From: Stegostoma tigrinum | Taxonomy: Eukaryota | DNA: 64,000 nucleotides | Direction: 5' to 3' | Assembly (NCBI RefSeq): GCF_030684315.1 | Contig: NC_081362.1 | Span: 16,734,589 to 16,798,588, forward strand | In this document: positions 1 to 64,000 of the stretch, piece after piece | Position numbering within the stretch: position 1 is the first letter of the stretch | Layout: the number at the start of each line of letters is the position of its first letter | The notes under the pieces: generated by a model | Told to the model about the DNA's origin: nothing | Database searches by the model: none | Seen by the model: only the letters and a program-made list of their open reading frames with translations | Program-made: the position numbers and the translations under genes

Positions 1-699
1 AATGGGTCAACTAACAGAAGAAGGATAGGAGATGACATCAGCATTGTGACATGGTTTACTGCAGCTGGGAATGGAGTCATCGACGATCACTACTGCCCTG
101 GCTTCAACAAGAGGACAGTACAGCATGATAGTTGGCATCACTAAGCAGTATTAGAGCAAGGCCAATTTTGATGGTATTAGACAAGAGCTTTCAGAAGTTA
201 ATTGGGGTAAGCTGTTCACAGGTAAGGGGATGACTGACAAGCAAGAGGCTTTCAGAAGTGTGATAATGAGAGTTCAGAGACAGTATGTTCCTGTTAGAGT
301 GAAAAGTGGTAGGAATTCTGGATGAATGGTTTTATTAACATTCTGGTCAGGAAAAGGAAGGAGGCTTTAGTCAGGTACAGATAGCTGGGATCAATCCCTT
401 GAGGAGCAGAGGGAGAGAGAGGGGTATGGATACTGCCAGACTTGAGCTTTTCCAGCAACTTCTGTTTTCATTCCTGTTTTGTTCCTGTTGTTCACCATAT
501 ACATTCATTGGATCCATAGGTCACAGTTCCAGCCACACTAGAGCAGTGTATACAAAGACACTAAGAAACTGAGGAGGAACTAACCAATAAGCAAACCTAG
601 GGCAAGCAGAAACCTCCTACTGCTATCAAATAGCCTCCACAAGAAGTTGAATCAAAATGCCCCCTCAAAATGCAGAATAGATACAGGAGGTACAAAGTT

Positions 700-1720
700 T
701 ATTGTCCTGTATGTGACTTCCTCAAGACAAGTATGTGTATCGCTGCCACAGACTGTGGATGACCTGGGAGACCATAATAGAATGCTGACTGAGGATTTGT
801 GAACTGAAGGGTTGGCAGGCAATTCTATCCCAATGATAGTCAAGAGACAGTTACAGTAAATCTGCATGCAATTGCCTGCTTGCAAGGATCCACTGGGGAT
901 CTGTGTGGAATATCTCAATCCTCAACAAACAAATGTATCAATGCTATTACCAATGCAATTTGTGTCATCATCATCACCACCACACTGCTTCATCTAAATT
1001 ACCTGTGATGACGTCTGTACTGCCACCCATGCAGTAGGTTTTGCCAACTTAGCTGGTTCCCCCAGCTGCAGGAGTCGAAAGCACCATATCCTAATGTGGA
1101 TGACTTCATCTATAGACCAGGATTCTATATGGTCAGTGTAAAAGTCATCTGTGATTATCACAATAATCATTTTGGAGATGTGTGCCAAGCATCCTGAAAA
1201 CTGCCATGATGCCTGTATCCTTGACAAGTCAGGTTCTTGCTACATTTTGAGGGCCAGGTATCCAAGAAAAATGGCCCTTGGGAGATGAGGGCTACCCGCT
1301 GCAACTGTAGCTGACGTCTCTGTTTTGCAACTCTGACTGAGGCCAGGCACGGATACGATGAAACCCGTTATTTCAGTAAGGATATGATCTGGCAGATAAC
1401 AGGCCTGATGAAGGTGAAGTTATAGTGGTTGGATTGGTCTAGAGGTGCCTTATGGTAACTCCTCAGACAGTGAGTTCTGCATAATCCATGCATGCTGCGC
1501 TCTACATAACTGGAACAGGCAAAAAGAGGATTGATGGATGTTGAAGACCTGGGGGAACAACAACAGGCTTTTGTGCAGGAAGATGAGCACATAGAATGGG
1601 AAGAACATCACCTTCACCATGATAGAACATTGCAGAGTCAGACACAACGAACGAGACAGAACTTGATTGACACACAAGATTTGTCTTGCAAGACGTCATT
1701 ATTCATTGACCGTAATTTTT
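700..1720 (+). pseudogene. Degraded PIF/Harbinger (HARBI1-like DDE) transposase
   Basis: Manual translation gives, in the correct order, LQGSTGDLCGISQSS (880), CAKHPENCHDACIL (1180), LGDEGYPLQL* (~1278), WLDWSRGAL (~1428) and CIIHACCALHN (1478), with stops and frameshifts. Confidence 0.85.
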
Positions 1721-2049
1721 TTTCAAAAGGTAGACAGCCCCTGTTTAACCCCAGAAGCAAATGCAGTTTTTTCTTTGGTTTTCTTATAAGTTAATCGGAG
1801 TTAATGTTAACGACTGCTTGAATACTTTGCAACATAAATGTGAAGCTCCCAGTCAGCAATGAACATGCACTATGTCATTATTAGAGTATTATATAGGGTA
1901 TTATAGGAAAACACAGCACTCCTTTCTAACATGGTATGGTGCTAAGGGTGGGTTGCCTTTGTAGCTACAGTTACAATCACAGTTGATCAGACAGGTGATG
2001 TAAATGATCAATACATTTTATTAATTTGATATTGTATTTCCAATTGTAA

Positions 2050-2975
2050 AGACCATTGCTTTGTTTTTTCTGTATTTCTTGATTGTGGACTAATATTGGA
2101 AAAAACAGTTTTAAAAAACAAGATTTAATAAAAGATTGCTGCAGTTGTTTGAAAGCAAGTAACCTGACATTCATTGTAAGTGTTGTTTACACAGCTGCTG
2201 GTTTAAGCAATGTTAGATTGTTTGTAGAGGAGCTGGAATAAAGAACTGTTTACAAATAGAGATTCAGCTGGCAAATAACAGCCAATTGGTCTGTGGACTA
2301 GTGACCAGTTATCATTGACAAAGGCCCTCGTCTGCCAGCAACTACGTGACTGGCTCCCAGAAAGCTGAACAGTTTAGGGATATGACAAGATAATGAAAAG
2401 ACATTGGATCTCCACAAGCTTGTAGCTGTCTCTGTTCTCTGCAGAAGAAACCATTTTAAGCCAGAAGAAAATTAGTTTATTTTTCTTGCAGTTGCTGTAA
2501 GCTGTGACACTTAATTAAGTCAGAGCACTTTGTAACCGTGAACCAGTGACTGTATACTACTTGTAACCAAGTGACAGCATCCAGAAAAGGAAGATCCAGA
2601 AGTAATGCTCTGATTAGCATAAGGATTATTGCAATAAATCCGATGGACAGGGACTCTGAATTGCTTTTCCAGTTTTTCCCTCTGCCCATATAGTATTTTT
2701 TTCTTCCCATATGTGTTTATAGAGGAGGATTTTAGAAGGGGTTTGGAAATCTAACTAGTAGAGTTAATGCCAATGGTTTATAATTGTTTACCTGTGGCCC
2801 AAGTCTATGTCTTTATAATAAATGGTGATTCTTATTAAATACAGAAACCTGGTCCATGTTTTCTGTCTATGTGAATCTAAAAGACAGGTGAATTGTGAAT
2901 TCTGAGTACTTCTTAAAATCTTTGGCTTTTGTGACATATCCAGGAATAACAGAGCTTGATTTGTTGTGGCAGGGA
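2050..2975 (+). repeat. Unclassified interspersed repeat (possibly solo LTR); related copy at ~31965-32600 on the minus strand
   Basis: agaaacctggtccatgttttct (~2842) and flanks match the reverse complement of agaaaacatggaccaggcttct (~32013). Confidence 0.55.
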
Positions 2976-3239
2976 AGAGAAGGGGTTGGGCAGAAGTGAA
3001 GAAATTGAAAAGCAATGTCGCATTTCTATTGAGGAGAATTGAATTCCAGTTGATATATTTTTGAACAGATTTGTGTAATTGTATGCAAAGATAATCTCTG
3101 TTGTTTCTAAAAATAATAATTTACAAAATGATCTGTGATGATTAAAACTTTCTTTATCTGACCTATTCTATAAGCTCTTCTCAATGTTGATTAACTTTCC
3201 AATGCTCGGTGACTCAACATATAATCTTGGAATAGAAGG

Positions 3240-3350
3240 CTCCTGTAGCTTAGCAGCAGTGTCCTTGCCTCTGAGCCAGAAGGCTTGGGTTCAAGACTCA
3301 CCTGCTGCACAAATGTGTATTAATATTTCTGACAAGTTGATTAAAAAATA
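3240..3350 (+). mobile_element. tRNA-derived SINE head, degraded; related minus copy at ~15215-15293
   Basis: A/B-box-like tagcttagcagcagtgtcc...gggttcaagac. Confidence 0.5.
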
Positions 3351-5046
3351 TCAAAGAGCTGAGTTCTCTTTCACTGCCTTTAATGGGCTTTGCATGTAAA
3401 ATGGTTATTCATTGAAAACATAGGGATCTACTGATGGAAGAAAAGTTCAGTGGTATGTAAAACTGTCTCTGGATATATTTTTAAAAAAAGAGTTCTTCCC
3501 CAGTTGGGATTGGCTTCTGGCCTGGGAAAGATACAAACTCATATTTGTGCTTTATTAAACTTTACAATAAAACTTTTATAAATCTCTTTATAAGCCTAGT
3601 TCAACATATGTATATTTTATGTTTGAAAGAATCTGCGATGTATTGTATTCAGGTTTAATACACTTTAGGCTAAGAGAATGCAGTTGGATTCAGATGGAGA
3701 GGATAGTACTTCACTGCAGCTGCCCCCTCATGTTTAGTCACTGAACCATCTTATTAAAGATCATGTTTGATATTGTGAGATCAACAGAAATCACTCCTTG
3801 TTACTTCCTCACCATGTTTCTTTAAGTTTCCTTTACTTTATTTTTGTTATTCGCATTGAATCTACCAATCTGTATGTTTCTGTCATTTCTCACGACTGTT
3901 CGTCATACTTTTATTTCCTGCAAATATCTGACTGCATGATTTTATGAAGAAAACAGCCTAGTCAACATCAAAGCAAATCTTCCTGCATGGGGAGGAGGCC
4001 TCCAACTCAACTGATGCATCACAGACCCTGAGTTTGCCTCTGGTGGAAACCATAAGGCCACAATATATCGGAGCAGCATGCGACCATACAGAGTTTGCTC
4101 TGCCATTTGATCGTGGCTGACATGTTTCTCAACCCTCTTCTCCTGCTTTCTCCCCATAACCCTTGATACCCTTAGCAAATTAGAACCGATCTCTGTTTTA
4201 AAAACACTCAATGAAAAAAATCCTCCTCATCTCTGTTCTAAAGGACTGACCCCTCACTCAGACTCTGACCTTGGGTACTACTGTCTTACTAGTGGAAACA
4301 TCTTCTCCATGTCCACTCTATCCAGGCCTCTCAGTAATCTGAGAGTTTCAATCAGATCCTCCCCTCAACCTTCTAAGCTCCATTTAGTACAGACCCAGAG
4401 CCCTTAACTGTTCCTCATATGACAAGTCCTTCACCCCCACGTTGTTCTTGTAAACGTCGTCTAGAATCCCTCCAATACCAGCACATCCTTTCTTAGACAC
4501 GAGGCCCAAATGCAGTTTCACCACAGCCTGATACAGCCTCAGCAGTACATCTCTGCACTCCCAAGTTCCTTTGTGCTGCAAATTTCTGAACTCATTCCCC
4601 GTTGAGGAAATAGACTGCGCCACTGTTTTTCTTAACAAAGTGCATGACCTCATACTTTCCCGCATTGTATTCCATCTCCCACTTCTTTGCCTACTCACCT
4701 AGCCTGTCCAAGCCTCCCTCAACATTGCCTGCCCCTCCAGCTATCTTTGTGTCATCTGCAAACTTAACAATAATGTCCTCAGTTTTCTTGTCCAGATCAT
4801 TAGTGTACAACGTAAATAGCTGTGGTACCGACGTAGACCCGTGCAGAATTTGACTAGTCACTAGCTGCCGTTCTGAGAGAGACCCCTGCTCTCTGCCTTC
4901 TGCTAGTGAGCCAATCTTCTATCCATGCCAGTACCTTGCCCCTAACGCCATGGGCTGTTATCTAATTTAGCAGCCTCCTGTGCAGCACTTTGTCAAAAGC
5001 CTTCAGGAAATTCAAATAGATCAAGTCTATTGTCTCTCCTTTGGCT

Positions 5047-5222
5047 AAAAAAAAACCAGAAGAGCTGCGGATGCTGTAAATCAAGAACAAAAACAGGAGT
5101 TTGCTGGAAAAGCTCAGCAGGTCTGGCAGCATCTGTGAAGAAAAAAAATGAGAGTTAATGTTTCAGGTCCAGTGACCCTTCCTCAAAACCATTGACCTGC
5201 TGAGATTTTCCAGGAACTTACG
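5047..5222. mobile_element. Penelope-derived mini element (minus-strand tail, decayed hammerhead, inverted tail fragment) nested in CR1
   Basis: Minus strand reads ttgaggaagggtcactggacctgaaacattaac; followed by plus-strand gacctgctgagattttccag. Confidence 0.75.
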
Positions 5223-5888
5223 TTTATGTTACTCATTACCTCCTCAAAGAAGCCTAACACAATTCTTAGGCATGACCTCCCCTCGACTAAGCTGTGCTGA
5301 CTCAGCCCTATTTTATTACACACATCAAAATACTCTGCAATCTCACTTCTTAATAGTAGACACTAAAATCTCTCAAATCAATTGATGCCACACTAACCTG
5401 CCTATAGTTTCCTGTTCTCTGTGTCCCTTCTTAAATGAAGGTGTTACTTGAGCCATTTTCCAGTCCTCTGGAATCCTCCCTGACTCCAGTAACTCCTGAA
5501 AGATCACCTCCGATGCCCCTACAATCTCCTCAGCTATCTCTTTCAGATCTCAAGCGTAGCCCACGTAGTCCAGGTGATTTAGTTACCTCCATACTGTTCA
5601 GCTTTCCCAGCACCTTCTCCGTAGTGAAGGTCACCACACTCGCCTCTGACCCCTGGAACTCTTGAAGCTTTGGTATGCTGCTTCCACATCGAAACTGATG
5701 CAAAATACCTATTCAATTCCTCCATCGTTTTTTTGTTCCCCATTACTATTTTTCTAGCATCATTTTCCAATGTCCACTGTGGAGCAGCTGGTAATAGAAC
5801 CCTTAGGTTCTGGGTTTGATGTGTAATATGGCAGACTTGATTAGGGAGCTAAGATGAAAGAACCCCCTAGGGGTATACTGAGGTTATT

Positions 5889-6245
5889 GGGGAGGCAGTG
5901 GCCTAGTAGTATTATCACTGGACTGTTAATCTAGAGACCCAGATAACATTCTGGGGACCTAGGTTCGAATCCCACCATGGCAGATGATGGAATTTGAATT
6001 CAATAAATATCTAGAATTAAGAGTCTAACGATGACCATGAATCCATTGTCAATTGTTAGAAAAAATCCATCTGGTTCACTAATGTCCATTAGGGAAGGAA
6101 ACTGCCATCCTTACCTGGTCTGCCCTGCATGTGACTCCAGACTCTCAGCAAAGTGGTTGACTCTCAACTGCCCTCTGGGGCATTAGGGATGGGCAGTAAA
6201 TGCTGCCTAGCCAGCAACGCCCTCATCCCATGAATGAGGAGAAAA
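5889..6245 (+). mobile_element. tRNA-headed SINE with LINE-derived body and tail
   Basis: A box tggcctagtag, B box ggttcgaatcc; body matches 17786-17828 and 63094-63178; tail matches 20516-20575. Confidence 0.85.
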
Positions 6246-8411
6246 ACTCTCTCTTCCCTCTTAGATTTTATATATCTTTTTTTAAAAAAACTCTTGCTGT
6301 CTTCTTTTATATTACTGGCTAGTTTACTCATTTTTTCATCTTCTCAACCCGGCCACTTTTATTTTAGTTGTCCTGTACTGGCTTTTAAAGGCATCCTACT
6401 AATCTTCACCACATCGTGTGCTTTTATGCTGTTCTTGACTTCCCTTGTCAGCCATGGTTGCCTCATCCTGACCTTAGCATGTTTCTTCTTCCTCGGGATG
6501 AATTTCTGCCCAAGGAACTCCTACCATTGCTGTTCCACTTGCAATACCTGTTAGGCTCCCCTTCCAATCAAGTCTGGTCAACTCCTCCCTCATATCTTTG
6601 TTGTTACCTTTTATTCAATTGTAACACTCTTAGATCTGATTCAATCTTTCCCTCTTAAACTGCAGGATGTGTTCTATCATGTTATGGTCAGTACCCCCTA
6701 GGGGGCTCCTTCATCTTAAACTCCCGAGTCAAATCTGCCACATTACACGTCGAACCAAGAACCCTAAATGTTCTACCACAAGCTGCTCCAAAAAAAATCT
6801 TGTAGACATTCCTTTTATTGATTTTCCAGTTCCCCCATGATTATTTTAATTGTGCCTTTCTTACACACCTTCTCTATCTCCTGATTTATATTCTTCCCTA
6901 CATCCTGACGACTGTTTAGAGGCCTGCACACAACTCCCATCGTGGTTTTTTTTTCTTTGCGGTTCCTTAACTCTGCCCACACAGATTCTACACTTTTCCA
7001 ACTCTGGATCACTTCTTGCTATCAACTTAATTTCACTTCTTACTAAGAAGGCAACCCTGCCCCCCTCTGCTCGTCAACCTGTCCTTACGATAAAACATGT
7101 ATCCTTAGATATTTAGTTCTTAGCCCTGATCCCCTTACAGTCACGTCTCTATGATACCCATAACATGATACCTGCCAATTTCAATCTGCACTACGAGCTC
7201 ATTTGCCTTGCTTTGTATATCGAATGCATTTATATACAACAACCTGAGTTGATTGACACCCCCCCTCCACTTATAGTAGATCCCTTTATCTACTGTACCT
7301 GAAGTTAGATTCTTGATCCTTTGAATGCTCACTATCCTATTACTTCTTACATTAGTAACCTCTGGTGAGTCCTCCCCCCATTTAATCTTTACCATAGTTT
7401 TCTATGGACTCTGGCTCCAGCATGATTCAGGTGGAGCCCCTCCCATTGAAACAGCTCCCTCCTTCCTCAGCACTGATTCCAGTGCCCCATGAATTCAGTC
7501 CTGTTTCTCCTACAACAATCTTTGAACCACACATTTACCACTTTCATATTGTTGACCCCGTGACATTTGTTTGTGGTTCAGGTAGTAATCCAGAGATTAT
7601 GAATTTTTTGGTTCTGCTTTCTAATTAGCTGCTCATAGAGCCTCAGTAGGACCTCTTTTCTCTTTCTTCCCATGTCATTGGTACCAATGTTGGCACACCA
7701 ACTAGATTTTTCCCCTCCAAGCCCCTCTACAGCCCAGATGAGATGTCCTGAACCAGGACACCAGGCAGAAACCCAGCTTTGGGGCTCTCCAACCTGGCCA
7801 TAGAGAACAGTGTCTATTCCCCTGGCTGTACAATCTTCAGTTACATGTGCATTTCTGTTTGCCCCTCCATTTCAAATTGCTGTCTGGACTGCGATGCTGT
7901 GGTCAGTTTGCTCATCCTCCCTACAACCCCACTTCCATTCACAGGGAACAAGAATCTCAGACCTATTAGACAAACTCCAGGCCTGAGGCTCCTTCAGCAT
8001 TACCTACTAGGTCTCTCTACTTGCCTTACTGATAGTCACACCCTCCTGTCCCTGACCACTGACTGAAGTCAAGATAGTTAATCTAAGGGGTGTGACTGCC
8101 TAAAACACAGCATCCGGGTAACTCTTACCCTCCCATAAGTGCCAGTATTTGAAGTTCGGACTCCAGCTCATCAACTCTGAACCAGAGCTCCTGAAGCAAA
8201 CAGCACTTGCTGCAGATGTGAGCACTGTCAGCCACAGTGGGGTCCACCAGCTCCCATATGTACTGTTATAACAAATCACCTGACCTGGCATCTCTGGTTT
8301 GTTTACTTTGTGTAAATTTTTAAAAATCAAATTAAGAACAACCTTTTAGTTTGTAGCCTGTAAATATTTCCCTATTTACCTTCAGTCTGAGAGTTACCTA
8401 TAATAAATGGT

Positions 8412-8690
8412 GGGCATGGTGGCTCAGTGGTTAGTACTGCTACCTCAACGCCAGGGACCTGCATTCAATTCCAGCCTTGGCCGACTGCCTATGCAGAGTT
8501 TGCATGTTCTCCCCAAATTTGCGTGGGTTTCCCCCCACAGTCCAAAAATATGCAGGTGAGGTAGGTTAGCCATGGGATATGCAGGGTTACAGGGATACGC
8601 TTGTGGTGTTGGTCGGGGTGGGATGCTGTGAGGGTTGGTGTGGACTCAATAGGCCAAATAGTCCATTTCCATACTGTAGGGATTTTAGGA
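8412..8690 (+). mobile_element. HE1-type tRNA-derived SINE
   Basis: gggcatggtggctcagtggttagtactgct head, gagtttgcatgttctcccc core, CR1-like tail; same family at 28616, 31642 and 44648. Confidence 0.88.
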
Positions 8691-9049
8691 TTTTCAGATA
8701 GTCACATTAGTAACTATCACCAACCAATGAAGTTATGTTTATGTGTGAAGTCACTCGTCTGTTCTGGGTCCCTGATTCTGGCCTTCAATTTATCCTCTTA
8801 AAAAAAGTTTAAATTATGAGCCAAAGAAAGTACTTATTCCCCTCTGCTCCAGCTTCCCACACTGCCTCCAAATTCCCTGAACTATACACTCACTCAGTCT
8901 ATGTCCCTCTCTGGATGCGACCTCTCCTCCCTGACTGTGCCAAGTTTACTGAGCATATCCACAGTATTTAAGCTGGAGGTTTAAACTTCTGATCACGGGC
9001 ATTATCCTGACCAAACTGCTCCCTGACTCCCAACAACAGTTGAATAAGA

Positions 9050-9403
9050 AATAATGGGAGCTGCAGATGCTGGAGAATCCAAGATAACAAAGTGTGGGGC
9101 TGGATGAACACAGCAGGTCAAGCAGCATCTTAGGAGCACAAAAGCTGACGTTTCGGCCAGGACCAAACAGACCTGGGCTGTTTCTCTGATATACCTACAC
9201 TCACCTTTACTGGCTCCATCCCTGCCTCTTCGACATGCCTGTCTCCACCTGTCTTCTCCTCTATCCATCTTCTATCCACCTCCCCCTATTTATTTCAGAA
9301 CCCCCTTCCCTCCCCCCATTTCTGAAGACGGGTCTAGGCCTGAAACGTTAGCCTTCCTGCTCCTCGGCCTGCTGTGTTCATCCAGCTCCACACCTTGTTA
9401 TCT
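9050..9403. mobile_element. Penelope 3' fragment in fold-back arrangement with hammerhead motif at 9322-9349 (+)
   Basis: 9050-9160 is the reverse complement of the element tail; plus arm has CTGAAGA-cgggtctaggcct-GAAACGTT and ends at gttatctc. Confidence 0.85.
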
Positions 9404-11559
9404 CTTTCATGCATGTACTTAGATTTTTTTCCATATGTCTAAAACCTGTTCAAGAGTACGATCTGCTGGATGCAGTTACCACACCTACAGCAATGTTTAA
9501 GCCTCTTGCAGGTAATGATCACCATACCCAACAGCTCAGACAGCGCTCAGCTCGACACTAGTGACCATCTGTGCGCTAGCACCCTAAACAGAAATACTGG
9601 CCATGGCATAATTAATAATTGTCAATACTGTTCTTGAAAACATTTTCAACTGTGAGATAGAGCTGAAAATGGCATAATTCACAAAAACTTTGGGACATTT
9701 AAACACTTGTCAGAATTTAGCAGCTAGTAATGTAAAAAGGGGTATGGCTTCATTTCTGTTGATTATCCAGCACTACAACACTACAGTTAAATTTCAGTTA
9801 TGCTCCATGTTTCTGAAGAAGCTGGTAATGGAAGTTTATGCCAAAAATGCAGAACTCACTTTATTGGAAAAATGTAGGAATGAAGTGGCACTGATAGGGT
9901 GTTGCCTTTCCTTGGAAGATTTGGATCAGAATTTGTAATTTGTAGAGAATCTAAAGACTGCAGTCAGATCTGATGTGGTTTTAAACAAATGTTGGAGCAG
10001 GCTTGAGGGGTGGAATAGCCTACTTGTAGTCCGGCTTCTAATTTGTACCTTGATTCTGCAAATGTAAGCGAAAATGTAACTTTGTTTCACTAATAATCTA
10101 TAACATTTACTGTTTTGCTCTGTTTTCAGTGTGGATTTGGTTAAGATACATAAACTCTTCTTTCTTTTTTTCCATTAGTCACATTAAGCGTTTTTCTTTC
10201 CCTTAGTTCGTGCAGTGTAGTTGCATTTCGTGCTGCAACTGTCACTTGCCCCAGGATGTTTTTTGCTTCCAATGGAACAAGTGTTCAGGGCTCTACAATG
10301 TCTGAGGCCTGCATCAGCGTGCTGTTAGGTTCTGTTCAGAAGAGTGATGACATTAGTTTCCCTCTATGATCTAAAAAAATCCCAACGTGGGGTAGAATCA
10401 AGACTTTTATTTAATGGTATTCAGTATAAAGCTTTAAAAATATATTGATTTTAAAAAAGTAAATAATGATTTAAGATGCTAGTTCTTTCATAGCTCACAT
10501 CTTGTCTAAAGGGATTGTGAGAACTCTAAGGAATTCTCAGAATTAGGCTCTTGTAAATGAAGAGTCAATCTATTTCACAGTTCAGAGGAGAAATATTGAC
10601 TAGGGAAATTTTCAGCCTAACAGATCAGCCTACGCTACACTGTCTTTCGGGCTCAATTGATTTAGCAAGACCAGAAAAACATTGAAAATGGCAAGCCCTA
10701 ATTACTTGTTTGATATTATTTTGTGTATAAATAACATCAACTTGACAGGTTTGGCAGATAGAATGTACATTCTTGGTTGTGATTGTCATGTTAGCAGCAC
10801 TTGATTTCTGAATTGCTATCATAAGATGCAGCCTTGCAGACATTGGGGAGTTTCTGCAGAAGGGAAGTAAAACATGACTGCTGGTTTGAATAACCTAAGG
10901 TTAGAGCTAAGCCATTCAGAAATGAATTTATGAAGCACTTTGAAAAAGCTTAGTAAAATAAAGCTATTGAGGCTAGGTTGATTTAAAGTCAAAATTAAGA
11001 AATTTGTTATAAAAGAGTATTAAGAGATATGGATCCAAGACAGGTCAATGGCATTAAGGTAAAGATCAGAAATGATCTAATTAAACGGTGGTATAAGCTC
11101 GAGGCCTGAAATAGACCGTTTGTGTTCCTTATAATGGTTCCCAAGCAACAGTCTCTGACAGTGAACCTCTTCTCAGCATTGTTGATTCTTTAAAGGGAGA
11201 ATGAAGTTGCAAATCGAGGAAAGTCAGGACCACGTGCTTGATTGGCATCAGATAGCAAATTAACATGAAGGATATTTGCAGCAAAAGTTCACCCAAATCA
11301 ACTCCCATGTTTACCAACATATACAAGACCAGGCCTTCATTTCCTTCCCAGAGTGTTTTATGTTGGGGGGGGCGCGTGTGGGTGCAGGTGGAGGGAAATG
11401 ACAAGCTATTGAAACAAATGCAACTTTTCATGTATGTTTGTTTAAGTAGAACTGCACTAGTCTTCATTGCAAGAGGGAAATGTTATTGTCATCTGTACTT
11501 TATTGGACTGTGCATCTAATCAAACTGTTTTGACTCTGTTCCTGTACATGTTTGGATAG

Positions 11560-11668
11560 GATCTAATGAAATGTACAGCCTTTGCAACAGCAGATGAGTA
11601 TCACCTAGAAAACCTTTGCCATGATTTGATGTCAAGTGGTTATCATGAGATAACAGACCTGCCCAGAG
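11560..11668 (+). CDS. RMND1: RMND1 coding exon (first in window; human exon 3 equivalent): [36 protein letters not shown]
   Basis: ag|GAT...AGAG|gt, 109 nt; matches the recalled vertebrate RMND1 motif [16 protein letters not shown]; phase 1 joins the next exon. Confidence 0.96.
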
Positions 11669-11739
11669 GTAAAAGTAGTCATTCACACGTATGTAAATGT
11701 AATTTTTAACAGTGCTATAATCAAAACTTGACACCACCT

Positions 11740-12115
11740 AGGACAAAAGGCAGCCTGCTTGACTGACATACCATCCATCACTTTCAGCATTCACTGCCTT
11801 CGCGACCAAAACACAGTAGCAGAGGTCACCATCCATAAGATGCACTGCAGCAACACACCAGTGCTCAGTCAATGGTCCCTTCCAAAATCACGACATCTAC
11901 CACCTAGAAAGACAAGGACAGTAGATACACAGGAACACCCGCCGCCTGCAGGCTCCTCTCCAAAGCTCACACCACACTGACTTGGAACTATATTACTATT
12001 CCTTTATTGTCACTGAGTCAAATTCCTGAAACACTCTTCCTCACAGCATTGTATTTGTCATTACAACCAGAGGTCTGCACAGTTCAAGAGGCAGCTCGCT
12101 ACCTCCACCTCTAGA
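11740..12115 (+). mobile_element. 3' fragment of the same LINE family as 17760-20582
   Basis: aggacaaaaggcagcctgcttg...aagatgcactgcagca...gttcaagaggcagctc parallels 20145-20500. Confidence 0.7.
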
Positions 12116-13825
12116 ATACCAGGGTAGACAGATTGTTGCATCAGATAGTGACAAGCGCCAGGTTGACCCTTTCCCTGTTGGACCTAGAGCCACACCTCAG
12201 CAGAGGCAAAGAAATGATCACTACTTGGTGCTTCACATCTGAATCCTTCCAGTATACCATCAGTTCAATATCCTGGATATCTGAGCTATCATATTGCATC
12301 TTTAATGCACTCATCGACATTCCACGCATTCCCAAACCAAGGAACATGCTTGTAGCAAATGAGAAATGTGACTTTCAAACTCATTTCATGATGTCTGTGG
12401 AGGACCCCACTCATAAGTTACAGGCAACATTGAGCTTTTTCATCAAGCAAACCTTTGGAAAGCTGAAGGTCAACTCTGGGTATTTACTTAGGTCTGAAAA
12501 CCCCCTTCAGCACTCAGCAACAGGAGTGCCATGACAGACAGTGATGTGCTTAGTTTTGCACAAGTTAAGGTTCCTGCTCACTCAGTGCACAGAAGCTACC
12601 TTCAAATTAATATCATGCAAGTATGACAACTTCTTGACACGATGGAAGTGTTGACAGCAGACTCCCATTTCTTAAGAACTAATTGAGGAATGGCATAAAT
12701 CATGCAGCATTTGGGAAGAGGCAACCCATGGTGTTTCACCTCCTTCCAAAAGTGAATTAATTTTTTTTAAAGCAGTACAAGCAGCATGTCCTTTAAATCA
12801 CAGTATTTTGCTGTTTGTCAAAGAGAAAATAAAGAATACGTATTTTGAAGAGGTTTTTGAAAAATGAATTTCTCTCTTTCCTACAGAATTGAGTGTGGAT
12901 TTTGGGTTCAACACATATACCTTAGATAGTTTCACAAATGGATGTTCCCTTGCAGTACTATTTCTTTACCATTATGGCAATACAGTATTTATAACTAAGC
13001 ATTGCAAACTAGCTGTTCTGTTGTTAATGATGAAAATCTGGAAGGTATCTTGTTGAGCATTGATGGACCAGAGGATGTTGTAAAAACATTACATAGTGTA
13101 GGTTTTAAAATTGATGGCAGTCTCAAAGCTAATTTTACATTTTGTTTAGAAGAGCTAAGGCTCCAAAAGCAAACGTTCTGAATGTCACCAATGAATAATT
13201 TAACATTGCCTACCTTCAAATAATTTATTCCTGTTTAGCCTACCTTGGTCTTCAATTTCTGAGCTCAGGTTAAGTGATAGATACAAGATTCAATCTTCTT
13301 TTGACATTGAGCCATACTTATTGAGGTGGAAATGACTGGCATCAGAACAAATCCCATTGTTGCTCATCTAAGAAGAAAGTGAGCAGTGGGATTCTGCTGT
13401 GTATAAAGACAAACACAGTTAAAATACAATACGCACTATTAGCTTATTACAGCTTGTATAACATACACATAAGCACATATCTACACCAATTTTTAGCTCT
13501 TATGTAAATGATGATTGCACATTTCTCCATTTAATCAAATTATTCAAGTAAAAATTATTGACATTCATATAATGAGGATGAGTTGAATGTTCATTGATCC
13601 TGGAAATCAAGCATTACAAAACCTCTGTGAAGCCTACTTGCTATTCACTTTCCATTCTGAGTGACTGAAGACTTAGCTTAATTTTCTGACATTTTACTTA
13701 GTATAAAGAATGCTACAAATTGAACTGTATCATCTGATTGTACAACAAAAATCCTTTTGCATTTTTCTGTTTACCATTACTATAGTATTAAATTATTTTA
13801 TTCCTTCCTCAATGTTTTTCCCCAG

Positions 13826-13901
13826 ATGCCTCAAATGTCTTGGTAATTGGAACTGACATGCTGGCCAAGCCAAATGATTATGGATTAATTTTCTTATTCA
13901 G
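13826..13901 (+). CDS. RMND1: RMND1 coding exon: (D)ASNVLVIGTDMLAKPNDYGLIFLF(R)
   Basis: Pyrimidine tract, cccag|AT...TTCAG|gt, 76 nt; frame continuous with both neighbours; similar to DAANILV...GTIFFFR. Confidence 0.93.
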
Positions 13902-14669
13902 GTTGGTTTGCATGATACCTCTGTACCTACTATCTTTTCTGTAAAATTTGTGGTCGCCTAGTGTATTTTGGTGTACAAATTGCACTTTAGTTTGTTTTCT
14001 TACTTTTCTGATACAAGGAGATGATTTGTACACTAATGCAGCTCATTTTTTTGTTAAATTGACCAACTAAATTTTGTAGCTTACTCAAAAAGATTTTTTC
14101 CATTAACTTTCCACAATTCTAACGTATACAGGTTTTAGCACATACTAATTTTAAACACTCTAGGTGAGAATAGAAAGACTGCCAAACCTAGAAAAAGACA
14201 CTTGAATATCATTCAGTTTTTCATTTGTATAATACTACATTTTTGCAACACAAACAGTCCATTACGACCAACGTGTTTGTGAGCATTCTGCCACCCACCT
14301 CCTATCCCTATCACTAAATACTTCTTTTTTGTGTTATGGATTTATTGTTCTATCACTTAAATGGATCTTTGCCAGTTACCTCAATCAGTCCTTGTGGTAG
14401 ATAGGTCCACATCCTCAGCAGTTTTCTGGGTAATAAAGTTTCTGTTGAATTCCCTACTGGATTTATTAAAGATTATGTTATACTCAGTGGTCCCTCACTT
14501 TGGTTATAACTAAGCTTGGAAGCACCTAACTCCAAATAGAGACCTATTAAATCTTTTCATATTCTTAAAAACTTCTAACAGTCACCATGCAGCTTTCCCT
14601 TATTTAGAGGAGAGAGACACAGCTGTTCAGTTTTTTCCCGATGGATATGTAATTTCAGTTCTGATATCA

Positions 14670-14873
14670 AGAACAAAAACAAAGTTGCTGTAAAAACTCA
14701 GCGGGGTCTGGCAGCCTCTGTGAAGGAAAAAAACAGAGTTACTGTTTCAGGTGAGGAAGGGTCACCAGACCCAAAACGTTAACTGTTTTTTAGTGTCACA
14801 GATGCTGCTAGACCTGCTGAGCTTTTCCAGCAATTTCATTTTTGTTCCTGATTCACAGTTCTTTTGGTTTTTA
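14670..14873. mobile_element. Fold-back Penelope-derived mini element with decayed hammerhead and imperfect 16-bp TSD
   Basis: Inverted tails around tgaggaagggtcaccagacccaaaacgttaac; flanks ttcagttctgatatca (14654-14669) and ttcagttctgctacca (14874-14889). Confidence 0.8.
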
Positions 14874-17759
14874 TTCAGTTCTGCTACCATTTGTTTTCTA
14901 TCATAATTCTAGAGTTAATACATTTCTGGAGCAGTGAAGCACTCTGAAACTTGGATAACAATATCTTGTTATCACAAGTGTTCAATTATTTGATAATTAA
15001 AATTTCTTTAAATTATTACAGAGGGAAGACAATGGCATGATGGATTTAAGACATCGGGGTAGTGGAACAATTTGGGAGTTAAAACAGAACCTGTCATCTT
15101 AATCACTAGCTAAATTTCCCATTCATATTTTTATATATTGGACATATAAATCCCAAATTTTAACCTTACTCACCTTCTGGATCAGGGCATATTCATCCCA
15201 TCTAGTGTTTTTTTTAACACATCTCCAGAGCAGGCAGGACTTGAACATGGGTCTCCCAGTCCAGCAGTAGGGACACTATCACTGTGCCATAAGAAGGCCC
15301 ACTAGATTTATACTACTTGACTTAGACAAGTAAACTGAAGCCTGCTAAAGTAATTAAGGAGCCTAATACCATAAGCAATTTGTGAATAGTGATTCTCAGA
15401 TTAAGTGATGGATGGAAGGTCAATGCATTATTAACAACATTGTTACCTTCACCACTGACAGTAGTCCTGCAATCTTCAGTTTTTCTAATAATGGTCATTA
15501 GCCTTGACTGTAGAGGCTGAGACTGATCCAGTTCTCTTTCATGCACCCACAGTCCCACCCAATTGTGCACCTTTAAATTGGACCATTAACTTTTGTGGGC
15601 TTCTGCTACAGCACTTTCTAAATTGAGATCCATTCCAGCGTGCCTCTGAGCTTTCCATTTGAATACAGGCTATTAACAAAGTGTAAGCAAAGTGTACAAA
15701 AATAGGGTTTTTAGGCATTTCTGAGTCTTTGTATCTTGGCGTTGTGGCCTGGGTAAGCAGGCCCTGTATGCTGTGAGAATCACCAACAATAATGTGCATT
15801 TTATTTATTTCCTATTAATTATTTTATTAATTAACCATACTACAAATCTGGTTTCTGGCATTATATTGTGGCTCTGGCAGGGAGGATTGCATCTGTTCTA
15901 CCTGGAGAGCTCATGAGAAGTCTTTGATTTCTGCCAATGCAGAGCTGTCAGTTTTCATGACTGTCTAGAGAGAATTGACAACTGCAAGTGAAAATAGATC
16001 ATTTGGCTTTTTGAACCTCCACATTTTAGGACCTTTAATAAAAAATAGAATTCTTAAAGAAAGCATTCTGTGTTTCTGGCTTTTTTAATGCTTAATTGAC
16101 AGAACATATTCATAACTATTTTTCTTATATGCAACAGCAGATACGGTGCAGAACAACTAAATTTTCAAAGGCTAAATGAAACCATTGATCTCTCTCCATC
16201 GCAGAAACTCTGATCTATGCCAGGATCGCCTCTAGAGCTAATGTGTCAAATGCCCTCCTCATTTTCATCTTCCTTCAACTTACCACAAATTCTGGTTAAT
16301 ACAAGACTCTAGATTACCCATTCTCTTATTGTTTTCTAGGAACAATCACTTGGGGAAATGCCTCCAAGGGTTATTTAATAACATGTGCACCTGCTTGGTA
16401 TATGCAGCTTCTGAGAGAGAGCTCAGAAGTCCAATAAAACAGTGTCCTGTTTATTGTATAGCTGTTGCATAGGCAATTCTAAATGAGATCCATTGATAGT
16501 ACACTGCACATCTGCTTTATGGTGTATGCCCCATATATTTACCAATCATTGTTTAAACTTAAACCTTGGGGGTTAATCTGTACTGGCAGTTTGGGTCCCT
16601 GCTGACTTGCTCCTAATTATGGGCAGTCTGAGTTGAATGCCAGTTGAATTGTAGGGTTTATTTATTCTTCAAACTGATGCCTGTATTGCCTACTCCTTGC
16701 CCACTTAATCTTTGGAGGGAGCATATGTATAAATGTTTTATTAGTCTCTTTTTAGCCTTTTAATCTTTAATTCAGATTGAACTACCTCTGCTGCACACAC
16801 TGGTCCTTGGTACATCTCTCTACATTCCGGTCTTGTGTAGGACATTACACACTATTATATCCCTATAGCCTAGCTTCGGTACTATATGGAATATGCATCA
16901 TTTTGAATAAAAAATGCTTTTCATGAGAAATTGCTTTGCTTCCAGCTATGGTCTCCGTTTGCTACATAACACTCAGGAGCTGTAATTTCCTCCTTTCTAA
17001 CATGAAAGGATATATGGATGGTAGAGCAAGTTAGAAAGGGGCTATGAATAAAAAAAAATGCAGGAATAGAATTTAATATGAGAAAATGTGAGGTTTACTA
17101 TTTTGGATCTGAGAAAGACAAATCAGAATTTGCTCTTAATGAATAGAGACTGAAGCTAGGAAATTAAGGGTTCCGTGCATATCCTTGTAAAAACATCACA
17201 AAAAAAACCTAGCACACAGGTATAAAATGCAATTATAAAGGTTAATGGGATGTTGGCTTTATCTCCAAGGGATTTAAAGTTCAGAAGTGTGGAAGTAATT
17301 CTACGGTTGTTCAATTTGATCAGGCCCCATCTAATATTGTATGCTGCATTCAGTTTGTGTTACAAACCTCAACAAAGGTAATAAGATATAAAAAGAAACT
17401 CGATGAAATGAAGAAACTCAACTGGTTAGGCAGCATCTCTGAAGAGAGAAATAGAGTTAACATTGCAAGTCCAGTGATTGTGGAACTGAATATTTGTGAA
17501 GATGTGTTTTATGCCATTGAAAACGAAACAGGGCAAGTGGAACAGGAGGGTGAGTCAGGAAAGATTTAGAAAAATGGGAAATCAAAGATATCATAGAACA
17601 AAATGTATGGGAGGTAGAAATGGTTGCAGAAAAGATGAAGCACAACACTATCACAGGTGCTTATAAAATTGTGTGGGTTGAGGGGGGAAACATACTCTAC
17701 AAAGAAATATTGGCTGCAAGGCTGGATCAAAACATGTAAATTATGAAGACAGGTAGCAT

Positions 17760-20582
17760 AAACCTGATTTAAATTCCATTGAACACATCTGGTTCACTAA
17801 TGTCCTTCGGGGAAGGAAATCTGCCATCTGAAATGTCCGAGCAAACCATGCATTTGTGTCAGTCGCTGTGAAATCTCCACAAAGAAATGAAACTAGGCAG
17901 ACCATCTGGCATTGACCCAGACACCGGAAACAATAACAGAAAAATCATCCTTGCGGTCCTTGTAAAGCCCTAAACCTAATCTACCTGGCGCTTGTGCCAA
18001 AATTGTGAGTGCTGTTTCACAGACCAGTCAAGCAACAGCCTGTCATAGTTATCTTCATGGAATCATACCTTCCAATGTTCCAGACTCCACCACCATCATT
18101 CCTGGATATGTTGTCCCATAGGCAGGACAGTGGTATACAGCCCTGGAAGTTATCAATATTATCTCTGGACCCCATGAAGTCTCATGGCATCAGGTTAAAC
18201 AAGGGCATGGAAACCTCCCACTGATTACATCCTTTGACTAATGAAACAGTACTCCTCCATGTTGAACAACACTTGGAGGAACCATTGAGGGTGCCTAGGA
18301 GATAACCTGTACTCAGGGTAGGGGATTTCAATGTCCAGTACCAACAGTGGTTCGGCTCAGCACTACTGATAATTGAGTTGATTGGGTTCTAAAGGACATA
18401 ACTGTTAGACTGGGTCTGCAGCATGTAGTGAGGGAATCAGCAAGAGGGAAAGACATACTTGACGTCATCCTCGTCAGTCAACCTGCTGCAGATGATTCTC
18501 TCCATGATGCTGTTGATAAGAGTGATCACTGCATAGTCCTTGTGGAGACGAAGTCCTAGGTTCACATTATGAGCGCCCTGCATCGTGTTGCATAGCATTA
18601 TTACTGTGCTAAATAGATTTCAAACATATCTAACAACCTTAACACTGGGTACCTATGAGGCACAGTGAGCCATCAAAGGTAGCAGAATTTTATTGCAATA
18701 TAATTTGCAACCTCACGGCCCAACATATCCCACACTCAGCTGTTACCATTGAGCCAGGGGATCAATCCTGAATCAGTAGAGAGTCCAGGAAGGTATGTTA
18801 GGAGCAGCACCTGGTATACCTAAAACTGAGGTGTCAACCTGGTGAACTGACCAAACTGGACTACTTGCATGCCAAACAGCATAAGCAGCAAGTGATAGGC
18901 AAAGCTAAGTGATCCCAAAGCCAACAGATCAGATCTAAATTACAGTCCTGCCACATTCTGTCTGGAATGGTGGTGCACAATTAAACCTCTCACTGGAGGA
19001 AGAGGAGGAGGCAGCTCCGCAAATATCCCAATTCTGAATGATGGAACAACCCAGTACATCAATGCAAAAGTTAAAGCTGAAGCATTTGCAACAATTTTCA
19101 TCCAAAAGTGCTGAGTGGATGATCTGTCTCGGCCTCCATCACATGCCATTCTTAAGTCAATTCTGTCTACTCCACATGGTAGCAAGAGACAGATGGAGGC
19201 ACTGGATACTGTGAAGGCTATGACTCCTGACAACATAATGGCAATAGTACTGCAGAATTTTGTTCCAGAACTTGTAGCCAAACTGTTCCAGTGCAGCTAC
19301 AACACTGACATCCACCCGACAATTTGGGAAGTTGCCCAGGTATGTCCAGTATATGAAATGCAGGACAAACCAAACCTGGCCAATTACTGACCGATCAGTC
19401 CACTCTCAATCGTCAGTAAACTGATGGAAGATGTCATCTAAAATGCTAACAAGTAGCAGCTGCTTAACAACAACCTGCTCACTGTCACCCAGTTTTGGTT
19501 CTGCCCCAGCTCCTGACCTCATTACAGCCTTGGTTCAAACATGAACAAAAGATCTGAATTCCAGAGGTGAGGTGAGAGTGACAGTCTTTAAAATCCAGGC
19601 TGCACTTCCCAAGCGTAGCATCAAGGAGCACTAGCAAAACTAAAATCAGTTGGAATTGGGGTACACTCTTCACAGGTTGGAGTCATTCCTAGGACATAGG
19701 AAGATGGCTATGGTTGTTAGAGGTCAGTTGTCTCAGCTCCAAAGCATTTCTGCTGGAGTTCCTCAGGGTAGTGTCCAAAATCCTTCAGCTGCTTCACTAA
19801 TGACCTTCCCTCCATCCGTAAGGCAGAAGTAGGGATGATTGCCTTTAGCCTAATGTTCAGCACCATTTGTGACTCCACAGATATGGAAGCAGCCAATGTT
19901 CAAATGCAGCAAAACTGGACAGTGTCTAGGTTTCGGCTAACAAGTGGCAAGTAACATTCATGCCACACAAATGCCAAGCAATAACCATTTCCAATAAAAG
20001 ACAATCTAGCCAAGAACCCTTGATATTCAATGATGTTGCCATTACTGAATTGGCCAGAAACTCAACTGAACTCACTGTATAAATACAGTAAGTACAAGAG
20101 GAGGTCAGAGGCTACCACAACAGTCAAGAAGCTTGACATTGTCCAAGACAAAGCAGCCCACTTGAGTGGCACCATCTTGGCAAGCGCCTCTCCCTTGACC
20201 ACTGAGGTCCTTTTTCAGTAGTGCAAAATTTCTACAAGGTGCACTGCAGAAATTTGCCAGTGATCCTAGACTGCGCCTTTCAAACTGTTGACCACTTCCA
20301 TCTAGGAGGATATGGGCAGCAGATACATGGGAACATCACCGTCTGCAAATTGCCCTCCAAGCCTCTCGCTGTCCTGAGTTGAAAATACATTGCCATTCCT
20401 TCAGTGTTGCTGGGTTAAAGCCCTAGAATTCCCTCCCCAAGAGCATTGTGGGTTTATCTACAGTACATGGACTGCAACAGTTCAAGAAGGCAGCTCCCCA
20501 TCACCTTCTCAAGAACAACTAGGGGCAGGCAATAAATGCTGCCAGCCAGCGATACCCACATCCCACTAGTGAATAAAAAAAA
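17760..20582 (+). mobile_element. Near full-length degraded non-LTR retrotransposon (APE plus RT; CR1/L2/Jockey group, clade uncertain)
   Basis: VGDFNV endonuclease motif (~18318), LDTVKAMTPDNI and WEVAQVCPV RT-proximal motifs, SAGVPQGSV (19750), KWQVTF, A-rich 3' end. Confidence 0.85.
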
Positions 20583-20859
20583 TTTAAGGGGGTAAGTAGG
20601 GATTTAATTATGATATGATATGTTTAAGGAATATGGTTGAGTAGCTATAAAGAAACAGTTTTATCTGGAGAAGAAATGCAGAACTCAAGGCCATAATGAA
20701 AGTGTTCCAAGATCTGTCAGGAGTGAAATAAGGAGCACTTTTTCAAATTCTGGGCAGTCAAAATCTGAAATCTATTTCCAAAAATATCTGTGAATACAGA
20801 AGTCAGTTTAAAATTTCAAATTCTGGGAATTTTTTCGAAATGCAGACAATGTAATTTCA

Positions 20860-22190
20860 TGATGTGTCATTGAGAAATTCTTAGAATCTATTATTAAGGA
20901 AGTTATGACAGGACACTTTGAATGTCAAAACATAATCCATCAGAGTCAGCATGGCATTATGAAGGGTAAATATCTTTGCTAGAGTTAATCTTTGCTAATT
21001 TGCTAGAGTTCTTCAAAGATGTAACAAGCAAGGAGGATAATGGAGATCATGTAGGTGTAGTATATCTAGACTTCCAGAAGGCCTTTGATAAGATGCTGCA
21101 CTAAAGGTTAATTCACAAGGTAAGATCACATTTGTTTGTTGTAATTTATTAGCATGGATAATGAATTGACTAACCAACAAAAAGCAGAGAGTCAGGCTAA
21201 ATGGGTCTTATTCTGGTTGTCAGGATATAGTTAGTTGGGTGCCACAGGGTTCGATCCTTGGTCCAACTATTTGCAGACTGTATTAATGATGTGGATACAG
21301 GAATAGAAAGTACTATTTCCAGATTTACAGATGACTCTAAAATAGGTAAGAAAGGTTAGGTCAACCAGCCAAAATTTCGTTGGTGAAGCTTAATGTGCAT
21401 AAGTGAGAGTTTATCCATTTTGGTCAGAGTAATGGAAAAATAACAGATTATCTAAATGAAACTTCACAGTGATTCAGTGCACAGGGATCTGGGTGTGGTC
21501 ATGCATGAATCGCAGGAAACTAGTATGAAGGTATAGCAAGTAGTAAGGAAGGCCAACAGAATTTTGGCATTTATGGCTAAAGGAATGGAGTATAAAAGTA
21601 ACAAAGTGCTTACTGTACTTGTACAAAGCATTACTGAGACCATACCTGGAGTTCTGCATACAACTTTGTTCCTCTTACTTGAGGAAAGACGTAGATGCAT
21701 TGGAGGTAATTCAGAGGAGGCTCTCAAGATTGATTCCAGAGGTTTAGAGTTTTGTTTTATGAAGTGAGATTGAGCAGTTTATAATCTGTGAAGTTTGGAA
21801 AAATAAGGAGATCTGATTGAGGAATATAAGCTGCCAAAGGGAATTGAAGAAGTAGACATACAGAGGATATTTCTCGTGATGGAATCTAGAGGTCATAGTT
21901 TTAAGAGTAAGGATGAGACTAAAACAAATGTACAGATAAAACAGATGAGAAATTACTTGTTTTGAAGGGTTGCAAATCTGTGGAATTCATTACCCCAAAG
22001 TGCAGTGGATGCTGGGACATTAAATAGCAGATAGACAGGTTTTTAATTAGTAGTGAGTGCAAGATTATGAAGAATGGTCAGGAAAGTGGAGTTGAAGCCA
22101 AGATGAGATCAGTCATCATCATATCGAATAGCAGAGCATGCTGGAGGAGCTGAATGGCCTGCTCCTGTTTCTAGCTCTTTGTTCTCATGG
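20860..22190 (+). mobile_element. CR1 LINE RT and 3' end, degraded
   Basis: VYLDFQKAFDK (~21058), VPQGSILGP (~21239), FTDDSK, CR1-type 3' UTR. Confidence 0.85.
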
Positions 22191-22229
22191 AAACAATAAT
22201 TTGGGATAAGACTAATAATTGCATGTACA

Positions 22230-23720
22230 AATGAGTATTGATTAGTGACAGTGACCATAGATTTCATACAGAAAAATCATATCAACTAACTTGCCGGCGT
22301 ACTTTGTAGAGGTAACAGAGAGGGGTGTTGAGAGTAATGCTGTTGACATTTTCTAAAAGACATTCCATACAGTGCCATGCAACAGACTTGTGAGAAAAGT
22401 TATAACTCATAGAATGCCACTGCAGTAGCAGTGTGAATATATGACTGGCTGAGTGTTCAGAAACACAGTGGTTAATGGATATTTTTCAGTCTGGAAGAAG
22501 ATTTGTGGTTGAGTTCCTTCAGACCTGCTTTTCTGGATTTATTTAATGATCTATATCCTGAAATGCCAGAGACAATTTTAAGTTTGTGGACAGTTTAAAA
22601 CATGGAAGTGTTGTAAGCTACGAGGAGAACAGTGTAGATTTTCAGATGAGCATTGACAAGCTGATGGAGTAGGCAGATATGTTGAATACAGAGAAGTGTG
22701 AGGTGGTACATTTTAGTAGAAATAAAATGGCAGGACAGTATAAAATAAGGAGCAATTACCTATGGTGACACAAAAACTTCCATTCGTGCGCAGACACAGT
22801 CTGTAATGTCGACTAGCTGCGATGTCAGCCCTCCCACTTGTCTTCACCCCTTCCTGCTCTCCTTTGGCCTCTGTCTGCTTCACCATTTCATCCTGTGCCT
22901 GATAAAAGTGCCACGTGCGCAGACAGGGCTGCTGATGTAATTTGGTCACAGCACTGTATTCCTGAATGTGTGTCCTTGTTGATCAACCTGGCAACGGTGT
23001 TCAGATTAAACATAACCATAAAACAAAATACTACGCTGAAAGGTATTCAGAAGAAGAGAGACTTGGTTGTCTTGTACATAATTCAGTACGGGTGGTAGGA
23101 CAAGTGGAGAAAGGGGTTAACAAAGCAAAGAGTATATTCTGCTTTTTCAATAGGGGTATAGTGTATAAGAGATGCATGGCTATGTTGAACTTGTATAAGA
23201 CACTAGTTAAACCCAAGCTAGAGTATTGTGTACAGTTCTGGGTGGTATACTTCAAGAAAGGTATCAACACCTTGGAGAGGAATGTTTACGCGAATGGTTC
23301 CAAGGATGATAATCTTCAATTATGAAGATAGATTGGAAAATGCAGACTGTCCTTGGAGAGGAAAAGGCTAAAAGGAGATTTGATGGAAATATTCAAATCA
23401 TGAGGGGTCTGGACACAGTAGATGGGAAGAAACAGTTCCTGCCCATATTAGGATCAAGAGCAAGAGGGCACAGATTTAAAATGATTTGCAAATTAAGTAA
23501 ATGTAATTTGAAAAAAAGTTTGCATAGAGTGAGTTTGGGCCTGGAATGCACTCCTGGAAGTGTAGTGAAGCAGGTTCAATCAAGACACCCGGGAAAGTAT
23601 TTGTTGATTATTTGAATAGAAATAATATGTATGGTCTCATGGTAAGGGTGGGAAAATGGCACAAAACCCGTGCAGACATGATGGACTGAATGGCTGCCTT
23701 CTGCCCAATAAACAGTTCAC
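22230..23720 (+). mobile_element. Second degraded CR1 RT and 3' segment
   Basis: LYKTLVKPKLEYCVQFW (track 22966..23325), IMRGLDTVD and RARGHRFK. Confidence 0.8.
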
Positions 23721-23962
23721 TAATGTAACTTATTTCACCAAATGCTATCCCTTGGTAGTAAACCTATCATTTGTAGTATTTATTAATGGTTTGAGGGAAA
23801 TTAATTTGTTTTTTGCATTTTATATATGTGATTCAGTCATTGGGTTTCTAAGGCTGTGAAACTCTTTTCTATCTGATGTATTATCTGGCAGTTAAAGTAT
23901 AACAGATGGTCCTCTCCATGACCTTCTCCAGTGCTAACAATCTTTATTTCTTGCACACACAG

Positions 23963-24002
23963 GGAGGGCTCTGTTGTCTTTTGGAATGTGGAAGATAAAG
24001 CA
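23963..24002 (+). CDS. RMND1: RMND1 coding exon: (R)EGSVVFWNVEDKA
   Basis: cacag|G...GCA|gtaag, 40 nt; conserved EGxxVFWNV motif of the DUF155/RMND1 family. Confidence 0.95.
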
Positions 24003-24622
24003 GTAAGTTGAATCACACTGCCTGTATCTAGGGTATCATTTACTTACGCTGTTTTTAACCGCATGTTTACCCCAGTTTCCACTGCTAACTCTGTGTTGGC
24101 ATGAAACATTCTTTATGTCAGTTTATGGACCTGCTTTCCACTGGTGGCACACATTCCTTGTTCTGGCGACACGTAGCCTCATTGTATGGGATTTTCTGTC
24201 TACTGCAACATCTTGCAATTCCAACTATGGGAATAACTTCCCATTTTTAAGTAAATGAAATCAATATTAGATGTTTAGTCAAACATTTCCAAAACAAATT
24301 GGAATGTTAAAACTGCCCCTGTCCTGTGTACCAGAAAAGGACAAAGAAATAGTGATAAATTAATTTATTAATTAATTCAGTGACAAAGAATTGATTCAGT
24401 GAATTTCTTGTGTAATAACTGTAAATAGATCTTGAGGTACTTATTGCTTAACTTTAATGGGGACATTAAATTATTGGGTTAATGTCAGCATTAAAGTTAT
24501 GCTCATTAAGAAAAATGTTGAATCACGCAGGTTGAAATAATGAGAATTTGTATTAAGTTTGATTTCTAATTTTCTTGCAAGTTATGTTTTGCGAAACTTG
24601 CTTCTGAAACAAACCATGAATT

Positions 24623-24650
24623 CTGATGAAGGGTCTAGGCCCGAAACGTC
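24623..24650 (+). ncRNA. Minimal type I hammerhead ribozyme motif
   Basis: CUGAUGA-A-GGGU(CUAG)GCCC-GAAAC-GUC; conserved core intact, palindromic ACGU in place of stem III; activity untested. Confidence 0.75.
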
Positions 24651-24713
24651 AGCTTTTGTGCTCCTGAGATGCTGCTTGGCCTGCTGTGTTCATCCAGCCT
24701 CACATTTTATTAT
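24623..24713 (+). mobile_element. 91-bp Penelope 3'-end insertion consisting of hammerhead core plus tail, with 9-bp TSD
   Basis: Appears identical to 50006-50096; flanked by ccatgaatt at 24614-24622 and 24714-24722. Confidence 0.92.
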
Positions 24714-24771
24714 CCATGAATTATATTTCTTGTCTGTCATTTAAAACAGTCTCCAAATTCTCTGCCTTTAG

Positions 24772-24872
24772 GTGAAACGTGTAATGCAAATCTTGGAACC
24801 ACATGAGATCCAACCTTATGAAATCGCTTTGGTTCATTGGGAAAATGAGGAAATTAATTACCGGATTGCAGA
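24772..24872 (+). CDS. RMND1: RMND1 coding exon: [33 protein letters not shown](D)
   Basis: tttag|GTG...GA|gtaag, 101 nt; [17 protein letters not shown] matches recalled RMND1. Confidence 0.97.
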
Positions 24873-24894
24873 GTAAGAGCTGTATTGTTTTAAA

Positions 24895-25090
24895 TACAAA
24901 CAGAAAATGCTGGAAATACTTAACAGATTAGGCAACATCTGAGAAACAAAATTAACATTTCAAGTTTTAAGTCCTTACATCAGATCAGACGTGGAACATT
25001 ACTTCTGTTTCTCTCTCCGTAGAATGTGCCCCAACTTGGTATTTCCAGCATTTTCTGTTTGCATTTCAGGTTTTCAGAATGAACAATATT
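24895..25090. mobile_element. Old fold-back Penelope-derived mini element starting ~22 nt after an RMND1 donor site
   Basis: aaacagaaaatgctggaaatac (~24898) is complementary to gtatttccagcattttctgttt (~25039). Confidence 0.7.
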
Positions 25091-28061
25091 TTGCTTGATT
25101 AAGGTATTTTCAATGTTTGGTGAAAACCCAAAAGCCTAGAACAGAATTGTTTCTTGTATTAAACAGTCTCTATGAATTCTTTAGTACCATTTAGTCAACA
25201 TGTAAATTAATGTAGATATAGCTAGAGCATTAGAGTTCAGACAATTCGACCTTGATATTAACCATCCCATAGCAAGTATGAGCTGGTATTGATGCATAGC
25301 TAAAAACTGTAAAACCAAAGACAACATAGTAGGGCCCTGGAAATAATGGCACTGAACTTGCAGCCCATTCCTATCTGCTGCTATTTGCTCAGTAACTTCA
25401 CAAGGGCAAGGAAAGGGGAGTGTTTAAATCTATGTCCTGTAATAATAGAATCCCAAAACATTTCCCTTAAGCAAATGTGGAAGTGCTGGATATTCTAGTA
25501 TGACTGCTCTGATTTGTGACCTGTCTTATAAGGTGCTGTTTCTATACTTGTGCTTTGGAGGAATAGAGTGAATGCTGATGTTTCTCAGGAGTGCTGTCCT
25601 ACTTCCACTCTTTCCTGCAGAGTCCAGGCATTTAGAATCTAGAAAAAGAGAAAAGGAACAAAGTTCAGCACTGCATGGAAGTTCTAGGTAATGATGGAGT
25701 ATTATAATTGCTTAAAGATAGAGAAAAAGTGCATGCAATAAGCAAGCACCCCACTGATCATAGCCTCCAATCTTGCCACATCCAATAATCATTGATATGC
25801 CTACCGCAGTTATTTCCCTCGCTTGTTCCTACAACTGGGTGTCAGCCTATTTTTTTAAAAAGGCAGAGCCTTCCTCTGCTCTAATTCACCCCAGTTTCTA
25901 AGAGTTGTATTCTCATGCAGAACCAGTGGCAATGAGTTAGTGCATGGCTATCAGAAATATTATTAGAATACACTAGACAGCATTGTCTTGTGTGAGAGAT
26001 GGGGGAAGACATGATGTGAGCAGGCTGATGAGGAGATGGCATATAAGAAAGTGGCTGTACTGTGAAATGTAGCTAGCAGTGTGATTAGACTGTAATTAGT
26101 ACAGTGGAGAAGCAAGTGGAGCAAAGGAAGGAAGTACTATTGGCAATTATTTAAGCAGAGAAAATGCAATAGGAATATATCACTCGGCGTTGCTGTTCAC
26201 TTGTGGTATTGAGCCCACATCCTTAGACATGCTATTGTCTGCTGTCTCACTCCAGCTGTTTCAGCATCTTCCTGCTACATAAGGGAAAACTGTGTCCTCA
26301 ACTTTGCCACAAGCATCGACTTACGTGCTTTTGCCTAAACATTTTCTCCCTAGGTACTTCCCAAGTAGCAGTCCAGATTTGCACAAAGATGCCTGTCCTT
26401 AAGAGGTGTGTTCACACTAAATGGGTGCTGAACCTCTGGAAAATCCTGCCCTTGAAGCAGGCAGAGTGCCCATCACCACTCGAAACATATAGACAAGCCT
26501 GCAATGAAATATGTTCCTCACAGATGACATTGGGATGGCAGCCCAGTCACCCACTCAAAGCTTGTCCTTGGAAAAAAATGAATTTCAACATCAAAAAGGA
26601 ACAGTGTCCTGTGCAAGTACTGCCAGTGGGTAGTGGACTTTGGCAAGGTGCAGCAACACTAGTCAAGTTTCACAGTCTTCTGAATCATCATTTCTTGGAC
26701 CAGAGATGGAAAGCCTCTGATGCCGCTCTCTCTACTGTCAAGTGTGAAGAATCCAAACTGCCATTTGGTCCTGACTTTGGCATCCTAATGCTCATCAGAT
26801 AATCCAGCTTGCTTCAGTTTTAGTGAAAATGTGTGAATATCTAACTTGATTTCTTATATACATAGGAATGGAAAGCTACAAAATGATATTTCGGTGCTGG
26901 ATATTCCCAGACTTGTGTTGTATGCATGACTCCCTGCACAAAATATCTTGTGGAACACGGCACAAGATCTATGAATAAACTGTATCTGACTTTTATTTCG
27001 AAATCCTGTTTTAAACAACATTTTTGAATATAGACTAATTATCTTGAAGGTTATCTCTACGCATGTCTGACTCTTAGGAATATCAGCTTAAACTCAAAAG
27101 TATGCCTTTACAGTGTATTACTATGACTAAGCCAAGTAACACAAACAGTTAAACCCTTTCTGAAGCAATACAGTATTTTTATTGAATTCACTGGGCAAGA
27201 TTTTCGCACCACGGGGTGGCACAGATTAAGTCAGTGATACAGATGGCGTAGCCATCCATGAGCAATCTTTCATTCCCTTGGGTCAAAATTAAGTGCAGAC
27301 TGTTCTACTAGAGCAGCAGGATGCCATTTCCATCTTAGAACAAGGAACATGGTTTGCTGCTTTTTGTACTTCCTTTGTCACTATCCTTGAATTTAGATTT
27401 CTGTTCTGCTAATAGATTTGCAGTCCAAGTTGAAATAGTCTTCATTTGAAGAGACCTCTATGGGGCACCTAGGGGAACTGAAGATGTTTAATTTTTTAAC
27501 ACTGACAAACTAGCCTAATCCCAAGTAAGTAAGCAACCTTCTAGTTGATAAGTTAGAACATAGAACATAGAAAGTACAGCACAGTACAGGCCCTTTAGCC
27601 CACGATGTTGTGCCATGGAATAATCCTAAAAATGAAACATTTTTATAAAGTCTCAATTACGGTCACTTTGTACAGAAACTGCCTCATTTCAATTCATCCT
27701 TCCAACAATTACTCCTTCCTCCAACTTTATGTTACAAGAATTCTTGGATTTTTTTCAGTTGGATAATGTGATGGTGAGTCACTGAAACATGTTCGTGCAA
27801 AGTTTCTGATGTTCTTTAACCATAAAACAGGAGGTTATGAAAGCCATACATATGAGACAATTGGAAAGATCTTAATACAAACAGAAAAACAAAGATTTCG
27901 CTCCCCCCCCCCCCTCCCAGCTTCTCCTCTTTGGATTGTGACTTTGAGTCTGTTGGCATACACTTTTCACAATTCTAGCGACCTAAATTTTCACTTATAG
28001 TAACTTGAAGATTTTTATCCAAATTCCTCTGGCTCAGAACCTCCAGAAAACACCCAGGTAT

Positions 28062-28190
28062 CTGATGAAGGCCATCTAGACTCGAAACATTAGCTTGCTG
28101 TCTGTCCATGGATGTGGCCTGACCTACTGTGATCTCTAACACTTCTTGTTTTCAGTTCAGATTCAAGTATTTGCAGTAATTTGCTCCTAA
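28062..28190 (+). mobile_element. Penelope-type tail with hammerhead-like motif (variant subfamily)
   Basis: CTGATGA-aggccatctagactc-GAAACATT followed by the family tail. Confidence 0.65.
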
Positions 28191-28615
28191 CTGGGTATTG
28201 ATAACTGGTTCCGCAGGACCAACAGCTGGATTCTGCTGCAAGGAGAAGCTGTTCTTGTTTCTGAACTGAACTCCTAGTTCTTCTGAACTGAGACCTTGAA
28301 CCTTCTGTTCTAAATTCAAAGCTAATCTAATGGCTTTCTGGTCTGTTGTAAGTTCAGCAATACACACATTACATCTAATGGGGTTCTTCCAGGCACTTGA
28401 CTACAATCATATGCTTGGAATTGATGCACTCAAGTCACTGTTTCAAATAAATTTGTGATCTGCTTTAAAAAATTACTTCACAGAACTAACCTATATGCAT
28501 CTGCCACATTTATGTTTTGTGATTTGGATTTAAAATGCATAACGCACCTTCATTACATGCTGTTTAAGGAACATTGTGGAAGCTTGGACTAAACATGCTA
28601 AATTCTGTGCGCGTT

Positions 28616-28945
28616 CTATAGAGTCCCTGCAGTGTGGAAGCAAGCCATTCGGCCCAAAATGTCCATACTGACCCTCCAAACAGCATCCTACCCTGTCTGA
28701 TCTCCTTACCCTTTCCTTGTAACCCTACATTCCCCACGGTTAACACATCTAACCTATACATCCCTGGCACTATGGGAAATTTAGTGTGGATAGTCAATCT
28801 AACCTGCCCATCTTTGAACTGTGGGAGGAAACTGGAGTACCCGGAGGAAACCCACGCAGACATGGGGAGAGCGTGCAAACCCCATACAGACAGTGACCGG
28901 AAGATGTGAGACAGCAGTGCTACCCGCTGAGCCATTTTGCTGCCG
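28616..28945 (-). mobile_element. HE1-type SINE
   Basis: Reverse complement of the head (cagcagtgctacccgctgagcca) and core (ggaaactggagtacccggaggaaacccacgca). Confidence 0.9.
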
Positions 28946-29572
28946 CTGTTCATTTTGATTATTTAGGAAGATTAATATAGCTGATTTTCTAAAAATGCAG
29001 GAACAAATGGAACAACATTCTATTTAGGAGAACTAAAACAAAAAAAAATTGGACAAGCCTGCTTCAGGGAATACTGGCAAGTCTGCTGTAGAGTAGTAAA
29101 GCATAAAATAGGAAAAGCATGTATATCTGTGAAATCAAGGAAAGCATAGGAGAGTGTTCCCTCTCTCCAAGTACAGATATTCCCCAGAGAATTTGCCGAA
29201 ATAAAGCAAGGATACTTAAATGTTTTGAGAGAAGTAGCATTTGTATTTTATAGTATAAAGATCAGTATTATACAAAAAACAATAATGATGAACTCACAAC
29301 TAAAGTGTTCACTACATGTCATCTGGTTTAATTTTTAGACAATTCTGAAATTAATCTCCCAACTCCAGTTAATGTGGAAAGAGATTGGCTCTTTTTTGAA
29401 ATGTCTCGACAGCACATTTTCTATTTGTTCTTCATTCAGTAGCTGTGGTCCCTGCAGCAGTACAGGTTGTGATTCATGTAACTGCATGAATGTCCACACC
29501 TCTCAATTACCTCTTGATCAGATAATGAATATTGCTCCAATGCTTTATGCCAGTTTCAAAACTTTCAGTTTA

Positions 29573-30755
29573 CAGGTTCCAACCACCACCTCTTTACCGT
29601 GGATGTGCAATCCCTTTACACGTCCATTCCCCACCAGGAGGGTCTTTGGGCTATCCCTTTCTTCCTGGAGCAAAGACCTGAACCGTCCCCACCCACCATC
29701 ACCTTCCTCCACTTGGCCAAGCTCGTCCGCACTGTCAACAACTTCTCTTTTAATGCCCCTCAATTTCTGAGGGGTGGCCTTGGGCCCCGGTTATGCCTGT
29801 ATCTTCATGGGGTACGTGGAACATTCCTTGTCCCAGTCCTATTCCAGCCCCCACCCACAATTCTTTCTTTGATATATCGATGCTATCATTGGCGCTGCTT
29901 CCCTGTCTCATCCGGAATTGGAAAAATTCATCGAATACTCCTCCAATTTCCACCCTGCCCTCACTTTCACCTGGTCTATCTCTGACTCCTCCCTTCCCTT
30001 CCTCAACATCTCTGTGACACTCTGGTCCACTCTTCCACCACCCTCAACATCTCCCCACATCCCCACAGCACCTTCCTCTGCAACCAGCGACCATGCAACA
30101 CCTGCCTATTTACCCGCACTTCCCAGAATCTAGTCTGCTGCATTCACTGCTCACAATGTAGTCTCCACAACATTGGGGGAACTACGCTTAGACTGTGTAA
30201 CCACTTCACAGAACATCTATGTTCTGCTGACAAAAAAGACCCTGAACTACCTGTTGCCTGCCACTTTAACACACCACCCTGTTCCCTGGACAACATCTCT
30301 GTCTCTGGCTTACTGTAGTGTTTCAGCAAGCTGGAAGAACAGCACCCATTTTCTGGGGACCCAGCAGCCCTCCAGACTCAATATCGACTTCAATAATCTT
30401 AGGGCCTAAACTCTCCCATCCCAGCCCCCTACCACACATGCCAGGTCTTGTTATCACTTAGCCTGCCACTACACACTACTTATTGTTAGTCTCTAACAGT
30501 CGCCATTAACAACTATTCCCAGCCAGATCGTTATCAACTCCTTTGTCTATCCAACTGCTCTTCTCTCTCTTCAGGCTCTATCCAATAATTTACTCCCTAC
30601 CCCATCCCCCTCCCTGTTTTCTGCATATAAACCAATGTTTTCCCAGCTACCATCAGTTCTGAAGAAGGAGACCAGACACGAAATGCTAACTCTGAATTCT
30701 TCTTCACAGGTGCTGCCAGACCTGCTGAGCTGTTCCAGCAACTTCTGTTTTTGTT
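29573..30755 (+). mobile_element. Degraded Penelope-like element: RT, GIY-YIG and 3' end with decayed hammerhead (~30659)
   Basis: DVQSLYTSIPHQEGL (RT motif A), NNFSFN, NFHPALTFTWSIS...LPFL; GIY-YIG remnant at 30130-30409. Confidence 0.9.
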
Positions 30756-31202
30756 GTTGTTGTTACTGTTAATGAATATTGTATTATGTGCACATATGTG
30801 CTTTGTTTTGGTCATTTGCTAGTGGATTTGAGAACAAATGTTAGTAATGTGAGTTAAAGTTTTCAAGACTATTTGTCTCATCTTGCTGTTTCCTATTAGA
30901 ACTGGGAGACCCACTTACAGAGCAGTTGGACTGTTTACTCCACAAAAGTCTTCATGTAAAACTGGAATGTATATGATTATTGAGCATTTCCAGAACTTAT
31001 TGTGTACCAAATGCACATTTTAATGGAGGGAAAATACAAGAATGGTTCATTTTGTATACTTATATTCAAGTTTTATAATGATGTGTGGAAAGATCGATTT
31101 GAGCAAGTGATATGATATTGCTTAGAATTTTCAAATAAGCAAAAAGCCAAATATTATCGCGATCATATTGAGTGTATATATATTTTTCTTTGTTTTCCAC
31201 AG

Positions 31203-31309
31203 CGGGCATTCAAAGCTGCATAAAGGACAGATTTTGTTGAACTCTGATCTGGAGCTAGATGAATCTATTTTGGAGAAATTTGCATTTTCAAATGCACTTT
31301 CCCTGTCAG
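31203..31309 (+). CDS. RMND1: RMND1 coding exon: [35 protein letters not shown]
   Basis: cacag|C...TCAG|gtgag, 107 nt; [11 protein letters not shown] motif; lies inside track ORF 31168..31425. Confidence 0.97.
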
Positions 31310-31641
31310 GTGAGACTCAAAGATGTGAAAGAACTTCAGATCCTGTACATTTTTCTCATTATATCCTCACAATTATTGTACATAATCATTTTTCAATGCA
31401 TCACCAATATTCAACCATTTTTTAAAATTGATGTACCATTGAGCCGTCATATTAATGATCGTCCTCAGGTGTAATGATTTGTATTTTCTCCCCCAAGATT
31501 CTTTTGTGTAATTAAAATTAAAATCATTTTGCATTGTGTGTGTTTTGGTAGATTTCCTTTGTTGTTGCGAATAGGGTAGAATGCTGGAAATCAAGTATCA
31601 ATACACTCTCAGTTATCTCAAAAGTTAAAGCTTTTGTTTAA

Positions 31642-31952
31642 GCATGATGGCTCAGTGGTTAGCACTGTTGCCTCATAGCACCAGGGACCCGGGTTCAGTT
31701 CCACCCTGGGGTGACTGTCAGTGTGGGGTTTGTATGTTCTCCCCGTCTGTGTGGATTTTCTCCTGGTGCTCCGGTTCCCTCCCACGATCCAAAGACGCGC
31801 ATGCCACGTGAATTGGCCATGCTTAATTGCACGTAGTGTTCAGGGACGTGTAGATTAGTTTGGTTATAGGGGATGGGTCAGGATGGGATGCACTGAGGGT
31901 CAATGTGGACTTATTGGGCCTAAGGGCCTGTTTCCACACTGTAAGAGATTCT
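31642..31952 (+). mobile_element. HE1-type SINE
   Basis: tggctcagtggttagcactgttgcctcatagcaccagggacccgggttc head and family tail. Confidence 0.9.
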
Positions 31953-32687
31953 TTTCTGTTCTGTTCAAATGCAGAATTCACCAATTTACCAGGCTTCTAG
32001 GTCCAGGTTGATAGAAAACATGGACCAGGCTTCTGTACTAACAAGAATTACTATGTATTACAAGTAACTAGAGCCTAGCTGTAGGTAAACAGTTACGGAT
32101 CATCGGTGTGTAACTCTACTAAATAAAATTCCAATCCCCTTAAAAAGTCCACTTAAAACATTTTGGACAAGGGTAAAAACAAATGAGAATATTATCCATG
32201 GAGAGAAAATTGGGAAAGCATTTCAGTAGTCTTTGTTCACAGGATCTTTTGAATTGATTCTTGGACTGATCAGAAGATTGCTTTTTTTTGGCTTTAGTTT
32301 TCCAGGTGCCCCTGCTGGTTTGCAAGATATACAGGGTGGCTGGTTCACTGATTAAAGGTCTCTGATTTAGCGACTGAATGGGTTTTCATCAGGCTTGAAG
32401 TGGCTTGTTGCAGAGAACAGAGTCCATGGGCTACTGGAGACCTGATGGCTCTGCTATATCTTGTCCACAGCCCCAAACTATTCAGGTACCTGTCAATCAA
32501 TCACAAAACTGACAGGCAAAAAATGTTTGTCAATGGTAACTGGCCATTAATTGTGAAATAGTTTGCTACTTGTTGCCAACCAATGCTCCATTTGTACACG
32601 ATCCTTCGGCTCCAATACGCCAGCAATCTTGTCCCACTACTGCTTAAACCAACAGTTGTGTACATGGTCACATTTTGCACATGTACG

Positions 32688-33433
32688 GCCTCCCTCCCCA
32701 GAATCCAAGGGCCCAAACATACCTTCCAGGTGAAGCAACACTTCACCTGTACTTCCAAGAATCTATTCTACTGCATTCGCTGCTCACAATGTGGTCTCCT
32801 CTACATTGGGGAAATGAAGCGTGGACTTGGCGACCGATTCACAGAACATCTATGTTCTGTTCTCAAAAAAGACCCTGAACTACCTGTTGCCTGCCACTTC
32901 AGTGCACTACCTCTGGCCAACATCTCTGTCTCCGGCTTGCTGCAGTGTTCCAGTGAAACCCAAGCTGGAGGAACAAAACCTCGTTTTCCGCTTGGGGACC
33001 CTACAGCCCTCCGGACTCAATACTGAATTCAATAATTTTAGGCCATAAATTCTCCCATGACCCAGCCCCCCATCCCAAACACCAGGCCTTGTTACCACAT
33101 AGCCTGCCACTACACACCCCCTGTTGTTAGTCACTTACAGCCCCCTTTAACAACTACTCACCCTCCCAGCCTGATCGTTAGCAACTGCTTTGTCTGTCCA
33201 ACCATCTTTCTCTCTCTTTGGGCTCTATCCTATCGTTTACTCCCACCCCAGCCACCTCCCTATTTTCTGCATATAAACTAACGTTTTCCCAGCCACCATC
33301 AGTTCTGAGGAAGGGTCACCAGACCCAAAACGTTAACTTTGTTTTCTCCTCCACTGATGCTGCCAGACCTGCTGAGCTTTTCCAGCAACTTTGTTTCCTG
33401 ATTTACAGCATCCGCAGTTCTTTTGGTTTTTAA
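32688..33433 (+). mobile_element. 5'-truncated Penelope-like element (GIY-YIG plus 3' end); hammerhead at 33305-33334 with GAAA>AAAA change
   Basis: NLFYCIRCSQCGLLYIGEMKRGLGDRFTEH in track ORF 32583..33026. Confidence 0.92.
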
Positions 33434-34094
33434 TTAGTTGCGCATATAATATTTACAATGAGTATCAGGTGCATGCTTTCAAGATTATGTCGCTATCCTT
33501 GAAATTCCTGGTTTTTAAAACAGTTCTTTTTATCTTTCCAGCCCACAATTGAGTAAACACAAAAATGACACAGTCTTTACATTATATAGAGAGAAGTTCC
33601 AGCTCATTTACAGAACAGCTGGATCCTAATCTTTTTCACTCACTCTTAGCAATGTAAATACGTTTTTCTGGTATTAACTGTGTAGTTTGTTAACGATGTC
33701 ACTTTTAGTAGGCTGAAAGTGGGGCTTAAGATCAAGCTAAGTTGATGGGGGGTGGGAAGGTTGCCTTCTCTGAAAGATACTAGTCAGTCACTCAATAAAA
33801 GTTGGGCAGCTTCCCAACTGTTTTCTGGGACTACCCCAAAGTTATCATATCTTTCGAATTTAGTTTGACTTATTGTCATTTTGCAATTTTAAAGTTTTAA
33901 TAGTATTACAAATGCATTGTTTATGACATGAAATAGTATTGATGTTACAGGATGACAAAGTCCAATTCAGCATCAGCTATTACATAGGAAATCTATGCAC
34001 AATGTAGCTTTTTAATTTTTTTAAACTCACATTTCATCCAAGTTATTAAAATCTTTGGTGATTTTAAAAGTTTCTAATTTTATCTTGATTGCAG

Positions 34095-34159
34095 TAAAAC
34101 TTGCTATCTGGGAGGTGTCATTGGATAACTTTGTTGAGTCCATTCAGTTCATTCCTGAG
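34095..34159 (+). CDS. RMND1: RMND1 coding exon: (V)KLAIWEVSLDNFVESIQFIPE
   Basis: tgcag|TA...GAG|gtgag, 65 nt; VKLAIWE motif. Confidence 0.97.
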
Positions 34160-35563
34160 GTGAGTAATGTAGCATTTTCCTTCATCAGATCGTCAAGCAT
34201 GTCTTACCTGGATCTTGAAATAAAAATAAACCAAATAAAGTTCGGTTATGATTGGAATATAAATGAAATAGATGCGAAAGCCTGTTAGCTACCATGGTTT
34301 CCACCTTGATTTGTTGGCATTACCTAGAATTTATTAAATATGACTCCAGTTTTATTAATTTATCCTTCACCTTCAAAGTATTTCACAGCTTCCTCAGTAA
34401 TTCAGTGAACAAGTCCATTGCCATGTAATACAGGGGATAGGCTCGATTCTTGGTCATTCCTGAATTGGTCAGTCTCCACCATGGAGATCAATTACAATTG
34501 ATCTTCATGAATACACGCTGATAAGGACAAAATGAGACAGCACTGTAGGCATAGCCAGGTCGTAGCAGTTCAAGGAGATCGCTTGCCAAGGGCAGTTGGG
34601 AATGAGCAACTCATGCCAACCTCACCAGTGATGCTTTCATGAAAGAACTTAAAAAAAAACTTGCTTTGCACAATGGAAGAGATCAAAAAGACTCTGTCAG
34701 GGCAGCAGGAAGACCATGAATCTATTCAGCAAAGCCAGGAAGCTGTAGTTGCAGCTGTTAGAAATTTGGGAGTGACCAGGAATTGGCAACCCTATGATGC
34801 AGGACAATGAGGGAGAAAGTAAAGAAGGTGAGGGGATAGTTCAGAAAAAGAAGAAGTAAATGGAAAAAGAGGTGCAACCTCCAGGATTGAGCAAGAAACC
34901 CCCTTCCAACATAATTTCACTACACAATTATGTGTGTTGGGAAGATGGGAATATTTTGATACATGGAATGAGCAAGACACCCTTACATCGTACAACATGA
35001 AGATAGAGCAGAAATCCACTCACCATTTAAATCATACTAAATGCACTTTTTAGAAATCATTTATGTATTACACAGAGCAAATCATCTTTCTCTGTGAAGA
35101 TCTGGACAAGAATATAGGTCTACCTTAATTTGAGGCCGGCTGTTTTCTAGTAATGAGAAACAGCCCATTCCCCTCGTTTGATTGTCACTCATCTCTACTG
35201 TATCTCCTGTGCTACATTGTATGATAGATCAAATTAATGAGGATTATTATTAAAAGAAAAGCATTGGCTTAAGAGACATTGTGCCTCGGCCCCAAATTTC
35301 TTGAGCTTTGTGAGACCTAATTCTGAACTCCAGATATGAGCATTACTTTTTGTCAATTTAAAAGAAATGAGTGCCATTAAATAAAACTAGGTATAGTTAA
35401 GGACAGCCCAATTTCACCCAACATGTCAAGCTAGCATGTTAATCTGTGCTTTTTTACTGAAACCTATGTATGTACAGTATTTGTAAACTTGACTAGTTCT
35501 GATAGTCAGATTCATACCTTCAAAAGTTCACATGTCATCACAGCATTCTGCCTTTTTATTCAG

Positions 35564-35640
35564 ATGCTGAAATCAGGAAAACAAGTGAAACTTACACGTT
35601 CTGAAGTCATGCAGAAAATTGGTGAGCTGTTTGCCTTGAG
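35564..35640 (+). CDS. RMND1: RMND1 coding exon: MLKSGKQVKLTRSEVMQKIGELFAL(R)
   Basis: ttcag|ATG...AG|gtaaa, 77 nt; EVMQKIGELFALR motif. Confidence 0.97.
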
Positions 35641-36231
35641 GTAAAAATTTACTTCAGAAAATCGACCACTTAATAGATGTGAGCTCCATATCTAATTCTT
35701 TGTTTCTAAGTAAAGCAGTAGGAACTCAAGGATCACAAAGACAACATTAACATTGTATTGATAATAACATAATTTACCAAGAAGCATTTGGTGGCCATAT
35801 TCCTGCAACATCCTTGATTTTAATTATCCCATCATTGCTGACTATACCATCACCATGGTCCTCTCTTTCCCCCATAAAATCTACCTTGGCCACATTTCAT
35901 CAGGTGCAAGTTTATCTGTGTGTTGCTTTTTGATAATTACCATTAAGATCCATGCATTCAAACCAGACTACAGGGAAGTAAGCTAATAAGAGAAATCATT
36001 AGGTTAGGTATTAAATCTTCTAAGCATCCTGCAGAGATAACAACAAACCAGCCTGTATCATAAAGAACATTTTTCAGAAATTTGGCAAGGTTAAACATTT
36101 GAAGTATGATGGGAATCCAAAATGGGGAGAATGATGTATGATAGCTGCCTATAATCTATGAACCAAAACACACACAGATACAGGTAGTAGAATTTTTTTT
36201 CAGATTAAGGAATCTTATTATCTCTTTTAAA

Positions 36232-36366
36232 AAAAAACCCGAAGAACTATAGATGCTGGAAATCAGAAACAAAAACAAATTGATGGAAAAGTTAAGCGGA
36301 TCTGGCAGCATCTGTGGAGAGAAAGCACAGTTAATGTTTCGGGTCCAGTGACCCTTCTTCAGAACA
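36232..36366 (-). mobile_element. Penelope-derived mini element with hammerhead motif (36329-36365)
   Basis: Minus strand: gtt-CTGAAGA-a-gggtc-actg-gaccc-GAAACATT-aac; stems I and II pair. Confidence 0.82.
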
Positions 36367-36515
36367 GATTATTATAACTTTGTCTTTTTCTCTGCATATT
36401 CTCTTTTCCTATATAAATAATAGTACCAAAATGTTTTGTGAGTATTAACCTAAGAGTTCAGCACCTCATACAGCACTAATCCGCCTGATGTTTTCCGAAA
36501 TTTGTTCTCTTTCAG

Positions 36516-36636
36516 ACATCGTATAAATTTGAGTTCCGATCTCCTGATGACCCCAGATTTTTACTGGGACAGAGAAAACCTGGAACAGCTCTATGACAAA
36601 ACTTGTCAATTTCTGAATATTAACCGACGTGTAAAG
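36516..36636 (+). CDS. RMND1: RMND1 coding exon: [40 protein letters not shown]
   Basis: ttcag|A...AAG|gtatg, 121 nt; [12 protein letters not shown] motif. Confidence 0.98.
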
Positions 36637-38011
36637 GTATGTGTTGTCCTAGGAAATAGTGACAAGCTAAAATCTGTACATGTAATAAGTTTAGAAGTAA
36701 CTGTGTTATCAATGGGAAAGCTGCACAGTTAGGCTGTAGATGTCCTAAGCTGCATTTCCATGTCTCAGAAGTGAATTAGAAGTACCGATAAACTACATTT
36801 TTATACAAAGATAACTGAAAATGTTCTATTTCGTGAATGTGACAATATTTATTAGCAAATGATGTTTGTGCGAGGCAGACCCTTGTATTTGCATAAATAA
36901 CTTATTGGGAAATCTAAAGTGACTAGCAAAGAAAGCATCACATCTAAAGAAAATCTAACCACATGGTCTAGAAAGGTTCAAATTGCTATTTGAACTGTAT
37001 TTAGGCTTTTGTGATTGGAGAATCTATTGTATATGTATCAAATATGTATTATTTACTATTTGCATCTCATGCACACAATTGTAGAAGAGACTAATCCAGC
37101 CTATTATATACCATACCCAGGAGTTTCAGCTAAAAATTTTTTTGAATCACATGTGGAATTCTTCCTGCAATTACAATTAAGGAATTTTATTAACATTAAA
37201 CATAATTTCATATTGTACATGGAAAGCATAGATATGACACAACCAAAGATTATTTATTTGCTGTCAACTTGATTTTTCATTTATCTCAATAGGATGACCT
37301 GCAACTGAAAGCAGGTGCAAAGCAATTGGAGCTCATTTCGTTATGACTATTTTCACAGATATTCAAAATGTTATTATTATCATTATCGGCATTGTAATTG
37401 ATGATGTGTAAACTTTTCACAATACTCATTGAATATATTTGACAATAGAGGCTATTCTGGTCCACTATATTTTAACTAAAAGCTTTAGCACTTTAAACCA
37501 TATCTGTTCCATTGAATTACTCATCACTGAGTTCGAACATTTTTTTAATGCAGAAATTTCAGTACAGAAGCAGGGCACTAAGCCCAGAATTAGCTATTGT
37601 TTACACTGAATTTTCTAACTTTCTTCATTTCTTCTGAAGCACCTACCTTGGAAGAATTTCTGAGTCTGTCTGTATCATACATAGTTTTAAATATGCTAAA
37701 GTGCTTTTGGATGACATTAATCTCTGAAATAAAGAAACATAGAAAATAAGAGCAGGAGGAGGCCACTTGGGCCCTTCGAGCTGCTCTGCCATTCTTCACA
37801 ATCGTGGCTGATCATCCAACTCTATAGCCTAATCCTGCATTCTCCCCATAACCTTTGATGCCAGAATACATTCAGTATTTTGGCATAACTACTTCCTGTG
37901 GTAATGAACTCCACAGGCTCACCCCTCTCTAGGTGAAGAAATGTCTCCTCGTCTTGTTTTTCACTTTCTTGAGTGACTATTAGCGTCTTGTCATTCATCT
38001 GATGGATAACT

Positions 38012-38420
38012 CATAGAGTCATGGAGTTGTACAGCGTGGAAACAGACCCTTCGGTCTAACTCATCCATGCCAACAAGATATCCTAAATTAATCTAGTCCC
38101 ATTTGCCAGCATTTGGCCCATATCCCTCTAAACCCTTCCTATTCATGTAACCATCCAGATGCCTTTTAAATGTTGTAATTGTACCAGTCTTCACCACTTC
38201 CTCCGGCATCTCTCTCCATTACGTGCACCACCCTCTGCTTGAAAAAGTTGCCCCTTTGGTCCCTTTTGGATCCTTCCCCTTTCACTTCAAACCTACGCCC
38301 TCTAGTTTTGGACTCCCCTATCCTGGGAAAAATACCTGTGCCCCTCATGACCTTATGAATCTCTATAAGGTGACCTCTCAGCCACTCAGACTTCAGGGAG
38401 AACTGACCCAGCCTATACTC
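38012..38420 (-). mobile_element. CR1 3' end; related minus copies at 42640-43070 and 43780-44580, plus copy at 56130-56340
   Basis: catagagtcatggag...aacagacccttcgg tail; ESKTRGRRFEVKG in track ORF 38166..38348. Confidence 0.85.
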
Positions 38421-39319
38421 GGAACATTAATGTAGCTCCACATATCCCAGAGGATATAATTAGTGTGTTTGGAATGGTGGCATGGTTATTCAATGCACAT
38501 GGGTAAAAGTTATGATCTGGAGAAAGAGCATGAACATGATGGCTGCACAACACATGCTAGTTGCTCTTCAGTGGAAAGAATCTTAAAACTGCTTACTAAT
38601 GTGTTTATTTCATGCATGTGGAGATAGCAAATAGGGATCATTTGCACCACCATCCATTTCTAGCCTGGAAAGTTAAGTTGAGAGCAGTGGTGATCTTGAT
38701 TGTCAGTCGCACTACTGACCTCCAGTGGTGTGGGTTGACCTTGCTACAGATGACATGGCTCTACGAAGCCTTTCGAAGCAGTGTACTCAATCATTGCCAA
38801 GTAGGTTGCCAAGGTCTTCAGAGGTAGTTAGTGGCATAATGAACTCAGGAAGTGCAACTCTGATAACTGCTAATCTGTATGACCAGTCTTTAATCTTGTG
38901 TGACATCAACCATGAAACAATGTATTCGGGGGACTTTAAAAACTACCTTCATTATCATTTTACCTGTTTAGTCAATTCGCTTGTAATTTTGTTTTCCCCT
39001 AAGTTGCACTGGCAGTTTGTATGCTTGGAATTTCTTTTCACATTTCCTCATTTATCTTCCTTTGGTATTGCTGAATGCTGAATACTTCATCTGATAAGTT
39101 TCGTACTGGCAATTTTGCAGATCGTATTTACTTTTGTTTTCGTACATACACTCTTTCCTGTTCTAATGTCAAGAAAATCTAAGCAAAAATGAGCACAGAC
39201 ATAAAGATCAAAAAACCACCATCCCTTTGAGTTATACATTTCAATTGAAATTGCCCTTTCGCCAACTCCAGATGGGTAACTGCAGCACAATTTATATCAC
39301 AATAAGGCAAAACACTCAA

Positions 39320-39420
39320 AGTAAAACAGAAGTTGTTTGAAAAGCTCAGCAGGTCTGGCAGCATCTGTGAAGAAAATATCAGAGTTAACATTTTGGGTCC
39401 AGTGACCCTTCCCCAGAACT
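39320..39420 (-). mobile_element. Penelope-derived mini element, decayed hammerhead
   Basis: Minus strand: agttctggggaagggtcactggacccaaaatgttaactct. Confidence 0.75.
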
Positions 39421-41429
39421 CAAAAGCAAAACTTTGAGTTTTTGGAGGTCTGGCATCATTACACTTCCCTCTGTTTCCTGCTAGGTATGTTTAAATCTTG
39501 GCTCTGCAATGCAGAACAAACTGAACTTACTGGGAATGACTCACTTTATACTGTCTCTAATATCAAGAAAAAAAAGTGTATTTTAACTAGAGTAGCACTA
39601 TAAGAGGTCTCATGCTTTTGCCAGAATGGAAGAGAAACTGTAGTTGCTCCTGACATACCATTTCGCTATTTAAAACAAGTAGTAATTGGTCCAAATGGTA
39701 AAATCTTCAGATTGCTGAAGACTAGATGTATGGACCAGGAAGCCCCTATGCAGAAGTTCTGAGTTAATGTAGGTTGCTCAAGTAGGATGGACTTAAAACT
39801 GGCAATTCCCTGCACTCCTGGAACCTCCAAACAGATCTCTAACTTTGAACTGGAATCAGTGAATCAAACAGTTCTGATGTGCTAACCTTGATAGTATTTG
39901 GGAAATATTAGAAAACTAATTCCAGATGTAACTCCAATATGACTGACCCAGAGTTACAATTATTACCCCACCCTCTACCCTATCTCTCGACATTACCTGA
40001 TGAACCATCCAATCCACATTACTAGTCCATTCAATGACTATTCTCTGACCAGCCAACCCCACCCAACCTGCTCCTAAGATGCTGCTTGGCCTGCTGTGTT
40101 CACCCAGTTCTACACCTTGTTATCTCAGATTCTCCAGCATCTGCAGTTCCTTGATTATCACCAAACCTCCTTGACAACTGTTCACCCCACTCACCTGTGA
40201 TCTGTCCAAACCTCAACTCTACCCATTTACTTCACTCACTTAACTACTCATTCCTTCACTCTGAACGTTTAAACTTATATTATAGAACATAGAACAGTAC
40301 AGCACAGAACAGGCCCTTCAGCCCACAATGTTGTGCCGACAAATGACAGCTAGTGTTGTATAAACAGGGCATGCCTTGTTTCCTCTCCCCTAATGCTTCT
40401 GTGCTGCTTCAATTGAAGGTTTGCTCAATGTTTCTGAAGAATTTGGGATCCAAATTCTTGGCTGAAAATGCAGAGCTGCATAGGGGTGGAGTAAAGTAAA
40501 AGAGTTGTGGCAATCCGATATCAATAACAGCACAGCAGGAGATTTTGGTCACTGTTCAAGGCACTAATTGCCTTATCTGAGGGATCCTGTCCCTTCAAAT
40601 CACAAGCTATTGACAGAGAAAACTCTCTTTTGTGCAGGTTTAAAGCAGATTAAAACTTGCCTTACGTACATTAAATGTTTGCTTTCATCCTAACCTCAGA
40701 AGAACACCTTTACTATGGCAGCGTATCACTTTTATTTCTCACAGAAGTCATCCTCTTCGTAATTTCTCTGAGTGAGGTTAGACACAGTTTTTTGTGACAG
40801 AAGCACATCATTTTACAAAGATGATTCAGGTCAGATTATTTCAGCCAGCAGACAGAGGAAGCTTTCATTCCATATATTTATACTGGATTCAAATCCTGGA
40901 TCTAGAGGTGAAAGGACAGACTGCTGAACTATAGTGCCACTCAACCCACAAAGCCGATGCTTCTATTTATGTTCAAAGCTCCAGTAGCAAGGCACAGTAC
41001 TGAATAACTAGAAGCAATTACAATCGAATAATCTGGTTAAATGGTACATATAATGTTGAAAGCTGTGAGGATGAAAACATTACACTCATTTGAATCCCAA
41101 ATCACACCATGTTTAATATTTACACTGGATGGAGCTTTAATTGTAAGGGATTGTTTTATTTTCTTTGAAGCCCATATTTATACAAGCAATACCAAACATA
41201 TTGGATGAGAATTAAAGTACTGATTTTTTTCTCACTGTTAATGCAAGGTAATACCACAACTGTATAATTGTTACTACGTTTGCTATTTTAGTAGAAAATA
41301 ATATTACATTCTAGCATAAAAATGGTGCAGTGAGAATACACAATAGAAGATGAAAAAGGCTATCAATAAGTGGGAAAACATGACTTAACTGAAGTACATC
41401 TAAAACATTCCAGGTGTTGTTAATCTGAG

Positions 41430-42320
41430 ATAAAAACAGAAAATGCAAGAAACACTCAGCAGGTTAGGAAGCATCAATGGACTGAAATATTTAATATTTA
41501 AGAGTGTTGTTTTTTTTAATAAGAACTGGGAAAAAGTATAGGTTCTAACAATTTATAAACAAGTGCAGAGCCAGGGAAAGGAGGGGGTAATGGGTTTGTG
41601 AGGGGCAAGTTGAGAAAAATCTGAGCTTGGGAGAAGGACGGGGTAATTAAATGGACAGAAAGGAAGGAAGTGCAAAGTAACAGGACAAATAAAGAAGCAA
41701 ATGATCCATGGGGTGTAAATATGGTAATAACTGCTGACTGTGATAATGTGAGCTGTGGTTATAATCTAAGGATATTAAACCGAAAGCTGATTCTGAATGG
41801 AAATCACTTGCTGAAAGATGAGCTTATGCCAAGTTTCACTGGAGCAACTGATGGAAGCGCAGGACAGAAAGGGATGAATAATTATAATGGCAAGGGACTA
41901 GAAATTCAGGTTCATGCTTGGTGACTGAATAGTGGTGTTCAGAAAAGCAATCATCCATTCTGCGTTTGGTCTCCTCAGTTTAGAGAAGACCACTTTGTTA
42001 GTAATCAGTACTAAATCCTAAATTGGAATAAATTGCTCGTTCAGTTGGAAGGGGTATTTAGTGCCTGTGACACCAGGAAGGAAGGAAATGAAAGGACAGA
42101 TGTTGCATCTCTTGGACTTGCAAGGGAAGAAGCATGTGAGTGATCCAGGGTGTTCCAGAGAAACAACTTAGAACAGGGATTTTTTCTTTGCTCATATACA
42201 TTTCATTGACTCCAGTTTCTTCAAAATTATTCCTAAATTATTCCAGCTCTGATAAAAGGACATTGAACTAAAACATTAACTTTGTTTTTTACCCCCAGAT
42301 AATCGCTGAATATTGCTGTT
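41430..42320 (-). mobile_element. Old Penelope-like 3' region (minus) followed by an inverted tail copy
   Basis: Tail at 41430-41500; GIY-YIG-like remnant gtttggtctcctcagtttagagaagacca (~41965); plus-strand ctgataaaaggacattgaactaaaacattaac (~42249). Confidence 0.6.
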
Positions 42321-44647
42321 TATCTTTTACAATATTGACAAATGTTATTTGATCTGAAGGAAGCGCTTAATGGGTTACCCATAGTAATTAAGTGGCATTT
42401 TTAGCAATTCTGCAAATTCTTTCAAAGTCAAACATAATTTTAAGAAGTAAATATCAATTACCATATTTTGTACCAAACTAAATAATTCTGCTGCTTAGAA
42501 TTGTTTCTACAAAATGACGATGCTAGTAACTTGGGAAAGAGATAGTGCCACTGCTTCAAGTATAAAAATGAGTAATAATAGGAAGCGTAAAACACATTTT
42601 CTAAAAGAAGAGCTAGAAACAGTGAAAATCAAAAGATAGCTATGGAGTCATGGAGATGTACAGCATGAAAACAGACCTTTCGGTCCAACTCATCCACGCC
42701 AACCAGATATCCTAGATAAATCTAGCCCCATCTGCCAGCATTTGGCTCGTATCCCTTTAAACCCTTCCTATTCATGTATTCATCCAGATGCCTTTTAAAT
42801 ATTGTGTGAGACTCCATCACTTCCTCTGGCAGCTCATTCCATACATGAACCACCCTCAGCGTGAAAAAGTTGCCCCTTTTAAATATCCCCTCTCACCTTA
42901 AACCTATGCCTCTAATTTTAGATCCCCTACCCTGGGAAAAACACCTTGTCTATCCACCCTATCCAGGCCCCCCATAATTTTATAAATCTCTATAGGATGA
43001 CCCCCCAGTCTCTGACGCTGAAGGGGAAGTAGCCCAGCCTATTCAGACTGTCCCTATAGCTCAAACCCCCAAAAAAATAGTGGACGGAAGAGAATCTTGG
43101 CTGTAAGAGTTGTTTTGTATTGAGGTTTTTTTCCAGTGCTGGAGCTGATTTCTTCACTTTCTCGAAGTGGTACTTTTGGTTTTTATACGTTTTTGCTTTG
43201 ATTTTGGAACTTTTAAAAGAAGATCAAAAATGATGATACTTTAAACAGGAGGAAGGTGAGAGAGAAGGAGGAAGTTTCAGGAGGGACCACGTGGGAGGCC
43301 GGAGAATGGCTCGTGAGTTCAACAAAAAAAATCAAAAGGAAGATACTTAGCGTTCATGTGCATTGATTATTAAAATTTTATAAACAGGTATTCTAAATTA
43401 TTAGAAGTTTTAATGGAATGTGAGCCTTTCTATCTAAGGGACTGGAATTCCACAGCAGAAAGGTTGAACATAAGTGGACATCTTTTAAGGTGATTGGCGA
43501 AAAAACCTTAGGCAACATATGGAAAAGCTTTTAACACAATCTGGAATTCACTGCCTGAAAAGGTATTGGAGGCAGATTCAGTTGCAGCTTTCAGGAATTT
43601 GGATAAAAATCTGAGGGAAAAAATGCAGGCTAATGGGAATGTGCAGGAGAGCAGGAAGTAGCAAAATTGCTCTTGCAAGGAGCTGCCACAAGCTTAAGGG
43701 GCCCAACAACTCTCTTCAATGCTATTACCATTTCATGAAGTCATGCTGCAGTTATGCAAAACCCTGGTTAGATTGCATTAGAGTTATACAGCTTGGAAAC
43801 AGACCCTTCAGCCCAACCTGTCCATGCTGAATGTAATCCCCAACTAAATTAGTTCCACCTGTTTGTTGCTGGCCCATTTCCCTCCAAACCTTTCCTGTTC
43901 ATGTATTTATCCAAATGTCTTTTAAGTATTGTAATTATGCCCATATCCTCCACTTCCTTTGGAAGTTCATTCCACATGTGAAGCATCCTCTGTGTAAAAA
44001 AAAGTCCCTCATGTCTTTTATAAATGTCTCTCCTCTCACCTTAAAAATGTGACCTCAATCTTGAAAACCCCAACCTAGGGAAAAGACCTTATCTATACCC
44101 CTCAGGATTTTATAAACTTCTATAAGTTCACATTCCAACCTCCTGTGCACCCGTGAAAAAAGCCCCAGCCTATCCAACCTTCCTTTATTAACTCAGACCT
44201 TCCATACCCAGCAACATCCTGGTAAAACTCTTCTGAACTCACTCCAGCTTAACAACTGGATGATCAGAACTGGACACAGTACTCTAGAAAATGCCTCATC
44301 ATTGTCCCGTACAACCTCAACATGACTTTCCAACTCCCATACGCGAAGAGCTGAGCAATGAAAGTAAGCGTGCTAAATGCCTTTTTAATCATCCCGCCTG
44401 TATGTGATGCAAACTTCAAAGAATTATATTACCTGCGCCCCTAGATCCGTCTGCTCTACAACACTACTCAAGATCCTGCCATAAATATAAGCCCAACTTT
44501 TGTTTGTTGTACCAAAATGCAATACCCAGCATTCATCCAGATTAGGTTATCCATTTTTCAGCCCATTTACCCATTTGATCTTGTGCAATTTTGGACACAC
44601 AATACTTCAGGAAGGATATCTTTACCTCCAAAGAAGTAGCTTAGATT

Positions 44648-44940
44648 TTAGCTCAATGGTTAGCACTGCTGTCTCAGAGTGCCAGGGCCCAGGGTTTGAT
44701 TCAACCCTTGGGCAACTGTCTATGTGGAGTTTACACATTGTCCTTGTCTGCATGGGTTTCCCCTGAGTGCTCCAGTTTCATCCCATAGTCCAAAGATGTG
44801 CACAGTAGGTGGATTGACCATGCTAAATTGCCCGTAGTGTTCAGTGATGTGTAGATTAGGTGGGTTACTGGGTGGGATGCTCTGAAAGTTGGTGTGGACT
44901 TGTTGGGCCAAAGGGTCTGTTTCCACGTAGATTCTATTAT
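44648..44940 (+). mobile_element. HE1-type SINE
   Basis: tagctcaatggttagcactgctgtctcagagtgccaggg head and family core. Confidence 0.88.
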
Positions 44941-45234
44941 CTGTGAAAATACCTAGACTCCCAAGCGTTAAACTGCAAGAGTCTCAAACTAGGATAAAAC
45001 ATGTTTTGAGTTCAAAAGAAGAGCCAGACTGGACTAAAAATGTTAACTCCATTTCTCTTTCCACAGATGCCGTCAGACCTGCTGAGTTTCTCCAGTACTC
45101 TGTTTATATTTCAGATTTCCAGCATCCACAGTATTTTGCTTCAAAAGAAACAAGGTTTTTTTTACAGGAATAGTGATAAATATTTCTTCTGACTGGGAAA
45201 TCCAGGTGAATCACAGAATAAAATAGTAGAACTT

Positions 45235-45960
45235 TTTAGTACATAAGGAGACCATTCAACCCATCATGTCTGTAATGGATCCCGAAAAAGCTACTCATTC
45301 TCTAGCCCTATCTCCATAGCCCTCGAAATTAATTACTTTCAAATACACATGCAGCTCTCTTTGAAACATCATACAGAATCTGCCTCCACGACTCTCCGGA
45401 GCAGCGCATTCCAAATCCTGACAACTCCCACAGTAAAGATGTTGCTCCATGCCTCACTCCTAGCTGTGCTGCTGACATTCTTCAAGTTATGAATCCCAGT
45501 TACTGACATGCCAACTAGTGGTAACAGAATTGCTTTCTTTATTCTGTCAAAATTGTCCATTATTTTGAACACCTCAGTCATGTCACCTGTTAATCTTGTG
45601 GGCTCCAAGGAGAATAAACCCAATTTCCCTAATCTTCCTTTGTATCTAAAATCTCTCATTCCTGGTATCATTCTTGTAAATCTCCTTTATACTGTCTCCA
45701 GGGCTTGAACATCCTTCCTTAAATAAGGTACCCAGAACTGAATACACTGCTCCAAATGTGTTCTGACCAATGATTTGTAGAGGTGTAAAATCACTTTCTT
45801 ACTTTTCTACTCTATGGCTCCATTTATGAAGTCAAGGATCCTGTGTCTTCTTTACAACTGTTTCAACTTGCACAGCCACCTTAGAGAACAATGCACGTGA
45901 ACCCCTAAGTTCTTCTGTACCTGTACTCCCCTCAAAGTTGTTCCATTGAGCTTGTATTGT
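45235..45960 (-). mobile_element. CR1 3' fragment
   Basis: MIPGMRDFRYKGRLGKLGLFSLE...VRIWNAL (track 45369..45671). Confidence 0.88.
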
Positions 45961-46134
45961 ATTGTCTCTCTGTGTTACCTCACATCTCTCTGTGAGAAGT
46001 ATACATAGCGTAGATGTTAGAGCCCAACCTTTCATAAGTGAACTTCTGAAACACTTGATGATAGAAGTCTGCAACTCACACCACGAATGGAAATTGACGC
46101 TGGGTCAATACTTAATATCAAAACTGCAATTGTT

Positions 46135-46470
46135 AGTTTATTTTTGTTCATAAGATGTGGGCGTCACTGGCAAGAACAGCATTTACTGCACATGCAGTTG
46201 CCATTAAGTGAGTGGGTTGCTGGGTCATTTCACAGGGCACTGTAGGATTACCCACTTTGTTGTGGTTGTGGAGTCGCCTACAGGTTAGGTGATTTTTTTT
46301 GTGTGACAGTTCAGTAGTTACAAGGTAACTATTACTAGATTTTTGTACAAGATTTGTCCAGTAACCTATGCTCTGTTATGAACTTATATTTGGCGGCTCC
46401 CAAGGCTAAATTTAAACCCTGTCTCTAGGTTAATAGTCCAGGCCTCTAGATTACTAATCCAGACACTAAC
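46135..46470 (-). mobile_element. Degraded SINE with the same LINE-derived tail as 5889-6245
   Basis: gatgtgggcgtcactggcaagaacagcatttactgc is the reverse complement of the tail; head-like gattactaatccag at ~46450. Confidence 0.55.
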
Positions 46471-47119
46471 AGTGTATATATGGACCATATTGATCTGAAA
46501 TTAGTCATGACCTTATTGAATGGTAGAACAAGCCCGAGTTACTAAATGACCTAGTTTTGTTCCTCTGTTCATAATTTGGATTGTTCAGGAAAAGCTGTGA
46601 CTTGAGTCATTAAAACACTAATATTTTCTGGACTTGATTTTGGTCTTGTTACACTGCTTTTTCTGTATTTGCGCATAATAGAAATGAACAGGTTAGCGTT
46701 CTTTTTAAATGCTGGATCTTGTGTTTTCCAGTGTTTATACAATACATTGTCTACAATGGTAAATATTAAAACTCTGCTTTGGTGCAGACCAGAAGTTGGA
46801 AAAACATTTTGAAGTCAGATGGGCAATTCAAGGTGATTGAGATTTTCCAGTGATTCAATTTAATGACAGACGTGTATCAGCAATGTTAAAAATTCAATAT
46901 GGTGAGCTGTCTGCACAGTTATGCAATCTGCAATTTTGTGAGAGTCTACACATATGCAACAGTATGGAATAATGAATTACAAAAGCACCATGTGTAAAAA
47001 AACAAACTTTCTGCTGGTGACAACTTAATATTAGACATACATTCATGCTGCATGAAATCTAGAAAGAACCATGATCAGATGAATATACCTGAAGAATGCA
47101 AATCTTTTGAACCCTGTAG

Positions 47120-47236
47120 GTGATTAATGAAAAGTTACAACATTGTACTGAACTAACAGACTTGATGAGAAACCATCTAAGTGAGAAACATGGACTACGT
47201 CTTGAGTGGATGATCGTGATCCTCATTTCTATTGAA
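47120..47236 (+). CDS. RMND1: RMND1 coding exon: [39 protein letters not shown]
   Basis: tgtag|GTG...GAA|gtagg, 117 nt; LEWMIVILI hydrophobic segment. Confidence 0.98.
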
Positions 47237-48026
47237 GTAGGTCATTCAGCTGCTAAGACCAATTTTGTTATCTCATTTTTCAGGGTTGTCAATTCAAGGT
47301 TGTCAAAATAACCTAAAGCTAACTATTGTTACAGATCCTGTATAAAACGTTTACAATTTCTGTTTGTCGCACTTATTAGGTGAGGCTTATTGGTGGAGTA
47401 GACAACTTTCAACCTTGTGTACCTACGTGGCACCATGCATCACTATGTTGAGTGTAGGGTGAGCCATACAGCGCTCTCTTCGCTCCAGCCTTTCAGTGAG
47501 CCTTTGCACTAAACTGAAGAGTATTCTCTGATGCACCAGTGTGAAATTTTCTCTTTCCCACACCAGCTGTCCTCCACGCCTCGCCAAGAAACAACCTCAG
47601 TGGTGCCAAATTCTTAGCAGACCCACGAATAGTTTGAGGTGGGTCAAACCCATTTCACTCAATCCCTCAGAGTCAAATGTGACTCCCATTACAAGATTCA
47701 GCATTTTAATAGCCAGTAGTGAGAGGAAATTTTCATTCTATCAGTCTAGGCTAAATTGTAAACCTGGTTAAGAGTGTTAAACGTGTTCATTTCCATCTTA
47801 TCATAACTTTTACTGTACTTGTAGATTATTGTGTACCTACAAGTTAGCAATGATGATATCTTGTAATAAAACAGATATCTGCCCTTTGCATAAGTCAGTC
47901 ATTTAGATTTTGAAATGTTTTTATTTTAAAAATTGAAGCATAACCTGTGTGCCTCTGTCTAAGATAATAACATGTGAGGCTGGATGAACACAGCAGGCCC
48001 AGCAGCATCTCAGGAGCACAAAAGCT

Positions 48027-48054
48027 GACGTTTCGGGCCTAGACCCTTCATCAG
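48027..48054 (-). ncRNA. Minimal hammerhead ribozyme motif (antisense arm)
   Basis: gacgtttcgggcctagacccttcatcag is the reverse complement of CTGATGAAGGGTCTAGGCCCGAAACGTC. Confidence 0.75.
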
Positions 48055-48795
48055 AGAGGGGGATGGGGTGAGGGAACTGGAAGAAATAGGGAGGGAGGGG
48101 GAGGCGGACCGAAGATGGAGAGTAAAGAAGATAGGTGGAGAGAGTATAGGTGGGGAGGTAGGGAGGGGATAGGTCAGTCCAGGGAAGACGGACAGGTCAA
48201 GGAGGTGGGATGAGGCTAGTAGGTAGCTGGGGGTGCGGCTTGGGGTGGGAGGAAGGGATGGGTGAGAGGAAGAACCGGTTAGGGAGGCAGAGACAGGTTG
48301 GACTGGTTTTGGGATGCAGTGGGTGGAGGGGAAGAGCTGGGCTGGTTGTGTGGTGCAGTGGGGGGAGGGGACGAACTGGGCTGGTTTAGGGTTGCAGTTG
48401 GGGAAGGGGAGATTTTGAAACTGGTGAAGTCCACATTGATACCATTAGGCTGCAGGGTTCCCAGGCGGAATATGAGTTGCTGTTCCTGCAACCTTCGGGT
48501 GACATCATTGTGGCACTGCAGGAGGCCCATGATGGACATGTCATCTAAAGAATGGGAGGGGAAGTGGAAATGGTTTGCGACTGGGAGGTGCAGTTGTTTG
48601 TTGCGAACTGAGCGGAGGTGTTCTGCAAAGCGGTGTCCAAGCCTCCGCTTGGTTTCCCCAATGTAGAGGAAGCCACACCGGGTACAGTGGATGCAGTATA
48701 CCACATTGGCAGATGTGCAGGTGAACCTCTGCTTAATGTGGAATGTCATCTTGGGGCCTGGGATAGGGGTGAGGGAGGAGCTGTGGGGGCAAGTT

Positions 48796-48948
48796 GACAT
48801 CTGGGATGTCCAAGTTCTTCAAGGCGCACATCCCAGATGTCCAAGTTCTTCAAGCCGCACATCCCAGATGTCCAAGTTCTTCAAGACGCACATCCCAGAT
48901 GTCCAAGTTCTTCAAGGCGCACATCCCAGATGTCCAAGTTCTTCAAGG
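48796..48948 (+). repeat. Five tandem units, period 31 nt (cgcacatcccagatgtccaagttcttcaagN); first unit partial and partly inverted
   Basis: gatgtccaagttcttcaag starts at 48805, 48836, 48867, 48898 and 48929. Confidence 0.97.
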
Positions 48949-49799
48949 ACTGCAACTTTCCCCCCACAGTGATCGAGAACGCCCTTGACCGCGTCTCCCG
49001 TATTTCCCGCAACACATCCCTCACACCCCGCCCCTGCCACAACCGCCCAAAGAGGATCCCCCTCGTTCACACACACCACCCTACCAACCTCCGGATACGA
49101 CGCATCATCCTCCGACACTTTCGCCATTTACAATCCGACCCCACCACCCAAGACATTTTTCCATCCCCACCCTTGTCTGCTTTCCGGAGTGACCACTCTC
49201 TCCGTGACTCCCTTGTTCGCTCCACACTGCCCTCCAACCCCACCACACCCGGCACCTTCCCCTGCAACCGCAGGAAATGCTACACTTGCCCCCACACCTC
49301 CTCCCTCACCCCTATCCCAGGCCCCAAGATGACATTCCACATTAAGCAGAGGTTCACCTGCACATCTGCCAATGTGGTATACTGCATCCACTGTACCCGG
49401 TGTGGCTTCCTCTACATTGGGGAAACCAAGCGGAGGCTTGGACACCGCTTTGCAGAACACCTCCGCTCAGTTCGCAACAAACAACTGCACCTCCCAGTCG
49501 CAAACCATTTCCACTTCCCCTCCCATTCTTTAGATGACACGTCCATCATGGGCCTCCTGCAGTGCCACAATGATGCCACCCGAAGGTTGCAGGAACAGCA
49601 ACTCATATTCCGCCTGGGAACCCTGCAGCCTAATGGTATCAATGTGGACTTCACCAGTTTCAAAATCTCCCCTTTCCCTACTGCATCCCTAAACCAGCCC
49701 AGTTCGTCCCCTCCCCCCACTGCACCACACAACCAGCCCAGCTCTTCCTCCGCACCCACTGCATCCCAAAACCAGTCCAACCTGTCTCTGCCTCCCTAA
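48929..49799 (+). CDS. C-terminal part of the Penelope-like ORF (linker with Cys/His motif plus GIY-YIG endonuclease); RT missing
   Basis: PCNRRKCYTC...NVVYCIHCTRCGFLYIGETKRRLGHRFAEH...VANHF...EQQLIFRLGTLQPNGIN, open frame; the start at 48837 is an artefact of the tandem repeats. Confidence 0.9.
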
Positions 49800-50005
49800 C
49801 CGGTTCTTCCTCCCACCCCAAGCCGCACCCCCATCTACCTACTAACCTCATCCCACCTCCTTGACCTGTCCGTCTTCCCTGGACTGACCTATCCCCTCCC
49901 TACCTCCCCACCTATACTCTCTCCACCTATCTTCTTTACTCTCCATCTTCGGTCTGCCTCCCCCCTCTCCCTATTTATTCTAGTTCCCTCTCCCCATCCC
50001 CCTCT

Positions 50006-50033
50006 CTGATGAAGGGTCTAGGCCCGAAACGTC
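50006..50033 (+). ncRNA. Minimal hammerhead ribozyme motif (sense arm)
   Basis: CTGATGAAGGGTCTAGGCCCGAAACGTC in the 3' repeat of a GIY-YIG element, the established location for Penelope hammerheads. Confidence 0.78.
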
Positions 50034-51049
50034 AGCTTTTGTGCTCCTGAGATGCTGCTTGGCCTGCTGTGTTCATCCAGCCTCACATTTTATTATCTTG
50101 GAATTCTCCAGCATCTGCAGTTCCCATTATCTCTGCCTCTGTCTAAGTCTCTTTTACATCCTATGATCTGTATGTCCTTGCAAACTATATACTGCTCGTG
50201 AACAAAGCTTTTCACAGTACTTAGGTACATGTGACAATAAATAAATCAAAATCAAGTCAAATATGCAACACACCTACTAATATTTTTCCTCCTGCATGGA
50301 CCCCTGGGCAGTGGCTTCCAGAACCAGAAGTCATTGCAAGGAACAGTGTCAGTGCGCCAAGCAATGTGCATGGATCCTCAGAGTGTCAGTGTGGCCATAT
50401 AGCCTGGAGGAAACTCTGCCAATACATTGGTTTTGCAAAATATCTTTTTTGCATCATCGAATAATTGAATATCCTTTGTAATGGATGTGGCTTCAAAACC
50501 ATCAAAGGCGGAAAAAAATCAAATACTAAATATTTAATCCTAAGACAGGCAAATACTCATATCACCTTTCCTTCCTTGGGTAAAAAAACAAAATGATACT
50601 ATAGTCTGCAGGCATGAAGCTAAATCTACAGCTGAATCATAAATAATTTTATTAATCCCTCAAACACAGCTCTGAAGATGATGATTATGAATTTCAGCAT
50701 CATGCAATGCGACAGTTTATTTTTAAAAAAGTAACATAAGAGTAATTCCCAATCCCAGCAGGGAGCATTGCTGACAGGAAAGTGAATTGGAGGTTTCACT
50801 TTTATTTACATTGACCTTTCAGCATGGCTTCACTATTGGAAGTTGCTGATAATGTAGCTGAGTTATTTTAATTTCCGAAATGGATCCAATTATCAGCAAT
50901 CAGCAAAAAACAAGGACAAAATCTGTGACTTTTTACTGTACTCTGCAGAATTTTATGGGACAGGTAATTTTGGATTGAACTGCTAGTTTCAAATTCCAAG
51001 CATTCATGTTTTTCTACTAAATGATTGATAATGTCTTGATTGAGTTGTG

Positions 51050-51620
51050 AGTTTGGGGACAGGAGTAGGCCACTCAACCCCTCAAAACTACTCTGCTATT
51101 TAATACAATCATGACTGATTGAACGCTTCAATGCCTTTTACTCACCTCCTTCTTATACCTCTGCATATCATTGGTAATCAGAAATCTATCAATCTGTACC
51201 TTAAACACACTAAAATAAACTAAGCTTTCACAGTCCTGAGTGAGAGAAAATTCACAACTCCAGTAGTGAAAAAAATTCCCCTTCACGCAGACCTTTGTGG
51301 CAATCTCCTTAATTTTATATTAAGCCCCCTGGTTTTAGATACCCCAACCAGTGGAAACATCTTACCTGCATCTACACTGTCCAGCCTTTGAGGATTTTGT
51401 ACATTTCAACAAGATCACCTCTCATGCTTCTAATTCTAAAGGATACAGTTTACCCAATTCCACCTCATAGGACAGTCTTGCTATCCTGTAAAAAGTCTTT
51501 GTCGCACTCCCTCTATGGCAATAATATCTGTCCTGAAATAAGGAGACCAAAACTGCACAGAGTACTCCAGGTGCAGCCTAACTAAGCTCCTACACAATTA
51601 AAGCAAGACTTCACTGCTCT
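51050..51620 (-). mobile_element. CR1 3' fragment containing a Penelope mini insertion at 51622-51725
   Basis: ggagaccaaaactgcacagagtactccaggtg; insertion flanked by gacttcactgctc and gactacactactc. Confidence 0.7.
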
Positions 51621-52619
51621 TGGAGATGGTAAGAACTGCAGAAGCTGGAGTCAGAGTCAACAACCTGAAACGTCGACTTTCCTGCTCCTCTGATGTGCCA
51701 GACCTGCTGTGTTCCTACAGCTCCATTGACTACACTACTCCTCTACTCAAATCATTTAACAATGGCTAACATTTCATTGATGTTAAAATGATCAAAGGTC
51801 AAAATACTGATGATAATTACATTTGTTAACATTGTTATAGAAGGTATGTCAGTCTCCTGTAAATAGTAGTCAATGGTAGTATTACACATTATTGCAATTA
51901 TGCTTAATTGAATTGAGAAGCATTTGGACAGAAGTATATACTAGCTGCTAAATTTAACAGCAGGTTGATTAATAATATCAGTTTCAAAGCAAGTTATCCC
52001 AACATTCAAAATTGTAATTAGCAGCAATTGCTAAGTGGAAGACTAGAGTACTTTCAGTTAAGACTTAGTAGAAAACCTTATTTACTCCCAAGAACAATTC
52101 ACTTGTTTTCCTTTAAAAGTGAATGTGCAGTTTTTAGTATTCCTCACAATATAGATGCATCTAGTATCGCTATCATTGTTGAAATTAAAAGTAAGAATTG
52201 AGGACAAGATTTTCAAAGAAATTGTGGCTTTTAAGAATGCTTTGACTTCCAATTTTTAACATTTACTTGAGATTTTTAGTCCAAGCACAGGAATAGACTA
52301 TTTGGGCCATCAAACCTATGCCACAATTTTGTCAGGCATGCAGCTATTTTTCGAATTTTGGTTCACCACCCTTTCCCCACTGGGGAGTTAATATTCCCAA
52401 ATGCTTGGAGATAAAGGTACACGTTGTAGTTCTCATTTTCTGATCCTCACTTCCCTTAAATGATTTCTCACTGAGAGAGCAGGATTGCTCAGTTTTGTAT
52501 GCTTTCTTCTAAATTAAAAAAAACCCTTAAAACATCCAAACATGACCTTCTGGAGCACACAGTGAAGTAATGCAAATACTCAGAACCTGAAATGAGAACC
52601 AAAAGAAAGCCTGGAAAAA

Positions 52620-53065
52620 TTTCTGAGGAAGGGTCACTGGACTTGAAATGTTAACGCTGTTTTCTCCACAGATGTTGTCAAAACTAATTTCTCCAGCAAT
52701 TTCTGCTTTTATTTCTTTCACATCTCCAATTCTTTGCTTTATTTTACTGGAAAAACTAATATCTGTTAGCATCTGTAAAAGACAAAGAGTTACCATTTCA
52801 GGTTAATGGCCTTTCAGCAGAATTGAAGGAAGATAAAAATGGAAAAGTTTTTGAGCAGGTGGAAGAGGTGAAGAGTTAGATAGAACAAATTGAAGGTCTG
52901 TACTAGATTGGAGGCCAGGGAAGATTAAGTGACAAAATATTTCACGATGCAATAGCCAAAAAGAATGGGAATGGGTCTAGCAAAGAGCTTAATGATATGA
53001 AACTTAACTCTGCTTTTCTCCATAAGTGTTGCCTGACTAGAGTTTTTCTAGTCTTTTTTTGTTAA
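52620..53065. mobile_element. Cluster of decayed Penelope-type tails in alternating orientation
   Basis: ctgaggaagggtcactggacttgaaatgttaac (52623, +), a minus copy at 52745-52825 and a plus copy at ~53000. Confidence 0.65.
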
Positions 53066-53698
53066 CTTTTTTCCTCTGATTTGTAGAGCCACTGGCCTTT
53101 CTGGTCCCAGACACGGTTTTATTTTAAAAGGTCAGACTACGAATCTGTAGGGAAGAGGGAGTGTCTAGTATCAAAACACTGTGTTTCGAGGAAAGATTGG
53201 AAAAACTTTACAACAGTGACTAATGTGCCTCATAGGTGACAAAGCATTTTGGAAAGTGCGAAGTGTGTGTAAAGGTGAAAAAATGAATTTGTCTCAGCCT
53301 TGCAGGAAGCCAATAGAGATGGAACATGTAGAGCCATTTAATATATTTTAGAAGTAAAGACAAGAATTGAAAACATAATTCCAAACTAAATCCTGACTGT
53401 AGGATGAAAGCAGTAGGCAAAAGCTAGTGAACATACACATTTAACAGTAGCATCATGAAGGTTGTCACACAAAGGGTGAAGGATGCACAGAATAGTCTTC
53501 TGGATGGACTAATAGTGGCAGAAATCTTGGAATTATTTTAAAATTAGTTGAATCCTCTGTGGGGAAGGGAATAGGATCTTCCTGAATAATAAACTAAGTT
53601 CATCAAATGTGATGAGAATTTCACAAGCATGTGATTTATGGTATACAATATTTTGCAAGGACCAAGCAAGTTAATTAATCTTCTTATTTCTTACGCAG

Positions 53699-53731
53699 GT
53701 CTTGTTTGAACTTGCACGTGTTATTTTTTAA
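53699..53731 (+). CDS. RMND1: RMND1 last coding exon: VLFELARVIF*
   Basis: cgcag|GTC...TAA after a pyrimidine tract; resembles the recalled human C-terminus VMFELGRVFF*. Confidence 0.93.
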   Translation, partial: VLFELARVIF

Positions 53732-54047
53732 GTCAGATGGGAAGTAGTTTGGAATACAGTGATCAAAGATCATATCTCCAGGTGGGGCATAAAGAATAGC
53801 CTCCAGAAGGCCTTACTGCTACCTGAATGCCAGATCATTGTGGAACGTCTGCATTTTTAACAATTCAGTTTCTATCCAATCTATACTACTCATTCACAAA
53901 ATCACATTGCACCCATTAGTGGTTTTGCCTGCCACTCAGTGATATACTTGACTTTATTTTTAATTTCTGGAATATATATGTACAAAGAAAAATAAGCAAA
54001 ACTGTTTTAATTGTTAGTTCAATTTAATCATGCAGGAGCCAAGACTG

Positions 54048-54053
54048 AATAAA
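54048..54053 (+). promoter_or_regulatory. Candidate RMND1 polyadenylation signal AATAAA
   Basis: AATAAA ~320 nt after the stop codon, followed by T-rich sequence; other AATAAA hexamers occur further downstream. Confidence 0.45.
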
Positions 54054-55416
54054 CTTGAATTTGTAGCAATTTTGTTTTACATAAAATGTTTGAAACTGGC
54101 ATGTAATGAAGCAAGGACATTGTGGTACCTGTGGAGCCAGAGTAATATCTTATTGTGCATCCTTTGGGGTAGAGGGGAACTGCGTATGGGCTATTATTTT
54201 AGAAGTCTGGAACCTTAGGATTCACTAAATCTCCTTAGACAGCATGTCCCAAACGCACTACCATTGAGAAGGACAAGGGCAGCAACCACACAAAACATAT
54301 TTGAGCAAACAACAATTCTTTACCACACTAGTTAAAACAGTAATACAATGCACAATATACGTACAACTTATTTCTAACAACCAGAAATAAAATATGGTAA
54401 CTATAGGTAATATAATATGATCAAACACCCCACAATCAAGGCAGATACACAGATTTATCTGCCACTCCCTGCAAATGTTCATGACACTGTGGGTCATCAA
54501 ATCTGGTTAAAGCTTACAAGTTCTTTTGGAAGTTTAGTGCTGAAACTTCCCCTCCAGAGCCATTTCATCACACTGCCTGAACAACTGTTCCTGTTCTAGT
54601 CAATCAGCTTCCTTTCCTGACCAGATGCTTCCCTGGATTCTGAAAACTACCCTCCCTAAGAGACGCAACTTCAACCTTTCATCAACTGCTGGTTTCACCG
54701 AGGAACGTCAGTTCCTGTGTTCCTCCTGAGCTGTAATCGTGCTCTGTGGTGCAAAGCAAATGCTTCTTAAAGGGTTGTCAATCCTGACTGTCAGCTATAC
54801 TGATTGTTAGTGATACCTGATTTCTTGCGAGCCATCACAACCTGCAAGATGTTTCCTAATCCCCAACGGCAATACCAAACTGCCTAATAACTCCTAGAAC
54901 TTGGCCTGAGTTTTAACAGCACAGAGTATCCAAATGTCTTGGACTTAACTACTATAACTGTGTAGTTTAGTTTTACTGCAGGAAAGGCAGCTAATAATCA
55001 GCACTTCCAACGTGGAGTCTGTTATCTGTTCTTCTCTTTAGCTGCTCTTCAATTATCCCTGAATGACCTATTGAAAACCTTGCGTAAGCCCCTCCTTTGT
55101 TGCTGGGCAGACTTAAAATGTTGCCACCTAAAATCTTTTCAAACTGATTGTTCCATGAATTTTTACCAGTCATAGATTTCTGGCTTTCTCTATGCAGGAA
55201 TAAAATTGAAATAATAGATTTTTATTACAACTGATAAAGTTATTAGGAGGCATATTCTGAATCAACTTGAAATATTTATCACAACAGACAAAATATCATT
55301 TTATGACTTGAAGTAATTTAAATGAAAATACCCACTATATATTTTTCATGCCTTCTTAGTCTTTCTGTTCAGCAAAAGAGATGTGACAAAGTATAATAAA
55401 GTAAATAAATTCTCCA

Positions 55417-55617
55417 TCATCCTACCAGAGCATAGGGCTGCTGTCTCATTAAAGAGAGATGACTGATGGTGGTTTAACCTGAAGATCACTAGGCCCTCAG
55501 GCATTATTGAGAAGGAGAGTCCTTTGTGGTAATCTCAACCAGTGCAGGAATAGAATGCACGTTGTTGGTGTTCCTCTGCATTGCAAACTAGCTATCTGCC
55601 ATCTGATCTAACTGATT
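55417..55617 (-). mobile_element. Degraded tRNA-derived SINE
   Basis: Minus strand begins tcagttagatcagatggcagatagctagtttgcaatgcag, a tRNA-like head. Confidence 0.5.
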
Positions 55618-58600
55618 CCCCATCCACACTAAAGGAAAATAGATAAATTTATTAGTATGTAATATTCCCTGCATCATTTTTGCTACCAAAACTAATAATC
55701 TCATGTTTGAATGTCATCCAAGTTATTTGTTTGAATGGATTCTTCAATACTTTACTTCCTATGCAGAAGAGTCTCAGAAGAGTTAACAACACCCTTGTTA
55801 ACTTTGACAGCTCATGACCAATGAGTTTGTTTGAGAGTCAATGTCTGAAATTCACAAGCAGTAATGCTGGCTGAGGGGCTGGAACATCCTTTAGAAGAGG
55901 GTCAGTTCTGACATCAAACAGTAATGCTTTCGTAAAAGAACTAAAATCTACTGCCTATTTCTAAGTGGCTAATTAATTTTTTTTGACAAGCAAAGAAGAT
56001 GACTTTGAATTAAAGTAGTAGATGTTCTATTATGATGTTAACCTGCAATACAATTTATTGCAGATAACCATGAAAATAAATACATAATACAGCTACGCTT
56101 GTATCTGCAGAGTTGCTGAATAACCCTGGGGCAAATGTTTTACACAGAGGGTGGTTTGCATGAGGAATGAACTTCCTGAGGAAGTGGTGGATGTGCATAC
56201 AGTTACAACATTATAAAGACATTTCGATAAGTGCATGAATAGGAAACGTTTGGTGGGATATGGACCAGGAGCAGGCAGGTGGGACCAGCTTAGTTTGGGA
56301 TAATGTTCAAAACAGACTGCTTGCACGCTGTACGACTCTGTGGCCATTATCATGGCTATGAAACAGACTGTCAGTAGCTATTTCAGTAATGTGAAGAATT
56401 ATTTTCAAAAACCATCAAGAAAGCCTCCACTATTCTACAGACACGCGAATATTTCCTGTACTTAGAAATGGCGCCTTTACATTGTCCTGCATTATATCCC
56501 GACTTGCGAACAGACTGTCGAACAGAACCCATGCACAACCCAGGATTGCCTGTGTAGTACTGTGTTCATCTAGTTTTCTATTTAATTTTTCAGAACATAT
56601 TCCTAGCACCAGGGGTTTGGCTATTTCTGGTGAAGGGATAACATCAGAAGCAAATTTACTGGGCATTTCTGCCTTATTTTCATCTAACAAGCTAACTTCT
56701 GGAGGTTATCATGTTGTTAATTATCCCTTAAATCTCACCTCCATTCTTTACTTTCCTCTCCTTATTTCCTAAACACTCTATTATCATTTATACTAGTCAC
56801 TTCCTATTTAGGCACAGAATGCTTGAAAATGGTGTGATATGTAAGAAGCTACTGATCAGCTGCACTTTGTCATATAGAGAATTCGGTGGTTTTATTGGTT
56901 TGACAATGGCATTCAGAGCCTATTCCAATGTCACATTTGTCCACACTGACTGGAAGAAGTATGTGTAAGCCAACTCTTGCAGATCCGCAATTCTGAGCTA
57001 ACTAACATAGTTGCTGCCATTATAGGTGAAGGAAAAGGAATTATAACTGCTGTTGTATAAAGATGAAGTTATCACAGGCTGGTAGCTCTGATGACCATTT
57101 GAATGTAGTGTAATATGTTTATAAACTTATCCTATAACTTACATCATTTGATTTGTTTGTGAAGTTCTTTCGCAAAAGGTTTAGTAACTTGTTCTAAGAA
57201 TGAATAAGTTCTGATTTTGATGTTTGCTGTATGGTCATTTTTAACAATTTTACAGAAAACCAGGCTGAACATAATTTGATTTGTATCAGTCAGTGCCAAA
57301 ATAGACTGACCGTGAACAGTACCCTGCCATCTTGGGTTTCACCGTCATCAGTTTATTATCCCTTGGGTCTGAAGTTTGCTGGTTATTTGAAAGGCTGCAT
57401 TGTTGCTACAACAAACATCTGATTCAGATAGAAGATCACATAACTCATTGCCTGCATACTTCTCTCTTTTCCCTTGTCCCTACTCTGTTCACTTGCAGCC
57501 CAACGAAATTTTGGGCGAGTGTTAAACTCACCAGGATTAAATACTTTTCTGTTAAATTGGCTAAAAAACGCATGTTTATCTCCTCGCCTTTCAGTGAAAC
57601 TGTAACAATCATGTTAGATCAACAATATCTGTCATACCTTACAAATATTCTGTTATCAAATCAGCGTAGAGAAAAGGGAGTTCATTCTTGTGGCCAGCAT
57701 GTGGTTATTTGTCAGCTTTGATCTGTTTACAGAGGATCTTGTTTAAATGAGGCTAAATAGATATAACTTCCTTAAATTGTCAATGTATTTGAAGTTAGCC
57801 AGTGACTTAAATATTAAGCAGGAACAGTTTCTCCAGAACCTAATTTTTGACTTTCTCACATTTTTCATCAATTTCACTCAGTTATTTCACCGCAAATCTA
57901 ATGCAGGTAGGACAATTCGCATAGAAATCCCCTAGTTTGTCTGCTTTAATTTTGATGCCAGGAGTATGAGAGTATAGAATAATTTCTAAAGCGACATAAC
58001 ATCAGGCGTTATGCCCTACTCTGACTTCTTGAAACCCACATTCTTTACTACTGAGGCTAACTCATTTTGCTTTCAATCAAAATAGGAAGAGTGGAGGTCA
58101 TTTAATTCTTGAAAATTGGCTGCTGGCCTATCACTTATTATTGTGCTGAAGACAGTATTGCATTTTAATCAAAATGCTGTTGCTAATGAACATTTGTATT
58201 GAATTACCAAAATGTGCGAACTTGTGAGAATGTAGTAAGTATTGTTGACAAAAATATAAAGGTGATGAGTGACCAAGTAAGTGAAGTTTGTTACTGTGAG
58301 TGTTTAGAAAAAATCTTAGAAAATCAATTGGGAAATTTAGGATTATGCTGTAATTCATTGCGTATTACACATTTTCATCTTGCACATTATACCCTTTACA
58401 ATGATATATATTTCCCATCTTAAATTGTTTCAATTGGTAATAAAATGTTTTCTACATTGTTTGCCTCCACTGTTGCATTTTATTTTATGCATTGTAACAA
58501 AATGGCCTCTATTGTATATCTTGTTTCAGGTCATCTTTTTAGAATCACGAATGAGCCAAGTTACTTAATCATATTAAGCGTCCAGTCTGAGTTAAGTAAT

Positions 58601-58669
58601 GACAATGATAGCTGAAATTTGAAGCATGGTTCACAGTAAAGATGGTCCCTGAATTTGCACGTAATCATA

Positions 58670-59350
58670 TTAAGCTTGAGCAGGGGTGCAGGGAAAGACT
58701 TGGGAACTCATTTTCTGCATAGACATTTTACAACTCCTGTGACTCAATATTAAGTTCCACAACTTCAAAGTGTGATCTCTATCCTCCATGTTTCCTACAT
58801 CCTCCCCCTTCCCCAGCTGTGTCTTGATTGACTTTGCTGTCAGCTGAGCTGACCCATTTTCTCCTTTTACCAACTAATATTTACAGCTACTGACATCCTT
58901 CCATATGTGCAAGGTTTCTATTTCTGAGAACCGCTGCGAATGATGACATCCATGAGCACCGAGCCTGTCAAAAATATAAGTTAAAAATCACAGATAGGCA
59001 AGTTTGCCCACGGATGTTGAATTTTGTTGCTACTTAACTTTTGGTGCAGATAGGCAAATTCATGAGTTATTAACGCATGAATACAGACTTTACATCTCTA
59101 TCACTTCTTTACCACCACTATCATTCCCTCTATCTTTTGCTCTGAGCACCTTCTCAGTCTGTTCTACTTGCTTCTCCTCTCCCTTAATCAAGAGCATAAA
59201 AATCACCATTTTTCAGTTTCTTCAATTCCGAAGATATCATACTGGACTTTTGAAACATAACTCTGTTTTTACTTCCACAGACTAGACCTACTGAGTCAGT
59301 CCATCACTTTGTTTTTATTTCAGATTTTGAGCAGTATTTTGCTTTTATTC
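58670..59350 (+). mobile_element. Old Penelope-like 3' remnant
   Basis: gactcaatattaagttccacaacttca (endonuclease C-terminal end) and tail gaaacataactctgtttttacttccacagactagacctactgag. Confidence 0.55.
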
Positions 59351-60287
59351 CAGTACTCTGCTGATTGGACTCAGACCTGAACTTGTCCAAAATTCTACTG
59401 CTCTAATCCAAGCTTATACTAAGATGTGTTTACATAATCTACATTCACTTCTGATTAGATAGGTGATTTCTAAAATCTTATCCTTGTTTTTAAAGTCTCT
59501 CCATGGCCCCTCCCCTTTCTGGCTTTGTAACCTTTCCCAGAAGTGAAACTCCACAAGATCTCTGTGCTCGTCCCATGTTGTCATGTTGTACATCCAAAAT
59601 TGTAATCGCTGTGCCATCAGTTATCAAAGCCACAGTTATTGGAATTTCCTCCGCAGGCCACTGCACCCTGCTCTTCTCCTTTAAGAAGTTATTTAAACTT
59701 TCTTTGACCGAGCTTTTTGTTGCTTGCCTTAATAGCTCCTCATGTGGCTTAGTGTCAGACTTGTCTGGTAATACTCCAGTGAGACACATTCTAACTTTTT
59801 ACTACATCAAAGATGCTTTATAAATGTACATTGGTACTTGAAAGGCATGTAATTCACAATGATGTCAAGCAGACATTTGTAAATAAAACCCACTCAAATT
59901 TGATCTATTCTGCCAGAGTCTTCAGCCAGTTTTCCCCACACTGCAGTTTTCTTCTTAAACTATTCATCTTGCTGCATTTGTCCTCTGTGTCTTCAGTGCT
60001 CATTGATAAGAATAGTTTGAGTAGATATTGAGAAACCCTTTCTACTAAAGGAAGATGCCAGCACAAGGGAACATGACGTTAAATTCAATACCAGGCTGTT
60101 CAGAAGAAAAGTTAGGAAACACGTGTTCGATCTTCTCTACAGAGGCAAGCGGGTAATTCATCCAGTTAAGTCCTGCATTGCAGCCATTTTGTGTCAGTGC
60201 TGGTATTTTATCAACATCAAATTTGTTCCCCATTGTATTCCAGTTCAATCGAAGTGGCAAAGCAGCAACAGGTCATCTCTCCAACCA

Positions 60288-61262
60288 ATGGGCCCCTGGT
60301 TTGTGATATACATAATGATCTGGAGGAAGGTATAAATGGTCTGATTAGCAAGTTTGCAGATGACACGAAGATTGGTGGAGTAGCAGATAGTAAAGAGGAC
60401 TGTCAGAGAATGCAACAGAATATAGATAGATTGGAGAGTTGGGCGGAGAAATGGCAGATGGAGTTCAACCCAGGCAAATGCGAGGTGGTGCATTTTGGAA
60501 GATCCAATTCAAGAGTGAACTATACGGTAAATGGAAAAGCTCTGGGGAAAATTGATGCACAGAGAGATCTGGGTGTTCAGGTCCATTGTACCCAAAAGGT
60601 GGCAACGCAGGTCAATAAGGTGGTCAAGAAGGCATACGGCATGCTTTCCTTCATCGGACGGGGTACTGAGTACAAGAGTTGGCAGGTCATGTTACAGTTG
60701 CATAGGACTTTGGTTCGACTACATTTGGAGTACTGTGTACAGTTCTGGTCGCCACATTACCAAAAGGATGTGGATGCTTTGGAGAGGGTGCAGAGGAGGT
60801 TCACCAGGATGTTGCCTGGAATGGAGGGCACTAGCTATGAAGAGAGGTTGAGTAGATTAGGATTATTTACAGTAGAAAGACAGAGTTTGAGGGAGGACCT
60901 GAATGAGGTCTACAAAATCATGAGAGGTACAGACAGGGTGGATAGCAAGAAGGTTTTCCCAGAGTGGGAGGCTCAATTACTAGGGGTCACAATATCAAGG
61001 TGAGAGGGGAAAAGTTTAAGGGAGATATGTGTGGAAAGTTCTTTTCGCAGAGGGTGGTGGATGCCTGGAACGCGTTGCCAGCGGATGTAGTAGATGCGGG
61101 TATGATAGCATCATTTAAGATGCCTCGAGACAGATACATGAATGGGCAGGGAGCAGAGGGATACAGATCCTTGGAAAATAGGCAACAGGTTTAGATAGAG
61201 GATCCAGATTGGCGCAGACTTGGTGTGCAGAAGGGCCTGTTTCTGTACTGTAATTTTCTTTG
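60288..61262 (+). mobile_element. 5'-truncated, fairly young CR1 LINE (RT C-terminus plus 3' UTR)
   Basis: ISKFADDTKIGG, KWQMEFNPGKCEV, LEYCVQFWSPHYQKD in track ORF 60191..61003. Confidence 0.95.
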
Positions 61263-61915
61263 TTCTTTGTCTCTATATCTCCAACACAAGTAGATACATA
61301 AAGGTGGCAGCATGCTCTCCTGCCTCCCTTGTTAACACTCAGCTCTTCCAATGGTGTTGTTTGGACCTGCATGCATTAAATGGCAAACAAAGACAGGCTG
61401 TTAGAAAGCAGCTACATAGAGGGTTGTGTTGGCATACTGATAACTTGGGCTGGCATACAACCCCTACATGGAGAAGGATTTAGACACCCAATGCCTGGCA
61501 AAACATCAAACCAATTGAGCGCTTGCGTAGAAAGTAACATAGGAATAGAAGGGCTGTAGCAGCATTGAAAAATACAGGTTGATGTGGTAGCAATAAATGT
61601 GCACTTCCTGGAATTGTTCATAAAATATGCAAGTCAGTGGCTAACCATTTCCTTTTGTGACTAGCATTCATATCCCACACATATGTCCTCCCATTCTGTT
61701 TATCTCAGCCTTTCAGTCTGCTGTTGCATTCCCTTTTCTCTCTCTCATCTAGTTTTGTTTCAAAAAGATCTTAGTCATTTACTTCAAGTACTTCATGCAG
61801 TAGAATGTTTCACATTCCAAGGATTTTCTGAGTAGAGAAATTTCTCTATATTTCCCTTTTAGCCTATCTTCTTTTTCTGGGATTTTCACACAAGTAAAAA
61901 CATTCTTTTCACATC

Positions 61916-62281
61916 AAGAGATAGCAAGAACTGCAGATGCAGGATGGCCTAAACATGGATTTTACCAGTTTTAAAATCTCCCCCCCCGCCGCTCTCATCC
62001 CATTTCCAACTCTCCCTCTCATCCCCACCCCCTTGACCTGACACAACCTGTTCATCTCCCCTCCCACATACTGTCCAATCCCCACCACTCCCTACCTGCA
62101 ATCACCTATCACCATCCCACCCCCCCTTCCCCAGCCCCACCCCTCCTCTCTATATCTCAGCTCCTTACCCCCTCCCCATTTCTGAAGATGTCTCCATGTT
62201 TTCCGACCCGAAACATCAACTTCCCTGCTCCTCTGATGCTGCTGGGCCTGCTGTGTTCCTCCAGCTTCACACTGTGTTATC
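61916..62281 (+). mobile_element. Penelope 3' fragment with short inverted tail and 12-bp TSD
   Basis: tcttttcacatc at 61904-61915 and 62282-62293; altered hammerhead ctgaagatgtctccatgttttccgacccgaaacatc. Confidence 0.85.
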
Positions 62282-62794
62282 TCTTTTCACATCTAGACTG
62301 TACAACCTATTCGCAATTTGAAGGACCTCAATTGATTTACCTTCAAGTGAGAAGGTAGGATAAGCCCATTAGCCCATCAAAAGTGCTCCATCATTTGGTA
62401 CAATTGTGGCTGGTTGAACACCATCCCTATAATTCTATATGGTGCTGGAAATCAGAAATCCAATCATCTCCATGGTAAGCATACTTTAGTCTTTACTGTT
62501 CTGAAAACAAATCACTACCTATTCAATCTTTTCTGATAAATGTAACCTCTCCGTTCTACCATTGTCTATGTAAATCTACTTTCCACCTATTCCAGTGCTT
62601 CTGTATTATTTTCGTTATGTAGGGACCAGGAGCAGAATTTCATAGTCAGGCAAAGGTATGTTCTATCTGTTGGTAGAATGGGAAAGTCCAGAAAATGATG
62701 TTGGGCTGGGATCCTGATGACAGCTGCCGTCATCTGACATTTCCTGTGCTGAGCATGGGTGGAAGGTTCTCAGGTCAGGTGGTAACTTTTGTAA

Positions 62795-63610
62795 TGAAAA
62801 CTCATCTGGTTCACTGACGACCTTACAATCATGCGAACAATGAACAGAAGTAGGCCACTTGATCCTTCAAGCTGCTCCACCTTTCAATAAGGTCGTGGCC
62901 GAACTGATTTTAACCTCAGCTTTTTGTTCCTGTGTGCCTCCAATAGCTTTTAATTCCCTGAGTAATCGAAAATCTATCAAACTCTGCTTTAAAAATATTT
63001 AAAGATCTGTATCTACTGTTTTTTTTTGATGAAGGGAATTCCAAAGACCTTCTGAAAGAGAAAAAAAAATGCTTGTTTCTTTTGAGCTATGAGCTTTAGG
63101 GAAGGAAATCTACCATCCTTACCAAGACTGGCTTATATGTGACTTGAGACCTGCAAAAATGTGGTTGGCTGCCCTCTGAACCACTCAGGCATATCTACTG
63201 ACTACAAAGCCATAAAAAAAATTGTATGAAACCAGATGAATCAGATGGCATTAACCTAGGCAATGAAAGCAACCACAACAAGCCAGACCTGTGCCCTGTA
63301 AAGTGTCCTTCTTATTAATAACTGGAGGTTTGTGTCAACTTTGCAAGAGTAGTGTTACAAGCTAGTCCAGCAACAGCCTGACATAGTCATACTCACAGAA
63401 TGCAAACTTAGAATGTCCCCAACGCCGCCATCACCAAAGTGCATTCATCATGTTCGCACTGGTAAGACTGGGCCCGTCAACATATTGGGACATTGCCTTG
63501 AAATTCTCAACACTGATTTCTGGTGAATTCTCATGGCAGCAGAGCAGAAGTGGATATGGAAGTCTCCTACTGATGTCCATCAGCTGATGAATCGGTACTC
63601 CTCCATGTCA
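62795..63610 (+). mobile_element. 5' part of the 17760-type LINE, interrupted by a CR1 tail (62825-63070, minus)
   Basis: catctggttcactga (62803) resumes as tttagggaaggaaatctaccatcc (63095); agcaacagcctgacatagtcat matches ~18031. Confidence 0.7.
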
Positions 63611-63639
63611 CTAGCATCAATAGTGAGGAAAACATTGGA

Positions 63640-64000
63640 ATCTGTTCTAAAGAATATGACTACTTGAAATGTAGGAAATAATTGTCTGATTACACCGAGT
63701 CATCTATTATGCGGACGAAATCATGGTAAAGTTTGTTAGGAAGTTAATGGCAGAGTCGAAATGAGAGAAGTAGTGAATATGTTGCATTTAGATTTTCAAA
63801 AAAGCTTTTGATAAAGCCCCACGCAAAAGTTAGAAAATCAAAATAAAGCATTGATTAGAGATTAGTTACAGGGCAAAAAGCAGAGAGTCAGCATAAATAG
63901 GTCATTCTCAGGTTGGTTGGCTCAGACCAGTGAATTATTTTCAGAATCAGTGCTTAGCCCCCAACTGTTTACAGTCTATGTCAATGATTTGAAGCAAGGG
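63640..64000 (+). mobile_element. Degraded CR1 RT fragment running off the window end
   Basis: ttagattttcaaaaaagcttttgataa (LDFQKAFD-like); aagcagagagtcagcataaatag. Confidence 0.75.

Follow-up and report, generated by a model that had tools for sequence, protein, structure and literature searches.

The window, a 64,000-nt stretch of the Stegostoma tigrinum genome (assembly GCF_030684315.1, contig NC_081362.1, forward-strand positions 16,734,589 to 16,798,588), carries a dispersed population of hammerhead ribozyme cores. The first-pass annotation of this DNA had claimed about 15 of them, and we located all 15. On the plus strand, the first C of CUGA lies at or near 9322, 14750, 24623, 28062, 30659, 33305, 42249, 45012, 50006, 52623, and 62182. 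On the minus strand, it lies at or near 5188, 36362, 39416, and 48054; all the annotated sites were real, but the minus-strand numbers had marked the low end of the motif rather than the first C of CUGA. The pattern CTGATGA-N10-40-CGAAAC matched the window four times against 0.01 matches expected, and a hammerhead descriptor found 77 matches in 1.064 Mb (the window plus 100 neighboring 10-kb tiles) versus none in each of five shuffles. Only 6 of the 15 window cores pass this descriptor, itself a relaxed one, only three (24623, 48054, and 50006) are fully intact, and an Rfam scan of the window returned nothing at gathering score. Decay had been said to fall often at the CpG sites of CGAAACG; indeed, all 12 decayed cores have at least one CpG transition there. 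Among arms that reach CUGA, every core and ACGU position is kept in 39 of 85 from family A and 12 of 41 from family B.

Positions within copies are given relative to CUGA, such that −4 is 50002 in the copy whose core lies at 50006. That copy belongs to a paired-arm family A insertion flanked by a 14-bp target site duplication (TSD; 47950–47963 and 50134–50147). The inverted arm (47958–48794, minus strand) covers −740 to +92/96 and includes the intact core 48054 and a GIY-YIG C-terminus. The direct arm (48918–50135, plus strand) covers −1106 to +129 and includes the intact core 50006 and a GIY-YIG match (Pfam PF01541, E 0.0012, below the gathering cut-off). At the junction of the arms, a 31-bp unit present 4.6 times (48805–48948, plus strand) repeats the 5′-most bases of the plus arm. 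Within the direct arm, a TATA-like TATTTAT (49972–49978, plus strand), putatively a promoter element, lies 30 nt upstream of −4. The candidate transcript start, the C at −4, and the minimal hammerhead together occupy 50002–50035 (plus strand); the hammerhead consists of CUGAUGA, an extra A, a 4-bp stem II, GAAA, and the ACGU palindrome, with a predicted cut after 50033. Family A also contributes a solo short copy (24622–24714, plus strand; −1 to +91) with an intact core and a 9-bp TSD (24614–24622 and 24714–24722). At 9047–9403 (plus strand), an A-type minus arm (9047–9156; +18 to +128) faces an older E/H-type plus arm (9239–9403; −90 to +92; core 9322).

Family B has a long copy at 32676–33431 (plus strand), with a GIY-YIG remnant, TATAAA at −33, an Inr-like TCAGTT, and core 33305, in which G12 is mutated. 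A B-like long copy at 29536–30755 (plus strand) retains a reverse transcriptase (RT) remnant and the decayed core 30659. Family B short copies lie at 36233–36369 (minus strand; beginning a few bases 5′ of CUGA, with core 36362 passing the relaxed descriptor), 39323–39420 (minus strand; −4 to +93, with a G in front and a decayed core), and 52621–52740 (plus strand; −2 to +130, with a core that passes the relaxed descriptor). At 5051–5237 (minus strand), a short arm (5051–5189; −3 to +132; CUGA decayed) adjoins a partial inverted arm (5194–5237), and a fold-back pair at 14666–14872 (plus strand) joins a minus arm (+18 to +103) to a plus arm (+1 to +132), with CUGA lost at the junction. Two copies of a third family (C/F), at 28058–28165 (boundaries by eye) and 45007–45132 (boundaries approximate), both on the plus strand, contain decayed cores at 28062 and near 45012, respectively. 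An old inverted insertion at 41418–42340 (plus strand; right boundary approximate) combines a minus-strand tail (41418–41481), a minus-strand endonuclease remnant (41863–42128), and the decayed plus-strand core 42249. Finally, an E/H-type copy at 61944–62282 (plus strand) has upstream pLTR sequence and a core, 62182, whose stem II is interrupted by inserted sequence.

Judged by their sequence, these cores belong to the minimal hammerheads already published for Penelope-like elements (PLEs), in several subfamilies. They have the CUGANGA/GAAA/UH core, stem II, the G10.1–C11.1 pair, an extra base between 9 and 10.1, and a palindromic 15.2–16.2 segment without loop 3. Metazoan PLE type I hammerheads, in the accessible text of Cervera and De la Pena 2014 (PMC4209133), share the core, the extra base, the G10.1–C11.1 pair, and the palindrome; they likewise have no real helix III, many single copies, close opposite-strand pairs, and several families per genome. 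Helix I is 4–5 bp there, with 2 bp reported for D. virilis; it is 2 bp in family A and 4 bp in family B. Since hammerheads in PLE ends are already published, the observation as such is ordinary.

The annotated structural details were confirmed: several subfamilies, a stem II that pairs both as GGGU-cuag-GCCC and as GGGUC-acug-GACCC, GUC and GUU triplets, the ACGU palindrome, and a subfamily with stem I AGUU/AACU, which is family B. The structure-preserving variation reflects how the source families differ from one another rather than demonstrated selection on the copies. Families A and B differ in stem II by a one-sided change (U-G to U-A) and one extra pair. Both sides have changed only in comparison with the third family (GAGUC/GACUC), represented by single copies at loci L122 and L176, and in a fourth family located beyond the window. 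Low core variation was rejected as a sign of selection because the comparison pooled subfamilies and so reflected their source families. A second comparison was rejected as well, being inflated by copies truncated inside CUGA. When comparisons were restricted by haplotype, core versus downstream changes in short copies were 0/120 versus 4/408, and 14/100 versus 8/340 in a second haplotype group.

The element behind family A can be recognized outside the window. Locus L326 consists of an inverted arm, a pLTR, a 969-codon open stretch, and a second pLTR, with a unit of ∼3.6 kb. Its frame matches RVT_1 (E 5e-6) and GIY-YIG (E 0.005), both below the gathering cut-off, and has a CX4CxxC linker ahead of the endonuclease; a CX2-5CxxC linker is described as a feature of Neptune/Nematis EN+ PLEs (PMC8557442, accessible text). 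The hammerhead and tail stand directly upstream of this RT and GIY-YIG frame and recur at the 3′ end of the frame, and the hammerhead lies in the pLTR at both L326 and L328. The main ATG is at +167, preceded by two short frames at +3 and +46. On these sequence features, family A belongs to a near full-length RT plus GIY-YIG PLE with a Neptune/Nematis-type linker. The short unit, as its placement indicates, corresponds to the 5′ end of the transcription unit of the autonomous element itself. A pattern count gives 89,060 exact family A cores in the genome, 49,704 of them with the 14 upstream bases present.

Short copies of this element begin at a preferred place. Among 74 young family A arms in unselected tiles, 24 start at −8 to 0 (2.7 per nt), with a mode at −4, and 16 start at +1 to +12. 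Start density is 0.25 per nt at +25 to +32 and 0.09 per nt at −30 to −9. The 5′ ends spread over −8 to +12 and do not fall on a single base. The first-pass annotation had proposed the 5′-end distribution of short copies as a check, and the ends are not random but cluster at −8 to 0; its view that many copies are little more than ribozyme plus tail was also borne out. Short copies measure 95–135 bp, and in family B long copies made up only 5 of the 57 distinct young copies examined.

One explanation would have short copies arise from a splice acceptor just before the hammerhead, or represent the tail end of a curve of random truncation. Exons commonly have G as their last base, which can be counted for splicing. 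In family B, a run of pyrimidines and then CAG stand immediately 5′ of CUGA, and the D. virilis Penelope intron is described as ending at helix I (PMC4209133, accessible text). However, family A has no AG before −4, which largely refutes a splicing origin for it. TSDs, where found, mostly abut the start with no exon sequence between, and GT is absent after the +37 side of the tandem junctions described below. Random truncation, for its part, is at odds with a start density at −8 to 0 that is ∼30 times that of −30 to −9. We regard this combined explanation as highly improbable.

A TATA-like box lies 30 nt (family A) or 29 nt (family B) above −4, and the sequence at the start is CCTCTCT in A and TCAGTT in B, which we take to resemble the TCT and Inr initiator consensuses, respectively. 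Short copies lack the box, which sits upstream of their start. Copy 3′ ends, as read by gapped alignment, fall at ∼+92 or ∼+128, and all 16 inverted pairs in unselected tiles join one short and one long 3′ end. In a larger set, in which some pairs may be counted twice, 80 of 84 inverted-pair records do so.

The annotation had suggested a separate non-autonomous, retrozyme-like SINE class, and such a family, with masters of its own and processed by its hammerhead, would account for the very high copy number, discrete length, and TSDs of the short copies, as well as for their predominance in family B. One A haplotype appeared as 0 long and 15 short copies in one tally, although two long copies emerged when it was anchored differently. 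Against this, the main haplotypes are common to long and short copies (40 long and 72 short; 21 and 17). We found neither a Pol III A or B box (exact matching to the consensus patterns) nor a tRNA head (ARAGORN) in the short unit, and it carries no TATA-like box. No peak of 5′ ends occurs at the cleavage site; only 2 of the 74 young arms start at +25 to +32. In family A, CUGAUG is predicted to pair with CGUCAG in a hairpin that begins at 0 (+0 to +29), and a 43-bp dimer scores −3.0 kcal/mol in the cis-dimer hammerhead fold versus −36.1 kcal/mol in its best fold; these predictions indicate that the active hammerhead fold is disfavored. The 202 closely spaced head-to-tail junctions genome-wide would approach the retrozyme definition in the accessible text of a 2026 preprint (bioRxiv 10.64898/2026.07.22.740005), but against 89,060 cores they amount to ∼0.2%, and the window has no head-to-tail units. 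We consider an independent family of this kind very unlikely.

An extra G often precedes the start. In copies that begin at −4, the adjoining upstream base is G in 35 of 46 cases (inverted 22/25, solo 10/18, tandem 3/3), compared with 30 of 89 at other truncation points (Fisher p 4e-6); in family B, 12 of the 20 starts at −3 have a G in front. For solos alone (10/18) the excess is modest, with p 0.008 against base composition and 0.11 against the truncation control. G is itself somewhat overrepresented in that control (34% against an expected 25%, p 0.04); therefore, some of the extra G may reflect microhomology or non-templated addition of a general kind. The G falls within the TSD in several solos, and at many inverted junctions the partner arm accounts for it.

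Among the first 100 of the 202 tandem junctions, read by eye, ∼56 end at +35 to +39, 19 at +29 to +31, and 13 at +45/46; only one joins +27 to the start, and three more entries (two loci) join +27 to upstream pLTR. Genome-wide, the +37/−4 junction has 89 matches. Counted by eye, 69 of them contain a single G and 76 have G as the last inserted base, and an AG insert occurs in only three; this G is absent from both templates. The +37/−4 joint with G is also present in run X2. In 27 of 27 insertions with this junction the upstream unit never extends above −6, and at least three subfamily markers occur among them, so these tandems look recurrent rather than derived from one master. Family B tandem junctions (31 matches) are scattered.

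Could structure alone set the 5′ end? The predicted hairpin at +0 to +29, or its mirror in the cDNA, might stop or trim the copy, and the G might come from non-templated C addition or fold-back palindromes. The family A hairpin does begin at 0, several inserts at junctions form palindromes with the start (AG, GAG, or AGAG before CTCT), the control truncations are slightly G-rich, and the re-entry sites at +30 and +37 are located immediately 3′ of the hairpin. Nevertheless, the mode at −4 lies outside the hairpin, TATA spacing is matched in two families with different predicted folds, and family G, the fourth PLE-type family, has a longer stem II and no stop. The single G dominates tandem junctions while AG is rare, and G is still found in 22 of 31 non-palindromic cases. 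We therefore think it unlikely that structure explains these ends.

The fixed start and the extra G together indicate that the copying enzyme likely ran off the predicted capped start of the RNA, rather than that the short copies are a separate family of mini-elements. We consider it probable that each short copy is a dead-end product, a run-off cDNA whose priming took place close to the predicted capped 5′ end of the autonomous RNA and whose template was that RNA uncleaved, and that occasional re-entry at +37 generates the 43-bp hammerhead repeats. Pol II would start at ∼−4, 29–30 nt below the TATA-like box, and ribozyme stem I would thus begin at the first bases of the RNA. The PLE protein would then prime both cut DNA strands at internal RNA sites +92 and +128, as for the anole element in vitro. 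Priming on the 3′ copy of these sites would yield long 5′-truncated copies; priming on the 5′ copy would lead to run-off at the cap, which would be copied as an extra C, read as G on the plus strand. Rarely, a finished cDNA may jump to +37 (less often +30 or +45) and recopy the 5′ unit into dimers and trimers. Without the promoter box, short copies would not propagate alone. Precedents for the individual steps, in the accessible text of each source, include reverse transcription of the cap G in L1 and SVA (PMC2912911) and, in the pLTRs of rotifers, a TATA box combined with an Inr (PMC3846280). Run-off of this kind is not a general route, since none of 15 family G copies with visible upstream sequence is short at the hammerhead or below the TATA-like box. 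A depth step near 50000 in X1 contigs was rejected as evidence of a start: contigs cannot show starts, and X1 comes from another organism, is divergent upstream, and has a guessed RNA status.

A more far-reaching version is tentative, and we hold it to be rather doubtful: that the Penelope RT copies the cap, re-enters at +37, and recopies the 42-nt ribozyme unit up to twice, that such one-step tandem arrays seed non-LTR retrozymes from PLE ends, and that the genome is a base-resolution record of this cycle. The Penelope RT is the closest mobile relative of telomerase.

If the short copies are products of cap run-off, they bear on how PLEs replicate and on what the PLE ribozyme does: insertions in the tens of thousands would record, at base resolution, where the RNA starts, where its two priming sites lie, and how the strands pair; uncleaved RNA would be what is inserted, and the existing in vitro PLE system would receive precise predictions. 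In that system, PAc, a Poseidon element of Anolis carolinensis (PMC11167929, accessible text), two internal RT start sites likewise define the tail, both DNA strands are cut and extended, and unprocessed RNA serves as template. Its ORF starts inside the hammerhead, whereas here the ATG in CUGAUGA opens only a 13-codon frame; cap run-off and recopying of the 5′ unit are not discussed in that text.

Other PLEs offer further parallels. Neptune/Nematis EN+ PLEs, in the accessible text of PMC8557442 and PMC3846280, share the order RT then GIY-YIG, the CX2-5CxxC linker, partial tandems, an inverted 5′ arm, a one-end tail of 30–40 bp, TATA plus Inr in the pLTR, and 8- to 14-bp TSDs. Solo pLTRs are attributed there to recombination or deletion and palindromes to antisense self-priming, whereas solos here have TSDs and a fixed start. 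Non-LTR retrozymes (PMC7229834; bioRxiv 10.64898/2026.07.22.740005; accessible text) are also non-coding, carry a type I hammerhead, and are related to the pLTRs of PLEs; the preprint documents their occurrence in a single cartilaginous fish and proposes that they derive from PLE ends. They are tandem repeats, mostly of 150–450 bp, expressed as circles. In contrast, >99% of the cores here stand alone or in inverted orientation; the few tandems have 43-bp units, and their joints do not fall at the cleavage site. Through these 43-bp junctions there is a concrete way for a PLE end to become a retrozyme-like array. Our search of the openly accessible literature found no fixed-start cap run-off copies or 43-bp recopying in PLEs, and the accessible text of PMC4209133 does not describe the fixed 5′ start or the extra G. 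By copy number, the 89,060 exact cores of one family here compare with ∼9,000 motifs given there for Xenopus.

The hammerhead cores of this window belong to a known class, the minimal hammerheads of Penelope-like elements (PLEs), and to EN+ PLEs. All 15 cores listed by the first-pass annotation were located, and, as it held, they are minimal PLE hammerheads of several families; PMC4209133 describes minimal hammerheads in PLE ends, with single copies scattered about and several such families in one genome. The strict core pattern matched four times in the window (0.01 expected), and a hammerhead descriptor matched 77 times in 1.064 Mb of unselected sequence (the window plus 100 neighbouring tiles) and not once in any of five shuffles. 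Three of the 15 cores are intact, six pass a relaxed descriptor, and an Rfam scan of the window gave no match at the gathering score. Decay was said often to fall on the CpG sites of CGAAACG, and transitions occur there in all 12 decayed window cores. Across the tiles, CpG core positions vary at 17% (family A) and 28% (family B), against 3.5% and 4.2% for the non-CpG core. Tails of these families also survive as fragments, absent from the original list and with the core missing or unrecognisable, at 429-480, 17414-17477 (minus), 24892-24961 (minus), 40069-40150, 51664-51721 and 59258-59327.

The largest copy in the window (47958-50135) has the usual make-up of a PLE insertion: two inverted arms that contain GIY-YIG sequence, a 14-bp TSD, and arm ends near +92 for one and at +129 for the other (counted from the C of CUGA as 0). 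Near full-length parents were reached by extending the tail into its flanking continuation. Locus L326 carries, besides an inverted arm, a 969-codon open stretch with a pLTR on either side, in a unit of ~3.6 kb. The open stretch matches RT and GIY-YIG, both below the Pfam cut-off, and its frame carries a CX4CxxC linker. In PMC8557442, a CX2-5CxxC-type linker is the mark of the Neptune/Nematis group, and by this linker the family A parent would be assigned there. The main ATG, at +167, comes after the hammerhead and tail. Two short upstream frames (L326:2532-2700; 13 and 31 codons) open at +3 and +46; since the first opens inside CUGAUGA, cleavage, predicted after +27, would remove the cap plus that ATG. 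Genome-wide, family A has 89,060 exact 31-base cores, with the 14 upstream bases present in 49,704; for a single family B pattern, exact matches number 2,489. Beside the full-length element, an open frame of 291 codons (L326:6392-7267, minus) contains a Cu/Zn superoxide dismutase domain (PF00080, E 4e-10) and is probably a host exon. At L136:2478-2759, an older copy has a short fold-back insertion of its own family nested in its pLTR.

The 5′ ends of short copies, which the first-pass annotation had proposed to inspect, are not random. Among 74 young family A arms from unselected tiles (≥90% identity, with the 3′ part as anchor and without the older arms), 24 begin at −8 to 0, 16 at +1 to +12, two at −30 to −9 and two at +25 to +32, and 22 are scattered from −31 to −1385. 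Thus, truncation is not random, and these arms show no peak at the cleavage product. The 3′ ends form two clusters, near +92 and +128, and all 16 inverted pairs in unselected tiles have one arm of each class; the same pairing holds in 80 of 84 records of a larger set, partly selected and possibly double counted. This arrangement agrees with work on the anole element (PMC11167929), whose RT was shown to start at two internal sites and to extend both strands. In family B, the 57 distinct young copies include 5 long ones.

A TATA-like box lies 30 nt (A) or 29 nt (B) above −4, family B stem I starts exactly at −4, and the sequences at −4 in both families agree with initiator consensus motifs. G precedes 35 of 46 starts at −4, against 30 of 89 other truncation points (p 4e-6). 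For L1 and SVA, PMC2912911 reports a G gained when the cap is copied. Against that reading here, G precedes 10 of 18 starts when solo copies are taken separately (p 0.11 against the truncation control), that control is slightly G-rich, several G's fall inside the TSD, and the partner arm of an inverted pair trivially accounts for the G.

The cleanest evidence on the extra G is provided by head-to-tail joints. Hammerhead dimers and trimers of a 43-bp unit, with +37 joined to −4, gave 53 exact and 89 relaxed matches genome-wide, and the joint is also present in a separate set of contigs. Counted by eye, 69 of the 89 contain a single G absent from both templates, and the insert ends in G in 76. 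Thirty loci fetched from the 53 (L331-L360) represent 27 distinct insertions, in none of which does the upstream unit reach above −6; four are trimers, 22 are located on the +128 arm, and the set carries three or more subfamily markers. Closely spaced tandem junctions number 202 genome-wide; the first 100, classified by eye, include ~56 ends at +35 to +39, 19 at +29 to +31 and 13 at +45/46, with one +27-to-start joint and seven duplications with upstream pLTR (three at +27). At the 5′ junction of the long arm in the largest window copy (48805-48948), 4.6 repeats of a 31-bp unit may likewise stem from re-copying, here at a truncated end. At L028 and L329:8422 (minus), ~+205, in the ORF N-terminal region, is joined to a −2 or −4 start preceded by G.

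Element anatomy, end distributions, arm pairing, the extra G and tandem units are direct observations. In the mechanism we propose, Pol II would start at about −4, the template RNA would stay uncleaved, and priming would occur at +92 and +128 on the 3′ or 5′ tail copy. Priming on the 5′ copy would run off at the cap, with occasional re-entry at +37. On folding energies, the family A 5′ end is predicted to favor an inactive hairpin (−11.4 kcal/mol) over the hammerhead monomer (−3.6); for family B, the best fold is at −11.1 and the monomer at −9.1. The literature searched gave no account of PLE cap run-off copies or 5′-unit re-copying, and the copies here offer a testable record of PLE replication.

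The short copies had been suggested to form a retrozyme-like SINE class, and neither label was supported. The short unit has no TATA-like box, no Pol III boxes were found in it, and its main haplotypes are common to long copies; it is therefore most simply a by-product of the long element. Its likeness to SINEs is limited to short length, TSDs and mobilisation by another copy's protein, and it failed the SINE tests run on it. Retrozymes are proposed in a 2026 preprint to derive from PLE ends (10.64898/2026.07.22.740005); here, tests on tandem units and cleavage-defined ends came out negative, the rare 43-bp dimers excepted.

Of the claimed structure-preserving variation, the pairing of stems II and I between families stands, as conservation among source elements. 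Families A and B differ in stem II by a one-sided change plus one extra pair, and against a third family, seen in single copies, both sides of a pair have changed (G-C to A-U). A fourth family outside the window, G (L254, L266, L313, L064, L117, L121, L152, L159 and others), has a distinct six-pair stem II and distinct stem I pairs. No protein similarity to family A was found in the fetched flanks of its copies, and none of 15 is a short copy at the ribozyme, so the run-off route would be family-dependent. The window also holds a reverse transcriptase fragment at 60170-61003 (Pfam RVT_1, E 2e-5), which we take to resemble a CR1-type LINE.

Follow-up and report, generated by a model that had tools for sequence, protein, structure and literature searches.

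A probable single Penelope-like insertion with inverted arms and a junction stutter in the last coding intron of RMND1 in Stegostoma tigrinum

We analysed a 64,000-nt stretch of the Stegostoma tigrinum genome (the window, to which all positions refer). The last coding intron of RMND1 holds a fold-back unit that very probably arose when a high-copy carpet-shark Penelope-like retrotransposon of Neptune/Nematis type inserted once, dead on arrival. Its layout is the typical published pattern of Penelope-like elements (PLEs) and is ordinary for this class. As one more copy of that pattern in a high-copy family the locus itself carries little weight, and it serves as a clean teaching example in which TSD, tail boundary and single source are all readable. 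At the junction between its arms lies a stutter that, from this one locus, suggests repeated re-copying during insertion, possibly in a telomerase-like manner.

Results

Layout of the insertion

RMND1 lies on the plus strand, with a DUF155 match (Pfam, E 6e-15) at 36505-36636. Exon 47120-47236, which has no Pfam match on its own, stops at a GT, and the terminal exon begins at 53699 after an AG and closes with a stop. We take these two exons to be the RMND1 C-terminus, partly by likeness to the vertebrate protein. The insertion had been placed inside the last RMND1 intron in a preliminary description of this DNA; the GT...AG borders and DUF155 on the plus strand bear this out for the last coding intron.

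47237..53698, plus strand: host intron, the last coding intron of RMND1 (GT...AG, 6462 bp)
47950..47963, plus strand: left TSD copy, 14 bp, exact match to the right copy
47964..48794, minus strand: left arm, an inverted, tail-less, 5'-truncated copy of the element 3' part (alignment, contigs)
49284..50099, plus strand: right arm, with 4 arm-specific substitutions, a 17-bp deletion and a 1-bp deletion
50100..50133, plus strand: PLE tail, 34 nt, at the right end only
50134..50147, plus strand: right TSD copy, 14 bp, exact match to the left copy

The 14-bp TSD (TGCCTCTGTCTAAG) is exact in both copies and surrounds the whole unit, as had been described; the chance of such a TSD is ~2e-5 over 50x50 candidate positions. 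Both arms lie within it, which upholds the view of a single insertion. The last three bases of the left TSD (AAG; 5/6 of the last 6) also fit the element at its tail-less boundary, and the target site is not a microsatellite. Among the five other aligned copies in the window, two have the tail and three end at the tail-less boundary.

The left copy contains the EN domain, a C/T-rich region and the pLTR with its hammerhead. Alignment confirms that the inverted arms (47961-48794 and 49284-50099; 47958-48794 with 49284-50102 by ungapped extension) are near-identical; along 816 bp of the right arm the gapped alignment counts 18 substitutions, of which 9 are transitions and 9 transversions. The single 18-bp indel reported earlier is actually two indels, one of 17 bp and one of 1 bp, and the arms differ at 20 places in total. 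The 17-bp deletion of the right arm is flanked by 7-nt direct repeats.

In two samples (runs X1 and X2), contigs of 2220 nt span the left junction and show 0 differences. Structures of this kind are known to trouble assemblers (PMC8557442), and none of the contigs listed bridges 48794/48795 or covers the whole unit. We nevertheless regard an assembly fold-back artefact as extremely improbable: the arms differ at those 20 places while the TSD is exact, the one-sided tail ends at the family boundary, the left junction recurs in contigs of two samples, and the stutter bin has ~5.5x the single-copy depth. A related-species contig (X11) fits the left flank to 47951, continues with 18 non-fitting letters and ends, so that the empty site was not recovered from it; related-species run X9 gave no cover at 47550-47799 or 47850-47899.

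Identity of the element

48918..49799, plus strand: 5'-truncated ORF with the post-RT-core region, a CX4CxxC linker and GIY-YIG with CCHH
48026..48054, minus strand: minimal hammerhead core, antisense to RMND1
50006..50034, plus strand: pLTR hammerhead, minimal type I, in sense orientation in RMND1 RNA (criteria of PMC4209133)

The Penelope-like identity proposed earlier is borne out by the GIY-YIG with CCHH, the pLTR with its hammerhead core, the inverted copy, the tail and the TSD. In a protein search 38 of 848 candidates passed, the nearest being a Stegostoma protein at 92% identity and a Rhincodon protein at 86%. Because of the 5' truncation the ORF is without the RT core; in P0002 (86% identical), RVT_1 (E 9e-5) lies upstream of GIY-YIG. 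An open GIY-YIG frame does occur in each arm (179 aa stop-to-stop in the left arm, 333 aa in spacer plus right arm), with weak Pfam matches (E 4.9e-4 and 1.2e-3; 20.8 and 19.5 bits) below the 22.6-bit cut-off. The CxxC between the two GIY-YIG motifs and the two downstream His of the CCHH are invariant in 8/8 aligned sequences. At two sites where homologues are conserved (D in 63/72, S in 63/72) the ORF carries D-to-H and S-to-F substitutions, and the left arm carries both too; a second protein search (70/313 candidates, 56-83% identity) was used for such conserved residues only. Contig depth of the family exceeds that of the flank by five to six orders of magnitude.

The linker reads CNRRKCYTC in the right copy and has equivalents in P0002, P0003, P0005, P0014 and P0020. 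A CX2-5CxxC linker between RT and EN defines the Neptune/Nematis type (PMC8557442), and the CX4CxxC linker points to Neptune or Nematis, a motif-based assignment to the two clades jointly. The Penelope/Poseidon clade was rejected, its mark being the lack of the linker finger present here. A non-LTR retrozyme, built of tandem head-to-tail hammerhead units (10.64898/2026.07.22.740005), was likewise rejected: the hammerheads here are inverted, and the tandem units at 48797-48947 contain none. A first metagenome scan for family DNA gave 0 matches. The one match of a second scan, a lone 21-mer in an otherwise dissimilar contig of 61% G+C, was set aside as chance.

Hammerheads and the predicted RNA stem

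The right hammerhead comprises CUGAUGA, an extra A, a 4-bp helix II, GAAA, a CG palindrome, GUC and a 2-bp helix I. The core letters are complete and the same in both arms, and the four Cervera features can be read from the sequence. To this extent each arm does carry an intact core, as had been claimed; however, the motif is minimal (2-bp helix I), without an Rfam match, and sense only on the right. Over the window Rfam gave 0 matches at gathering score, and in folding the core self-pairs as a plain hairpin in 4/5 pieces and in one further fold (z -0.2 to 1.0). A stand-alone active hammerhead would be expected to have stable helices I-III and to match a curated model, and neither is found here. 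Being antisense, the left hammerhead is no ribozyme in the RMND1 transcript.

Minimal hammerheads of PLEs are reported not to cleave when present as single motifs (PMC4209133) or when protein is absent (PMC11167929). By analogy, the lone hammerhead in RMND1 RNA probably does not cleave and the ribozyme would be silent. Given those two reports and the antisense left copy, the importance previously attached to sequestration of the ribozyme is not supported. The long dsRNA stem that had been envisaged in RMND1 pre-mRNA holds as a prediction only: of the 834 bases in the left arm, 803 find a partner in the right arm, with the sense hammerhead inside the stem. On this fold the ~800-bp stem is likely a passive, putative ADAR target. 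Our literature search on ADAR and inverted repeats in sharks, judged by title, found no paper on the subject. Should near-perfect stems of ~800 bp prove frequent in the introns of sharks, they would correspond there to the inverted Alus that serve as ADAR substrates.

Source and age of the arms

The arms have two letters in common, G at 48635 and A at 48562, that 97.7% and 97.3% of the X1 depth does not share (rows listed); the left-private allele at 48502 is as rare (97.7%). Of the arm rows 14 are listed beside 63 unlisted, and some differences are uncounted. Since the arms share two rare family alleles they have one source, and their divergence can therefore date the event, roughly. It stands at 2.2%, against 5.0% to the flank of the related species, so that an insertion called young before still goes back about half as far as the split between the two species. 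The proposal that arm divergence dates the event is thus allowed by the two shared alleles and weakened by the uneven spread of differences.

That spread is 3/384 bp in the coding part against 13/338 bp in the C/T-rich part (P about 0.008, post hoc). A 242-nt run next to the spacer is identical between the arms (P 0.016, post hoc), and the inner 256 bp has 1 difference where 5.6 are expected (P 0.011). Such unevenness is not predicted by neutral decay alone. All three coding differences alter a residue. Ten differences are left-specific, four plus the two deletions are right-specific and four are unpolarised, a polarisation that leans on one predicted protein, P0001, from which each arm departs in its own ways. 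ADAR editing of the template was rejected as their origin, with A/G at only 1/18.

Two rival readings bear on the clock. The arms might have been copied from separate source RNAs, or from a tandem source whose two units had already diverged, and their divergence would then not be a clock; the avoidance of the coding part and the 7-13% of depth that lacks the majority letter at 48083 fit this. We think it quite unlikely, however: among the rows listed, two alleles of private-level rarity are common to both arms, every coding difference changes a residue, and each arm shows its own departures from P0001. The 48083 figure is moreover too high, since that cluster is matched by few contigs (its depth is about 1e6, that of nearby positions 5e6). 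Alternatively, the insertion may be older than 2.2% implies, with gene conversion of the inner arms having spread two later mutations and erased differences. Both rare shared alleles do sit in the 242-nt identical block, and the inner 256 bp is depleted of differences. A rare, already decayed source copy would account for the shared alleles as well, though, the C/T-rich part may just have a higher mutation rate, and shared rare alleles may exist in the outer arms among the rows unlisted; we judge conversion unlikely. One source for both arms remains our reading.

Central junction

The preliminary description did not mention the central joint, the 34-nt tail or the make-up of the spacer. Its spacer length of ~490 bp was right (489 bp), but this is not neutral DNA: it consists of element ORF, with a 31-bp stutter (48797-48947) followed by the continuous reading frame.

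48795..48809, minus strand: joint base and 14-nt snap-back, the reverse complement of the adjoining repeat unit, at the head-to-head junction
48810..48947, plus strand: stutter, the remainder of a partial unit and then four identical 30-nt ORF pieces

One variable base precedes each 30-nt piece (G 48824, C 48855, A 48886, G 48917), and the last piece continues into the ORF. The piece is present once in P0001 and P0002. Stutter depth is 5.4-5.5x flank in X1 and X2, and 0 in X9 and X11. The 120 body bases show 0 changes whereas the four joints hold three different bases, a pattern of P ~8e-4 if it arose by later mutation. Other contigs of the family also show backward joints with one extra letter, namely C for 48056 to 48017 and for 48058 to 48024, and T for 48606 to 48505. 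piRNAs bear a 5' U or an A at base 10; the 30-nt piece has neither, and a piRNA template was rejected. Slippage at the CGCA microhomology was also rejected, since the period would be 33 bp and is 31.

Discussion

We infer the following course of insertion. The protein of an intact element, in trans or cis, would have cut both strands 14 bp apart. One DNA end would then have primed reverse transcription at the tail end of the RNA, and synthesis would have halted at 48918 after 1216 nt. There the polymerase would have added a single base, moved back and copied the same 30 nt again, four further times in all, before snapping back for 14 nt. The second arm would have come from the same source, most likely with the other DNA end priming 34 nt further in, at a second start site, where 3-5 paired bases would have helped; this run covered 831 nt. 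Host repair would have joined the two heads, and both arms would have decayed neutrally afterwards. A PLE protein is reported to cut and extend both strands and to begin at two RNA sites bounding the tail (PMC11167929).

The left arm could instead have been made by fold-back copying of the first cDNA, by snap-back or self-priming, with its tail-less end cut by the endonuclease where the tail begins; the end product here would be identical to that of two-ended priming. Self-priming is the reading given in PMC3846280, EN-mediated resolution has been proposed for the tail (PMC8557442), R2 cDNA snaps back in human cells (PMC11371274), and this route directly explains the shared rare alleles and has a 14-nt snap-back to point to. 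However, the re-entry point at 49284 offers one base of microhomology at most, whereas the left end pairs 3-5 target bases exactly at the family's tail-less boundary, as priming would have it. We see fold-back copying as plausible but doubtful, and keep to two-ended priming.

For the stutter, host repair (templated insertion of the polymerase theta type) or later slippage, rather than the element's reverse transcriptase, comes close to an even chance in our estimate without reaching it. Theta-mediated end joining is known to leave short stretches of templated synthesis, repeated and with snap-back, which fits what is seen, and the G and C joint bases are readable as templated from either neighbour. 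Later slippage fares worse because it would copy the joint base too, against the joint-only variation (P ~8e-4), and the sole nearby microhomology gives the wrong period. Re-copying by the reverse transcriptase may be taken further: the stutter could be a fossil of telomerase-like repeat addition in vivo, in which the Penelope enzyme, at the truncated 5' end, would have kept a fixed 30-nt RNA piece, added one untemplated base, reset and re-copied over five rounds, the family backward joints being the same act. We hold this to be an improbable conjecture. If it is true, the step linking PLEs to telomerase would be recorded naturally many times over in this huge family of sharks' elements. The behaviour of PLE reverse transcriptases at template ends has been called undefined in the literature, and the junction stutter offers a cheap genome-wide handle on it.

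Comparison with known elements

A typical PLE insertion has an inverted pLTR, a 31-bp tail at one end, an 8-10 bp TSD and palindromes at the inverted junction (PMC3846280), a scheme of the same layout being given in the legend of PMC8557442 Fig. 2. The unit resembles Pen2a_Av (PMC3846280; PMC8557442 Fig. 2) in its inverted 5'-truncated copy at the 5' end, whole-unit TSD, one-sided tail of 30-40 bp (34 here) and small palindrome at the inverted junction. Unlike Pen2a_Av, both copies here are truncated, without RT core or upstream direct pLTR; the arms are long (816 bp, EN included), the TSD is 14 rather than 8-10 bp and the junction has a 31-bp stutter. With Neptune and Nematis (PMC8557442) it shares the CX2-5CxxC linker before a CCHH GIY-YIG, the C-terminal EN and relatives with upstream RT; it differs in a target that is no microsatellite.

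PAc of Anolis (Poseidon clade; PMC11167929) likewise has two tail-bounding RT start sites, both strands cut and extended, and a hammerhead that overlaps an ATG. Its clade, however, is without the linker finger, and the excerpted text of that source describes neither fold-back formation nor junction repeats for PAc. R2 likewise makes untemplated additions and snaps back at the 5' junction, and it copies templates serially, but the jumps described in the corresponding excerpts (PMC2718515, PMC11371274) reach whole templates or other RNAs rather than re-copying one 30-nt terminal piece in series. The hammerheads match the minimal type-I PLE motifs of PMC4209133, where nearby opposite-strand pairs are already reported, in the full core, the extra base between 9 and 10.1, G10.1-C11.1 and the palindromic 15.2-16.2. 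They differ in a helix I of 2 bp (as in the D. virilis variant) against 4-5, a helix II of 4 bp against 6-8, and a same-strand partner no closer than 25 kb.

Structure and context of the insertion

The insertion in RMND1 is very likely real and single, a decayed Penelope-like element (PLE) of the published fold-back type. It comprises:

47950-47963 and 50134-50147: exact 14-bp direct repeats, the target site duplication (TSD)
47961-48794: left arm, inverted
48797-48947: 31-bp array at the joint of the two halves
48949-49283: continuous ORF
49284-50099: right arm
50100-50133: 34-nt tail, absent from the left arm

Ungapped extension recovers three abutting inverted blocks (47958-48794 against 49284-50102) that are 94-98% complementary and 489 bp apart, bearing out the near-identical arms and ~490-bp spacer of the preliminary description. 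The 14-bp TSD it placed round the whole unit is also confirmed, the chance of such a repeat at the insertion ends being ~2e-5. The single 18-bp indel it described between the arms is not: gapped alignment over 816 bp gives a 17-bp and a separate 1-bp indel, together with 18 substitutions (9 transitions and 9 transversions). The tail-less boundary is identical in three of the five other window copies aligned, and two of the five carry the tail.

The right copy codes for the region following the reverse transcriptase (RT) core, then a CX4CxxC linker and a GIY-YIG domain with CCHH. Among 848 candidate proteins, 38 passed, the nearest belonging to Stegostoma (92%), Rhincodon (86%) and Chiloscyllium (61%), which points to a probable carpet shark host. 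P0002, a close relative at 86% identity, matches both RT and GIY-YIG. Sections of PMC8557442 describe the linker as a mark of Neptune and Nematis, absent from Penelope and Poseidon. By its linker the element would be of either the Neptune or the Nematis type.

RMND1 lies on the + strand. Exons 36505-36636 and 31195-31308 match DUF155 (E 6e-15 and 0.03), and exon 47120-47236, queried by itself, gave no domain match. This last exon ends at a GT; the exon that follows the AG at 53698 is made up of ten codons and a stop. In part from what is known of the vertebrate protein, we take the two to be the RMND1 C-terminus. The proposed location in the last RMND1 intron is safely worded as the last coding intron, since the 3′ UTR may hold further introns. 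The right flank (50148-50260, AATAAA at 50236) is presumably similar to 3′ ends of CR1/L2-type LINEs in sharks. An older repeat may have received the insertion, a possible reason for the contig of the related species, organism B, ending there. Further along, a 277-aa open frame at 60170-61003 (+) with a weak RT match (RVT_1 E 2e-5) is probably a LINE fragment.

Contig evidence

Contig sets from 4 of 24 runs were compared with the left half only (47350-48845): X1 and X2, two samples of organism A from one study, one of which may be the assembly source, and X9 and X11 from organism B. In X1 and X2 a 2220-nt contig that starts in the flank crosses the left junction and covers the first 23 bases of the arm, up to 47986, without differences. 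Depth in bin 48800-48845 is 53 and 128 against 9.7 and 23.5 in the flank, a ~5.5-fold excess that agrees with a single locus holding about five repeat units; in organism B it is 0. No contig bridging 48794/48795 was among the matches listed for this interval. Arm depth in organism A reaches 3e6-3e7, which is no copy number, but this is a very large family. Organism B contigs did not yield the empty site: one X11 contig matches the left flank up to 47951, differing at 30 letters over 602 bp, and ends after 18 non-fitting letters. In X11, organism B also has a 22-bp insertion at 47820 in the left flank, resembling a local duplication.

Origin and age of the arms

The two arms share a G at 48635 and an A at 48562, in left-arm coordinates, positions at which another letter accounts for 97.7% and 97.3% of X1 depth. 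These alleles change D to H and S to F at sites where 63/72 homologues (60-95% identity) have D and 63/72 have S. Minority letters at 48276, 48447, 48464 and 48636 are likewise common to both arms, and a left-private change at 48502 is as rare as the shared alleles (other letter in 97.7% of X1 depth). This comparison covers the 14 arm matches listed, beside 63 others, and some differences are uncounted. With P0001, a predicted protein related to the ORF, and the window copies as references, the left arm has 10 differences of its own and the right arm 4 substitutions plus both deletions, leaving 4 unpolarised. Shared rare alleles with differences on both sides indicate that the arms were alike, or nearly so, at birth and decayed later. 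The rare alleles common to both arms speak against an origin from two templates.

The differences are nevertheless uneven, with 3 in 384 coding bases against 13 in 338 C/T-rich bases (P ~0.008, post hoc) and an identical run of 242 nt (P 0.016, post hoc). The unevenness counts against a simple clock, and could stem from faster mutation of the C/T-rich part, from conversion between the inner arms or from two related templates. The view that arm divergence dates the event thus gains from the shared alleles and loses from this unevenness.

Arm divergence is 2.2% (95% interval 1.3-3.5%) against 5.0% in the flank between organisms A and B (Fisher p 0.005), so the insertion is probably later than their split, very roughly at 0.4 of its depth. 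With the mutation rate given for the epaulette shark in PMC10587355, 7e-10 per base and generation (interval 1.4-14.1e-10), 1.1% per arm corresponds to about 16 million generations, a loose figure. The insertion, described as young, is so only in relative terms.

The array at the joint

The spacer is not neutral sequence, and its array, which the preliminary description lacks, consists of four identical 30-nt ORF pieces, each preceded by one differing base (G, C, A, G). The head of a partial fifth unit (48796-48809) is the reverse complement of a unit, and a further single base links it with the left arm; relatives carry the piece once. Variation at the joints only, with 0 changes in 120 body bases, has P ~8e-4 under later mutation, which makes a separate round of synthesis for each unit probable. 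In the cDNA direction, synthesis would have copied to a stop, added one base and jumped back 30 nt, repeating the cycle before snapping back and joining the heads. Among 12 joints listed, beside 396 others, are backward joints with one letter between in other family contigs: 48056->48017 (C) and 48058->48024 (C) in X2, and 48606->48505 (T) in both X1 and X2. Host polymerase theta can leave a similar trace and could have left this one; the boldest reading, in which the enzyme of the element itself built the array by telomerase-like repeat addition, seems to us unlikely. We found no description of such junction arrays in PLEs in the papers searched; subscription papers and supplements may hold examples. 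In each of X1 and X2 one contig of single-copy depth is 3 bases short at an array joint (48826); it may stand for a second locus where a similar array occurs, or for a unit absent from the assembly.

Hammerheads and the predicted RNA stem

Both arms have the full hammerhead core and the features listed for minimal PLE hammerheads in part of PMC4209133, except that helix I is 2 bp. Rfam gave no match for them, and folding usually self-pairs the core, no better than in shuffles; the intact core claimed for each arm stands as to completeness, qualified by the short helix and the Rfam result. Only the right hammerhead is in sense orientation in RMND1 RNA, and the nearest intact same-strand family core lies 25 kb upstream. 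The long double-stranded stem proposed for RMND1 pre-mRNA is supported by the predicted fold of 47950-50147, in which 803/834 bases of the left arm pair with the right arm. The longest perfect helix in it measures 242 bp, and the hammerhead lies wholly inside the stem. By analogy with inverted Alus, a precedent for ADAR editing, editing of this predicted stem is plausible. Sequestration of the sense ribozyme, although predicted, is probably moot, since a single minimal motif does not cleave according to parts of PMC4209133, which already note opposite-strand pairs, and portions of PMC11167929 describe cleavage only with protein and as not needed for insertion.

Other copies in the window are:

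24622-24714 (+): 93-bp copy of the young family, 97% identical, in an upstream RMND1 intron; starts exactly at the hammerhead 5′ edge, ends at the tail-less boundary, 7-8 bp TSD
9047-9156: reversed copy with tail
9239-9403: forward tail-less copy
29518-30750, 32562-33396, 30659, 36362 (-), 52623: relics of a sister family, Penelope-like and older

The commonest loose end listed in the family is 48055 (50005 in the right arm), also at the hammerhead 5′ edge (380 and 378 contigs in X1 and X2, 65 and 71 in X11 and X9). The predicted cleavage site is ~29 nt further downstream, and the short copies seem to begin not at the ribozyme cut but at some other RNA end or stop. The pair at 9047-9403 is an older, smaller head-to-head arrangement of the same kind as the RMND1 fold-back, with no TSD evident in the flanks inspected. 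The two long sister-family relics are 80% alike, and two sister-family hammerheads have a helix I of 3-4 bp, longer than in the young family.

Comparison with known elements

The locus does not fit the definition of a retrozyme in 10.64898/2026.07.22.740005. R2 is known to make untemplated additions, to jump between templates and to snap back (PMC2718515, PMC11371274), and the joint shares with it the extra bases, the serial copying and the snap-back. Portions of PMC11167929 describe a PLE protein that cuts and extends both strands, starting at two RNA sites bounding the tail. The typical PLE layout in sections of PMC3846280 and PMC8557442 is an inverted 5′-truncated copy with palindromes at the inverted junction, a 30-40 bp tail at one end and one TSD, and the RMND1 locus matches it in its inverted truncated copy, one-sided 34-nt tail and TSD.

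Follow-up and report, generated by a model that had tools for sequence, protein, structure and literature searches.

The question raised by this locus is how a short tandem array came to lie at the broken 5' end of a mobile element insertion, and whether it was made by repeated copying during insertion or by slippage afterwards. The array is found at 48794-48950 of the window (the whole stretch of 64,000 nucleotides that was analysed), within an insertion that consists of head-to-head inverted repeats and is flanked by a target-site duplication (TSD). In the coordinates of the window, the insertion has the following features.

47950..47963, plus strand: left TSD of 14 bp; the same 14 nt occur at 50134-50147
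47964..48794, minus strand: inverted arm, the element 3' part lacking the terminal tail, from the proximal 3'-end site (alignment, tail absent)
48795..48809, minus strand: a single additional base followed by 14 nt of the unit in antisense (sequence, orientation map; locus L050)
48805..48917, plus strand: tandem array made of a partial unit and three complete 30-nt units, plus the junction bases (TRF, sequence)
48825-48854, 48856-48885 and 48887-48916, plus strand: the three full 30-nt units, identical to each other (sequence)
48918..50133, plus strand: 5'-truncated direct copy with the end of an open reading frame (ORF) with a weak GIY-YIG match, pseudo-LTR region and tail (Pfam, family columns)
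50006..50033, plus strand: candidate minimal hammerhead-ribozyme-like core in the 3' region (motif search)
50099..50133, plus strand: optional tail of ~35 nt between two 3'-end sites, at which reverse transcription starts (340 element ends)
50134..50147, plus strand: right TSD, matching 47950-47963

Judged from its sequence and layout, the insertion fits a young, endonuclease-bearing Penelope-like element (PLE). The C-terminal end of the ORF matched the GIY-YIG endonuclease weakly (Pfam E=0.0012, 19.5 bits, under the cut-off of 22.6). Two of four frames from longer family copies gave a match to the reverse transcriptase (RT) domain upstream of the endonuclease (RVT_1, E=1.5e-5 and 2.5e-5, likewise under the cut-off), and this region is truncated away in the copy at 48918..50133. 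A cysteine cluster ahead of the GIY-YIG match presumably recalls the Neptune clade. A PDB sequence search found no relative, and an Rfam search returned no hammerhead match and only a sub-threshold match to H19. The direct copy is about 95% identical to the family columns; the inverted arm is 96% identical to the direct copy (800/837) and has two rare alleles in common with it, which have family frequencies of 0.6% and 0.9%. The 3' ends of 340 element ends fell into two classes, tailed and tail-less, so that the family has two end sites and an optional tail of 30-40 nt, and poly(A) is absent. A 39-nt degenerate tandem repeat in the element 3' region is present in both arms (49668-49779 and 48299-48410) and is family sequence. 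Elsewhere, the window contains short solo 3'-end pieces of the young family (24622-24714, which is 100% identical to the family columns, 9047-9156 and 40069-40150), older Penelope-like fragments that are about 66% alike to the young family (29583-30015 and 32689-33009), and an open frame at 60170-61003 that matches an RT domain weakly (RVT_1 of Pfam, E=2e-5) and is a repeated LINE-like piece.

The original prediction described a 30-nt unit recurring with a period of 31 nt, in which only the junction base varies (G, C, A, G), and this was confirmed. TRF, the raw sequence and the coordinate print agreed on the structure of the array: at 48805-48948 it has a period of 31 nt, 4.6 copies, 97% matches and 0 indels, with G at 48824, C at 48855, A at 48886 and G at 48917 as the junction bases, and the truncated direct element begins straight after it at 48918. 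The outermost copy (48796-48810) reads gacatc-tgg-gatgtc, with the loop inverted as predicted at the start of the inverted arm, one base beyond the inner end of that arm at 48794. The last 5 nt of the antisense unit copy at 48796-48809 double as the start of the sense array, which results in a palindromic join at 48805-48809. The 28-nt core of the unit has 10,841 occurrences in the 3.2-Gb assembly, while the unit-to-unit junction is unique to the array (4/4 matches in the assembly lie there); the array is therefore not part of the family consensus, in agreement with the prediction. A 333-codon open frame spans the array. A coding role was considered and rejected, as this frame is incidental and 31 is not a multiple of 3. 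The array shows no sign of function and appears as a by-product of integration and an ordinary member of its class.

The varying junction base had been attributed to non-templated addition, and this held for one of the four bases at most. In other family copies a C precedes the unit and a G comes after it; G and C can therefore be templated from either side at the same 31-nt period. Three of the four junction bases (G, C, G) can be accounted for in this way from the family sequence, and the A alone has to be put down to an extra base, a mutation or a slip. With a change of 1.2-2% per site, the probability of two or more changes among four initially identical junctions is 0.0009-0.0024, and zero change across the other 139 array sites is expected fairly often (0.06-0.19). 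Variation restricted to the junctions is thus unlikely to stem from later mutation (p 0.001-0.002).

Reiterated loci of the family were collected by eight doubled-anchor pattern searches of the assembly. Of 248 parsed loci, 13 were excluded because they belonged to other families or were a paralog, which left 235 family loci; the two richest anchors were sampled (68 loci from 127 matches and 44 loci from 116 matches). The first anchor, which corresponds to the position of the array, gave 42 matches in 31 loci, one of them a paralog. In all 30 independent loci the reiteration of this segment was located at a 5' truncation or inversion junction, compared to 8 of 61 unselected copies that end within 70 nt of the same anchor. 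The predicted enrichment at such junctions was therefore found, and it supports the claim that the copying took place at insertion and was not later slippage. Across all anchors, the repeats were at the 5' junction in 214/235 family loci and internal or running far upstream in 21/235 (p=1e-32 for confinement to the 5' junction). Repeats of at least 12 nt were present at 6/56 unselected visible junctions, one or two of the six being marginal, versus 1/305 internal windows (p=7e-5), and about one in ten sampled family copies has a junction repeat at its broken end. Inverted copies were more common among the reiterated loci (159/205) than among unselected family junctions (29/56, p=3e-4). The 28,462 copies of an older CR1-like family yielded 4 doubled anchors, and none of these was clearly located at a 5' junction; this control is weak, as the family is old and its copies are about 75% alike.

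The age of the units was estimated from 113 loci. Units and main copy differed at 35 of 2,828 sites (1.2%), and three rare alleles (0.11%) were common to both, compared to 0.49% rare alleles carried by the main copies, which indicates that units and insertions are of about the same age. The number of units can change later: the paralogs L038 (C2) and L065 (C33) represent the same insertion with the same flank in a segmental duplication, and contain two and three units, respectively. Arrays of 8-11 units at the junction were seen at L150 (G000:C37:37466500-37469000), L308 (G000:C33:39730500-39732100) and L295, and at L308 the individual units have since diverged. Slippage after insertion probably lengthened some of the long arrays with identical units, and 5' junction repeats may seed minisatellites.

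Repeats were found at all 8 anchors. The units had a median length of 43 nt (27-78 nt at the 5th-95th percentile), and each unit starts at the truncation point of its own locus. The unit ends were concentrated: at each of the three richest anchors a single 5-nt window took in most of them (29/36, 41/61 and 24/38), and the unit starts were spread (11, 17 and 13). The ends directly follow G/purine runs and precede an A (z up to 14 for ends after G runs; p about 0.001 on distinct sites). They also lie 2-5 nt before the bonds favoured by a model of human RNase H1 cleavage preference taken from PMC5728404, as far as its available text gives it (z about 10; p=0.02 on distinct sites), and the five minor anchors, taken by themselves, gave the same fit (p=0.02). 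It needs an offset of 3-4 nt, however, and the plain G-run rule performs equally well or better. An HIV-type RNase H rule fitted poorly and was not significant on distinct sites. The unit ends are not copies of the RT start motif of the element, as the start sites read differently. Among the unit starts, a site preference was seen per junction and was not significant on distinct sites (p=0.06-0.23). Hairpins or G-quadruplexes, in RNA or cDNA, were considered as the source of the end hotspot, but the folds there were weak and differed from copy to copy. In two loci (L059 and L070) the reiterated 5' units lead into a forward jump (an internal deletion) at the same end hotspot, and one complex junction (L164/L185, G000:C1:10029000-10032855) has a reversed piece of the element 3' end between repeated units.

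The overlap at the back-jumps, i.e., between the end of one unit and the start of the next, was 0 nt in 90 and 1 nt in 55 of 193 junctions; it is 0 nt at the array at 48805-48948. Overlaps are slightly above chance, under which 0-1 nt is expected in 80% of the junctions versus the observed 65-75%. An overlap of at least 2 nt was found at 48/193 back-jumps and at 41/71 simple arm-to-unit joins (p=2e-6), and one of at least 3 nt at 20/193 back-jumps. Among 64 arrays with at least two junctions, 38 hold one period, 10 vary by 1-3 nt and 16 have larger shifts. The units shrink outward in all 16 informative arrays (13/13 start shifts and 3/3 end shifts, p=3e-5), a count from which three 4-nt shifts were dropped by hand as parser ties; at locus L279 the shrinkage occurs in two steps. 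At 211 loci the length of the outermost unit was compared; it was the shorter one at 92 of them, of equal length at 105 and longer at 14. Single bases inserted at the junctions were, on the sense strand, 10 A, 5 T, 4 C and 1 G, some of which are perhaps slips or mutations.

The original prediction had derived the inverted arm from a hairpin-guided strand switch. In 78 of 81 reiterated inverted copies with both ends visible, a tailed arm was paired with a tail-less arm, and the same pairing was present in 14/15 control inverted copies. A single cDNA that folds back would not stop so regularly at the second start site, and priming of a second cDNA on the opposite strand accounts better for the 831-bp inverted arm. 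What stands of the hairpin is the 5-nt join at 48805-48809, which is most simply a 5-bp patch joining two antisense ends. Complex joins are common, since 51/158 inversion joins hold extra pieces of at least 10 nt.

The explanation that we favour, and consider probable if not strongly so, is that the array arose at insertion, when the RT of the element copied a short fragment cut from its own RNA again and again by jumping end to end. Both strands are nicked 14 bp apart, as the TSD shows, and two RTs would likely start at the two adjacent sites of the RNA, yielding one tailed and one tail-less cDNA; we infer from the observed pairing that the two RTs work on one RNA. One cDNA would halt at the broken 5' end of the RNA, here at family position -12/-13. 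The RNA of the new hybrid would likely be cut just past a G/purine run (AAG/G at this locus) by a nuclease that may be host RNase H or similar, leaving a fragment of 25-80 nt whose end preference is the one observed. The RT would then likely jump from the 5' end of this fragment to its 3' end with 0-1 nt overlap and copy it again, with the single base at the jump varying. Every round would let the fragment be cut further, making the outer, later units equal or shorter, in line with the observed shrinkage. Finally, the cDNA ends, or cDNA and target, would be joined with more microhomology; at this locus two antisense ends likely annealed through the 5-bp palindrome of the unit. What is observed is where the units lie, how old they are, at which sites they end, how little they overlap and that they nest outward; RNA as the template, the nuclease and the unwinding are what we infer. 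The individual activities have precedents in the available text of two reports: L1 ORF2p forms concatemers by adding non-templated bases and jumping between templates (PMC10830420), and the PLE protein of the anole can extend either strand, initiating at two sites that bound the tail (PMC11167929).

Some observations weigh against copying by RNA jumps. An untemplated A on the cDNA would read T, so the prevalence of A among the single inserts on the sense strand (10/20) leans toward sense-strand synthesis. The model has to unwind a 30-bp hybrid in every round, and part of the outward shrinkage of the starts could be due to a final join at the cDNA terminus having been selected for. At a back-jump of L301 (G000:C15:67166100-67167500) there are 16 A in a row, which suggested a tailed RNA end, but the same locus also has an expanded run of ~25 G in its inverted arm. 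The 38/64 arrays that hold one period, and the paralogs L038 and L065 with their differing unit numbers, show that slippage takes place later as well. A further-reaching version, in which repeat addition is intrinsic to the PLE RT and a dimer uses one RNA for twin priming on both strands and cycles a G-run-ended template piece of 25-80 nt in cis, processively, up to about ten times, is possible and we regard it as doubtful.

The main competitor, which we consider rather unlikely yet serious, places the repetition in second-strand synthesis. The 3' end of the target or of the second cDNA would prime on the single-stranded 3' tail of the cDNA, extend to a block, be released and prime again at the cDNA end or close to it; the block would be leftover RNA or a downstream primer, and the polymerase the RT itself or Pol theta. 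This accounts for the location, for starts that are specific to each locus and, if RNA remnants form the block, for the shared ends. It fits the sense-strand A and the extra pieces at the inversion joins, and, given a gradual removal of RNA, it predicts the observed growth of end shifts toward the element body. According to the available text of PMC9962433, direct templated insertions arise when Pol theta realigns repeatedly. Yet the same text gives microhomologies of 3-10 bp and insertions of 3-10 nt, compared to a back-jump overlap near chance and units with a median of 43 nt in the Penelope family. In addition, the model requires start positions that shift toward the cDNA end with time in 13/13 arrays, twice in L279, and the CR1-like family, weak as it is as a control, had no doubled anchors clearly at a junction. 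Far less probable is the realign-and-copy synthesis on intact RNA that the original prediction modelled on telomerase, in which the cDNA end pairs again downstream and a defined template is copied once more. Its outcome would resemble repeat addition, PLE RTs are reported as relatives of telomerase (available text of PMC3846280), the RT of a PLE can initiate inside an RNA without homology (available text of PMC11167929), and a minority of junctions has overlaps of 2-5 nt, slightly above chance. Against it, an alignment region is absent, as the overlap is 0 nt at the array and 0-1 nt in 145/193 junctions, the repeated segment varies by locus and is found at all 8 anchors, and the unit ends after G runs are unlike the start sites of the element itself. 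This part of the prediction was not upheld.

That slippage or unequal exchange after insertion produced the array, with later point mutations as the junction differences, we hold to be very improbable. Unit numbers do change after insertion, as in L038 and L065, long uniform arrays such as L150 exist, and the 21/235 loci with internal or far-upstream repeats have longer overlaps. As the sole origin, slippage is refuted by the confinement of the repeats to 5' junctions, by units that are as diverged as the insertion is old, by the junction-only variation of the array and by the finding that at least 26/64 arrays have junctions of differing length. Least probable of all is an error of assembly or consensus at the array. 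Logan contigs of one sample crossed both outer insertion junctions without differences, and the contigs of three runs included none on 48786-48821; a bisulfite run likewise gave none. Contig building, however, drops rare paths inside repeats of thousands of copies, and more than 200 analogous junctions have a common end signature and ordered nesting.

The weight of the finding rests on rules that hold across the family and not on the single array at 48805-48948. For the completion of PLE integration and the origin of the head-to-head arrangement, the family supplies two rules that can be counted: each inverted arm uses one start site, and approximately a tenth of the 5' junctions carry nested, G-run-ended repeats. 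The later steps of PLE integration are stated as not validated in the available text of PMC11167929. If the RT makes the repeats on RNA, then the RT group closest to telomerase can synthesise repeats with no dedicated template; if host repair makes them, they form a large natural record of cDNA-end joining. Should an intrinsic habit of the RT prove true, thousands of junctions would record a primitive, template-agnostic repeat synthesis and seed new minisatellites. The component parts are already known, namely template jumping with added bases, R2 junction repeats and inverted PLE arms with an optional tail. In the literature searched, which was mostly without subscription papers or preprint supplements, neither junction-confined nested re-copying in PLEs nor a counted pairing of tailed and tail-less inverted arms was described.

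Among known elements, the endonuclease-bearing PLEs of rotifers with inverted pseudo-LTRs (Pen2a_Av type) carry the optional tail on only one of the two inverted repeats, at its 3' end (PMC3846280). They resemble the family of the array in their head-to-head inverted arms, the TSD, the optional tail and palindromes at some inversion junctions. Self-priming was proposed for them and the available text of that paper describes no tandem re-copying at 5' junctions, whereas the pairing in 78/81 copies points to twin priming here. The Poseidon PLE of the anole, studied in vitro, is similar in having two adjacent RT starts that bound the tail, cutting and extension of both strands and, in Poseidon, a predicted dimer and a hammerhead motif, to which the candidate core at 50006-50033 may correspond (PMC11167929). 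That work, in its available text, covers initiation and not 5' junctions or repeats; it reports no difference in start site between the strands and does not address pairing within an insertion. L1 ORF2p (PMC10830420) and R2 in PRINT (PMC11371274) also generate concatemers by end-to-end jumps with an overlap of 0-1 nt, and snap-back and extra-template 5' junctions of non-LTR RTs occur in cells, according to the available texts of both reports. In those texts the non-LTR RTs jump to other RNA or DNA, whereas here the 5'-terminal segment is repeated in cis, and the preference for G-run ends and the outward nesting distinguish the Penelope family from such jumps. The 5' junctions of R2 have short tandem repeats, sometimes in three copies, similar to those of the Penelope family (PMC3774820, PMC2718515); as far as the available texts go, these repeat the 28S target at a fixed site, while here element sequence is repeated at variable truncation points. 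Pol theta insertions likewise contain direct and inverted copies of the sequence flanking the junction, made by repeated realignment, but measure 3-10 nt with 3-10 bp of microhomology in the available text of PMC9962433, compared to 25-80 nt with 0-1 nt here. Telomerase and DRT2 produce tandem copies of an RNA segment by an RT, as may be the case here, and in the available text of PMC12039810 they do so with a dedicated template, an alignment or primer-binding motif and a functional product, in contrast to the accidental segment without these in the Penelope family. The Penelope arrays resemble telomerase and DRT2 in outcome only and are a member of neither.
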